Shown: piece after piece, positions 1 through 64,000 of the stretch
How positions within the stretch are numbered: position 1 is the stretch's first letter
How the letters are laid out: every line of letters begins with the position of its first letter
Assembly (NCBI GenBank): GCA_905178155.1
Contig: CAJINV010000014.1
Span: forward strand, 62,001-126,000
Length of the DNA stretch: 64,000 bases
Direction: 5' to 3'
From: Amoebophrya sp. A120
Taxonomy: Eukaryota > Protista > Dinoflagellata
Program-made: the position numbers and the translations under genes
The notes under the pieces: generated by a model
Database searches by the model: none
What the model saw: the letters and a program-made list of their open reading frames with translations, nothing else
What the model was told of the DNA's origin: nothing

Positions 1-450
1 AAATAAGGTCTTTTTGGGTGCTCTGGTTGCCGCCCAGTCGTTGATGATGAAATCTGCCCACCATCCCGTGGCCACCATCGTCGCCGGGCTCTGGCCTGAG
101 AAATTACAGGAAATAGGATGGCGCGCGGACTATAAAAGTGACCAAAAAGTTTCGATGTTATCGGTTTCGGCCAGGGCCTCGGGGATCTGGCCAATCTGGC
201 CAGCAAAAGTGGCCACTTTTCCGAAGCCTCCGGGCAAACCGATAACAAGCACCCTTTTTGGTCACTTTTATAGTCCGCGTGCCGTCGTGCTTCGTGTCTG
301 TTATCGGTTTCGGCTTGGCCACCCCCCCGAAACCGATAACAGAGCAGGGCTTTGCTCAGTTTATCGGGCCCGTGCCGTCGTGATAAAAATCTGTTATCGG
401 TTGCCCTTTTGACATCGCGCCAAAGCGAGCCTGCGCGAAGTAGACCCATA
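1..450. repeat. Degenerate repetitive insert (TTATCGGTTTCGG / CCGATAACA motifs) inside a family E introner
   Basis: Motifs recur in both orientations; family E internal sequence and right TIR resume at about 490-580. Confidence 0.55.
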
Positions 451-580
451 AACTTGAGCTAGCCACGACCTGAGTCGGACCTTAGAAGCTGTCTGGCATG
501 ACACCAGGCGCGAACCTGTTGCATGTTCTCCTGCATTACTACAGAGTTAATACATATTTGCACAGTTTTTTTCTTGCATA

Positions 581-3500
581 ACAGGTCTGAGAGGACCCAC
601 AGCCGTCGGTGAAGGCAGCGGATGGAATTTGGCTCCACGAAGTCTCCGAGTTCACCTTGATCCACATCAGGTCGTTGTCGGTCGCGCTATGAAAATTGTC
701 GCTGTGAATGCCTGACCCGTCGAGCGACTTGGAGAGGTCCGTGTCCGGGGGCGGGCTCCCGCGGACGCGGGCGACCACTTGTAGTCTCTTGTCCGCTGGG
801 GCAGATCCCACGGTCATGAAATAAAACTCGGCCTCGCTCTGCGTCAGCTGCTCGTCGCAATGGTGCACGGGGTCGGCGACTAGATGGCACTGATCGATGT
901 CATATCCTGTCCAACCTGTCTCAATGGTATTTTCTTGCTTCAGGCACCCCGGTCGCATCAGGTAGCACTTTCGTTTTCCGCTCTCCGCACTATCCTCGAG
1001 GAAGAACGAGGCGCAGTCGTGTGTTTGCGCGCACAAGTACCGGCACTGGTCCAGGTTATAGTTATGGAAGCGTCAGGATTGAAATCGTCAAAGTTGAAAT
1101 AGTTTGTGACGCATAAAATGCAACCCACAAAATGCCTGTCTTGCAGAGTAGGCAAGGGAGGCAGATTGCAAGCCTGTTGAGGGGTAGACATAGAGCTGCT
1201 AAAGCAGCACGACAAACGGCGTCTCCCTTACCCAAACAGCACTACAGACTGGATTTCGGTTCTACCCAAATTTGTCATGCTTTGCTTAGAAACTGGGCTC
1301 CAACTGGCATGCGTTTTCTGCATCACGAATTATTTCAACTTTGACGATTTCAATCCTGACACTCCCATAATAGTTGCGGTCCTCGTACATGCTGACGAGG
1401 ATGGTCGCATCATAGTCAGGTGGTGAGTCATCACCATTTTATCAAATGCAAAAATGTAGTGTCGGTCTGGAAACCTGTGATGCTAATAAAGCGTAGATGG
1501 CGGAAGAACTGCTTCTCTTCCGAATGCAGCACTACAGCATGACAACTTTCCAGAGCGCTTTGTTCTCATACGCAATCCGCATAAGAAGCTGCCTTTTTGC
1601 ATGAAAACAGTGGCTGCCACTTTTGTTGGTTCTGCAATATAGGTTTTCTTCCTTTCCAGGAGTGTTGAGCTAGCATTACAAGTCCACTTTTCCAGACCCA
1701 GACGCATTTGCATTCGATACTTCTTTATACAATTTCTCATCCGCGTACGCCCCCCCGGGTAGACACAGGCCCTACTACAGCGAAAAATGCCCCCACCCCA
1801 TTGCTGCGGCGCCTGCCGTGCTACTTCGGTGACACGTGACTGCGTCCTGCTGTCCGCTGACAGTGCTACCGCTGCTTCCCCCAGTGATGCCACCTACGGA
1901 CAAAACACGGGGACACGATTGCGGCCTCCAAGTGCCGCCCCCGGGGTCCGTCTGTGCTTGTAGTGCAGGAGCCTATGCTGACGCATCGGGAGAGGGTAGG
2001 ATTGGAAAGGGGGGAGAGATATTTATTTTGTACAGAATCAGCCAGAGATAGATCATCCTTTGGATGATCGTAGGCTTCCAGTGGGAAGCCGTCTTCACCG
2101 GAAGGGCATGAGCGCCCGCGATGGGGCACCCCGCCAACGCCGAAGGGGCCACGCGCCGAAGCAACCCCGAAGAACCCGCAGGAAGCGAAGCGACCCAGCG
2201 ATGAATTTGGGGGACAACATGCCCCATCGAAAAGGCCGCGGAGCCCTGGAAGGCGGGAAAGCAATATAAGTCCAAGCCCCGAAAAAAAAAAAAAACACAG
2301 TGAGCTACGTAATGTGGGACCGGAGGTTTCCCTCAGCCTGCAAGGCAGGCGATATAACGAAAATCCGTAGCAGCCCCAAAACAGCGCGCAAGCAATGGCG
2401 CCAAAGACGCTAAATAGCGCCGACCTTGGTCGTTTTATCCGTGACCTTTCTCGCAACGTAAAATTGGCAAAGGCCAGACACAAAAAGCCCTATGGGAGCT
2501 CAAAAACCCCAACGGAATACAACAAGCCCCCGGCTTTTCTTATCCCAGTCTCCCCCTCTGCAAGGGTAACGGATTGGGCTCGGAGCCCGTTTACCGCCAG
2601 TGCCAAACAGCCGAGAAAGGTCAGGATAAAAACAACCAAGGTCATTGAGATTGACCGCGGAAAATCATAAGTCCAGCCGGGGTGTAATTTCAACCCCACC
2701 TCACCAGACAAAGCGAAGCCAGAATCTCTGACCGAAATGGGTCAGGGCTTGCAGTCAAACCATCCGGCCAGGGTTTCATCGTAACCCCGTCTCGCCGGAC
2801 AATCTCAATAAAACATCTGGCCAGGGTTTAATCTCAACCCTGTCCTCTCACCAGATAAAATAAAGCCCGGAATCAGTGACCGAAACGGGTCACCGGGGCG
2901 GAAAATAATAAGTCTGGCCGGGGCATAATTCCAACCCCGTCTCACCAGACAAAGCGAAGCCAGAATCGCTGACCGAAACGGGTCAGGGCTCGCAATAATA
3001 CGTCCAGCCGGGGTCTAATTTCAACCCCGTCTCACCGGACAAAATCAATATAACCATCTGGCCAGGGTCTAATCTCAACCCTGTCTTACCAGATAAATCA
3101 AAGCCCCTAATCAGTGACCGAAACGGGTCACCGGGGCGGAAAATAAAGTCTGGCCGGGGTTTAATTTCAACCCCGTCTCACCAGAGAAATACTCTTCACT
3201 ACCATGGCAGGGGCGTGACTCCCTGGGACCTGATAATAATAGAAATACAGACGGAAATAGAATCTCACAAGCGAAATGGCTTGCCGTCTCTTAATTGGGG
3301 GAACGTTCTCAGGTCCTGGTTACCAATGGCCGAAGGGCTGGGGTCTGTATAAAATACCGACCGACCAGCCTCAGCCTAGACTCACAGGCTCGCTAGACTT
3401 CTTCTGCCCGGTCATACATTTAAAGTGAAGGCTTTCAACATTTGGAAACTTCGCGTCACAAATTATTGCAACTTTCGGGGTCGCGGAATTTTTCACTGTA

Positions 3501-6500
3501 ATAGGCCCGTGTACTGTTTTGGACAACGGCTTGTATCTACCGGGAGTATCTGGTCCGCTTCTATGCAACCTTTCTTGTTTATGACAGTGCACAACTCCCC
3601 CCCCCTCATTTGTCATGCAAATTACCTAATCCACCCTTTGGCTATTGGCACTGTTTGCATGCCACATTTTGGGAGCCCAAATAGAAGTACACTCCAGTGT
3701 AAATTTGTCATGCAAAACCGGCACTCTTGCTGATGCTTGCGTTGCCGTTCATGCTATACAAATGCGGGGGAGGGGGAGCTGTGCACTGTCATATTGTTCT
3801 TATACAAGTCGTACATGTCCCACCCTTTCCCGTGGTGAAATTGTCCTGTGCATCTGGCTATGCATTGCAAATATGTCTGGGTCTGGAAGGTTGCAACTTG
3901 TCATGCTAATTTTGGATAGTGTGTGAAAAAATGAAAATCTGTGTTGCATGATTACCAAAAGCGGCCCACTTTTGACCAAGCTGAGAGGGAGTTTCTCATG
4001 CAGACGAGACATGATAGACAGAGGTCGGACAGACTCTGTCATGCTGGGTCATGTATGACAGACTTCACGCGTCATGGAAAACCTGCATGACAAGTCTGCC
4101 CACCATCCAGACCCAGACATATTTGCATTTGATACCGGCCTCGAATCTGTAGCATGACCAGTCTTCTTTTTTTATCGCGAAGGCAGAGCAACTTTTTCCG
4201 TTATCCACGTAATCGCGACAATGGTCGTGGCATTCCGCCACCGCCTCCCAATAGTTGTTCGCGCTGGTGTCTTCGTCGCCCATACCAATATCCTCCCACT
4301 GCTCGCAGCCGCCGCTCCACCATATCGGGCAGATCGGATCCGTAAAGTCCTGAACCAGTGACGTCCAAGCTGGCGGGTCAGGATAGCCCGCGTTCGGGTC
4401 ACACTCCCTTGGCACTGCGGCATCGGGACACCAAATGGCATCTGGGTGAGCGCTTTCCGACGTTAGGTACAGCCAGCTCCAGCAGCCGCCAATGTGGGCT
4501 TCGTGGCCTTGGATCTGCTGGTCCATGCCGATATTGCCAAAGTAGGGGGTGTCCGGATCCTGTGCCTGCAGTACTCCCGCTCGCTGCGCCCCGAGGATGG
4601 TCACTGCTTTATTGAAAGGAAAGACTTCCCCTCCCCATATCGAAAAGGCATGTTTCCGAAAATTTGCGTTGCTGATTTGAGGTCACAAATCATTTTTGTC
4701 TTGCAAGAAGACAAGAGCAAAAGCTTCGCCCCCATTATGGAAGCGATTCCTCACGCTGTTTGACCTAAGTAAAGGGCAGCCGTTTGCCATGCTGAGCTAC
4801 TAGATACGCCCCTACATAGCCTGGGGATCTGGCCGCAATACCTCCCTGCAATACAAAGCTGATTTGTGTACACAAATCCAGCATCAGAAAATTCGTTTTG
4901 ATATAGGGAGGGGGGATTTTTCCTTTCGATATGCTTTATCGAAGAGCGCCCTTGAAGCGGAGGAGGACGACGAGTCCTTGATATGCTCCGGCACGTGCGT
5001 GTGCGCCGTGCCGGGAGGGGGCATCAAAGCAAAGAACTGCCACTCCCGCGGCTCCGGATTCTCGGTGCGGCCCCCGGTGGCTTTTGCCCTCTTCACTGGG
5101 TCCCGGTTGTTCCACAACACGCAGCACGTGCTGTTCTATCAAATGCAAAAGTGTCTGGGTCTGGAAGATTGCCAGGTTTGTCATGCATTTTTTGCATGAC
5201 GCCTAATGCCTGTAATGCATGATCTAGCAACACAGTTTAGAGGCTTTCCTAAAAATGCCTACTCCGCATGAGAAATGCCCTCTCTGCGTAACACAAACTG
5301 GAGTCCTGTTGCCGGTCATGCAATACAGATTTTTTTGGAATCCACAGACAGCACTACAAGTTGCAATCTTCCAGACCCAGACATTTTTGCAATCCATATG
5401 TTCATCTTGATTTTATCTTTGACGCCACCGCCGCTGTCCAGTGGGAGGAGCAGTGCGCTGATGTTAGAGGTCTCAAAGTTGTAAACGCGGCTTATGGGGT
5501 TCTCAGACGTTACATTCTCCACTGTTACATGATTTGTCATGCAAAATGACCATGACCCGCCAGACGATCAAGCTGCTGCGCATGACAAATTCTCGGAGGG
5601 CTAAACAGCACTTGAATCCGGACCAAACCTGTAATGCAAGACGCGCAAGGTTCTCCCTCTCACCTGTGCTAGTCTTCATCCATAATACAAATTCATGTAA
5701 CAGTTGAGAATGTAACGCTTGAGAGCGCCATACGGTTTGCTACAGGGATCTCGGTGTCGTCCGCGGAGCTGAGGTTGATCCTGAGTAAAAACGTCTCCAC
5801 CCCAGCGCTGTCATGCAAATCTGCATGCCAAAAATGTTTCTCATGCGGAGCCCCACGAGAGGCATTTTCTAGTCGTGTTTTGGAATTTGTGATGCTACAA
5901 TGAGCCTTATGCGCTAGATCTGTGATGCTGCTGACCTACCTAAAGCAGGATTATACTACGAGGACAAAGCTGTCATGCGAAACAACCAAAGCTGCTTGAT
6001 TTGTCTAGCAGATTTCCCATCTTGACTCTGGTGTGGGGAGGTTTTTACTCAGGATAAGGCTTCCCTTGTATACACTGAAAGCCGTGCAGCCCATTTGGGT
6101 TCGGCACCGGTCGGCACAGTCGTGTGGGTGGCCGCCGAACGAGAACCGACCACCCTGCCCCAGAAGATTTGTGGTCGCGCTCCAAGTTTTTTTTTCTGTT
6201 CCATCGCACTGCCCGTACGCACCCCACAGGTCCGTCTCTTGCCAACTATAGGGCTCTGGATCTCTGGCGTTCTCAACTGTTACACCCTCAGCTGTTACAT
6301 GGATCTGTGACGCAAGAATGGCAAAAGTGAAAGGGGGGACCTTGCGCGTCTTGCATAACAGACTTGGCGCAGATTTCTGGCCTGGTTGGCTCTTCGAGAA
6401 TTTGTCATGCGAACCAGCTTGATCGCGTCGAGTCTGGTTGTAATTTTGCATGACAAATCATGTAACAGTTGAGAATGTAAAATTTGAGAACGCCATATGA

Positions 6501-9500
6501 TCGCTGGCGTCCCCCGCCGACAGGGCGACATACCCTCCTGCAAAATTGCGCTGATAGTACTCCACGGTGTTCAGTTATGCAAGAACAAGAAACGTGCTAC
6601 ATCAGTTCTTACACGTTGTGTTGCAGAACGTGCAAGACAGACAACCTCTCTCATGCTGGAAAGCACCATGCGAGCCTTGTTTCATACGTGTTTTCCCTTT
6701 TGGGATCTCTGCATTGCAAGTTTTCTTTGAACTGCAGAGCAAGTTTGTGTTGCTAAAGTTGCAACAAATGTGTAACTGTAACACTTTTTTCTTGGGATAT
6801 CAGTATGGTTTTCCGGCAATCCGTGGTCATCTCGGTCGCTTGGCAGTTTTCATCCGGTTGCGTTTTCCAGCTGTCTGCGACCAACATACAGCTATCGTAT
6901 TGAAGACCGGAAGTAAGGACGAACACGAACCCCACGCATTCCAAATTGTGAGCGCAGAAGTTCATGCACTCGTAGTAGGTCCTTAACCCAATTGTGCGGT
7001 CTCCCCCGAAAATCCCGGCGCTCTTTATCCGCCGCCCCCCGTCGTGGTTCGCTTTGTCCTCGCGTATTGCAGTGAAAAATGCCCCCCACCCCTGAAATTG
7101 CAAATCCCAAAGAAAACTTTTTGTCATGCATGAAAGAAGTATGAATGTTTCTGATGCAGAGTGTGGGTGTGTATCGCATCGCTTGCATGACAAGCGCCGC
7201 TCTTGCTGGGGTCTGTTGCAATACAGTTTTTTGCTATTCACGATCGGAAACCTGTGATGCTGATAGATACAAGAGGGTGAGTGTTTCATTTGGAAAGGTT
7301 TGCAATACAAATGCTCCCAAGTTCTTCGGGGGTGGGGGCATTTTTCATTGTAATATCGCGCGCGCAGTTCTCGTAAAGCTGGTCTTGTGCGTTTACAAAC
7401 GGACTTCTGACCGCGGCGCCACTGTTTGCGGAAGTAGTTGTGGCGTTCTCAAACGTTACACTCTCAACTGTTACATGATTAGTATTTACATTGCTTGACT
7501 TCCGGGTTCTGGTACAGCATACCCCCGGCGACAGGTGACCTTGACAGGTGACCTCGACAGGTGGCCTTGACAGGTGACCTCGACAGGTGACCTCGACAGG
7601 TGACCTTGACAGGTGACCTTGACAGGTGACCGCGACGGGTGAACGCCCTGCCTTCCCCCGCTAGTGCTTCGCGCACTAAGCCACTATGCGCGCGCCTGGT
7701 GTGAGGCGAGGGGCGGACGCTGTCCGCCCCGATGCCGAACACCTTTCCCCCACTAGCGCCACGAGGGACGGGCACAAGGCCCCAGCGTGGGGACCCTGTC
7801 CCCACGCTCGAGTGGGCCTTGTTTGTCATGCAAAATTCCCTTCAGAATCGGCACCATCAAGCTGCTTCGCATGATAAATTCTCAGAGGCCTAAGCAGGCT
7901 GATGCTCTGTGCCAAATCTGTCATGCAAGACGCGCAAGGCCCCCCGTTTCACTTTTGCCATTCTTGCATTAGCATTACAGATTCATGTAACAGTTGAGAA
8001 TGTAACGTTTGAGAACAACTTCATAGTAGTAGCCACGACCCTGCTGTTGCTCGTTGTCGCGCCCGCGGTGTTGAGCAAGGACGTCGATAAACCTCCTCCC
8101 GAGGAGGCGGAGCTCATCTCCGCCCCCGCCCTCCTCGCCCCGCGGCGGCTTGTTCCTTCTCGTTGTTCCTGTTTTGCGGCCCTCTGCGACTCTACAGTGG
8201 CCTGCAGCAAAGCTGCAGAAGTCTCACGACCGCGACCACCCGCAGGTGAATGCTGTGGTGATCGTTGTCCCCCGGGTTGTGTAATTCTGCCTGTGTTCAA
8301 CATATACATAGTTTCATCTTCTATTGCAACATCTACGGGCACCGCGGCTGGTCGTGCAGCAGCAGCAGGAGCAGGTCCTGCCATCTCGTCGCCGGGCGGG
8401 GCATCGAATGGGTTAGTATCGTTGTCCTCTGCCGCGTCGGCCGCTTTGTAAGAAGCACTCCTACTAGAGGTGGTCCTCGTGGCACCAGGCGGCCTCCCCT
8501 TTATTTTGTCAGGACGACCAAGAACATCTTCAACATCTTCGGTTCCCTCGTCATCCCCATGCAAATCTTCTGCGGAGTAGGCGGCCCCGGCCGCGAGAGC
8601 AGCAGGCTGTAGTCGCGCACTGGGCCGCGAGATGGCTTTTTCTTGTTGAAGACCTTCTTGTTGGTCCTCCTGCCCACTCGGGTCGTGAAGTAGAAATTGG
8701 TCCTGCAGAATCCAGGAAAAAACACCCATCCCTTTCCCCATTTTTTTGTCATACAGAACCTGCATAATAATTCTCAGTGTCTGTGATGCAAAAAATGGAT
8801 GGGGATGGGTGTTTTTTCGTGGATATGCAGCCCGACGTCCAGCTGGTCGTGAAGCTGAACTTCTTCTCGCGTTTCTGTCACTGAAGCTGACCTCCGAGGA
8901 GATGTTGCTGCTGACACCGCGCCGCCGTCCACATCTTCGTGACGACGAAGGCTCAGCTCCTCCTCGTGCACGACCAAGAGTTGCTCTCTTGGCCTCGCCA
9001 GCTTCTCGCCCTGAATAGAAACTACAGCGTTTGTTCTCCTTGCACCGTCGGTTTCAGCGGCATCTTGATGTAGTGCCCGACCGGTATCATCTTGTTCCAC
9101 CTCAACATCGTCAACATCCCCGGCATATCAAATGCAAAAGCGTCTGGGTCTGGAAGATTGCAACTTGTCATGGTAAATCTGAAGCATGCAAAAATCTGTG
9201 TTGCATGAGTGCCAAAAGCTATCCACTTTTGACCAAGTTGGAACGGAGTTTCTCACGCAGAATAGGCATGATAGGGATCTCACAGAATGTCTGTCATGCT
9301 AAGTCCCGCATTCCAGACCTCGCGGGTCATGGAAAATCTGCATGACAAGTCTACACTCTTCCAGACCCAGACATTTTTGCACTTGATACAGCAGAGGACC
9401 CCCCGATTGGGACGTAGCGTTGCGTTTTTCCTTCAGCCGGAAGGGTCGTATGATCTGCAGCTGGAAAATATGCGGGTGCACAGCTCGACGTCGTCCCACG

Positions 9501-11271
9501 CCCCCTCATCATTTGGATGGCATCTTCCACAACAACTGGGCACTACTGCACAAGAGCTGGTGGCACAGATCATGCAGCTTTTGCATGACATATTTACGAC
9601 CGATTCTGGTGCTGTTTCGGCCCCTTCGGGACTCTGTCATGCAAGCACTGCCAACACAGGGCAAATAAGGGTGGGCTTGGCATTTTGCATGACAAATGCA
9701 GGGCGGGACGGCGACGGGGACCGAGTCGTGCACACTCATAAAAACTTTTCGAGGAGCACTGCTCTGCTCCTGCCGGAGGTGGTTTCAACATCTATTACTT
9801 GTTCGCGGGGCAACAAGTCGTGCCTCCGTCGTTTTTTCTGGACAAACGGCGCGAAAGGGGTACTGCGAACTGCACGTCGTGGCCCGCCTCCGTGCCGCCG
9901 GGTCGTCCTCGTCCTGTAGGCCGCGCCGCCGCCCGTGGAGGACATCTTCGCGGTCGTCCTCTATAAAAGCCTCAGAATGGAAATCCTCAAAGTGATGCAT
10001 GAAATGCGACGCAAAAAAGACTGTATCGCAGAGGACGCAAGAATGGAGGCCGACCACTGTCCTGCTAGGGTTGAAGAATTGCATATTGGAGTGCTGCTTA
10101 GCACGACAGAAGGGCACCCCTTTGCCTTGACCTGCATGACAGACATGCCTTAAGTGCCCGGGAAATTTATTGCCATGCGCCAAATGCAAATGAAATGCCG
10201 CTTCAACTGGAGTCGTTTTTTTGCATGACAAATTACCAGCCATGCTCCGGCTACCGCCGGAGCGCAAGGCTGTTGTGCTGGGGTTTGACTATTTGCGGAT
10301 CGGGCCGCGACACAAAAGCTTTGGGCACAGCGTGACGGACAGAGGAAACTTTGAGCGCCATTTTGCGCGAGGTCAACTCGCAGGGCCTCCTGCGCGCTTC
10401 CCGCGCCTTTAGGCGCTATGCGCAGGGGGCAGCTGCAGTAAACCTTGCGGGCGAAGAGATGCCGCTCCGGCGTAGGTGCGTGCCGAAAGAATCAGACAGA
10501 GGCCGGCGCTGCTCTTTGTTTATCACCATCCCGCGCTCGCCCACCTGATTCCCCGGGGAAGTAAAAATGTTGGCGCGAGAGGGTGACGCAAGAGGGTGGC
10601 GCGAGAGGGTGCGCGAGAGGGTGGCGCGAGAGGGTTCGGGCTTTTGCATAAAAGGGCCGCAAAAAAATCTGCCATGTGCCGGGCGGATTCGGGTTTTTTT
10701 ACCCCTCTCGCAGACCCTCTTTCTCACCTCTTCCGCGAGGTGTTGCTAATAATCCGGCTATACTCGCCGGTAGAGGTCTACAAAGGTGGCCGAGAGGTGG
10801 CCCAGAGGGTGCGCGAGAGGTCTCCCCTTATTCGCGCAACCTCTCGGCACCACTGTCCACCTCTCGCTTGCCCTCTTTTTTACCTCTCGGCCACCTCCGT
10901 GCCGCTTAGCGGTCGCACAGGGCGACCCCTTCGGCGGGCTATACTCGCGCCCCCTCTCGGCCACCCTCCCGAATGACCTCCCGCGCCACCTCTCCACCTC
11001 TGTCGACCTCTTTTTTACCTCTTTTGGCCTCTTTTTGGCCTCCCTGTCACCTCTCGTTTACCCTCTCTAGACCAATATTTTCGCATGAATATAATAGATA
11101 GTAATTTCCACTTTGAGGATTTTCGACCTGAGGCTTTCATACCCCCTGCAGCAGCTCCCCCGCAGCCCCGCCTGCTCCCGCATTCGGTAACGCCACATGA
11201 AAAGCCGGCAACCCGGTCGGCGGACGAACAAGCACCGGTAACAGCACGAGCCAGCATCGGACCCAGCTCAT
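581..11271 (-). CDS. Gene D: giant secreted Cys-rich PAN/Apple-domain adhesin-like protein, 3'-partial, split by 18 introner introns
   Basis: ATG at 11271 (MSWVRCWLVLLPVLVRPPTGLPAFHVALP, signal-like; in-frame TAA TAG upstream). Removing element plus one 5-bp repeat joins frames, e.g. ALFDKA|VTILGAQ (4610-4931), KMN|STCCVLWNN (5137-5398), YKGSL|SSADDTEIPVANR|VYNF, EDRNY|NLDQCRYLCAQTHDCASFF (1063-1369). PAN-type motifs ECMNFCAHNLECVGF, DCADRCRTQMGCTAF, ECHDHCRDY...CSAF. Continues past the left edge. Confidence 0.85.
1063..1369. mobile_element. Introner family B (TIR TATGGAAGCGTCAGGATTGAAATCGTCAAAGTTGAAA), about 310 bp, 12 copies
   Basis: Repeat ATAGT. Others: 18412-18719, 27027-27337, 30246-30553, 35084-35396, 38861-39175, 42370-42677, 43389-43694, 49492-49800, 55855-56259, 61569-61906, 63602-63930. 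Confidence 0.93.
2655..3186. repeat. Tandem array of about 240-bp units (about 2.2 copies) built from hairpin-forming subunits
   Basis: 2661-2900 aligns with 2901-3139. Subunits CTGGCCGGGG..AACCCCGTCTCACCAG and TGACCGAAACGGGTCA. Confidence 0.85.
3580..3793. mobile_element. Introner family H (TIR TATGACAGTGCACAACTCCCCC), about 210-270 bp, 7 copies
   Basis: Repeat TTGTT. Others: 9469-9740, 17285-17515, 22382-22636 (downstream of gene C stop), 29257-29470, 42060-42318, 59488-59720. Confidence 0.9.
4610..4931. mobile_element. Introner family G (TIR TAT-N7-AAAATCCCCCCTCCCCATATC), about 320 bp, 10 copies
   Basis: Repeat TGCTT. Others: 34534-34872, 35718-36038, 37260-37606, 44001-44311, 45675-45975, 49015-49344, 52060-52387, 53224-53595 (degenerate), 60237-60553. 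Confidence 0.92.
5137..5398. mobile_element. Introner family A (TIR TATCAAATGCAAAAGTGTCTGGGTCTGGAAG), about 260 bp, 27 copies
   Basis: Representative repeat TGTTC. Others: 1440-1719, 3859-4134, 9126-9388, 16923-17215, 19701-19958, 22731-22994, 23413-23679, 23917-24184, 26171-26440, 26721-26973, 27388-27648, 28814-29104, 29554-29805, 31115-32226, 32695-32915, 36105-36365, 37998-38291, 39259-39612, 40965-41226, 41292-41556, 42952-43340, 45058-45338, 49876-50141, 53664-53974, 56273-56509, 63023-63284. Confidence 0.93.
6576..6799. mobile_element. Introner family E (TATGCAAGAAAAAA...TTTTTTCTTGNATA type), about 220 bp, 7 copies
   Basis: Repeat TCAGT. Others: right end at 580 (partial), 37702-37922, 39717-39932, 43729-43956, 50633-50863, 50936-51144. 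Probably two subfamilies. Confidence 0.85.
7065..7355. mobile_element. Introner family F (TIR TATTGCAGTGAAAAATGCCCCCCACCCC), 2 copies
   Basis: Repeat TCGCG. The second copy, 1773-3503 (repeat GGCCC), is expanded by about 1.6 kb of foreign DNA. Confidence 0.88.
7528..7633. repeat. 13-bp minisatellite (ACAGGTGACCTYG), about 8 copies
   Basis: Read directly; lies in foreign DNA within introner 7439-8025. Confidence 0.92.
9962..11141. mobile_element. Introner family K carrying a nested Helitron (copy 1)
   Basis: TIR TATAAAAGCCTCAGAATGGAAATCCTCAAAGTG / CACTTTGAGGATTTTCGACCTGAGGCTTTCATA. Removal joins ELLQG to ATAKMSSTGG in frame. Confidence 0.87.
10236..11104 (-). mobile_element. Non-autonomous Helitron, copy 1
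   Basis: On the minus strand: 5' TTACTATCTATTATATTC, 3' hairpin GCTCCGGC-N4-GCCGGAGC then ATGG-CTGG (CTRR). Inserted between A and T with no duplication. Internal GCGCGAGAGGGT/CCTCTC repeats. Confidence 0.82.
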
Positions 11272-12043
11272 GATCTGCTTGATGTTGATGTTGTTCACGA
11301 GAAGACTTTGCTCAAATCGTCTGGTGCCGCGAAGATTTTTCACGAGAAGAGAAGGACGAAGGCTCTATTATAATCCATAGGTCCTCGTCGCACTTCTAGC
11401 CTCTTTCCTATTCTTTAATACTTAATTGATAAGAAGTACCCCGCGCCGCGTGGTCCTGTCGTCGTTTAGAAAACGCGTCTACTGCTCGTCCACGCGTGCT
11501 GCGGTCCTCATCGTGAAGGCTGCTGCAGCAAAACAGGCAGTGGGAGCAACCACGAGACGAGGTAAATCGATGACCACAGGACGGCATCCTGTGCAAAAGT
11601 ATCGCACTCGTAGTAATTGCAGTCATGCATTACCAACTTTTTTCTTAAGGTGAATCCGCATTACAAATTATATTTCTCATGCTAAGAAAATTCATTTGTA
11701 AATGCATTTATACTCGAGTGCGATACTTTTGCGATTCATAGACGGAGCGAGCGCGGACGACGCGGCCTATCCGCACTGTAGCTCCTGCAGCCGCGTCTTG
11801 GCGTTGACAACTTGCCGTGTGCGTGTAGTCTTGTCAGAGTGAACAGAGCTCGTCACCCCCCCCCGCCGCCCCCTTCATTTGAGGGATACGGAGGGCAACA
11901 TGACCGGCAACAGAACACCGGGTCTTGCTTTGAGCAGCATAAAGAAGTAGGTCACGACATTTTTATTAGCTCGCTGCAATCAATATTAAAAGTCCCCGGA
12001 GGTGGTCCTCCGGACCAACTGGTGGACGACTCAACAGCAATAA

Positions 12044-13016
12044 TGCTGGACAACGTTCTAACTTCGCGAGGTGGACCCAAGTATAGAGACGAAATAGGTG
12101 ATCTTCAAAACTGTTCCTATCCCTAAAGAAATTCGCAGCATACCGTCGGGATTTGCCCTGTTTTTTGCGCCAACGCAGGCGCTGCAGCTTTTATGGTCGC
12201 GCCTGCGTAGGAGTGCTGTTGCCTTCCCTGGTGGGTTTTTTCACGCGGCCCAGGCGTCTTTCTAGAGAAACCAACAGGCTGGCACGCTAGCACCCCGGCG
12301 AGCCTAGACATAGACTAAAGAGGCCCCCCCACTGCGCAGATCGACGCGCCCCGCGGGCACTCACAACACACCCACCCGGCGCACGGGAACATTTTATAGA
12401 GAACGGGAACATCTGGAGGAGAAGCTTCAATTCTGATTCGTCCAATCACCCTACTGCCGGTTGGAAGCTGGAGAGCGACACGACTGTGGTGGTCAACGAG
12501 AAACTCCGAGGAGGCTACTACGTCCAACTCTGATTCATCCCAAAACACAGCAACAGGTCGCTGCAGTAGTGTTCTTATCTATGCACGAGCGGGAACGTGC
12601 GGAGCTGAAGCACCATCTTTGCTTCTCGTCCCTCCCATATGCGTATTATTTTATAGAGCCAGCGCCCCATCGGTCCTAATTTAGGACCGACGGCACGGCG
12701 CAGGCACCAAAGACAACACCGGAGGGGCCATCATCTGCTACCTGACACAAAGAGAGACGAATGGGCCCGCACACTGCCGCGGCCCGGTGCGACCGCCGGC
12801 GTAGCCCCGGCTTGGGGGGGTCTTTGGGGAAAAAAAGAGCCCCCCCAAGCTGGGGCATGATCAGCTCGCGCCCAGGCGCGCGAACTTGGACGCAGTGGCC
12901 GGCCGTTATTCTGTCAGCGCGCAGCGCGTTCCCTGGCGCATGCGCTGGGGCTGCGCTAAGCACGAAAGCGCGACCCTGCTGGACAACGTTCTAACTTCGC
13001 GAGGTGGACCCAAGTA
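12044..13016. mobile_element. Insertion flanked by 40-bp direct repeats
   Basis: TGCTGGACAACGTTCTAACTTCGCGAGGTGGACCCAAGTA at 12044-12083 and 12977-13016. Confidence 0.7.
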
Positions 13017-13219
13017 GAAAACAGCGAAATAGCTCTGGCTTTCTCGTCCCTGCTCCTGCGAGCAATGAATGTAATTAAGCAATTATACCAGGAGCGAAAT
13101 GTTGATCGCTTGGAAGTTTGATCTTCACTACTTGTGCTGAGCGAGTATTCTCTTGTTGTGCTTGGCCGCTTTTCTTTATTTCATTACATGGGCGACCAGG
13201 GAACAAACATTACATGGGC

Positions 13220-14300
13220 GTCCTTCTGAGTATCATGATGCGAGCTTCAACCAGGGAACAAAATGAGATGTTGACTTTACTCGAACAGGAACCTCCGCAG
13301 AGCAGGCGCGCTCTTGCAGATCCAGTCTGCACCACGGCGTTTTTTTTTGGTCAAGACTCTTTCATTGAAGACTTGAATCACCAATGACCCCAACATATTT
13401 ATTTTTCTCTAAGCACGTCAGTTCTTAATATTGCAGTGCGGTCCACGACCTTCGGCACCATATTTAGAGTTTTGTGTAACAAAAAAGTCAAAACATTCAA
13501 TCACCGGCACGTCGAGCTTGTGGGGACTTGTTTGTTCCCCTGAAGATGTAGTACTAGTTGGTGTTCTTGTTCCACCAGTACGTCGTGCTCTGTCTTCTTG
13601 GAGCGCTCGACGAGCAGCGGGGCGTTTTCTTTGCGGAAGCAGGAGGCCGTGGATCTTCAAGTCGAGCAGGTGCAGCACGTGGCCGCTGCCGTGCCCGAGC
13701 CGCTGATTGATCTTGATTTTTCTGCGTGCCGACCCTTCGCAAAGCTCTTCCGCGGTCAGAAACGAAAAATCGCTGTCACAGCCAGTGACCACATGGAGCT
13801 CTTTCTGGCGCGACTTGGCTGCAAGAAGGGTACTGACGGTCGTGCAAATAAAACGACCTCCCAGGTGGTCGTGGAACGACGATGAGCCACGACATGGTAT
13901 TGATAATATTCTTCGAGGATTTTTTCTGCCCGAGTTTTAGTACACGACCGGTCGTACTTGCGATCTCCTGCTTGAGCCAAAATGGCTACGGCTTCTTCAA
14001 CCAGGGAACAAAATGAGATGATTTTACTCGAACAAGAAACTCCGCAGAGCGGGCACACTCTTGCAGATTCAGTCTGCACTACCACGGCGTTTTTTCTTCT
14101 TCTGGTCAAGACTTCATCTCCAACAAGTCTTCACTAAAGTAGACTAGAAGAATAATCAATCCCAACATATTTTCTCTAAGCACGTCAGTTCTTAGTATTG
14201 CAGCGCGGTCCACGACCTTGTCCGGTATATAAGTTCTGATGTGTTTTATTCTTCAACAGGAAAAAAAAAGTCAAAACATTCAATCACCGGCACGTCGAGC
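13220..14300. repeat. Diverged direct duplication of about 300 bp (13220-13520 vs 13990-14300)
   Basis: Shared blocks CTTCAACCAGGGAACAAAATGAGATG...CTCTAAGCACGTCAGTTCTTA...CAATCACCGGCACGTCGAGC. Confidence 0.85.
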
Positions 14301-14523
14301 CAGGTGATCAAATTTATCAAAGCCCGGGACCTCCCTGTTGCTGTGCTTTATAAGTATATGATATGATAATTGCTACAACGCTACCGGGTAGACCACCCGG
14401 GAGATCAAGTTGAAGCTCGAGATATAATAGCACTTGTTGTAGTGCTGACGTGGTAGGTTGTGCCTTTTTTTCATGTCCTTACGTCTTGTAGTGCTGGCCG
14501 CCGGCGCCTATCATCTACTATCT

Positions 14524-16546
14524 ACATCTGGTGCTTTCTCTTTTGGCGGTCGATAAAAGGTCAGCTAGTACAACGCGAAGCACATTCGAGAAGAAGCACT
14601 CGACGTCCTGGTGCTAGTAATAGGACACTTCTCGAGCTGCTTTTTTTTGTTCTGGAAAAGGAAATGCAAATATCAAAAATAAAAGTATTGAAATGTAAAA
14701 TCCCTAAGGGAAGCTTGAATAAAACACTGCAGCTGCAAACTATCATCTTACAAATGCAGAGATGTTGTTGATCTGCAAAGTTTTTACGATCATCTTACAA
14801 ATGCTTCAAGAGTAGACCACTTCTTTGTCGATGGCATGCTCCAGTTGTAGTCTTCTGCACTCGACCCCGCACTGCTCAAGCCCTTAGTCAGGCTATCAAG
14901 CTGAAAAGTGCCCCAAGACTGTCTGACCTACAGAAGTTCCTCCTCCTCCGTGCCATCGAGAAAATCGGTGGCTTTTTTGGGCCGATTAGATTCCGCGAAG
15001 GCGTATGCTATCTTTTGCTTTTTTTTGTGTACAGATTGGCCGAAGCGGCCGACGGGTGGCGCAATGTCCGCTACCAAGCGCGCCACAGCAGCGGGCGTAG
15101 CCCGAGTTTCAGACTTCTTTCTTCGTAAACAGATTGGGCGGAGCCGATAAAGTCCTTTGCTTACCTTTCCCCCCGACCCGGCTGCGCGGATTTTTCTACT
15201 TTTTCAAAAAATGAGCTTACTTTTCAGAAATCCGCTTTCTGGCGGCCAAACCCCATTGAAAGCGCGCGACTTTGCGAGTGGTCGTCGCATATCCCCGAGG
15301 CCCTCCCATATGGCAACGCCAAAGCCTTCGCGCTGCGTTTGCGATGGGTGAGCATCTCGCAGAGAGCGCTTTGCGCGCGGGGCACGCTTTGGTTACCAGA
15401 TCAAGCTGAAAGCGCCCCACGACTGATCCGCAGATAGGCAACAATTTGAGTTCTTGGGTCGCAAAGTTGATGCTCCCACGCGAAACGCTTTTTGTACTAT
15501 TGGATGAAGCAAATTATGCGACGCATTTTGTGTTTTCTTATTCAAAATAATCCAGGCGAGGAAGGCACCCTGAGAACGACAGACACTGCTCACCTTGCGC
15601 CGCTGCGAGACACAGATTTTGCTTCCGGCTATCATAATTAATTTTCTGGTGGCTCAAAATTAAAATTACAAATATGTGACGGCTGCTGTGTGCGACAGGG
15701 TAAGGGCCATAGGCATAGAGGGCTTTTGCAATGCAAATTAAGTAACATAAACATGTCTCCGCCACCGCCGCTCTGCTGGGGTTGTACGTAGGGACACTTT
15801 TCATGTGGATAGAGGCGGACCGTTGCTACGGAGTTTCCTCGTTTGTAGCTTGTGCGTGGATGAATTTTTGTCCCATGTGCTTTGGTACTTTCTTTGGGCG
15901 TTGGGGATGTTGCGCTAGCAGTTGTTCTTGTGGGCCTGCGACTCCGTTTCTTCTTGGAGGAATTACTGCTACCGCTATCACTGGCACTGGGGGAAGGTCC
16001 GAGTTCAAAGGAATCTTGTAGCCCCCTCCTGGTTGCGTGGGGGGCCGGCCCGGCAAACCCAGCTAAGCTTCGCCACGGACGCGGGCGCGCCGAATCGATG
16101 GGAAACCAAAAACGCGGCCCAATGTTGCGCGGCATCGTCGAGGTTTGCCCAACCTGTGCAAGGCCTCTATTTGCTCGAAGTGTGCCCGCGCGGCGGGGCA
16201 TGCGCATTACCAACACATAGGGGCGCGCCCCTTGCTGCACTTCGGGACGCCGTGGCGCCTCGCCAACAGCGAATGCCACGCGGCGGGCCCTCCATGAAGT
16301 GGGTCCCGGAGGAGCTTGACGTGGCCAGCCTCCAAGCTGATAGACACAGGCCCTGTGGGAACGGGGCGCGATGTCTTCGAGTGTCGCCCAAGTGCTCGGA
16401 ACCCCAATCGTCATGCGAAGAAAAAAGCATATCAAAATTTTCAGCATACTTGAAAAAAGCGTCGCTGACGCCACCATAACATCTGGTGCTTTCTCTTTTG
16501 GCGGTCGATAAAAGGTCAGCTAGTACAACGCGAAGCACATTCGAGA
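14524..16546. mobile_element. Composite insertion flanked by 68-bp direct repeats
   Basis: ACATCTGGTGCTTTCTC...GCACATTCGAGA at 14524-14591 and 16479-16546. Confidence 0.7.
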
Positions 16547-16744
16547 CTTTTTCTTTAACAATAGCGGGGATGGACCGGAATAGTAGCTCCCACTGGAAGG
16601 GAAATTTGAAAAGGAGAGACGTGGAGGAAATAGTCGCTGCAGGTGCAGCCCGTCCCGCACCTTCTTGCAGATCTCCACGTGGAGATCGTCCACCCTCCCC
16701 GTGGGCGGCGGGAAGATCCTCAGGATGAAGTAGATCCACTGACA

Positions 16745-16868
16745 TATCCACAGAAGAAATAAACCCATCCTATATCCACTTTTTGCATGACAGACACTGG
16801 ATTTTATGTATGTCTTGCATGACAAATTGGATGTTGTTGTTGATGGGGATGGTTTTTTTTTGTGGATA
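16745..16868. mobile_element. Introner family J (TIR TATCCACAGAAAAAA..CCCATCC), about 105-125 bp
   Basis: Repeat TGACA. Others: 8709-8825, 62697-62800, 46998-47386 (expanded), and J-like 33045-34480 (expanded). Confidence 0.85.
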
Positions 16869-18036
16869 TGACAACATCCGCGCCGCTGCTTCAAGCAAAA
16901 CGCTACTTTTCGTCACGTTGGTTATCAATTGCAAATCTGTTTGGGTCTGGAAAGTTGTAATGCAAATCAGTGAATGGTGGGCGCACCCACGACAGCAATA
17001 CACTCTACCTAGGCATGTTGACAAGTTTTTGAGCTGCTATGCCTATGTGTTTCCGTTTCGTTTTTCGCATGACAAACTGCGTTTGTGCATTTACAGGCAA
17101 AGGGCTCTTCTCCTGCTCAAGCTCACCCGTGACAGAGTTAAGAGTCATGCCAGCCGAGCATGACAAACTTGCACTCTTCTCGAAGACCACGACCCAGCCA
17201 TATTTGCAATGCATATTGGTAAACGGATGGCGATAGCGGGACTCGGACAAATGCACGTTGACCATATCATCATCCGCGTCCTGGTATGACAGCGCACAAC
17301 TCCCCCTCCCCCTCATTTGTGTAGCATGAACGGCAATACAAGCATCAGCAAGAGTGCCGGTTTTGCATGACAAATTTGCACTGGATTATAGTGCTATTTG
17401 GGCAGCTACCAGAACTTGTCATGCAAACTAGTACAGTGCCACAATGCATATGCAAAGGGTGGATTGGGTATTTTGCATGACAAATGAGGGGGAGGGGGAG
17501 TTGTGCACTGTCATACCTGGTGTGCGCGTAACATTCGCCCCGCGACAGCCAAGTCGGCGTTATTTTCCCGTGGGTTCCGTTCGTCTTCCTCATCCGCGGT
17601 GTAGTAGTTCGAGGTTCGCAAGTTCAGATCTGAGAGGGCGTAGAACAGATCTTGACAAATCGCCACCCCGGACATTTTCTTCATCTCCATCTTGCCGCGG
17701 CCCGATTCTGGGACCACTTTTTGGTAGTGCCGCGGTGGGGACAAGGACATGAGGGAAGCCGGACAAGGGCGGAAAGCCCCCAAGCAGCAGTGACGGAGTT
17801 CTCGTGCCGCCATTTCGGTGTTGTTGGCACCTGTGAACAATTCAAGGTTTGGCTGATCCGCCCTCCTTGCAATCGCCATTTTGTTAAACATATCTACCAG
17901 CAACTCCTCCTCCATCTCCCCGTCGCCCGGCACACCAATCTCCAGCGGGAACTGTGGCAGAGGCACGGGGCAAATGTCCTCACTGGGGGAAGGTCCGAGT
18001 TCAAAGGAATCTTGTCCTTGAGTCTGAGAAGGTCAT

Positions 18037-18979
18037 GAGAGCGTGTGCTCCCGCCCGTCCGCGAACTCGATGCGCCACCAGCCCCGGTCGCCGTCCCCGG
18101 CCACCGGACCCGCCGTGCTAGCGCAAACGAGCGGGCGCGCGTCTGGATTTCTGTCGGTCAAGTGACGCGAGTTCGCTCTGCCCTTCTGGTAGCTGAGGGG
18201 CAGCTTGGCCAGGTCCAGAATTCCGGGGAGGTCGGTCGCTCTCGTCGTGCTCTGCGTGGCGCGCAGCAGATCCGGAAACACCCACAAACGGGGCTCCGTC
18301 ATCCACCACTGCTCTGTGGAAAAGGCGTGGAAGCCACAGATCTGCATCGCTTTACGGTGATCTTTATCGCCATTCGACTTGGCCTTGGTGTACTGTCGTG
18401 GGCCAATGATGTATGGATGCGTCAGAGTTGAAATCGACAAAGTTGAAATAATTTGTAATGCATAAAATGCGATACAGAAAGTGACTCTATTGCAGAGGAC
18501 GCAAGGGAGGCAGATTATAGTCCTGGTAAGGGTCAAAAGTTGGACTGCTGACTAGCATGACAGAAGGCAGCTCTTTTGCCCTAAACCGCATGACAGACTC
18601 TTTTCCAGGACCGGGAAGATTTTTCATGCACCGACTACAAACTGCAGGTCTAACTGGCATCCATTTTATGCATGACAAACTATTTCAACTTTGATGATTT
18701 CAAACCTGACACATCCATATGATGTAGATGTACTTTACATCTCGGTGGTCCGGGTCCAGCGTCACGCTCCATCCCCGTGGACCTTTGCCATCGGTCCCTG
18801 CATAATTGGGAATGTCGTCAGAAAGCTCGAACCACAATTTGTCTTTCTGGCCTGACTCGTTGTCCTTTCTCCACGTTTCCAGCACTGTTGCGATTTCGTC
18901 CGTTGCAGTGTCTTTCAGGGAGGCGGGCAGGGTGTCCTTTCCGTCATCTATAATTGCAAACCCCTCATTCATGCAGTCC
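18037..18979. repeat. Captured 943-bp near-identical duplicate of gene B segment 29871-30813
   Basis: Direct alignment at constant offset 11834 with few substitutions; includes the family B introner. Confidence 0.93.
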
Positions 18980-21900
18980 GAAACGTTGGCGAGAGACGTT
19001 CGGCAGAAAAGGAGCAAATTTCTGAGCAGTGAATTTCTGGAATTCAGAAAGAAGCGCGCCCGCTTTCTTTCAGAACTCTGGGAAATTCATGTGCGAGACC
19101 AAGTGCGTAAATTTAAAGTTCTCGGTTGAGACTCCTCGAAAAGAGTCCCCAGAAGGACTCTTTTTTTCGCTTCCCCCGATGGCAATAAATTCAAGTGCGT
19201 AAATTTAAAAGACTCCTTCGAAGGAGTCCTTGCAAGGAGTCCCTGCCTGGACTCATTGCAAGGTGTAGCCGGAAGAGTCGAACGCAAATCCAAAACGAAA
19301 ACGATTCATCCCCAACAATTTGCACTAGCGCCAGCAGATGACCCAACTACCTCCTCCCCCAACCCCCGCTACCTCCCCTGGGGCCCGAGCCTTCTCCTTC
19401 CCAACCCAGACCACCTCCTCTACAAGTTCAGCCGCCTACTCCCTGAGCCAGGTCTTCTCCTGTGGGCCCCGGCCCCCTTCACGCGGAACCCAGACCACTT
19501 CTTCCACAGCCCAAGCGCCCTCATCCGGAGCCCGGACCCCCTCCTTCCAAACCTACGCCACATTCTTCGGAACCCAGGCGCCCCTCGTCCCAAATTCACT
19601 GGCACTGGGGGAAGGTCCGAGTTCAAAGGAATCTTGTCCTTCGTCTTCCTTTTTCGCCACAGAAGATCTTGCGCCAGAAATATTTACGCCAGCAGGCTCT
19701 TATGCACTGCAAATATGTCTGGGTCTGGAAACTTGTGATGTTAAAATGTGCACGATGAAAACACTTCCGAATGCAGTCCGGCATGACAACTTCCCAAAAC
19801 GCTTTCTCATAGGCAATCCGCAAGACAAGAGAAAACGCGTTTTTGCATGACAAAAGAGGCTGCGACTTTTGTTGGTTATGCAATACAGATTTTCTACGTA
19901 TGGAAAGAAAGCACTACAAGTTCCAACCTTCCAGACCCAGACACTTTTACAATCCATAGCTCTGATTCTGAAGCAACTGCAGCTTCAGCTTCTGTAGTGC
20001 GCGGAAATTTCCCTTCGCCGCCGCGTGTGGTGCCTTTATTACCAAGGCCTCCACTGCTGGGTGGAAGTTCTTCTAGAAGACCCTTTACTTTTTGCACTTG
20101 CAAACGGCGGCCGCTGGCGTTGAGGATTGCGGCCGAGCTCGCAAGCAACAGAATAAAAGCTTGCATTTTTTTTCGCTGCCAAAGAGACAAAACTACTTGC
20201 GTTTGTCAGCAGAAGAGGTCGTTCTTTGGTGCCCCTTTTTTTAGTTCCCCCTGATGTTCTAGAAGTCGCGCAACTACTGCTCGCGGATACTAGTTCTTGT
20301 AAAAAGCTGCCGCTCCTACCTTGAGGATGTCGCTGCGACACAGTGTGGTAGTGTATGTTAGTTGGGGAAATATTTCTTTTTTTGTAATGCGAAAATCTTA
20401 CACGTAGTCCTAGTCGTTGTATCAACAGTTTGAGTTTACCTGGTAGATAATAAGTAAAGACGCCATACAATAATTTTTCTAATATACGGTTTAAGCTGAG
20501 AGCTCCAGTTTTTGTCCTGCGTGCTGTCGTCGTGAGATTCTGCTTGAAAAAAGGCCTCGAACTCGTGCGGTGAGGCTCCTTAGTTGCGAGAACGAGAAGA
20601 GCTACAAGCACGACTATAACAATTATCCGTGAGAAACTACAAGAGAACGCGAAAGCGATTTTCGTGGTAGTTCTCTATACACAGCCAATATTTTATCTAT
20701 ACAGCGCTGATATTCTTGGCGTTCCCGTCGTGTAAAAAAACTTAGGGTAGATAGCTTCTGAAAGAAAAGCAGCACAATATTAACTTTACAACAAGATGAT
20801 GAAGCAAAGCAGATGAGCCGCCTTCTTTTTCTTAGTTTAGGCAGAGCTGCCAGGAATATGATAGTACTGCTCTTGTTTTCTTTAGTGTAAGTACTTTGAA
20901 GATAGTGCCGATCGCCTCGAAAAGCCTTCACTTCTTCCGCTTCTTCAGACAGAGCGAGATATATGTAGGTCTTTTTAATAGTGTTCCAGTTATACTCTAG
21001 GTGCGTCAAAACGTCGCAGACGCCTTGTCAATCAGAGCAACCAAGCCTGTCACGAAAGTGAAATTTAGAAAGAATAATATCGATTTGCAATAATTGCAGT
21101 TCTGCATTATGTACGAATTTGATTTTACATTTTTTTCATATATTCGTCAGTACGTTCTTGCTCAGGAACGTGATGCTGATCAAAGAACAATGACTAATTT
21201 AGAGGACCTTCTTCAAAGTGATCACTTTTGTTGTGTTGCACGCCTCGAATCGCGCACATTTTGAAAAAGTAGACAAGCGAGATCAATGTTGCAAGATCTT
21301 CGGCTATTCGAGCTTCGCGCTTCTTTGTGCGACATAGATCACGACATTACTGTCACATGACTCTGGCGACCAAAATCAAAGATTGCGCGTTCATCTTCAA
21401 ATGAAGATGAACGTGCAACCTCTAATTCTAAATTCATGAATGAACGTGCATAACTGGCAATGACATTGCCAGTTAGAGAACATTGCGTTATTTGCGGAGG
21501 TCGTGTGTTTTTTAGTTTATCTATATTGTGATCTTCGTTTTTCCCGACGCCCAGCAGCGTCAGAATGAACGATCGACACAGCGGCCAAGCGGCCGCACGA
21601 AGCTGCTGCTTGCTGAGCTGCTTCTAGCACTGTATATGCGGATCATGGTGCTGCGGTGCACTTCTTGCTAGTAAGAGTAGTAGCTGGTAGTAGTTGAACA
21701 ACGATATGGCGACCCAGAGAGGTAGCAGTTGAACAACGGCGAATCCACCAGTAGGAGCCATCTATGCGACTTCCCGAGAGCACGACCACGATCGGGGGTT
21801 TAGAACAAGCGCTTCGGTAATATTAAAGCAAAGGCAGCACAAAGACAAACTCATTTATATGTACTAAATAAATAGGTCTCGGCTGATGTAAGTATTTCTT

Positions 21901-22676
21901 GAATTCATCTTCCCCGATAGTACTTTGTTGCCAACTGTATCATTGATGTCAGGGATGAGTTTGAGCAGATATTAGTCGATGCTCTCCTGCAACAGCTTCT
22001 GGCGGTACGAGAGAGAGGAAATCTTGCTTGGCAAGTAGCTTTACTTCATCGTCTTGGTGTTGCTTTTTTTAAAAAAAACGCAAGAAAATACCCGCACAAA
22101 TGATACCACACTGCTAGTCGTGTATATTAAAGATAAACATAATCATAGTACTACAGCTTGAACGTCAGCGGGCAAATGATACAAGTTTTTTGCCGCACAG
22201 CTTTTGTCTTCCGTGCAAAATTAGACGAGAATATCAATATTCTAGCACGGAAGTAGATAGATTCGAAACGAAAAATCTCGGAGCTAGTACACATTCCGGA
22301 AAATTTTGTATGTAAAACACAGCAACAACATCGACGATCGTCCTCGATGTTGCCACAGCGAAGATGAAAGTGAAGCCGCTGCATGAGAGTGCACAACTCT
22401 CCCTCCCCCTGATTTGTATGGCATAAACACAAACAGCAATACAAATAAGAATAACAACAGTTGTACAGGTGGACCCTGTGCATGACAAGTTCATGCGCCG
22501 AGTGTCGTACTATTTGGGATTCCGGAATTTGTAAAATAAAAATGCACGCAATGACACAAGGCAGCAACTGGATTTATTGGGGTCTTTTTGCATGACAAAT
22601 GAGGGGCGGGAGGGGGAGTTGTGCACTACTATCATACGCCGCTGCATGACGCTACTAGAACTACATGCTGGGATCT

Positions 22677-24815
22677 TCACGTAACGTAGCAATAGTTGTA
22701 CGAGTAGTACAGGTCCTCTCCGTTCTCGGTTATCAAGTGCAAAAATGTCTGGGTGGTCTGGAAGATTCTGAGACTTGTCATGCATGTTATGCATGACCCA
22801 GGATGTCTGTAATGCACGACCTAGCATCACAGATTTTTAGAAGGCTTCCTGATGCCTACTCCGCATGACAAACGCCCTCCCCGCGCAGACTAGACCTCCT
22901 CATCTGGCTGGTCATGCAATGCAGATTTTTTTAGAGTCCAAAGTTAGCATCACAAGTTCCGACCTTCCAAACCCAGACACTTTTGCATTTGATATCGGTT
23001 ACCATCATGACATCGTCCGCGTTTGTGCAGTTCGGGTACAGACTGTCGCTCGTGTTCGTTGCGCGCGCAATGTTGCCATTGGTGTCGCTCGGCGTTCGGA
23101 TGTAGCACCACTTTCTATGGAGTTCTCAAGCGTTACATTCTCAACTGTTACACGAATTTGTCGCGCAAGACTACCTTAAGCCGCCAGATGATCAAGCTGC
23201 TTCGCATGACAAATCTCCGAGAGGCTAAACAGCATCTAAATCTGTGCCAAATCTGTGATGCGAAGGGCAGCAAGCTTGCCCCTCTGACTGTTGCCATTCT
23301 TGCATCACAAACTCACGTAACAGATGAGAATGTAACGGTTGAGAACGCCATACTTTCGGATGCAGGTTTTGGGTAAGTCGGTGTCCACACCACATTGGAC
23401 AATGGGGTCAGATATGCATTGTAAATATGTCTGGGTCTGGAAGAGTGGAACTTGTAATGCTGTCTGTGGATTCTAAAAATATCTGTGTTGCATGAACAGT
23501 AAGAGGAGTCAGCTCTTGGCACGCGGAGAGGGCATTTCCCATGCGTAATTAGCATCAAAAAGCTCACAAAAAAACTGTGACGCTAGCACCAGCATCACAG
23601 ACCTGCCTCGCGGGTCATGCAAAATGTGCATGTTGACAAGCCCCGACTCTTCCAGACCCAGACACATTTGCACAGGATATCAGAAATGCTGCACTGTTGC
23701 GCTCGGTCGCCCACTTTTCCCATCTTGCCGGGGCATTCGCTTTCCCACTCCAAGCAATACTCGCCGTAGTCCGGGAGCCCGTCGTAGGAGTTGACGTACT
23801 TGGTCCCATACTCGGTATCCTGGTAGGTTCCGTCCGTCGCGCTTGGGCTCAGGTTCAGCCACCCTTGGTTGCCCGAATCTTTGGCCGGCGCGGTAAACTT
23901 GTCACTGCCCTCATTCTATCAAATGCAAAAGTGTCTGGGTTCTTTGGAACAAAGCAACTTGTCATGCTAAATCTGAAGCATGTAAAGTCCTGTGTTGCAT
24001 GATTGCCAAAAGTTGTCCACTTTTGACCTAATCGAGAAGCAGCTTCTCACGCAGGATAGGCATGGTAGAACTCTCACAGAATCTGTCATCATGCTATGTC
24101 CTACATACCAGACCTCATGGGTCATGAAAAACCTGCATGAAAAGTCTGGCATTCTTCCAGACCCAGACACTTTTGCATTTTATACATTCACGCAGCTGCA
24201 CGTTTCCGCGGTCGGGCGAGTCCGCTTCGCGCGAGCTAGTCTCGCAGCCTCCTCAGCTGCCTTGGCCTCCGCTGCCATGGCGGCAGTTGCGTTTGCGAGT
24301 TCGGCGGGGCCCTCGAGATCAGCGGCTGGCTCCGAGTCGTCGCCTTTTGAGACGGCTGCCTCAGCTTCCGCTTCCGCTTTTATTTCCTCGTCCGCCTCTG
24401 CTTGTGCCACAGCCACGTCGGCCGCCGCATCTGGGTCATCTTCTTCTTCTTCTTCTGCGTCGTCAGCGACCGTATCATCTGATGCTTCTTCTACTGCCGC
24501 CTCCTTTGTAGCTGTTGTTGTCGTGACAGAGTCCTCCTCCTCCGCTACTTCATGCCGCCCGCTCTTCCTCCTTATTTTCAGGCCAAGAGCGCCGGGTACT
24601 ATAATCAGAGTCGTGGGCGGGGACGAGGTGCAAGAATAAATGGACCTACTGCCACTAGTAGAACTAGTAGAGGTAGTGCTACTTGTCGTTGTAGTCCACG
24701 TCGCCCAGCATCCCGTGGCAATGATGATGGCGGCCAGAAAGTACAAGTAGGGGAAGGTCGTGCGGGGGCGCTTCGTGCAGCTGTCAGGTTGCTTCAACAG
24801 CAGCGACTGAACCAT
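22677..24815 (-). CDS. Gene C: about 360-aa secreted/membrane protein with acidic Ala/Glu linker and C-terminal Cys-rich (kringle-like WCY) module
   Basis: ATG 24815 and hydrophobic segment YLYFLAAIIIATGCW. Four introners (23917-24184, 23413-23679, 23116-23352, 22731-22994) each have a perfect 5-bp repeat. Spliced C-terminus: CSCVN|EGSD...YGEYCLEWESECP...CSISD|PIVQC...CIRK|WCYIR...VT|ENGEDLYYSYNYCYVT*. Exon sum is 1083 nt, divisible by 3. Confidence 0.88.
23116..23352. mobile_element. Introner family C (TIR TATGGCGTTCTCAAACGTTACATTCTCAACTGTTAC), about 240 bp, 10 copies
   Basis: Repeat CTTTC. Others: 5493-5732, 6263-6497, 7439-8025 (expanded), 28055-28301, 36513-36759, 40650-40922, 58509-58749, 61270-61526, 63347-63585. 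Confidence 0.92.
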
Positions 24816-26082
24816 TCTCGACGCAGCAGGTCGCGCTAATTATGCGGCACGACTGGCGGACTTGTACTAGCTACAGTGGCCACGACGGCCCCCGACTAGC
24901 GACAGTGGCCACGACAGCCCCCGTTCTCGAGCGCGCACCAGCTACAGGAGGAGGACAGGCTCATGACCATGAGCAACACCACCATATCAATTGCACATAT
25001 GATGTTTTTTCCTTAGTACATCAACTACCGACAGAGCGCGTCAGCGGCCTACGCGGAAGCTCAAGTTCCTTCTGGTTCAGTGATCATTAGAAGAACGTGG
25101 CAATCTTCTTCACTGCAGGACCAGGAGCGGAAGACACTAGAACGACGCTGCGCAGTGTCTATTGGGGACTGCAAAAAAAGGCTCTTAGAGTTTTTACACG
25201 ACCACCCTCTCAACAATCCAGCATGATCCGTGGCAACAAGCAAACATGGAGCATGCAACTGTATTAAATATGCGCGAGCATTATACAACAGTGTGAAATT
25301 ATAAAAAATTCTGTGAGACCGCCGAAATAAACAAGAACGCAAGCGACCCGCTATAATGAGTTGGATGTCGCAGTCCAAGTTTATCTTGCGCGGGAACGGC
25401 ATGAAAATCGAAATCATGCAACTTCAGTAGAGTATATCATGGAACTTTGCCTCGTTGTTCTGTCCTTGTTTTATGTTCTTCGAACTTTAATTTTAAACAA
25501 AAACCAAAATTTCATCGTCCTTACACTTCTACCGTGTTTTTGCTCGCTGGGCTACCTTTCGAAAAGCTGCAGCTCTGGCTGTTCTTGTGCTCGACCACAT
25601 GATCTCCGATACATGTTCTTGTTCGCAAAAATGAATTTATAGATGAAGTACTCACTTCCACCACCCTGCTACTTGCTATACTAGTCCATCTTTTTTCTTT
25701 GTGCTTCTTTTGATGGGGCCTTCAAAAAATAAAATTCACGGGAGGTCGCGTCAAACGTTTTTTCTCGAGCCATACCCACGGCAGTGGCTAGCGATGCAAT
25801 TTTTTGTTCCTATTAATATTCTGGTCTGCGTCTAATGCAAAAAGATAGCAAAAAGGTTCTTGAACGGTGTTTGTCTTTTTACGCTTACGAAAAGTTGTCA
25901 TGAAGATGCAACCCAATCTATCAACAACATGTAAATTATTCATATATAATAATTGCAGCCGACGACCTCCGTTGATCATGATTTATTACTATACAGCGAG
26001 CTGCCACCTCTAGCAGAGCACTTCGATTAGTGCGAAACTATGATCATCTTGAATTGAAGATGATCTACTCCTAATATCATCA

Positions 26083-29000
26083 TCAATCCGAGTTATCGGC
26101 TGCATGCTCACTTGCCGCTTTGCCTCCCTCTGCTTCGTCCGATCCGGCCGCGGGGTCGGAGTTGCCCTCCTATGGAATCCAAAGATGTCTGGATCTGGAA
26201 GGTTGCAACTTGTGATGCTGTCTCTGGAGGAAGGTCAAAAAAATCAGCATTGCGTGACCAGCAAGAGGAGTTTCGTTTGTGCTACCCGGAGTGGGCGTTT
26301 CTCATGCGGAATACGCATCAGAAGGTCCTTGAATGAAAGATCAGTGATGCTAGGTCATGCATTACAGGCATCAGGGGTTATGCAAAATATGCATGACAAG
26401 CCTGGCAATCTTCCAGACCCAGAAATTTTTGCATTTGATACCTCCGCGGATTGAGCAATTTTTCGCGCATTTTCCTGTATGACTTGCAAAAGTAATATCG
26501 TGCTAGTAGTAAAAAAAAATCGCATGACAAATTTCCTCAGAAGTATAAAAAATTGTCATGCGCAGCGTTCACCTAAAGAAAAAGAATTGTAAATCATGCA
26601 GGACTGCGATTTTTACTACGTACTAGTACTCCTACGATCATAGTACAACAACTTTTGCAGTGCCTATCCTGCGTGTTGTTCACAGGCACCAGGTCATAGT
26701 TGTGGTTGCGGGTCCGCCTGTATGCATGGCAAATATGTCTGGGTCTGGAAGATTGTGAGATTTCTCATGCTAGTTTGGCATGACTCTGAGCTCTGTATTG
26801 CGTGGCCACGAACACCTCCTCTTGTCTGTCATGGAAAAACGATGTTTCTCATGCGGAATACGCAACACAGAGCTATGGGAAAATTTGTCATGCTTGGCGG
26901 TGCATTACAGTGCGCTTCCTGTTCACTGACATGCATCACAAGTTTCCAGACCCAGACATATTTGCATTTGGTAGCCTGTAACACTCCAGCTCGTCTATGC
27001 CGCCGGAGTACGTCCCGGCGGGTTCCTATGGATGTGTCAGAGTTGAAATCGACACAGTTGAAATAATTTGTCATGCATAAAATCGATACCAGTTGGAAGC
27101 CCAACTTTCAAGCGGCGCATGACAAATCTCGGCGGTCCCTAAATCTTGTCTGTCATGCTGTTTAGGCAAAGAAGAGTGATTTTCTCAACATGCTGCTTTA
27201 GCAGCTCGAGCTGTAAGCCCGAACAGGCTTACAATCGGCCTCACTTGCCTGCTCTGCAACACACGCGCCTCGGGTCATGCGTTTTATGCATGACAAACTA
27301 TTTCAACTTTGTCGATTTCAACTCTGACACATCCATAGTTCCAGGGGCGGTGGCGTTGCATTCGCGTCGTTGCCCTCCGCGGCGGCATATCAAATGTAAA
27401 AGTGTCTGGGTCTGGAAGGTTGGAACTTGTCATGCTAAATCTGAATGACGCAAAAATCTGTGTTGCGTGAGTGCCAAAAGCTGTCCGCTTTTGACCAAGT
27501 TGAGAGGGAGTTTCTCACGCAGGAAAGGCACGTAGAGACCTCAAAAAATCTGTCATGCTGGGTCTTGCATTCCAGACCTCATGGGTCATGGAAAACCTGC
27601 ATCACAACTCTTGCATTCTTCCAGACCCAGACACTTTTACATTTGATACGGCATCCTGCTCTGCCAACGCCTGCGCGCTCGTCTGTGGCTCGTCCGGGTT
27701 GAGCACCATGTAATTGATATCACCGTACGGGCCCGACAGCGTGGTGGTTTTATTTGGATTCAGATCCAAAGGGCCGATCACTTGGGGCCCCTCACGGTAG
27801 TCGATATACTTTTATGCATTGCAAAAAGAAAAGCATCGCACTCGTATAAATGTATTTCCACAGCACGAGAAATAAAATTTGTAATGTTGATTTACCCTAA
27901 GAACAAGATTTGTCGTGCATAATTGCAATACGAGTACGATACTTTTGCACAGGATAACTTTCCCAGAATTTTGCAGGTGGGTCCCTGTGCCGCGATGTAG
28001 TACTTCTCAAAGCCCACACACTCGTCGAACGCGTCGCACAGGGCGGCGCACTTCTATGGCGTTCTCAAGCGTTACGTGGTATATTGTATTGCAAGAACAG
28101 CAAGAACAGTCAAAGGGGCAAGCTTGCTCCTTTCGCATCACAGACTTTGCACAGATAAAAATCCAAACGCTGTTTATATAGTACAACTTCGGAGATTTGT
28201 CATGCGAACAAGCAGCTTGATCGTCCGGCGGCTCAAGGAAGTTCTTTCGCATGACGAATTCATGCAACAGTTGAGAAGGTAACCGATTTGAGAACGCCAT
28301 AACTCCGGGACGCTGGGTTGGAGCGCCGTCCCAAGATCCAGCATGAAGGTCGTCGATGGCCACGGCGCCCACGCCCCGTGCTCCTGTGCGCAGACCCCAT
28401 TGCCCATAAACTCGTAGGGCTCGGGAATAATCACGCACTCGTGATACCCCATAGCGCTGAAGCTGGTGAGGGGCGCGTAGTGGCACTCCTCCGGGTCGGC
28501 TTGGTAATTCTTCATGCAGCACGCCCCCTGGTACTGGCGGACGTCGTTGCTCAGCCCGTTACAATGGGCGCAGTATCCTGCCTTCTGGCAGCTTTCCAGG
28601 CAGCCGCGCTGCATGGGGCCGCAGTTCTCACACAGGGGTTTCGTCACGTCCGGGGAAGAGAAGTAAGGCGCCCACCGGCTCAACCACCAATTGTCGTTGG
28701 AATAGAAGTGCGCGCCACAGATGTGGAGGTACCCGTCGCTGTTTTCGTTTCCCACCACGTACAAGTACTTGAACGGTTGTCTGTTCTGTAGTAGGGTAAG
28801 ATCCACGATTGCCTATCAAATGCAAAAGTGTCTAGGTCTGCCACAAGGATGGAACTTGTGATGCTGTCTTCGGATTCTATAAAGAATCTGTGTTGCTATG
28901 ACCAGCAAGGGGAGTCCTCCATTTTGTACGTCTACTACGCGGGGAGGGCATTTGTCATGAGGAATAGGCATCCGGAAGCCTGCTAAAAATCTGTGATGCT

Positions 29001-32000
29001 GATGCTAGGTCATGCACTACAGGCATCATAGGTCATGCAAAACATCCATTACAAACCTCGCGATCTCCATCTCCCAGACCCAGACATTTTTGCATCATTC
29101 CATATTGCCCCCGGGCCTGCAATTCTGTCTTGAAACTTCCCGTAACCCGGAACGACGTCGGGAAGCCGCAGGTAGTCCGTGCCCTCTGTGTGGCCCGCCG
29201 CGTCTTTGAAACTTAATAGCTCCGCTCGTGTAACTGCCTCCGGGTCTGACACCGGGTATGAAAGTGCACAACTCCCCCTCCCCCTCATTTCTATTGCATG
29301 AACAGGAGCGTCAGCAAGAATACAGGATTTGCATGACAAATTATTTGGACAGGACTGTATTTCTATTTGGGCTGCCAAAACTTGTCATGCAAACAGTGCC
29401 AAGCGTCAAGGCCCTTAGTTAGGCACTTTGCATGACAAATGAGGGGGAGGGGGAGTTGTGCACTCTCATACCGGGGGATCCAAAAACACGAAGCCCCCGT
29501 TCAGCCGCGCCCTCGAGGTTTCAAAGTCAGCCGAATTGTCTAGGTCATTCCTCTATCAAATGTAAAAATGTCTGGGTCTGGAAACTTGTGATGCTGTGTG
29601 GCGTATCATGAGGAGGCGACAATTGCTGGCTCAGCATGACAAGTTTCTGAGCTTCTAGGTGTTGCCTATTCTGCATGACAAACTACGTTTCTGCATGACA
29701 GAAAAGTAGGGCTCTTCGGTAATGTGCATGACAGATTTAAGAGTCATGCCAGACAAGCATGACAAACTTGCATTCTTCCAGACCCAGACATTTTTACATT
29801 TGATATCCTCCCGGGGGGCATGTTCTCGGATCCTTCCACTACGTCGCCGATGTTCCAGAGCTCCATCGAGGAGAGCGTGTGCTCCCGCCCGTCCGCGAAC
29901 TCGATGCGCCACCAGCCCCGGTCGCCGTCCCCCGCCACCGGACCCGCCGTGCTAGCGCAAACGAGCGGGCGCGCGTCTGGATTTCTGTCTGTCAAGTGAC
30001 GCGAGTTCGCTCTGCCCTTCTGGTAGCTGAGGGGCAGCTTGGCCAGGTCCAGAATTCCGGGGAGGTCGGTCGCTCTCGTCGTGCTCTGCGTGGCGCGCAG
30101 CAGATCAGGAAACACCCGCAAACGGGGCTCCGTCATCCACCACTGCTCCGTGGAAAAGGCGTGGAAGCCACAGATCTGCATCGCTTTACGGTGATCTTTA
30201 TCGCCATTCGACTTGGCCTTGGTGTACTGTCGTGGGCCAATGATGTATGGATGCGTCAGAGTTGAAATCGACAAAGTTGAAATAATTTGTAATGCATAAA
30301 ATGCGATACAGAAAGTGACTCTATTGCAGAGGACGCAAGGGAGGCAGATTATAGTCCTGGTAAGGGTCAAAAGTTGGACTGCTGACTAGCATGACAGAAG
30401 GCAGCTCTTTTGCCCTAAACCGCATGACAGACTCTTTTCCAGGACCGGGAAGATTTTTCATGCACCGACTACAAACTGCAGGTCTAACTGGCATCCATTT
30501 TATGCATGACAAACTATTTCAACTTTGACGATTTCAAACCTGACACATCCATATGATGTAGATGTACTTTACATCTCGGTGGTCCGGGTCCAGCGTCACG
30601 CTCCATCCCCGTGGACCTTTGCCATCGGTCCCTGCGTAATTGGGAATGTCGTCAGAAAGCTCGAACCACAATTTGTCTTTCTGGCCTGACTCGTTGTCCT
30701 TTCTCCACGTTTCCAGCACTGTTGCGATTTCGTCCGTTGCAGTGTCTTTCAGGGAGGCGGGCAGGGTGTCCTTTCCGTCATCTATAATTGCAAACCCCTT
30801 ATTCATGCAGTCCTTCCAACCCAGGGCGTTCCAAATCTCCACCCGAGAAAGTGTGTGCGTCTGTCCATCGTTAAACTCCATGCGCCAAAAACCGGCGGCG
30901 TAATTGGAACCGTCGGCGTTTGGTTTTTTCCACCCGGACATAGCACACACGTGAGGTCGCCTCGTATCCCACCAGTGGCGTCCTGTGTTACTACCCAATA
31001 CGTACCCGAGCGGGTTGCGCGCACCGTCCTCCGGTCTGTTCGCTGAGCTGAGCGTGGCATGGAGATGGTCTGGCGGCACCCTATATTCTGCTTCCGTTGT
31101 ACGTCTATCCGTTCTATCAAATGTAAAAGTGTCTGGGTCTGGAAGAATACAAGATTTGTGATGCAGGTTTTCCATGACCCATGAGGACTGGAATGCGAAA
31201 CCCAGCATGACAGATTTTTTGAGGTCTCTATCATTTTGTTCCTGCGTGAGAAACTCCCTCACAACTTGGTCAAAAGCGGACAGCTTTTGGCACTCACGCA
31301 ACACAGATTTTTGCATCATTTAGACCAGCCATGCTCCGGCTTCCGCCGGAGCGCAAGGCTGTTGGGCCGGGGCAAAACTGTTTGCCGATTGGCATTGGAC
31401 CACAACACCACGGGCCTGCGCACAACAAAACATATTGGGGCCCTGCTGCCTGTTTGCGCCGCGCCAACACGCAGGACCACTTGCGCGCTTCCCGCACCTG
31501 TGGGCGCTCTGCGCAGGGAGCAGCTGCAAAGAACACCGGGGGCGAACAGAAGCCGCCCGGCGCGAGAGGGTGGCGCGAGAGGGTAGCGCGAGAGGGTAGC
31601 GCCAGAGGGTTGCGCGAGAGGGTGGCGCGAGAGGCTGGCGCGAGAGGGTGCGCGAGAGGGTGCGCGAGAGGGTGGCGCGGAAAGACACCGAACAAAAGAA
31701 GTTCCCGAATGGCCTGCAGTGCGAAATATGGGTAGCGCCATGCGGATGCGCGCCAATTTCCTTCCGTTTTTACCCTCTCGCAGACCCTCTTTTTGACCTC
31801 TTTCGGGGGTCCCCGCTAATAATCCGGCTATACTCACGGGTAGAGGGCGACAGAGGTGGCCGAGAGGTGGCCAAGAGGGTCCGCGGGAGGTCGCCCCTTA
31901 TTCGCGCAACCTCTCGGCACCTCTGTCCACCTCTCGCCTGCCCTCTTTTCTACCTCTCGGCACCCTCCGAGGCGCTTAGCGGCCCTAAAGGGCGACCGGT

Positions 32001-35000
32001 TCGGCGGGCTATACTCGCTCCACCTCTCGCGCACCCTCTCGAACTGCCCCCCGCGTCACCTCTCCACCTCTGTCGGCCTCTTTTTGACCTCTTTTGACCT
32101 CTTTTTTACCTCCCGGCCACCTCTCGTGTACCCTCTCTAGACCAATATTTTCGCATGAATATAATAGATAGTAATTTAGCATGACAAGTTGCAACCTTCC
32201 AGACCCAGACATTTTTGCAATCCATACGTTCTTGCAAGGTCGCCATGTTGACTATCGTCCTCTTGCGCGAATGACGCAGCGCTCAGATCGCCGCTCCGCT
32301 GCGACCACGCGGCCGCACTAGGGGAAGTGGCTGAGGACGACCATGAGGACATGCATTGCAAAAGTAGTGGTGCGCTCCTAGTGGTAGTAATTGTAGTCAT
32401 GCATTTCTTTCCGGAAATAAATCTGCATTGTAAATTGCATGTCTCATAATTCTGCGAAAATTTGTCATGCGATTTATACTAGCGCGATACTTTTCCCTTT
32501 GCACTGCATAGAGGAGGTGGCTTCACTATTGTTTATCCCGTCCTCATCCAGCACTGAGCTGGTGGTGCTTAAGGCGTTCTTGTTACTACTTTGCTGCTCT
32601 ACTACCTGAAGCAATGAGTTCCGCAGTTGTCCTTGCAGCACAAGCGTGACCCCAGCCGCCGCGGTAGTGGTGGAGGTTGTAGTTGTTGGCGCAGTATGCA
32701 TTGCAAATATGTCTTCAAAACTAAAAAAAATATGTGTTACATAAACTCAATTCTTGCCAAGCAAAACGTGAATTTCTGATGCGGAACAGGCATGAAAAAG
32801 CTCCTGCGCAATCTGTGATGCTCCTGAGTGCACTCCATACCATGTCTGTCCTTCACGAGATGCGTGACAAACTCCCCCAATTATGTTTCAGACCCAGACA
32901 TAGTTGCAGTTGATATGCAGTTCCACCTCCCGCTGCTTCACGTTCCGACTCTAGAGTCGCTTGCACGGGAATGACACAGACGAAGTAGTCCGCTGCCCCA
33001 TAAAACTCGTTCGCGGGCACGCTCGCGCACTCCCGCTTCGTTGCTATTCCCGGACAATCTTTAACCGACATCGTGATCTTCCCCATCCAATTTGTCATGC
33101 GAAGATAATAAATAGTGGAATTGTACTTGTACACGAACAGTGGAGCTTTCCCGCCAAGGCCCCTCTTGGCCCAGAGCCTCGACCACGGGCGGGGCTGGCA
33201 AAATTCGCCGCGCTGCCGCGCACACGAGCAAGGGAAGGCCCGGGCCTGCAGAAGGGGGGCCCGCCGGAAGGGGGGCCGCGGCGCAGGTCCACGAGCTCGC
33301 GCGTAGCCCAGACGGAGTTGGTCTGCCCGCCCGTCTCGCAGATGCCCCCGCCCCCGGAAGGGCCACCGGGAAAGCCGCGGGCAGGTTCGTTGGCTCACTG
33401 CCGCGGCACAAAGAGGGCAGACAAAAATATAAAGCTTCGGCGGGCGTGTGCCAGATATGGGCCCCCCTTGCTTCCGGCCGTACGCAGAGCAGGAAAAGGG
33501 TTCGGCGAGAAGCAAAAAGGCGGGCCCCCGAAGGCCGCCCGCCCTGATTGAAGGCCCCCCCGGAGGCCCCCTAAGGCATCCCCTGCGGCTTCCCTCCGAG
33601 GCCCTTCTTGGCCTACCCCCAACCCCTTTCGTTTCTTGCTGCCGCGCACCGGCGGAGTCAGCAAGCGGAGCCGCATTCGCCGCACAAAAGAGCAAGGGAA
33701 GGCTGGCCCGGGCCTGCAGAAGGCCTCCACGCAGATCAGCGCGCGCGCTGCCCTTGCGGGGTTGGTCCGTCCGTCGCGTCCCGCAGATGTTCCCGCCCCC
33801 GAGAGGGCCCGCGGCAACGCTCCGATCGGGCACATTGGGCCACACTGCCTGTGGCCCCCCTGCCTGGGAGGGGCCCCCCAGGCCTGGCCCCCCCCTGCCT
33901 GGGTCACTCGCTGGCGGCCGGCCATATGTCAGCAGAGCAGAAGTTGGCCGGGATTGGAAGCAAGAAGGCAACTCCCTGAGTCCCCCCGAAGGCCCTTCCC
34001 GCTCCCTCGGCCCCCAGTGGGCTTGCCTTGGAGGCCCCCCGTTGACCCGCCGGGAGGCTCCTTGGCACTCAGCGCACGGAAGCAAAACGCGGCACGGCCC
34101 CCATAAGACCGCGGCCAAGGTTGTCGCGCGCGCGCGCCCAGGATTTCCGGAGTTGATGTCGCAGATGTTTGCTTCCCCGGAAGGGCCAGGAGCGGCCTCG
34201 CTGTGGGGCGAGAGACTCTGCCTCGCCGCGGCATACAGAGAACCAGCACAGAGACGCGCAGGGCTTTTGGCACTGCGAGCTGTACTACGGGGATTTTCCA
34301 TGGCACAGCTCGAGTTTGGCACCGCACAGAGGGCTTCCCCATCCAATTTGTCATGCGAAGATAATAAATAGTGGAATTGTACTAGTTGTACACGACCAGT
34401 GGAGCTTTGTAGAAGTCGCGCAAACAAAACAATAAGTGGATAGGGATGTCGTTGTTGGCTATCTTAATTTTCAGGCAATAGTTGCAGCGTCTTTCCGACA
34501 GCAGGCACCGCGGGCTTTTCCGTCTTTGGAGTCTATTGCAAGCAAAAATGCGCCACCCCAGATCGAAAATAAACGCATCCGCCAGAAAATTTGCGATGTA
34601 GATTTGTGGCCACAGATCGGGTCTGTCTTGCAAGGCGGCACGCTCAGGCTGTCCGCCACGTTATTAATACGCAGGCGGTTTGTAGTCATGCTGCCAGGCC
34701 TACAGGGTAGCCGTCTAGTACCATGCTAGGCACCTACACAAAAAGGACCCCCCCTGGGCTCATGATCCGCGTGCATTCGTCCTCTACTGCAACACAAATT
34801 TGAATTGTGTATCCAAGTCCAGCATCAGAAATTTCGTTTTGATATGGGGAGGGGGAATTTTTCCTCTTGATAGAGTCGCACGCGTAACACCAACCCTCGA
34901 TAGCCACGCCGGAGGACGGGTTCCTGCACGCAAAGGGGCACTCCATCTGGTTGGGCCCCATCGCGAGCATGGGCAGGATGCGATCCTTCCGGATGTTGCC

Positions 35001-38000
35001 GGGCATGTGCAAGGGAGAATACAGCACACACTGGTGGTACCCGAAAAAATTCCCGTCGCGATCCTTACTGAAATGACTCATGGTATGGATGTGTCAGGAT
35101 TGAAATCGACAAAGTTGATGAAATGATTTGTCATGCATAAAATGAATGCCAGTTGGAGCCAAGTTTTCAAGTGGCGCAAGACAAATTTTGGCGGTCCTTA
35201 AATCTAGTTTGTCATGCTGTTTAGGCAAAGAAGACTGATTTTCTCATGCTACTGTAGCGGCTCGAGTTCTAACCCCAAACAGGCTCACAATCGGCCTCAC
35301 TTGCCTGCTCTGCAACACACGAGCCGCGCGTCATGCGTCTTCATCTGCGTTGAAAATTATTTCAACTCTGACAATTTCAAACCTGACGCTTCCATACATG
35401 GGAATCTGCTTGCACTCGGGAGGGTCCAGCGCCGCGTTCGCCCGACATATGGCTTGCTCAGATGTTACAATCTCAAACGTTACAATAGAATCTGGAATTC
35501 GTGTTGCATGAACAGCATCTGTACCATACAGAGAATTGGGTTTTTCGCAATACAAATTTCGTTAGATTCTCATGGGGTTTGGGGCAGCTCCGAAACTTGT
35601 CACGCGCGCTCCTTTGGGAGTAGGCCAGATGTTGCGGATTTTGCAACACAAGTTCCAGACTCTATTGTAACGCTTGAGATTGTAACACCTGAGCAGGTTA
35701 TACGACAGCAGGCGCCTTATTGAGAGGAAAAATCCCCCCTCCCCATATCGAAAAGGTATGTTTGCGAAAATTTGTCTTGCTGATTTGAGACCACAAATCA
35801 CGTCTGTCTTGCAAGAAGACAACTCCACAGGCTCTGCCGCATTATGCAGGCGGTTTGTGATGCTGTTGGGCCTACAGCGTAGACGTGTCTCATGCTAAGC
35901 GCCTAGGCCACAAGCTCTCTACTCAGGCTTGGCAGGAGCCTGCTTTCCTCTACTGCAAGACAGACCTGATTTGTATACGCAAATCCAGCATCAGAAACTT
36001 CCTTTTGATATGGGGAGGGGGGATTTTTCCTTGTGATACGCCTTTCTCGCTCTGGTCTGCGGCGAAGCACCCGGAACACTCGCCCGGCTGGTCGCACATC
36101 CGCATATGGATTGTAAAAATGTCTGGGTCTGGAAGAGTCGGGACTTGCCATGCACATTTTGCATGACCCGTGAGGTCTGTGATGCTGGTGCTAGCATCAC
36201 AGATTTTTTGCGAGCTTCTTGATGCCAATTACGAATGACAAATGCCCTCTCCACGTGCCAAGAACTGACTCCTCTTGCTGCTCATGCAACACAGATATTT
36301 TTAGAATCCGCAGACAGCATTTACAAGTTGCATTCTTCCAGACCCAGACATTTTTACATTTGATACCGCAGACATTCCTGCAACCTCGGCCCGCAGTGCG
36401 CCGGCTGCAACGTCGAGGGAGGCTCGGTGTCGGATTCGCTGTTCTCGAGTGCAGTCGCCGCTGCCGTATCCACTACCAGCTTTCGCATGGAGCACACGGG
36501 TACCACGCCGGATATGGCGTAGTTCTCAAACGTTACATTCTGAACTGTTACATGAATTTGTAATGCAAGAATAGCACATGTGAGGTGGAGAACTACCTTG
36601 CGCGTCTTGCATTACAGATTTGGTGCGGATAATTCTAGTGCTATTTAGAGGACCTCCGACCATTTGTCATGCGAAGCAGCTTGATCGTGTGGTGGCTCAT
36701 GGTCATTTTGCATGACAAATCGTGTAACAGTTGAGAATGTAACAATTGAGAGCCCCATACCGGAGGAGAGAAAGACCGCCCGGCCGCCGTAGAACGCATC
36801 AGCGCTGTTATCCTATGTAAAAACGTACCCACGCCAGAGTTGTAATGCAGATTTGCAAAGACAGGAAGACTTGTAATGCGCATCCCCATGAGAGCCATTT
36901 CCAATCGTGTTTTGGAATTTGTGATTCTGTGAACAGGATGAGCAGATGAGTCTGCGACGCGGCTGCACTTGCTAACCTGCACTACACTGCATAGTGCAAC
37001 TTGTCATGCGTGACTCACAAAACTCCTAGGTTTGTGTTGCAAAATCCTCATCCTGACTCTGGTGTGGGTACGTTTTTACTCAGGATAGCTGTTCGTGCCA
37101 TCCGCTCCGTGCTGGTCCACTGCAGCGGCCACGTGTGAGCCTGTCCAGATGCATCGGTGGTCGCACTGACCCCCAGTACACGAACACACGCTTCCACCCT
37201 GACACGAAGCGGTCGCGTCGTTGGCGGTCCAGTCGAAGGTGCTGTCATTCGGCTCCCGCTATCGCGAGAAAAAATCCCCCCCTCCCGCCCATTATATTGA
37301 AACGACACGCGACTGCAGATTTGTCGTGCTGATTTGTGGCCGCAGCTCTCGCCTGTCTTGCAAGAGGGCAAAGGAAGAAAGTCCGCCGCACTATGCAGGC
37401 GGTTTCTGATGCTGCTACAGGACCTACAGGTAGGACGTCTGTCATGCTTCTAGGCGCATACGTTAGAACATCCGTCGTGCCCCCATGCTTTGTATCTCCG
37501 TGCAGTCCTAGTAGTGCAGGACAAAGCTGATTCGTGTAAACAAATCCCGAGTCACACGTTTCCACTTTGTCTTTGACATGGGGATGAAGGATTTTTCATT
37601 TTGATATCTGCAGCTCTTCCCTCGTGCACAGTCTCCGATTGCCCGACAGTCGGCATCTTTCCTCGGCCTGGTAGAAAGTTACCCGATCGACGGTGCCTGG
37701 CTATGCAAGAAAAAAGCTACGGTCTAAGTCGTGCAAGTCTGTGACGCAGAACATGCAACAGAGTTGCACCTGTCACGCCAGACAGCCACGAAATCCTCTT
37801 TTCATGTGTCGGGTTTTCCCTTACAAACCACACATGACAGGTTTTCTCTGTCATGTAGAGCAAATTTGTGATGCTGTCAGCCAAAGAAAGTTACACTTCT
37901 AACACAGTTTTTTTCTTGTATATTGGCGTCATGCAGTCCACTCTCTTTTCCGGATTGGCATCGACTTCAAAAAAGTTTGTTGTGCTGAACCCCGCAGCGT

Positions 38001-41000
38001 CAAATGCAAACATGTCTGGGCATGGAAAGAAGTTCTTGTGATGCTAAAGTATGCAAAGAAAAGGATACTTAATTCTGGCACGACTCTCAAGTGCAGCGAA
38101 ACATGACATAAGGTTCAATTTACTAGACGCCGACGTCTGAAGATCCATAGTTTCTTCATGACAAAAAGATGGTGCCCTTGATGCTGACTGATGTGCAGTA
38201 CAGATAAATCTCCAGAATCCATCGAATGCAAGACATGCGAACGCAGCTTCCTCTTTTCCAAACCCAGACATATTTCTTGCACTCCTGGATACTCAGTGTT
38301 TATCTCTTCGTCGCCACAGCACCGATAGTAGTGCATCCTGAGTAAAAAACACGTCCCCATTTATTTCCCATAGCCAAGCACGAGCTGGAAAAATCTCGGC
38401 AAGAACACAAATCCGGAAGCTTTGGGTGTCACGCATGACAAGTTCCCCCTCGCTGTTTCGTAGTTGCACATTGTTTTATTAAGGACAGTCGTTTATCATA
38501 AGGCCGTCACCTTGTCCTGCTTGCAGCATTTTTACAGTTGCCAAAACACGAGGACTTTCTACACGGACGGGAAGATGTGTATTACACACGTCGGTCCCAC
38601 CCGTAGAACTTGCAAATCTTAATCTGCGTGAGAGGAGCTCGGGGACGATCATGAAAGAAAAGGTTTACTTTTACACAGGATATAGTGCCCTTCGTTCTTG
38701 TTGTAAGCCGTGGCGTCCTTTCCTACCTTTTCACAGCCACTAAAGCCCGCCTCCAGGTTAGGAGCGTTAGCACCTCCGTTAATGTGAGCGTAACTCCGGC
38801 CGCGCTGTACGTAGGCCTGCGGCGCGTAGATCTGGTCGATTATAAGCCGCTGGAGCACCATATGGATGTGTCAGGATTGAAATCGACAAAGTTGAAATGA
38901 TTTGTCATGCATAAAATGGATAAGTACCAGTTGGAAGCCTCATTGCCAAGCGGCACATGACAAATTTTCGGAGCCCTGGAATCCAATTTGTCATGCTGTT
39001 TGGGCACAGAAGACTGCTTTTGTCATGCTCCTTTAGCAGCTCTATCCCAAACCCTAAATAGGCTCACAATCTGCCTCATTTGCCGACCCGGCAAGACAGG
39101 CACTTCATGCCTTGCATTTTATGCATCACAAACTGTTTCAACTTTGTCAATTTCAAGCCTGACACTCCCGCCATACACCACGCCGTCTTTGCCCGGTCGG
39201 ATGGTAATCTTGAACACGCGCCCGTTGCCCCCCGCGGGGTCCGCCGGGTCGGAGAGGTTATGCATTGCAAGTCCAAATATGTCTGGTGTTTTGTCTGGAA
39301 GCAAGACCTTGGTACAGCACAGGGAAGAGAACTCAGTCTGGATGGGTGTCATGCTATCTTTGGACGCTAATAAATATAAATCTGTATTGCATCTTCATGA
39401 CCACGAAGAGGAGCCCAGATTGTGCTACGTCGAGAGGGCCTTGATGTCATGCGGAAAAATAGGCATCAGGAAGCCTTCCAAAATAAATCAAAATCTGTGA
39501 TCATGGTAATTCAGTCACTACAGGCAACATGATGGACCATGCAAAAAAACATGCAGGACAGACCTGGCAATCTTCCAGACCCCCAGAGCGTCGTCGATAT
39601 TTGCATTGGATAGAGGTCAAACTGCGACGTTTCTCCGGTAGCTTGGTCCACGGCGTAGCCGTTCGCGTACTGGTTGCTCGTCTCCGTCGTGCCACTGGCG
39701 GTCAGGGTAGCCGCGGCATCACGAGGAAAAAGTGTATACGGTTACCCATTTGTTGGAGTTTCTGCATCGCAAATTTTCTCTGTCTGGCAGGGAAAACTTG
39801 TAATGCGAAGATGATAAGGGAAAACAGGAAGGAACCGAGGCTCCCAAGCATTTTTTTCCTGCATGAGAAAGGTTATCTGTGTTGCCGGTCTTGCAACACA
39901 ATGTGTAACTGTAACACTTTTTTCTTCGCATACGCGGGAATCTTGCTCCACTGTTGCTCCTCCCCGACTTTCACCCACATCAGATCGCTTTGCGTCGCAC
40001 TCACAAAGTGATCGTCGTCGATGCCAGACCCTTCGAGAGACTTCTCCAAGTCGATCCCGGGCGGCGGGCTCCCGCGGACCCGGGCGATCAGTTTGATTTG
40101 CTTGTCATCCCGGAATATGCATTGCAAAAGTATCGCACTAGTAGTATATAATTGCATTACAAATTTTGGCAAGAAGAAAAAGGGGATATGTAATGCTGTT
40201 TTACCTTAGAAGGCAGATTTGTCATGCGCATTTGCAATTAGTACGAGTACGATCATACTTTTGCACAGCATACGGAACTGACCCAGCGTCATGAAATAGA
40301 ACACGGCCCGACTGTCGAGCAGCTCGGTGTCACAATCGTCCGCGGTAGGATTCTATGCACTGCAAAAGTATCGTAGTACTCGTAGAAATGCATTACAAAT
40401 TTCTTCAGCATGAGAAATAAAATTTGTAATGCGGATTTGGCTTCAGGAAAAAATTTGTAATGCATGATTGCAATACGAGTACGATACTTTTGCACAGGAT
40501 AGATTCTCGCAGGCCCGCTGCACGGCGTTGTCCGGACACCAGATCGCGTCTGGATGCGTGTCCCCCTCCAGGTACACCCACCGCCAACACCCGGACAGAG
40601 CTCCCTCGTGCCCCTGAATCTGTTTGTCCATGCCCGAATTCCCGAACAGTATGGCGCAGCTCTCAACTGTTAGTACACTCTCCACTGTTCTTACAATGGA
40701 TTTGTGATGCAAGAATGGGAAAAGCAGAAGAGAAAGAGGGGAGGTTTAGTTTGTAATACAAATATCGCACTACAAATATAGGTGCTGTTTAGCCCTTCGC
40801 ATTTTTTTTGTCATGCGAAGCAGCTTGAATTTGATAGCGTGGATGACGATGATGATAGCATTTTTGCATGACAAATTCACGCACCCGAAGTTGAGAATGT
40901 AAAAACGTTTGCGAACCTGATAAAGAACGGATTAGGGTTTAGGGTTTTGTCATTGGCGCGAAGCTATCAAATGCAAAAATGTCTGGGTCTGGAAGAGTGC

Positions 41001-44000
41001 GCGCTTTGTCATGCAGCTTTTCCATGGGCCATGAGGTCTGAAATGCAGGACCTAGCATGACAGACTCTGCGCGATCTCTCTCATGCCTATCCTGCATGAG
41101 AAACTCGCTTCCGACTTGGTCAAAACTGGACGACTTTTGGTAATCATGCAACACAGATTTTTGCATGCTTCAAATTTAGCATCACAAGTTGCATTCTTCC
41201 AGACCCAGACATTTTTACATTTGATAGAAGCATACCGGCACGCTGCGCGCTCAGGATCTCCAGCGCCTTTTCGTGGTGCCCGACCGTCACGTATCAAATG
41301 TAAAAATGTCTGGGTCTGGAAGAATGCAACTTGTGATGCTTCATTTGGATTCCAAAAAAATCTGCATTGCATGAGTACCAAAGGAAATGCAGTTTTTGCT
41401 ACACTGAGAAGGCATTATTTGTCATGCGGATTACGCATCAAGAAGCCCTCAAAAAATCTGTATTGCTAGGGTATGCATCACAGACATCATGGCTCATGCA
41501 AAACGTGCATGACAAGTGTCAGAGTCTTCCAGACCCAGACATTTTTACAGTTGATATCACGGCCGCCCCGTGGGGGACGTGGGTGTGCGCCGTGGCGGGA
41601 GGCGGAAGCAAGGCGAAGAATTGCCACTCCTCCACCCTTATTCTCTGCAAAAGTATCGAGTACTCCTACTCGTTATGAATGCATATACAAATTTTCTCAG
41701 CATGAGTAGAACTGGATTTTGTCATACTGTTTTACCTTAGGGACAAGATTTGTCATGCATAATTGCAATTACTACGAGTACGACACTTTTGCAATGCATA
41801 GCCCTCTTTCCTTCCAGCGGGCCGACCCCGTTCACGGTTCGGTCGTTCACCGGGTACCGGTTGTTCCAGAGCATGCAATATCCTGTGCAAATAAACTATC
41901 GCACTCGTATGGCAATCATGCATTTTTCTTGAGGTAGATCAGCATTACAAATTTTATTTCTCACGCTGAGGAAATTTGTATATGCATTTGTACTAGTACG
42001 ATAATTTTGCAATCCATTTCCATATGCAGCAGGTTTTATTTTGCATGTTCTCCCTCACCTATGACAGTGCACAAATACTCCCCCTCGTCTCCCTCATTTG
42101 TCATGCAAAAGAAACACACAAAAATCCACCGCCACCCTTTGCCTCTTGGCACTGTTTGCATGACAAGATGATCTGGTAGCCCAAATAGAAATAGGACTAC
42201 AACAATCCAGTCGCGCAAATTTGGCATGCAAAACCGGCACTCTTCCTGACGCTTGTATTTTTGCCGTTCGTGCCAACATACAAATGAGGGGGAGCAGGGA
42301 GAATTGTGCACTGTCGTATCACCCCGCCGCCGTTGTCTGGAGGTAGCAGGAGCGACAGGATGGTCTGGTTATGGAAGCGTCAGGTTTGAAATCGTCAAAG
42401 TTGAAATAATTTGTAATGCATAAAATCGATACCAGTTGGAAGCCCAATTTCCAAGCGGCGCATGACAAATTTCGCAACTGTCTACATCCCGTTTGTCATG
42501 CTGTTTGGGCACAGAAGACTGCTTTTGTCATGCTCCTTTAGCAGCTCTATCGCAAACCCTAAATAGGCTCACAATCTGCCTCACTTGCCATCCCGGCAAG
42601 ACAGGCACTTCATGCCTTGCATTTTATGCATGACAAATTATTTCAACTTTGTCGATTTCAAACCTGACGCTTCCATACTGGTTTGCGTGCGCGTAAGTGC
42701 GGTTTGCCAGCGGCACTTCGTCGTTGGCGATGTCGAACGGGCCCTTGTACACACTGAAAGCAGTGCAGCCGACCGTGGTGCGGCACCGGTCGGCGCAATC
42801 CTGGGGGTGGCCGCTGAACGAGTACTGCGAGTTGTCGCTCCCCAGCGCGGGGGAGTAGCTGCTGGGGCTCGCCGTGTACGCTTGTCCGTCGCACTTGCCA
42901 TACATGCCCCACAGGTCTGCGTCCTGCCACACATAGGGATTGGGGTCCTCCTATCAAATGTAAAAGTGTCTGGGTCTGGAAGATTCTGACACTTGGTTGG
43001 TTGGTTGGTTGGGTAGCGCCTGTCGCCGGTGCAGGTCCCGCCCTCCATCGATTGCGATCCGGAGTAGCCGGAACACAAGGCCCGAGTGGCACAATCGATC
43101 GACGAAGCCCTTTATGCACTTGTCATGCACGTTTTGCATGAGCCATAATGTCTGTGATGCATGCCCTAGCAATACAGATTTTCTGAGGGCTTCTTGATGC
43201 CTATTCCGCATGACAAATGCCTTCTCAGCGTAGCAAAAATTGCATTCCCTTTGGTACTCATGCAATACAGATTTTTTTGGAATCCAAACGCAGCATGACA
43301 GGTTGCATTCTTGCAGACCCAGACACTTTTACATTTGGTACCTCCGCGGACCACCTCCCCTGCAGGGCCCCGTACCCCCCGGAAAAGGTATGGGAGTGTC
43401 AGAATCGAAATTGACAAAATCGAAATAATTTGTCATGCATAAAATGGATTCCAGTTCGAACCCAGTTTCTAAGTGGCGCATGACAAATTCAGGTGGTGCC
43501 TAAATCCAGTTTGTAATGCTGTTTAGGCGAAGAAGACTGGTTCTCTCATGCTGCTTTAGCAGCTTGAGCTATAACCCCAAACAGGCTTACAATCGGCCTC
43601 ACTTGCCTGCTCTGCAACACACGCGTTTCGCGTCGTGCGTTTCATGCATCACAAATTTTTCGACTTTGTCAATTTCGATTCTGACACTTCCATAAAAGGT
43701 GTGCTGGTAGTACTCGATCGTACCGAGGTATCGCAAGAAAAAACTGCTTCACTGTGAACTTGTGATGCAGAAAATGGCACACAGAACTCTTTGTCTTGCT
43801 ACACCTGCATAGAGCATTGGATTTTATTCAACCGTGTTTTCCCCTGTGGGAAATGCGTGCATGACCACAAATTTTCAGTGTCATGTGTAGCAAACTTGTG
43901 ATGCAGATCTTGCAAAGTCATCACAGAAGTTGTGAAACATATTTTTTTGTGTGATACGAGGACGGTTTCCCGACAGGCTTCGTCCATCTCGGTGGAATGG

Positions 44001-47000
44001 TATCGTGAGGAAAAATCCCCCCTCCCCATATCAAAGCGGAAATCTGTGATGCAGATTTGCAGTCACAAATCAGCTTCGTCATGCTAGAAGGGAAAAGATG
44101 CGGACTGTAGTGCCGGGTGGCGTGGGGAAGCATTACATCTTCAGCATGACAGGAAGCAACTGGAAGTGGGAAACAGCATGACAAATTACCTGCAAACGAG
44201 GTCACAACTGCGGCTCTTGGCCTTCTAGCATTACAAGTCGATTTGTGTACCCAAATACAGCATCACAAATTTCGTGTTTGATATGGGGTGGGGGGATTTT
44301 TCCATTTGATAAATGGCAGCAGCCGTCTGTCGCGGTGTCCCAGTCTCCGGAGAGCAGCATGCAGCTGTCGTGTTTGATATGCAATATAAATTTCCTGTAC
44401 ATGTACAAAATGCATGACAGATTGCGCGGACTTGCAGTGACAGTGTCCAACTTGTCATGCTAGACTAGGATTGATGGCAAGTTTTGTCATGCAGTGACTG
44501 CATTTGTACCTCCTGTACGGGAAATTTACAGTGGATATTTGAGGCCGGACGTGTGCACAAAAACGAAGCCCGAACACTGGTGATTGTGGGCGCAGAAGCT
44601 CATGCATTCGTAGTAGGTGCGCAGCCCCGCCACGCGGTGGCCCTTGAAAAGCCCTCCGCTCATGATTCTCTGCTCGCTCCGCGGATGGTTTGTGTTCAGC
44701 TCCATAATGCAGTTATCGGACAGTTGCTTCTGTGCGTTCTTGAAAGGACTACGGGCCCGAAGATTGCTGGACAGGAGGCTCGCCATAATATTTTCTTGAT
44801 GTTGACCTTGCTGGCCTTGCAGCCTGTAGTTTTCACCACGACTTAATTGCGTGCTAGCGCGGCTAGTACGTCTGCTGTCCTCACGCGAGCCGGCGCCAAA
44901 ATTTTCATTTTCTCGTCCTGCTGCAGCGAGCGCAGCTTCTTCTGACGTAGTTCCTGCTTCGAGAACTAGCCCGGTCCCAGCGGACGAGCGGTCCGTGTCC
45001 ATCGTGCTTCTGGTCGCAGACGAGGTAGAAGATTTTACAGCTGAAGCCGCTCCAAAGTATCAAATGCAAAAATGTCTGGGTCTGGATCTGGAAGAATGCA
45101 CGATTTGTCATGCATATTTCTCATGACCCATGATGGCTGTTGCTGTAGTGCATGACCTAGCGTCGCAGACTTTTACTTAGAGGGCTTCCTGACACACCTT
45201 CCGCATGAGAAATGCCCTTTCCGTGTAGCACAAACAAGTGTGCCCCTCTTGCTGGTCATGCGATACAGCTTTTTTTAGAGTCCAAAAACAGCATGACAAG
45301 TTGCAATCTTCCAGAGCCAGACATTTTTGCAGTTGATACAGAGCGGCGTTGAGCAAGTTGATCCGCGGCAACTTCCTGCAGCAGCGATGTTGGCGCCGCC
45401 AGCACGCTCTGCAGGTCTTCAATTGAAGCTGCAGGAGATGACGAGGGCGTCGCTCTCTCTGCGTCGTCCCGAGGCGGCCGCGCCGCGGCTGCATAGTAAT
45501 CGCTCTCTGTAGAAGTGGTTTTTGTCTCCAAGTAGGGGTCCACCTCTAAAGTGGCAGCAGCAGCAGGGGGGGTCGCCGGGGTGAGTCCTACGTCCTGTGG
45601 TGGTCTGGTGTTCACCTTGTTTATGGGTGGACGAGGTGGCCCTGCTTCTGGTCGTGAGGCGGAAAAATCATCTCTATGAAAAGGAAAAGCCCCCCCTCCC
45701 TACATCAAAACGACGCCACTTCTGACGCTGGAGAGGACTGGCTGCAGACGACCCACGTCAAGCCTGAGTAGAGAAGCTCTGGCCTAGGCGCTTAGCATGA
45801 AAAACGTCCGCGCTGTAGGCCCAACAGCATGACAAACCGCGCGCATAATGCGGCGGAGCCCGTGGAGTTGCCTCCTTGCATAGACAGACGCGACTTGCGG
45901 TCACAAATTAGCATTTTACAAATTTTCTGAGACGTACCTCTTCGATATGGGGAGGGGGGATTTTCCCTTACGATAACCTGTAGAGATACTTCTGGACTCG
46001 TCTCGGCGTCTAATACCTTCCATTTCGATTTCATCACTCCGGGTCGCATGCCTGGCTCCAGTAGGTGGCCCACTTGCAGCAGAAGTGGCAGGAGCACCAG
46101 TTGGACTACCTGCAGTCGTCGTTCTCATCTTCACTTCAAGAACTTCTTTCGTTCCTACTTTTATCTCCCGGTCCTTCACCTTCTATCCTGAGTAAAAACG
46201 TACCCACGCCAGAGTTGTAATGCAAATCTGCATGCTGAAAATGTTTCTCATGCGGAGCTCCATGAGAAGCATTTTCTAGTCGTGTTTTGCAATTTGTCAT
46301 GCTCCAATCAGCATGGTGCGCTAGATCTGTGATGCTGCTGAGCTAGCTCAAACAGCACTACACTACGAATCCAAATTTGTCATGCAAAACGGCCAAAACT
46401 TGTGGATTTGTCTAGCCGATTCCCCATCTTGACTCTGGTGTGGGTACGTTTTTACTCAGGATACCTTCCGTCGGTTCCTTATCTCCCGTTTCCGCCGCTT
46501 TTTTTTCATCTGCGCGAGGGGGGCGAAAACGGAGCTGGGCAAGATTGTGGTCGCACGCAGTGTATGAACTGCAAATAAAGTATCGCACTCGTATATATAA
46601 ATGCACTACAAATTTCCTCAGCATGAGAGATAAAATTTGCCATGCGGATTTACCTTAACAAAAAGGCTTGTAGTGTAAGACTTGCATTCATACGAGTGCG
46701 ATACTTTTGCACAGGATACAGTGCGTGGTCGTAGTTCGGACCCCCAGGACTTGTTGCTCCGCCATCTTTATGAATTACAAAAGTATCGCACTCGTATATA
46801 TAAATGCATTACAAATTCCTATTCCCCCAGCATGAAAAATAAAACTTGTAAATGCGGACTTACCTTAAGAAAAGGAAAAGGATTCGCAACGCAAGACTTG
46901 CATTTATACGAGTGCGATACTTTTGCACAGGATAATCTTTAGGCAAGGCGACATGAAAGCCCTCAACTTCCAGTAGTGGTCCCCGCGGCGAGGGCGATAT

Positions 47001-47595
47001 CATCCAGGAAAAAACATCCATGCCAACCCAATCCATTTTCTTGAGCGACATCATCACCATCATCATCATCATCATCATGAGCGGATCGGCTCTGCCGACC
47101 GGGTAAGAACCCAACGCCTCGCATACAAATGACCTCCGACTTTTTGCTTCAACAGACAACTTGAATGATACAGACAGCGTAAAGATTCTTCTTTTTGTCA
47201 ACAACTACCGTTACCGACAACAGCTGTCGGTACATTTGAATTTGTCACCAACTAGAATCTCTAGCTGTTTGAACGACGCCTTCGCATACAAATGACACCA
47301 AACATCTACATCGGACTTTGACTTTGTGCAACATATTTTGCATGCCAAATTGGATCATGACGAATCATTCTGTTTTCCCCTAGATAGACGACGTGTGAAG
47401 TAGAAAAAACGCAACGTCATGTACTAACAAGACCAGACCACAAAGCGCGGGGGCGGCCCGGCGGCACGAAGACCCGAGCAGAGATGTTGACAGGTGATGA
47501 TGAAGCTGCGCACGCACCATCAGGACACAGGGACTGGTCCTCGAGGAGACGGAGACGAAATCGCAAAATGAAGACGCGCCGCGCTTGTGGTTCAT
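26083..47595 (-). CDS. Gene B: complete giant secreted Cys-rich adhesin-like protein (about 2,180 codons; PAN/Apple, discoidin/F-lectin-like and GACC repeat modules), 49 introner introns
   Basis: ATG 47595, hydrophobic ALCGLVLLVHDVAFFLL, then EGFHVALP (shared with gene D N-terminus). More than 30 junctions translated in frame. Ends GGIDELECYR...HAADNSD* (TGA at 26083). Span minus 49 elements and 49 repeat copies is 6540 nt, divisible by 3. Modules: GLRTYYECMSFCAHNHQCSGF, DCADRCRTTVGCTAF, FWRMEF/WWRIEF...ICGFH, ECAALCDAFDECVGF. Confidence 0.9.
31325..32174 (-). mobile_element. Non-autonomous Helitron, copy 2 (inside a family A introner)
   Basis: Same termini and internal satellite as copy 1. 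The host introner sequence rejoins without duplication. Confidence 0.82.
33150..34333. mobile_element. GC-rich insertion flanked by about 72-bp direct repeats, inside an introner
   Basis: CTTCCCCATCCAATTTGTCATGCGAAG...GTGGAGCTTT at 33078-33149 and 34334-34408. Internal repeat GGCCCGGGCCTGCAGAAGG. Confidence 0.75.
35448..35702. mobile_element. Introner family L (single copy)
   Basis: TATGGCTTGCTCAGATGTTACAATCTCAAACGTTACAATAGA and its inverted counterpart; repeat CGACA. Confidence 0.85.
42995..43115 (-). mobile_element. Short retroposon-like insert with (AACC)n tail inside a family A introner
   Basis: CACTTG|GTTGGTTGGTTGGTT...CTTTATG|CACTTG; 6-bp duplication and microsatellite at one end. Confidence 0.55.
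44378..44537. mobile_element. Introner family P (single copy)
   Basis: TATGCAATATAAATTTCCTGTACA...TGTACGGGAAATTTACAGTGGATA; repeat TTTGA. It interrupts the PAN module between FVFVHTSGLK and DSCML (paralog SGLQYDSCML). Confidence 0.85.
46184..46463. mobile_element. Introner family D (TIR TATCCTGAGTAAAAACGTACCCACGCCAGAGT), about 280 bp, 7 copies
   Basis: Repeat CCTTC. Others: 5777-6056, 36809-37087, 38334-38682, 50187-50474, 54795-55073, 60685-61208. Confidence 0.92.
46563..46718. mobile_element. Introner family I (TIR TATCCTGTGCAAAAGTATCGCACTCGTA), about 150 bp, 13 copies
   Basis: Repeat CAGTG. Others: 11585-11740 (upstream of gene D ATG), 26478-26666, 27813-27956, 32350-32510, 40116-40272, 40354-40501, 41639-41800, 41879-42024, 46769-46934, 52516-52764, 52996-53158, 61970-62325. 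Confidence 0.92.
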
Positions 47596-48886
47596 CCGCC
47601 CCGGGGGCCGTGCAATTGTTCACTATCATACGTCGTAAAAACGTACGACCTAGCTCTTGTCCTGCGAATCTGCATGTCTATGCGCTTGACCCCCATGCAT
47701 AGAAACAAATGAGCATCACCTTCTTTCCCTAAAATTGTGTGGAAATTTATGTTGGTGCTCGGACGATCAGGATAGAAATTATTATAAATCGACTTGTTCT
47801 CCTTCTCCTGAGGCGACCGAACTAGCTAGCCATGCTCGAAAAAGAACTTATTCCGAAGAAAGGCAACAAGTCCGCATCGGGAACACATGCTCTTGATCCA
47901 CGACGAGGTGCTATCCTCTGAATAACCACACAAACATACTTCTTCACAAAAAATTCAAATTTTGTTTTGCCTTTAAAAAGTTGTGTAAATTTATTTTTCG
48001 AATTGATCAAAAAAAAAACGGTCCTCGTTTCTCAGTCACAATTGGGCTCCACTTATTAAGCACGCTTGCGCCCAACGAGAACGACTTCTCAAATCCAATA
48101 AAAAAAGAATATCTCAAATCCAGAATATCTTCTCAAATCAGAAGACATTTCACTAAAAAAAAAACTCAACTTCTATTTTGGACAACAGGAAAAATAACTG
48201 CTGCTCTAGCTCTATTCTAGCTCCACTAGGGGAAAAAATAAGCGGGACTCTGAGCAAAAGCAGACAGAGCTTTTTGAAAAGAGACCCTCATATCTATTTT
48301 ACTGCTGCAAAATTTAACAAAGTTTAGCAGTGCGACTACTTTCTTTGAAATAAAAAATGTACATGAAGTCCATGATAGCGACAAACTCTTCATTTTGGCG
48401 GGTACAAGAATTTCGAGCTGCGAAGGTTTTTTTTCCTCGCAGCTTCTGGATGTTCTGTATAAAACGATAATAAGTCACTTATTTATTTTGCAACAATTCC
48501 TCTTCTCGGAAGACCAGCTGGGTGGGTAGAGTTGCTTCGGCGAGGACACAGATGTTGAAGTTGTAGCCGAAGTTCTTAATCTATTCGGCAAGATCTTGCG
48601 CCAGGCTAAGGCTTTTAAGTAAAATTTCAATTTATTTGAAAAAAAATATCATAGAGGCGCCTGTCATTCTTAAGTCAAAATATCCCTGCTGTTGAAGCTG
48701 ACCGCGGTGTCATGCGAATAAATCTGGAAGCAAGAACAATGTGTGGTCTCTTGCTTCTGTTGGTGAAGATGCCACGCCAATCATTTTGTTCACTAGCTAG
48801 TCCGTAACAACTACCTTCTCGTTCTAGCTGTGTACACTGAAGATAGTCCGGAGTTCCACCTCAATGACCACGACATCAGTGGCCAC

Positions 48887-51800
48887 CTATGTTGATTGCG
48901 AAGCCGCTGTGCTGGCCGTGTCAATGGTGACCCCCTCTTCGTGGTGGCCGTGCCGACTGTCGTCTCGGTAGCACTCCATGTCAATGATTCCACCCGTGAA
49001 GGAGCCGGAAACTTTATCACAAGGAAAAATCCCCCCTCCCAATATTGACAAGGCACGTAGTTGTCGAAAATTTGCGCTGCTGATTTGTGACCACAAATCG
49101 TCTCTGTGTTGCTGTTGCACGAAGGCAACTCCACAGGCTCCGCCGCATTCTGCAGGCGGTTTGTCATGCTGTTGCACCTACAGCGTAGACGTCTGTTATG
49201 CAAAGCGCCAAGGCCAAAACCTGTCTCCTCAGGCTTAGTATGGGTCTGCAGTCCTCGCCAGCAGGACAAATCTGATTTGTGTACGCATATCCAGCATCAG
49301 AAACTTCGTTTTGATATGGGGAGGGGGAATTTTTCATTCTGATAAACTTCGTTGTAGGGCCGGTCCTGCGGGTCACCCCCTTCTTCGTCGTTTTTCACGC
49401 GCCGGTCGAGCAGATAGTACTCGGTACCTTGGTGGTAGGGGTCCTCCACTTGGTGATCGCTGTGTGGCCCCACTACGTTCGGCCCCACATCTATGGATGT
49501 GTCAGAGTTGAAATCGACAAAGTTGAAACAATTTGCCATGCATAAAATGGATGCCAGTTGGAACCCAGTTTCCAAGTGCCGCATGACATAAATTTCGGCG
49601 GTCCCTAAATCCAGTTTGTCATGCTGTTTAGCCGAAGAGGAGCGATTTTCTCATGCTACTTTAGCAGCTCGAGCTGTAACCCCAAACAGGCTCACAGTCG
49701 GCCTCACTTGCCTGCTCTGCAACGCACGTGCCTCGGGTCATGCATTTTATGCATGACAAATTATTTCAACTTTGACAATTTCAATCCTGACGCTTCCATA
49801 ACATCGGAGTCGATCTCGATCCCAATCAGAGTACAGGTCGCGCCAGCTGAGAAAATGTGCTCGCCGACTGTGTTGTATGAAATGCAAATATGTCTGGGTC
49901 TGGAAGGATGCAAGGTTTGTCATGCACATTTTGCATGACTCCTGGTGTCTGCGATGCATGCCCTAGCATCATAGATCTTGCGAGGGCTTTCTGATGCCTA
50001 TACCGCATGAGAAATACCCTCTCGCCGTACCCAAAGCCACCCCCTCTTTTGCTGTTCATGCAATACAGATTTTTGGATAAAAATGCAGACGCAGCATCAC
50101 AAGTTGCATTCTTCCAGACCCAGACATTTTTACATTTGATATGTTGCCATCCGTGACGATGTACTTCTCAAACCCGACGCATTTCGTATTCTGTGTAAAA
50201 ACACACCCACCCCAGAGTTGTCATGCAAATCTGCATGCCAAAAAAGTTTCTCAGGCGAAGCCCCATGCGAAGGCTTTTTCAGTCGTGTTTTGGGATTTGT
50301 GATGCTAGAAATAGCATGACTCGATAGCTCTGCAATGCTGCTGAACTAGCTGAACAGGATTACACTACGGGGACGAACTTGTCATGCGAAACAGCCAAAG
50401 TTGGCTGATTTGTCTAGCAGATTTCCCATCTTGTAGTTGACTCTGGTAATATGGGGACGCTTTTACTCAGGATATTTCGGAAAGGAGTCGCAAAGTGCGA
50501 CGCAATGGCCGGCGACGAAGTCGGCTTTTTCGTCCACGTCGACAGCAAAGGTGGCGACGGGCCACGGAGCGTAGCCCCCCGCAGGTGGCACACACACACC
50601 CTCCCCGACTCGCACATAGGAATTGGGAACAATATCCAAGGAAAAAAGTGTTACAGTTTTTACACATTTATGTAGGGAATTCAGCATCACAAATTTGTAT
50701 TTGCCTCGCATGATATATAATGCAGAGATTGCATATACTACTAGGCAAAACACAGCACACGAAACGGGACCACTCGCAAGCGTTTTGCGAATGACAGAGG
50801 CCGACTGTCTTGCGTGTTTTGCAACACAGTGTGTAAGAACAGTAGCACTTTTTTCTTTGAATAAACAATAACACACTCGTAGTAAGGCGCCTCGTCGACA
50901 GCCTCCGCTGTCAGCGACGGGTTAAAGGCTTCAGGTATGCAAGAAAAAAACTGTGTAAGTGTAAACTTGTGATGCAGAACATGCAACAGAGTTACACCTG
51001 TCATGCCAGACAGCCACGAAGTCCTCTATTCGTGTGCGTTTTCCCTTACAAGTCACGCATGACAGGTTTTCTCTGTCATGTAGAGCAAATTTGTGATGCT
51101 GTCAACCAAAGAAAGTTACACTAACACAGTTTTTTTCCTGGATATCAGGGGGCACCTTGTTACAAGCGGCCCCGTCCGTTCTCACGTTCTTCATGCAGCA
51201 GGCACCTCGGTGTCGGTAGTCAATTGCATTATCAAATAAGAAAAACAGTTCGCCACGATCACTCATGCGCATTTTTGCATATACAAAATTGTTTGTCATG
51301 CGTAAGAATGCATCACAGCCAAACTTCATATAGGGATTTATTCCCTAGTGTTTCTGCAATACACGGAAAGTTTGTGGTGTTGAGAAAATTTTTTGTAATG
51401 CAAAACCTGCGAATTAGTGACTGCGACAAACTTTTTTCTCTCCATATGCATCGCAATGACTGCAATAACCTCGGTCCGGGCAAACGTCTGTACATTCATG
51501 CTGCCTCGGCCCGCAGTTACTACACACCGGCACAACCTTATCGAAGTGTTCCTCGGCAAGGGGGGGCGTGTAGGACGCTACTTCTTCGAACAACCAGAAG
51601 CCGGCCATCGACAGGCCGTTCCTTCCGGTAAGACCTCTCCGACGATGCCTCCTCCTGTCATTATAGGCTTTCAAATCCGGATCGTCTTTTACGATTCTGA
51701 TCTTCGTAACTTCTTTCTTGTCCCGCGGGATCGGGTGCCACGTTCCGTATGCGCTGATGTCGGCTGCCAGTTTAAACGCGGGCGAGCTATCGGTTTCGTC

Positions 51801-54800
51801 CCCGTTGAGGTATACGTCTGACAATTGCACCGATGTCTCAATGCCGTCACCAGAGCGGCAGGCTCGAACGAAGATCACGAATCCGGTCACGTTCCTCGGG
51901 TTTCCGTCTCGGAATGCGATTTCCCACCACTGCGCCGACTTTTCGAAAGAGGAGAACCAGCATTGATCGCAATAACCAGGGTTACCCCAGTAGCTCTCAA
52001 AACCCTGGTTGCAGCAGGCTTCCCCGGTCTGGAGGCCGAGGCCCGTGAACTCGTTTGGATATCAAAACGAAAAATCCCGCCCCCTCCCCATATCAAAACG
52101 AAGCTTCTGACGCTGGCTTTGCGCACACAAATCAGATTTGTGCTGCTGGAGAGGACTGCAGGCGCATACTATGCCTGAGTAGAGAGGTTGCGGCCTAGGC
52201 GCTTAGCATGAAAAACGTCCGCGCTGTAGGCCCAACAGCGTGACAAACCGCCAACATAGTGCGGCGGAGCCTGTGGAGTTGCCTGGTTGCAAGACAGATT
52301 TGATTTGTGGCCACAAATCAGCAACACAAATTTTCGAAAACGAATCTCGTCATTCAATATGGGGAGGTGGGATTTTTCCTCGCGATATTGGAAACTTTCG
52401 CTTCAGAGGCCAATCCGGGTAGTACTCCCAACACGCCTTCCACTGCCACCAGCCCTTCCCCGTGCGTCGGCGACGACGATTCCACCAGCGACGACGATTA
52501 TGCCATTGACAGTGCTATGCATTGCAAAAGTATCGCACGACTCGTAATAATTATCGTATCCGTAGGCATGCGCATGCACTCTAAATAAAGTCCTATTTAA
52601 CGTAGATCCGCATTTGGTGCACAAGTTGCATTTTTTATGGCATCGGAAATACAAATTTATTTTCGTACGATTTATACGTTATAAGAACGTATAAATCGTA
52701 TGAAAATGACTTTCCGACTTATACTAAGAAAGTACGATACTTGAACTTGTTTTGCAAATGCATAAGGTCTTCCCGCCGGTGTTTACTATGTCTCCTGAGG
52801 ATGAGTACGTCAGCCCCTTCAGTTGCCAGGTGCTCTTCGCCTTCACAGCGAAGGTTTTGCCTCCGCTCGCGTCGGTGGGATCTATGAACCGGCCTATGAT
52901 GCCAGTCGGCTGCGGTGCAAACCTGCTCATGCTCCGCCCCTCTCGTGTCGCGGTCGTCCGATGCACTAGAGTTCTCGCTGACGTCGCGGCTGCGCTACCC
53001 TGTGCAAAAGTATCGCAGTCGTATTGCAGTCATGCATATACAAATCTTTTTTTAAGGTCAATCCGCATATACAAATTTCTCATGCTGAGGTGGAAATTTG
53101 TAATTGTAAATGCATTTATTTTTATACGAGTGCGATATAATTACTTCTGCAATTCATATGCGCCGCTCGTTGATCGCGACGCTGCCGATGCCGAGTTTCG
53201 TCGTTGTTGCAGCTCCACGAGACTATGAAGAGGAAACGCCAACGCCCCCCTCCAAATACTACTCAAGGTGAACTACAACTTCTGATGCTCTGACTTGGGG
53301 CCACAGATCAGCAGCTTTGTCTTGATGCAGAAACGGACTGGAGCAGGTGATGTATGCTACGTCTGTTTAGCTTCGTCCTACTCCTAGATCAACACTACAA
53401 GCCGTTCAACAAGATATAGCTAGACGCTGCTACTGTAGCGAGGCTCGCACGCACGTGCTGCATATTGCCTGTCCAGTGCTTCCTTTCGCTCTTGTAGCCT
53501 CTGCCTCCCACTTGCATTCTACATAAATCAGGAACAGAAATTTTCCTTAACTTACGGGGCGTTTTCGATATTATGGGGACGTTTTCCTCGCCGTAGGAAC
53601 GGCCCGCCGCGCGCGCGCTTGTCGTGTCCCGCGAGAAAACAGCCAAAGACGTAGACGATGAGATATCAATCGCAAACGTGTAGTGCTCTCGGTCTGGTGG
53701 AAGGCTGCAACTTGTCATGCTAAGTCAACATCTGGATCGTGCAAAATAAAATCTGTGATGGTGCATGACTACCAACAGCTGGTATAATCCACTTGTGGCC
53801 AAGTTCTTGAGAGGGAGCTTCACACGCAAGATTGGCTCGGTAGAGACCTCACAGAATGTTGTGTCACGCTAGGTCGTCCTGCTCGCCAGACCTGATGTGT
53901 CATGGAAAATCTGCATGACATCAAACTTTGCACTCTACTTCCAGACCCAGACACTATATTTGCAGTTCTTGATACGAGACAGAGAGCGCTGATTTTCTTG
54001 TCGACAACATTGCGCCCGAACGATCTCGGTGCGCCATGCGCCGGTGGTCCTCCGCAGCTACCTTCTGCATCTGCTGTCTCTCCTGGTCTTCTTGCAGCAA
54101 CAGGAGCGGCGCAGAAGTCGTTACAGTTGTAATCGTACTAGCGTCGGGGCTACCAGGATGAAGAAGTTGACGTGGAATCACGCACACAGCGTAGTCTTCA
54201 GATGCGCCGAAAAACCGTTCAGCGGGCGCGCTTTTGCACTCGCCTTTGGACGAATTGGGGTCGTTTATTTTGCAACAAGCACCATAGTACGGGTTGCCTG
54301 TCTCTTCGTTAGGTTCTTTGGAGTTACATCCTTGACACCAGCCTTCTTTTGTGTACTCTTTTGCTACGTCGTCATAAGTATTGCAGGAATGCGGGCACTC
54401 CATCTGCCGTGGGCCCATTCTATCGTGTGGACCAAGCTGGGCTGCTTGAAGACTTCCAGGCGCATCACCACCTGTGTTCAGGACGCAGTGGTGGTATCCG
54501 AGAAGCTCGCCGTGGCCGTCCCTCTGAAAATGGCTTAGCGGAATCTGCTTGCACTCCGGCGGGTCATCTAAGTCGTCGGCTTTACAGCACGCCCCGGTGG
54601 CGGAGCCGTCCGCAGCATCGCACCCGGTACAAGTCCCCTTGCTGCCCCCGCACATCACCAGACACTGCTGCAGCTGTGGCCCACAGCTTTTATTCGTGCC
54701 GGGGTCGTGGCACCGCGGAACCGCCCCAGAACGCAGAAACACGGCACCGCCGCCGTAAGTTTCGTCGACATCCGAGTACGTCTGGTCGGCGTCCTATCCT

Positions 54801-57800
54801 GAGTAAAAACGTACCCACGCCAGAGTCAGGATGAGGATTTTGCAACACAAACCTAGGAGCTTTGTGCGTCACGCATGACAAGTTGCGCAATGCAGTGTAG
54901 TGCAGGTTAGCAAGTGCAGCCGCATCACAGATGCGTCTGCTCATCCTGTTCACAGCATCACAAATTCCAAAACACGACTGGAAATGGCTCTCATGGGGAT
55001 GCGCATTACAAGTCTTCCTGTCTTTGCAAATCTGCATTACAACTCTGGCGTGGGTACGTTTTTCCTCAGGATACGTCCTCGATGTGCGTGCCCGTCCAAA
55101 TTATCCTGTGGAAAATAAGCGACCTCCCCACGACCACACAAAATTTTCATGCAATTCTGCAAGCCTCAAATGTTTGTCTTGCAGAGCGAGGACCCCATGT
55201 TGAGGATCATTCTGTCATGCTGTCTGGCACTTTGTCATGGTAGAATCAGCATGAGCACCAGGGGATCGATTTTTTGTGATGCAGCTTGCTACAATTTAGC
55301 TAAGCGCGACGTTGACACGGCGATGAATCCGAAAGTGTCATGCGCGCCAGGAGCCAAAACTTGCCGGCCTTGTGTAGCCGAGTCCCCAACTTGATGGCTA
55401 TGGGGTGTTTATTATGTACAACTGGAGAAGCTGCAAGTAGGCCAAAATAAAGCACAGAGAAACTACTTCAAATCTATTTTAGGGAAGATGAAAAGGAGAG
55501 GATGGGGTCAAGGTCATCCTCATCTGATGGGGACAACATTATAGTTTTTGCATAGGATAAAAATGCAGGCGTTGTCACACTGGCTGCCCGACTTCTCGCA
55601 GAGGTTCTCGCCCGAGTTTGCCTTCGCCCCTTCATTGCTTTTTTCTAACTCGTCCGACGAGCACAGCCGGCGATTATTCAGGTGTTGGCATATCTTGACG
55701 GCCTCCGCAAAGGTGAACAGCCCGCCCTGGCCATCCGCCTGACAAGTGTCGAACACTCTGCCCGTGAGCGGGTGGGGAGGGGCGACGCAGTCCACCTTTT
55801 TCCCGTCCGTCTTGGTGTAAAAATTAACCGTCGACACAGCAGGCGCGTATCCAATATGGAAGCGCCAGGGTCGAAACAAATTGACAAAGTTGAAAGAATG
55901 TGCCACACAAAAGAATGAAGAGTACCAATTGATGAAGCTGCCCAGTTCATCTTCAAGGGGACGCATGGAACACTTTGGCAGCTGCAGCACCCTCGAGACC
56001 CAATTTATTATGTCATGTCCTTCTTCTTGTTCTTCTTTGCTCACCACAGAGGACCAGTGCTTTTGTCATCTTAATTTTTTTACCAGCTCGAGCTCTATGT
56101 CTATCTCAGGTGGCCCAATAAAAGAGGCTTACAAGAATCATGATCGGCTCCAGTCCTTGCCATCCCCGCAAGACGCCAGGCACTATAGGCCGATGCATTT
56201 TATACATCGCATCAAACTATTTCAACTTTGCGGATAATTTCGATCCTGCAGCTATCGTATCCAGGTCCACGGTATCAAATGCAAATATGTCTGGTTCTGG
56301 AAGAAAGAAAGTTTGTCACACAGGTTTCCCATGACCCATGAGGTCTACTGGAATCAATGCGGGGCCTAGCATCACAGATTTCCTGATCATGCCTATTCCG
56401 CATCACAAATGCCCTCTTGCTCGTCATGCAATACAAATCTTTTTAGGTGGGTCGAAACATCGCATCACAAGCTGCAACCTTCCAGACCCAGACACAGTTG
56501 CAATGCATACACGGATGTAGTCCTCGTCCCCACAGCAGAGAACCGGGAGTTTTGTGGTCCGCTTGTCTTTTTTGTGTTCCTCCGTTTGCTTGCCGGACTG
56601 GCAAGAGTCGTAGTTCCAGTCTGCATCGATCCAGTTCGTCGTATCACGAAGTTGCGCGCGTTGCACATACGCTTTAGATGCCCGGACGACGTCCAGAAAC
56701 ACCCGCTGCACGACGACGCCGTCTTGCCCGGGGACCAGTGCTAGCTCATAGATGCGTCCGTTACCGGCCGTGGGGTTGCCGGCATCGACCAGGTCGAAGG
56801 TGGTACTCACGTACCCAAGCCCGTAAGTAGCAGTTTCGGCCGCGTGCTGCGCGCTCGCCGCGCCATTCTCGGTGATATGAAAGCCTCAGGTTGGAAATCC
56901 TCAAAGTGAAAATTACTATCTATTATATTCATGCGAAAGTACTGGTCTAGAGAGGGAAAACGAGAGGTGGCAGGGAGGTCCAAAAGAGGTCAAAAGAGGT
57001 AAAAAAGAGGTCGACAGAGGTGGAGAGGTGGCGCGGAAGGTCATTCGGGAGGGTGGCCGAGAGGTGGCGCGAGTATAGCCCGCCGAACCGGTCGGCCTTT
57101 AGGGCCGCTAAGCGCCTCGGAGGGTGCCGAGAGGTAGAAAAGAGGGCGGCCGAGAGGTGGACAGAGGTGCAGAGAGGTTGCGCGAATAAGGGGAATCCTC
57201 TCGCGCACCCCCTGGGCCACCTCTCGACCACCTTTGTAGACCTCTACTGGCGAGTATAGCCGGATTAATAGCGGGGACCCCCAAAAGAGGTCAAAAAGAG
57301 GGTCTGCGAGAGGTCTGCGAGAGGGTAAAAACAGCAAGAAATTAATGGGCGCGGATCCGCATGGTGCTGCCCACATTTCGCACTGCAGGCCATTCGCGGA
57401 CTTGTTTTGCTCGGCGTCCTTCCGTGCCACCCACTTGCGCGACCCTCTCGCGCAACCCTCTCGCGCTACCCTCTCGCGCCACCCTCTCGCTCTACCCTCT
57501 CGCGCCGGGCGGCTTCTGTTCGCCCCCGGTGTTCTTTCCAGCTGCTCCCTGCGCAGAGCGCCCACAGGCGCGGGAAGCGCGCAAGCGGTCCTGCGGGTTG
57601 GCGCAACGCAAACAGGCGGCAGGACTCCAGTATGTTTCGCTATGCGCAGGCCCGTGGTGTTGCGGTCCAATCAACAAACAGTCTTGCCCCGGCCCAACAG
57701 CCTTGCGCTCCGGCGGCAGCCGGAGCATGGCTGGTAATTTGTAATGCAAAAAAACGACTCCAGTTAAGGCACCGCTTCTAGTCGGCGCATGACAAATTTC

Positions 57801-60800
57801 CCGGGCACTCAAAACGTGTCTGTCATGCTAGTTAGGCAAAGGAGTGCCCTTCTCTCATGCTACTCAGCAGCCCAACTCTGAACCCGTAGAAGCACAATAA
57901 TCGGCCTCCATTGCGTTCTCTGCAATACAGTCTTTTTGGTGTGGCATTTCATGCATCACAAATTATTTCCACGTTGAGGATTTCCATTCTGAGGGTGTCA
58001 TAGGTGAAAGCGTTCCTCGACACGGTCCGCCAGTTCGGCGGCGCCCTGGCCCCCTCCACCTTGACCCACAGAAACTCACTATCATCGTTTTCCTCCGGAT
58101 TGTAGTACTCGCTGCCCGGCACGTCACTCGGGGGCCGACCACGGACGCGCGCCGCCACGCGCAGGTGATGAGCGTCCGGTAGCGAACGCAGCCCCATGAA
58201 GTAGAATACTGCCTTGCTAGAAGACAGGTCCTGATCACAAGAGGCGCTGTCATCTGGACCGGTTTCGCACGTCCTGTGGCTGCCCCCCAGTTGGCGGGAA
58301 CACCAGATCCCAACAGGCCCGTGCTGATCCTGCTTCCCGGGCATCTCCAAATCGGTCCAGCACCCGTTCTTGCGAGCCGCTGCATGTCCGTCGATGTAAC
58401 GGTTGGTGGCGATACTGCCGTAGGCGACCGACGACAGCGTAGGATCGTCTACGTTGTTCGCGTACACTATACCGGCGCGTTCCGCAGTCACAATCTGAAA
58501 GCCCTTCTTATGGCGTTCTCAAGTGTTACATTCTCAACTGTTACACGGATTGGAATTGCAAGAACGGCAAAAGTGAAAGGGGGAAGATTGCGCCTTTTGC
58601 ATTACAGATTTGGCGTAGATTTAGATGCTGTTATGCCCTTCGGAGATTTGTCATGCGAGGCAGCTTCATCGTGGCGATCTTCATCTTGCTGGTAAATTTG
58701 CATGACAAATCATGTAACAGTTGAGAATGTAACGTTTCGGAGTCCCATACTTCTCGCGGTTCACCGCGTGATGGCCCGCGGGGACCTGAGTTTGCGCGGT
58801 GCCAGGGGCCGGTTGGAGCACGAAAAACTGCCAATTCCAGGTTCTTGTATTGGCTAACGGACCGGGGCTCCGGTTCAGGACCCGGTCGCTGACCGGGTAG
58901 CGGTTGCTCCACAGCATGCAGCAGGTCCGCTGCATCTGCTCCAAGTTCTCGACCGAGTCTTGTGCGAAGAGTGACTCGATGGAATCTGGGTGACGGTAGA
59001 CGGACTCAGTTTCGGGCACGACGCCATCCTCGTTGGCTTTTCCTTTGAAAACACTAAAGGACGTGCAGCCAACGGTGGAGCGACAGCGGTCGGCGCAAGT
59101 CTGGGGCTCCCCGTCAAACGGGGTAGTGATCAGGGTAGTGGTCAGGCGACTGAAGGTATGGAAAGAACAAAAGTTTATCATCGCTCCCACTCCACTACTT
59201 GTATTTTCTTATATTGATTGTGCAGGTCGTTTCAACATTATTGCATCTGAAATTCTTATATCTACTTCTGGCACCATCTTCACTTGTTACAGTATAATTG
59301 CAAAAACACAAGGCAAATGATCCCGTATGAAGTTGTTTAGGGTTGTGAAGGAGATGCATGTTGTTGATGCATCATGACTCAGATGATTTTTGTATTAAAA
59401 GAGCGCCGATGAGTGATCGTTGCGAAGAACTTTTTTGGTTTGATATAAGGCGGCTTCCTGGGGCCCGACTTCGCCGACTGCTTCAAATATCAGAGCGCAC
59501 AACTACTGCTCCTCCTCCCCCTCCTCACCGGAAGCAGGGCGTGAGCTGCAACACAGGAAGCGGCAGACACGTGGGCCCCGCATGACAAATCTTTTGCACA
59601 CGGCTTGTAGTAGTCTTTGAGGTTCTTGTTGTTCCAAATAAATCAGTCATGCAGAAGATACATAGTGATTATTTTGCATTCACAAATGAGGGGGAGGGGC
59701 GGGAGTTGTGCACTCCGATATCAAACAAATGGAAGCCACAAAAGCCCCAGGCTCCGCCTGTTTTGCTCAACGTTACCGCCGAAATTTTTTGATCCACATA
59801 CTCCCTCAAAGACACCCAAGTCCCGTACGGCGAGAGGAAACTTGGCAGGGTCCCTACAGTAATGCTGTTTGTTCCGTCCGAGGCGGTGATCGACGGCCCA
59901 GATATGGTGTAGCTGGCACCCTGGGCGAGCTCGTCGCTTCCGCCTCCACGGTCGATGTCTCGCCTGAACATGACGAAACCTGAGATGTGGCGTTCCGTGA
60001 ATTCGACTTTCCACCAGAAGTTGTTGTCGTCACTTTCCTTGTTGGCCCACCAACAGTAGTCGCAATATTGCCCGTCATACGACCAGGGCGCAGTTTGGTA
60101 CAACCGCTCATAGGGCTCGCTGTCCGGGGCCTGCTTGTTCGCTCGGTAGTCAGCCCGACACCGAAAACGGCACTCCTTGCTCCGTCTCCTTCTCCTTCCG
60201 TGCCCTCTTCTGCGAGTGCAGCGATTCGCAGAAGGATATTGAGCGGAAAAATCCCCCCTCCCCATATTGAAAAGGCGCGTTTCCAAAAATTTGCGTTCCT
60301 GATTTGAGGCTGCAAATCGCATTAGTTTTGCAAGAAGACAAAGGCAGAAGCTTCCGCCCCATTATGGAGGCGGTTAGTCATGCTGCTGGGCCTAAAGGGG
60401 AGCGGTTTGCCATGCTCGGCAACTAGACGCATACCCCCCTACCTAGCCTGGGGATCTGGCCGCAGTGCTTTCCTGCAATACAAATTTGCGTACACAAATC
60501 CAGCATCAGAAATTCCGTTTTGATATGGGGAGGGGGGATCTTTCCTTTTGATAAAGGATTCACGTTCACGAGTTCATTGGGAAACTTACGCGCCAGAGGC
60601 ATCTCCGGTACGTAGGGCAATTCTTTATCTTCCCAATTGCCGCTACTACTGGCTTCCATTTGCAGGTAGGGATGCACGAAGCGGCATCCTGAGTAAAAAC
60701 GTCCCCACCCCATAGTCAAGACTAGGCTGCCTAGGTTCTAGGTCAGAACTGCAGCCCAGCCAGAGCCTGCGGGACCCTGAGGGCAGTAGTCCCCAGCCCC

Positions 60801-63800
60801 TGCCAGCACGCGCATCGCAATAGATACCTCATATACACAGTGGCCACATAGATTATGCTTCTCTTCTCGTCGTAGTTCGTTCTCTCCTCTTTTCCTTTTG
60901 AAAATTTAAAACTTCTCTGTGCTTTAAATTGGTCTTTTCCAGTACATAAACACCCCATAGTCAAGATGGCAAATCTGCTAGACAAATCCGCAAGCTTCGG
61001 TTGCTTCGCATGAGAAGTTTGCCCTGGTAGTGTAGCCCCGTGTAGGTAGTAAAGCAGCATCACAGATCTAGCATACCATGCCGATTCTAGCATCACAAAT
61101 TCCACAGCACGACTAGAAATTGCGTCTCATGGGGCTCCGCACCAGACACTTTTTTGGCATGCAGATTTTCATGAAAACTCGCGGGTGAGGACGTTTTCAC
61201 ACAGGATAAGCTGCCCACGGACGGGGCGGCGGTGCTCTGTTCGAACAGCCAAAACCCACAAAAGACGAATATGGGACTCTCAAGCGTTTCGCTCTCGACT
61301 GTAGTTACATGATTTGTCATGCAAAATTACCATGAGCCACCACACGATGAAGCTACCGAGCATGACAAATCCCCGAGGGGCTACTTAGACAGCACCTAAA
61401 TCTGTGCAGAGTTTGCTATGCGAGTTGCACGCTTGCCCCTTGCACTCAGTGCCACTGTTTCGGTTCTTGCGTCACAAATTCTACATTCATGTAACAGTTG
61501 AGAATGTAACGTTGGAGAACACCATACCGAACGACTTCCCGTCGGAGTGAGAAATTTCGATGGAGGAGTATGGAAGCTTCCGGATCGAAATCGACAAAGT
61601 TGAAATCATTTGTTGCGCATATCAAAATGGATACCAGTTGGTGCCCAGTTTCCAAGAAGTGCTGCCTGCATGACAAATTTGGGTAGAGCCTGAATCCAGT
61701 TTGTCATGCTGTGTGCGAAAGGAAGACGCCTTTTGTCATGCTACCTTAGCAGCTCCATTTCTACCCCTCAACTACAGGCTTACGACCTGTCTCACTTGCC
61801 TACTCTGCAAGACAGGCATTTTGTGGCAGTGGCTTGCATTTTATGCACGTACAAGTTTTTCTATTTCTTCATCCACTTTGTTGATTTCGATTTTGACGCT
61901 TCCATACGGAGATTTTTCGCTCCAGCGGGACCCAGCTTCCGTACACGGAAATTGGGCTGGGCAGCGTGCTATCCTGTGCAAAAGTATCGCAGTCGTACTG
62001 ATCGCATTCGTCGTTCGTTCGTTCGTGTGGATCGGCTCTGCCGACCGGGTAACCCATCGCCTTGCATATAAATGACCGACATAGGCGAACCCCGTTGCGG
62101 GACATACAAATGGCCGCACGGAAGGGCCCTAAGCGCTACATACATAGTTCACCCTAGCGCCTACCACTTCGGTCGGGACTGAGTCAGCCTGGTCCTGGGG
62201 GCTCACAGCGCATTCATGCATTACAAATTTCTTTCTCAAGTTGAATCCGCATTACAAATTCTATTTCTCATGCTGAGGTGATTTGTCATGCGGTTTATAC
62301 TAGTACGATGCTTTTGCATTTCATACGTGCCGCTGTGGTTGTCGCTTAATTTGTACACCGCGGAGTTAATGTTCGCGTCCACGTCACTGCCGATCTGCCG
62401 CCCGAAAATCACAAAGCCGGTAATGTGCCGGCTATCAAATTCTGCCTTCCACCACGTGGCTGTTCCTGCGGCTGCAGCGGCCCGAAAGCAAAAGCTGCAG
62501 CCATCTTTGATACAGCGTGCCTGCTCGCACGAGGAGTCCCCCATGTTGCAGTCGACATGGTTCCCGAGGTCGAAGAGCATGTTTGGCATATGTCGATACA
62601 ACACGTTGACCGGCGCATAGGTAGGATCATCACCCTCCGAGCCAGAGCCATCGTGGCCGCTCGACGTCACCCCGTTCACTAGGTCACCGCCTAGTTTATC
62701 CACAGAAAAAAAAACCTCCCCTTCCCCATCCATTTTTTGCATGACAGACGCAGAATTTCATGTATGTTGGATGTGGATGGGTCTTTTTTCCTGGTGGATA
62801 TATTTCAAAGCGTGTGGGATCCACAAACTGGCCCGATGTCCCGCTCGGTAGAGTGCCCACCGGTTGCTCTTTATTCTGGCCTTCACACTGCCCATACATC
62901 ACCCACGGATCGGTATCTTGCCACACGAAGGGACGGGGCGGGTCAGCCGGTGACCACTTTCCCCGCAGGGCCAAGAAGCCGCCCTCGAGCTCGTTTTTGT
63001 AATGGGATACCTGGGCTTTGACTATCAAAGGCAAAAATATCTGGGTCTGGACGATTCTGGGATTTGTGATGCATATTTTGTATGATCCATGACGCATGTA
63101 ATGTATGATCTAGCATCACAGTTTTTTGGGAGGCTTCCTGATGCCTATTCCGCATGACAAATGACCTCCCCGCATAACACAAACTGGAGTCCTGTTGCTG
63201 GTCACGCAATACACATTTTTTTAGAATTCAAAGACAGCATGACAAGTTGCAATCTTCCAGACCCAGACATTTTTGCAATCCATATTGACGGTTTCGCGAC
63301 AATCGGGAGTCATGCGGGTGGTCATGGCGCCAATGCGCGGCGGTGGTATGGCGTTCTCAAATCGTTACACTTTCAGCTGTTACATAATTTGGCATGCAGA
63401 ACTACGATCAGAGCCGACGCAAGAACCGAGCTTCTTCGCATGGCAAATTCGCGAAACGCCAAACAGGCTTAGAATCTTTGTCAGAGCTGTCATGCAAGAC
63501 GCGTGAGGTCATTCCTTTCACGTTCGCCATTCTTGCATTACAAATTCATGTAACAGATGAGAATGTAACGTTTGAGGACGCCATAGGTGGTACGTGAAGG
63601 GCATGGAAGCGTCAGGATCGAAATCAATAGAATCGAAATGATTATGATTTGTGAAGACGCGGCATACAATCGAAGATGCGACCAGCTGGAGCCTCAGTCC
63701 TCTCCAAGTGGCGCGTGACAAATTCCGGCGCCACCAAAATCGAGTCCGTCGTGCTGTTTGGGCAAAGAAGACTGCTCCTGTCATGCCACTCTGGCAGCGC

Positions 63801-64000
63801 ATCGTCTTCCCTTAAACAGGCTTGCAATCGGTCTCATTTGCCTGCTCCCCAACACAGGCCCTACTTTCCCGACATTTAATGCATATGCAAATTTTTCGAC
63901 TTTGTCGATTTCGACCCTGCCACTTCCATAAGGGGCCCAGATTCCGTATTCTTCGTACAGGGGATCAGCCGTGTACATGTGGAAGCCGCAGATAGTGAGT
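48887..64000 (-). CDS. Gene A: paralogous giant Cys-rich adhesin-like protein, 5'-partial, 29 introner introns in window
   Basis: Same modules as genes B and D (WQDTDPWVMYGQC, TCADRCRSTVGCTSF, CCMLWSNRYPV, FYFMGLR..ARVRG, GPxQxxC...GACC...CVIP) plus lectin-like WWKAEF/WWKVEF modules. C-terminus YNEV|SGSFTGGIIDMECYR...SQST* (TAG 48887) is homologous to the end of gene B. Confidence 0.87.
51230..51446. mobile_element. Introner family N (2 copies)
   Basis: TATCAAATAAGAAAAACAGTTCGCCACGATCACT...AGTGACTGCGACAAACTTTTTTCTCTCCATA; repeat TGCAT. Second, inverted copy at 59157-59445. Confidence 0.8.
55102..55559. mobile_element. Introner family M (single degenerate copy)
   Basis: TATCCTGTGGAAAA...TTTTGCATAGGATA; repeat CAAAT/AAAAT. 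Removal gives CDNACI-W-TGTH, matching paralog CDHRCIWTGSH. Confidence 0.8.
56876..58002. mobile_element. Introner family K carrying a nested Helitron (copy 2, opposite orientation)
   Basis: Perfect GGTGA repeat. Reverse-complement similarity to 9962-11141, including the Helitron position. Confidence 0.9.
56913..57734 (+). mobile_element. Non-autonomous Helitron, copy 3
   Basis: A|TTACTATCTATTATATTCATGCG...GCTCCGGCGGCAGCCGGAGCATGGCTGG|T. Confidence 0.82.
60722..60950. mobile_element. Insert with 16-bp target duplication inside a family D introner
   Basis: CACCCCATAGTCAAGA at 60706-60721 and 60951-60966. Confidence 0.75.

What the first reader, a model, noticed from the sequence alone, without database searches (positions are those of the whole stretch)
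581..63930. Genes encrypted by about 107 TAT...ATA inverted-repeat elements that must be removed precisely without GT-AG signals
Seen: almost every coding stretch is interrupted every 15-800 bp by a TIR element flanked by a variable 5-bp direct repeat. Deleting element plus one copy restores frame and paralog-conserved residues at all about 60 junctions translated; gene B exons sum to 6540 nt and gene C to 1083 nt. Boundaries lie in arbitrary 5-mers, so no fixed GT/AG exists. Known: non-canonical introner elements with inverted and short direct repeats are described in Amoebophrya, and to my knowledge their removal mechanism is unresolved. Inferred: a structure-guided excision system acts either on RNA (non-spliceosomal or modified spliceosome) or on DNA (like TA-bounded ciliate IESs).
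Basis: partly seen in the sequence, partly recalled or inferred. Interest (0 to 1): 0.95.

Follow-up and report, generated by a model that had tools for sequence, protein, structure and literature searches.

The report
Hairpin introns with one fixed cut
In this marine parasite of algae, 106 transposon-like hairpin inserts break up the genes and are missing to the exact base from transcript assemblies; the inserts are a known kind, but the cut falls at one fixed position at all 20 junctions that can show it, exposing an invariant UA that likely acts as a relaxed splice signal.

Summary
Observation confirmed. I find 106 complete TAT...ATA inverted-repeat elements (plus one cut by the window start), 54% of the window; 75 have a perfect flanking 5-bp repeat. 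Removing element plus 5 nt opens 1219-, 2180- and 1899-codon frames. Two joined frames equal database proteins labelled Amoebophrya sp. A120. These are the published A120 introner elements (PMC7789003), so the phenomenon is known; the scan has similar notes from other genomes.

Not found in the texts I read: imperfect repeats fix the cut. At 20 of 20 informative junctions only one register fits: the intron starts 1 nt before the hairpin and ends 4 nt after it, following the gene's strand, not the element's orientation. Intron +2 U and +3 A are then invariant (106/106; 161/161 strand-called elements in a second assembly), while the mirror bases at the 3' end drift. There is no G+1 or AG preference.

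Removal is almost certainly from RNA, not DNA. Most likely (0.5) a modified spliceosome reads a relaxed donor while the hairpin positions the 3' cut. A nuclease plus RtcB-type ligase is the main rival (0.33). No lariat, snRNA or inhibitor data exist here.

The parts
542..11364 (-). Gene A (5' part; continues beyond the window start), 1219-codon frame after removing 17 elements; Cys-rich protein with weak PAN-domain matches
   Evidence: joined frame = P0002 over 1128 of 1128 aa. Elements: 1063-1369, 1440-1719, 1773-3503, 3580-3793, 3859-4134, 4610-4931, 5137-5398, 5493-5732, 5777-6056, 6263-6497, 6576-6799, 7065-7355, 7439-8025, 8709-8825, 9126-9388, 9469-9740, 9962-11141
26086..47204 (-). Gene B, 2180-codon frame after removing 48 elements; paralog of A and D; exact 5' end unresolved
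   Evidence: one 7182-nt contig of X5 fits exon lengths across 38 elements. Elements: 26171-26440, 26478-26666, 26721-26973, 27027-27337, 27388-27648, 27813-27956, 28055-28301, 28814-29104, 29257-29470, 29554-29805, 30246-30553, 31115-32226, 32350-32510, 32695-32915, 33045-34480, 34534-34872, 35084-35396, 35448-35702, 35718-36038, 36105-36365, 36513-36759, 36809-37087, 37260-37606, 37702-37922, 37998-38291, 38334-38682, 38861-39175, 39259-39612, 39717-39932, 40116-40272, 40354-40501, 40650-40922, 40965-41226, 41292-41556, 41639-41800, 41879-42024, 42060-42318, 42370-42677, 42952-43340, 43389-43694, 43729-43956, 44001-44311, 44378-44537, 45058-45338, 45675-45975, 46184-46463, 46563-46718, 46769-46934
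48890..63999 (-). Gene D (3' part; begins beyond the window end), 1899-codon frame after removing 29 elements
   Evidence: joined frame = P0003 over 1899 of 1899 aa, 29 of 29 junction peptides verbatim. Elements: 49015-49344, 49492-49800, 49876-50141, 50187-50474, 50633-50863, 50936-51144, 51230-51446, 52060-52387, 52516-52764, 52996-53158, 53224-53595, 53664-53974, 54795-55073, 55102-55559, 55855-56259, 56273-56509, 56876-58002, 58509-58749, 59157-59445, 59488-59720, 60237-60553, 60685-61208, 61270-61526, 61569-61906, 61970-62325, 62697-62800, 63023-63284, 63347-63585, 63602-63930
22680..24839 (-). Gene C, 368-codon frame after removing 4 elements (22731-22994, 23116-23352, 23413-23679, 23917-24184)
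   Evidence: frame only, no transcript or protein check
16170..18032 (-). 400-codon frame after removing 3 elements (16745-16868, 16923-17215, 17285-17515)
   Evidence: frame only; no Pfam match for two exons
18037..18979 (-). 99.2% copy of 29871-30813 of gene B, carrying the same element (18412-18719 = 30246-30553); not an independent insertion
11585..22636 (.). Four elements outside the frames above: 11585-11740, 14894-15811, 19701-19958, 22382-22636; treated as minus strand in my counts, unverified
549..580 (-). 5' end of a further element whose other end was not found in the window; transcript contigs of X5 and X7 leave the window sequence at 581
1440..1719 (-). Informative element, imperfect repeat: at most 1 base of the downstream copy is kept
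   Evidence: joint 1434/1720 in X5, X6, X7
3859..4134 (-). Informative element: at most 1 base of the downstream copy kept
   Evidence: joint 3853/4135 in X5-X8
6263..6497 (-). Informative element: at least 1 base of the downstream copy kept; 3' end reads AGA instead of AUA and is still removed
   Evidence: joint 6258/6499 in X5, X7
9126..9388 (-). Informative element: at most 1 base of the downstream copy kept
   Evidence: joint 9120/9389 in X5, X6
9469..9740 (-). Informative element: 1 to 4 bases of the downstream copy kept
   Evidence: joint 9464/9742 in X5, X6
9962..11141 (-). Informative long element (1180 bp) with a nested repeat: 1 to 3 bases of the downstream copy kept
   Evidence: pieces 9742-9957 and 11143-11411 adjacent in X5 record 2
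45675..45975 (-). Informative element: at most 1 base of the downstream copy kept
   Evidence: pieces adjacent in X5 record 9
33045..34480 (-). 1436-bp element predicted from a 1441-nt shortfall in the transcript contig, then found with a perfect 5-bp repeat; interior uncovered in X5 and X7, covered in X1
31324..32177 (.). About 850-bp second repeat nested inside an element; related copies at about 10235-11107 and 56910-57735
   Evidence: 84% over 870 bp; 81% over 567 bp

Best explanation
The elements are transposon-derived introns: transcript-like contigs lack each element plus 5 nt to the base, and the only cut that fits all 20 informative junctions starts 1 nt before the hairpin and ends 4 nt after it, which likely lets a modified U2-type spliceosome read the hairpin's first bases as a relaxed donor site. 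Steps: (1) shown: non-autonomous elements with terminal inverted repeats sit in both orientations inside exons, flanked by a variable 5-bp repeat; that the repeat is a target-site duplication made by an unknown transposase is inferred. (2) shown: the mature sequence keeps repeat bases 1-4 from the upstream copy and base 5 from the downstream copy, so the intron reads N-UAU...AUA-NNNN. (3) shown: +2 U and +3 A never vary and +4 is U in 100 of 106, while +1, -2 and -1 carry no G or AG preference. (4) inferred: U+2/A+3/U+4 are read as the remnant of a GU-type donor (U6 ACAGA box; a divergent or absent U1 snRNA), with the frayed AU-rich stem end opening for it. (5) inferred: the inner stem holds the 3' end next to the 5' site and sets the second cut 4 nt past the stem, replacing AG recognition. 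Because the repeat is symmetric, either orientation supplies a donor, so almost any exonic insertion would be tolerated.
For: Exact skips of element+5 at 15 of 15 listed joints in gene A (3 more joints not shown) plus one from adjacent pieces; a gene B contig fits across 38 elements, 2 of which were found from its lengths. Register: 10 junctions from contigs and 10 from P0003; register 1 fits 20 of 20, registers 0, 2, 3, 4, 5 fit 13, 14, 11, 7, 5; 7 junctions need at least 1, 6 need at most 1; chance under a free register 6e-6. P0002 and P0003 are 100% identical only in register 1. Both element orientations within a family exclude the mirror register. First two element bases deviate 0 times at the 5' end and 13 times at the 3' end, p=2.4e-4 (genes A, B, D only 0 vs 11); the 3' rate equals the repeat mismatch rate (p=0.63), the 5' rate does not (p=2e-6). 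Replication with detection blind to the last 3 bases: 161 strand-called of 281 elements in loci L001-L152, 5' UA 161 of 161, 7 deviations at the 3' end. All 18 'predominant' non-canonical motifs in Table S4 of PMC7789003 have T at +2, and A25 repeats start TTA, giving the same +2 U, +3 A from an unrelated family. U1-70K, U1A, U1C, U2AF, SF1 and PRP8 are listed for A120. Loss of U6 m6A favours U at +4 (PMC13326754).
Against: Nothing here tests the machinery. G+1 is at background (35 of 106) and AG ends only 8 of 106 introns, although the second spliceosomal step normally docks on them (established knowledge). +5 is C as often as G and +6 is never U, so the likeness to a yeast-type GUAUG donor (recalled) is three bases and could be the transposon's own end. 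No strand-biased internal word that could be a branch site stood out. Exons of 8, 10 and 11 nt lie between two hairpins. [quoted passage not shown] G-U versus A-C mismatches in the stem show no strand bias (114 vs 100), so selection on RNA pairing is not shown. The A25 register rests on the paper's aligner placement, which may favour T at +2. X5-X8 are one sample, RNA by the tool's guess only, contigs drop rare isoforms, and the annotated proteins may derive from related RNA data.
Confidence: 0.5

Rival explanations
1. A spliceosome-independent system removes the hairpins from RNA: a structure-guided endonuclease cuts 1 nt before and 4 nt after the stem, needing UA on the 5' arm, and an RtcB-type ligase joins the exons (a precise version of SOS splicing, or of the Euglena nonconventional route).
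For: No G+1 or AG preference; ends pair in 84 of 94 predicted folds; very short exons; animals excise inverted-repeat transposons from mRNA through AKAP17A, CAAP1 and RTCB (PMC12779559); Euglena uses a hairpin with fixed spacers to each cut (PMC12501133).
Against: SOS splicing cuts at several sites and leaves indels, whereas one register fits 20 of 20 here. The invariant bases fall at +2/+3, the donor positions, in A120 and by the paper's table also in A25. The purine at exon +1 required in Euglena is weak here (68 of 106, p=0.04; 95 of 161). RTCB does not occur in the supplement text; its presence in this organism was not tested.
Confidence: 0.33
2. The elements excise themselves from RNA as small ribozymes, or through an RNA-only reaction helped by a chaperone.
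For: Stable predicted hairpins (mean about -95 kcal/mol for 94 elements under 420 nt) and a fixed cut geometry.
Against: Many unrelated families from 104 to 1731 bp share only their ends and a short strand-symmetric word; either orientation works; nested inserts are tolerated; no Rfam family in the window.
Confidence: 0.05
3. The elements are cut out of DNA in the expressing life stage, like ciliate internal eliminated sequences.
For: Inverted repeats around a 5-bp core resemble recombination sites; X5-X8 are RNA only by guess, and 3667 joints of DNA run X1 were not shown, so rare empty sites are not excluded.
Against: Register and conserved bases follow the gene's strand, not the element's orientation. 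X1 contigs run through whole elements at depth 39-45, the same as unique DNA. X5-X8 depth differs between runs of like size (37, 6, 25, 3) and falls towards the 5' end of gene A (37 to 7), as for RNA. The published introns were called from RNA-seq. X1 may be the sample the window was assembled from.
Confidence: 0.03
4. The skips are reverse-transcriptase template switching across a hairpin between short direct repeats.
For: Hairpin plus direct repeat is the classic substrate for this artefact (established knowledge); no direct RNA reads were available.
Against: Switching at the hairpin base would keep the downstream copy, which fits only 5 of 20 junctions. Frames of 1219-2180 codons and paralogs conserved at 36-43% identity need every element removed in the cell. 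An artefact would not conserve U+2/A+3 on one strand.
Confidence: 0.02

Closest known systems
Introner elements / non-canonical introns of Amoebophrya sp. A120 (Farhat et al. 2021, PMC7789003)
   Same: Same organism label (P0002, P0003), same end motif (TAT, seven loose bases, A run), inverted ends, short direct repeats, about 240-265 nt, many families, no GT-AG, transcript support.
   Different: The paper gives repeats of 3-5 nt, calls the splice sites variable relative to the hairpin and the border unknown, and sees no clear terminal signature. Here the repeat is 5 bp, one register fits all informative junctions, and +2 U/+3 A are invariant. Its Table S4 already lists only NT-NN motifs; its figures could not be seen.
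Non-canonical MITE-derived introns of Fritillaria borealis (Henriet 2019, not read; seen through PMC11282704 and PMC13326754)
   Same: Inverted-repeat, target-duplication introns without GT-AG, attributed to an adapted U2 spliceosome.
   Different: Those have favoured ends (AG-AC, AG-AT) and a conserved U1 5' end; here the terminal bases are free and only +2/+3 are fixed.
Nonconventional introns of Euglena (PMC12501133; review PMC11282704)
   Same: Hairpin joins the ends, direct repeats at junctions, cuts at fixed spacers from the stem, machinery unknown.
   Different: Euglena signature is N3-CDG...CHG-N5-6 then a purine; here 1 nt and 4 nt spacers, UAU...AUA ends, and a purine preference that is weak at best. 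Circular release is reported for Euglena, untested here.
SOS splicing (PMC12779559)
   Same: Removal of inverted-repeat transposons from mRNA without GU-AG.
   Different: SOS splicing is imprecise and leaves indels; here up to 48 removals per gene keep one frame.
Ciliate internal eliminated sequences (recalled, no call)
   Same: Short inverted-repeat elements interrupting coding sequence at high density, TA-like ends.
   Different: Those are removed from DNA and leave one TA; here the whole TAT...ATA goes, one variable 5-mer stays, and the DNA contigs keep the elements.

Membership tests
Amoebophrya A120 introner elements | Inverted repeats at both intron ends | tested here: met
Amoebophrya A120 introner elements | Direct repeat of 3-5 nt at the borders | tested here: met
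   5 bp; 75 of 106 perfect, 98 of 106 at least 4/5
Amoebophrya A120 introner elements | End motif TAT, seven loose bases, run of A | tested here: met
   TAT at 100 of 106 5' ends; A at positions 11-15 in 60-91 of 101; motif
Amoebophrya A120 introner elements | Non-GT-AG ends, absent from transcripts | tested here: met
   5 of 106 GT-AG-compatible; skips in X5-X8, RNA by the tool's guess
Amoebophrya A120 introner elements | Repeated families, no internal transposase | tested here: met
   9 clusters of 2-32 members, 35 singletons in the window; no Pfam match for 5 frames inside 4 long elements
Amoebophrya A120 introner elements | Organism | tested here: met
   joined genes A and D equal P0002 and P0003, source label Amoebophrya sp. 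A120
U2-type spliceosomal intron | GU at +1/+2 | tested here: not met
   U+2 106 of 106, but G+1 35 of 106, background level
U2-type spliceosomal intron | AG at the 3' end | tested here: not met
   8 of 106
U2-type spliceosomal intron | Branch site and lariat release | not testable with these tools
   no raw reads of this strain; no strand-biased internal word
U2-type spliceosomal intron | Pairing with U1/U6 snRNA and need for the spliceosome | not testable with these tools
   no genome held; snRNA alignments in the supplement are pictures
SOS splicing substrate | Inverted terminal repeats able to pair | tested here: met
   ends paired in 84 of 94 folds; necessity untested
SOS splicing substrate | Several cut sites, indels left behind | tested here: not met
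   one register at 20 of 20; contigs may hide rare isoforms
SOS splicing substrate | Needs AKAP17A, CAAP1, RTCB | not tested
Euglena nonconventional intron | Signature N3-CDG...CHG-N5-6 followed by exon purine | tested here: not met
   logos
Ciliate IES (features recalled) | Removed from somatic DNA, one TA left | tested here: not met
   whole TAT...ATA removed; elements present in X1 contigs at unique-copy depth; other life stages not examined

The most novel reading that the evidence does not exclude
Amoebophrya A120 runs tens of thousands of introns through a splicing code with a single fixed geometry, N-UA(U)...hairpin...NNNN, in which neither terminal base of the intron matters: a spliceosome that has dropped both G+1 and the 3' AG and measures the 3' site from an RNA stem, or a new precise nuclease-ligase system, turning any insertion of these transposons into a scarless intron.
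Probability: 0.7. Interest if true: 0.85.

Novelty: already known. Interest (0 to 1): 0.6.

Why it matters
How more than 60% of Amoebophrya A25/A120 introns are removed without GT-AG has been open since 2021, partly because direct repeats hid the true borders. A fixed register and an invariant U+2/A+3 give exact intron ends, so lariat versus circle sequencing, snRNA searches, inhibitor tests and minigene mutants now have base-level predictions. If the spliceosome does it, its second step can work without the conserved terminal G/AG contacts. If it does not, this is a precise, genome-wide relative of SOS splicing. The rule also fixes gene models in this lineage.

Tried and rejected
No whole genome is held and the second assembly's loci are not searchable, so snRNAs and RTCB were not examined. 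No RNA holder listed on record. In one search the joints table was swamped by repeat artefacts of X1 (15 shown, 3667 not), so empty DNA sites were neither seen nor excluded. Paralog alignment as a test of 5 versus 2 or 8 nt was weak (44 of 79). G-U versus A-C asymmetry in the stem: none beyond the terminal pair, and the 8 terminal A-to-G changes are explained as well by transition bias. A purine preference at intron +1 (70 of 106, p=0.015) did not clearly replicate (96 of 161). No dinucleotide bias at the cut (p=0.15) and no strand-biased 4-6-mer after allowing for the number tested. No Rfam family or tRNA in the window; no match in viral contigs. Pfam: only sub-threshold PAN/MANEC matches in 5 of 24 queries and one likely spurious match. 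P0001 turned out to be a paralog, not gene B; no database protein for gene B was returned. Review PMC13149111 held none of my five terms.
Full report
Observation. A scan for any 5-bp direct repeat enclosing inverted ends found 60 pairs, 50 of them TAT...ATA, and none in 2 shuffles. Iteration, inspection, transcript lengths and frame breaks brought the set to 106 complete elements, 104 to 1731 bp long (median 265 for the first 101) and covering 53.5% of the window. A further end at 580 has no partner in the window. Of 106 repeats 75 are perfect, 23 match 4/5 and 8 match 3/5; permuted flanks give 0.8 perfect on average. One element is a copy inside a 943-bp duplication. Twenty-seven of the 106 were set by eye or by fit, so their ends are less independent than the 79 automatic ones.

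Genes. Removing each element plus 5 nt opens minus-strand frames of 1219 (A, 17 elements), 2180 (B, 48) and 1899 codons (D, 29), and smaller ones of 368 and 400. Removing 0, 3, 4, 6 or 7 nt breaks them (on the first 101 elements); with random offsets the longest open stretch in the same frame averaged 296-379 codons in 300 trials per gene. Frame alone cannot separate 5 from 2 or 8, and paralog alignment did so only weakly (44 of 79). A, B and D are Cys-rich paralogs with sub-threshold PAN-domain matches. Joined A equals P0002 over 1128 of 1128 residues and joined D equals P0003 over 1899 of 1899; both carry the source label Amoebophrya sp. A120. No GT-AG intron is needed in those spans.

What it is. 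PMC7789003 (read: abstract, sections 10, 11, 12, 16, 25, passages, supplement text; figures not visible) describes introner elements in A120 whose inverted repeats start with TAT, seven loose bases and an A run, with 3-5-nt direct repeats, about 240 nt long, supported by RNA-seq; it calls the splice sites variable relative to the hairpin and the border unknown. The window's elements meet every feature tested. The phenomenon is therefore known.

Transcript evidence. No holder was on record as RNA; X5-X8 are contigs of one sample, RNA by the tool's guess. On gene A, 15 of 15 listed joints skip exactly element+5, 3 further joints were not shown, and one more junction follows from adjacent pieces. 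On gene B a 7182-nt contig of X5 gives three direct junctions and spans of 172 and 226 nt that match prediction; two spans fell short by 1441 and 278 nt, and each led to a missed element of exactly that length minus 5. X5 and X7 have no depth at 33312-33975 inside a long element, where X1 has 44.6; X1 contigs run through whole elements at depth 39-45. X1 may be the window's own source, and contigs drop rare variants.

The cut register. Where the two copies of the repeat differ, the mature sequence shows which bases survive. Ten junctions from contigs (8 in A, 2 in B) and ten from P0003 are informative; 7 require at least one base of the downstream copy and 6 allow at most one. Only 'one base' fits 20 of 20; the other five registers fit 13, 14, 11, 7 and 5. 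P0002 and P0003 are fully identical only in that register; the published models were built from transcript alignments, so they are a proxy for RNA, perhaps not independent of X5-X8. Of the 31 imperfect elements, 11 were uninformative or had no data. The intron thus begins 1 nt before the hairpin and ends 4 nt after it. Elements lie in both orientations (13/19, 5/4, 4/2 in three clusters), and in two clusters both orientations exclude the mirror register (45058 and 9962 against 3859, 9126 and 63602; 5777 against 60685), so the rule follows transcription.

A hidden 5' signal. In this register +2 is U and +3 is A in 106 of 106, +4 is U in 100; +1 is G in 35 (background 31%), and AG ends 8 introns. 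The mirror bases at the 3' end deviate 13 times against 0 (p=2.4e-4), at the rate of repeat mismatches, and five such variants are still skipped in contigs (1773, 5777, 6263, 7439, 8709). All window genes share one strand, so I tested other DNA: a pattern scan returned loci from another assembly (152 stored, 411 kb), with elements up to 98% identical and no shared exons. Detection blind to the last three bases found 281 elements; a codon model (82 of 82 calls right, 12 no-calls on the window) assigned 161 to a strand (71 plus, 90 minus) and left 120 out. The 5' UA is intact in 161 of 161, with 7 deviations at the 3' end (p=0.016 by hand). Six more deviants were among the uncalled: five lean to the 3' end, one is undecided. 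Table S4 of PMC7789003 lists 18 predominant motifs, all with T at +2, and A25 repeats start TTA; aligner bias may contribute.

Mechanism. Strand-dependent register and conservation point to RNA. The fixed bases sit at donor positions, spliceosomal proteins including U1-70K, U1A, U1C, U2AF and PRP8 are listed for A120 while U1 snRNA was not found, and unmethylated U6 favours U at +4 (PMC13326754, passages). I therefore favour a modified spliceosome with a relaxed donor and a stem-measured 3' site (0.5). Against it: no G+1 or AG, +5 is C as often as G, +6 never U, no branch word, 8-11-nt exons, and no strand bias of G-U pairs in the stem. A nuclease-ligase route remains strong (0.33): SOS splicing removes inverted-repeat transposons from mRNA through RTCB but imprecisely (PMC12779559: abstract, passages, first quarter of the main text), and Euglena introns use fixed spacers from a stem (PMC12501133, passages). 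Self-splicing (0.05), DNA excision (0.03) and template switching (0.02) fit poorly. A strand-symmetric word, TGT-V-W-TGC, occurs 298 times in 97 of 106 elements and once in exons; it is likely a DNA-level site for the unknown mobiliser (inference).

Novelty. Searches returned no paper that states this register or the invariant U+2/A+3. The library lacks most subscription papers (Roy 2023, Henriet 2019 and Huff 2016 were not read), and Fig. 3 and Figs S19-S25 of PMC7789003 could not be seen and may show part of it. Also consulted as passages: PMC12130899, PMC11453091, PMC12621601, 10.1101/2024.09.05.611473; section 6 of PMC11282704. Earlier notes of this scan describe hairpin-bounded non-canonical introns in other genomes and none in this one; they are unchecked. 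Verdict: real, a known kind in its known host, with a new and directly testable rule for the splice sites. Interest 0.6.

Noticed in passing
window 31324-32177, 56910-57735, about 10235-11107: A second, GC-rich repeat of about 850 bp is nested inside three different elements, in both orientations (81-85% identical); the host elements at 9962 and 56876 are still removed exactly.
   Followed up: partly
window 33045-34480: Long element with a 75-bp internal direct repeat (33078-33149 and 34334-34408, 95%) around a 64% GC insert with long overlapping frames and no Pfam match.
   Followed up: partly
window 1773-3503: Longest element holds a tandem array of about 240-bp units (2657-3189) and a 207-codon frame without Pfam match.
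   Followed up: partly
window 56260-56272, 35703-35717, 63586-63601: Exons of 8, 10 and 11 nt between adjacent hairpin elements; the two in gene D are present in P0003.
   Followed up: yes
window 18037-18979 and 29871-30813: A 943-bp piece of gene B is duplicated at 99.2% with its element; the copy sits in a separate 246-codon frame.
   Followed up: partly
window 46998-47040 and 47600-47630: Element-end-like sequences with no partner and no flanking repeat near the 5' end of gene B, whose start is unresolved.
   Followed up: no
window 131-420: Inverted and dispersed repeats without a 5-bp direct repeat, inside the stretch that transcript contigs skip below 581.
   Followed up: no
window 6576 and 43729: Paralogs A and B have elements at the same aligned position (offset 0), possibly one insertion older than the duplication; six other pairs lie within 6 nt.
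   Followed up: no
window genes A, B, D and P0001: A tandem family of 1900-2900-residue Cys-rich proteins with PAN-like modules; my two searches returned only three members, all labelled A120. A surface or adhesion role is a guess.
   Followed up: partly
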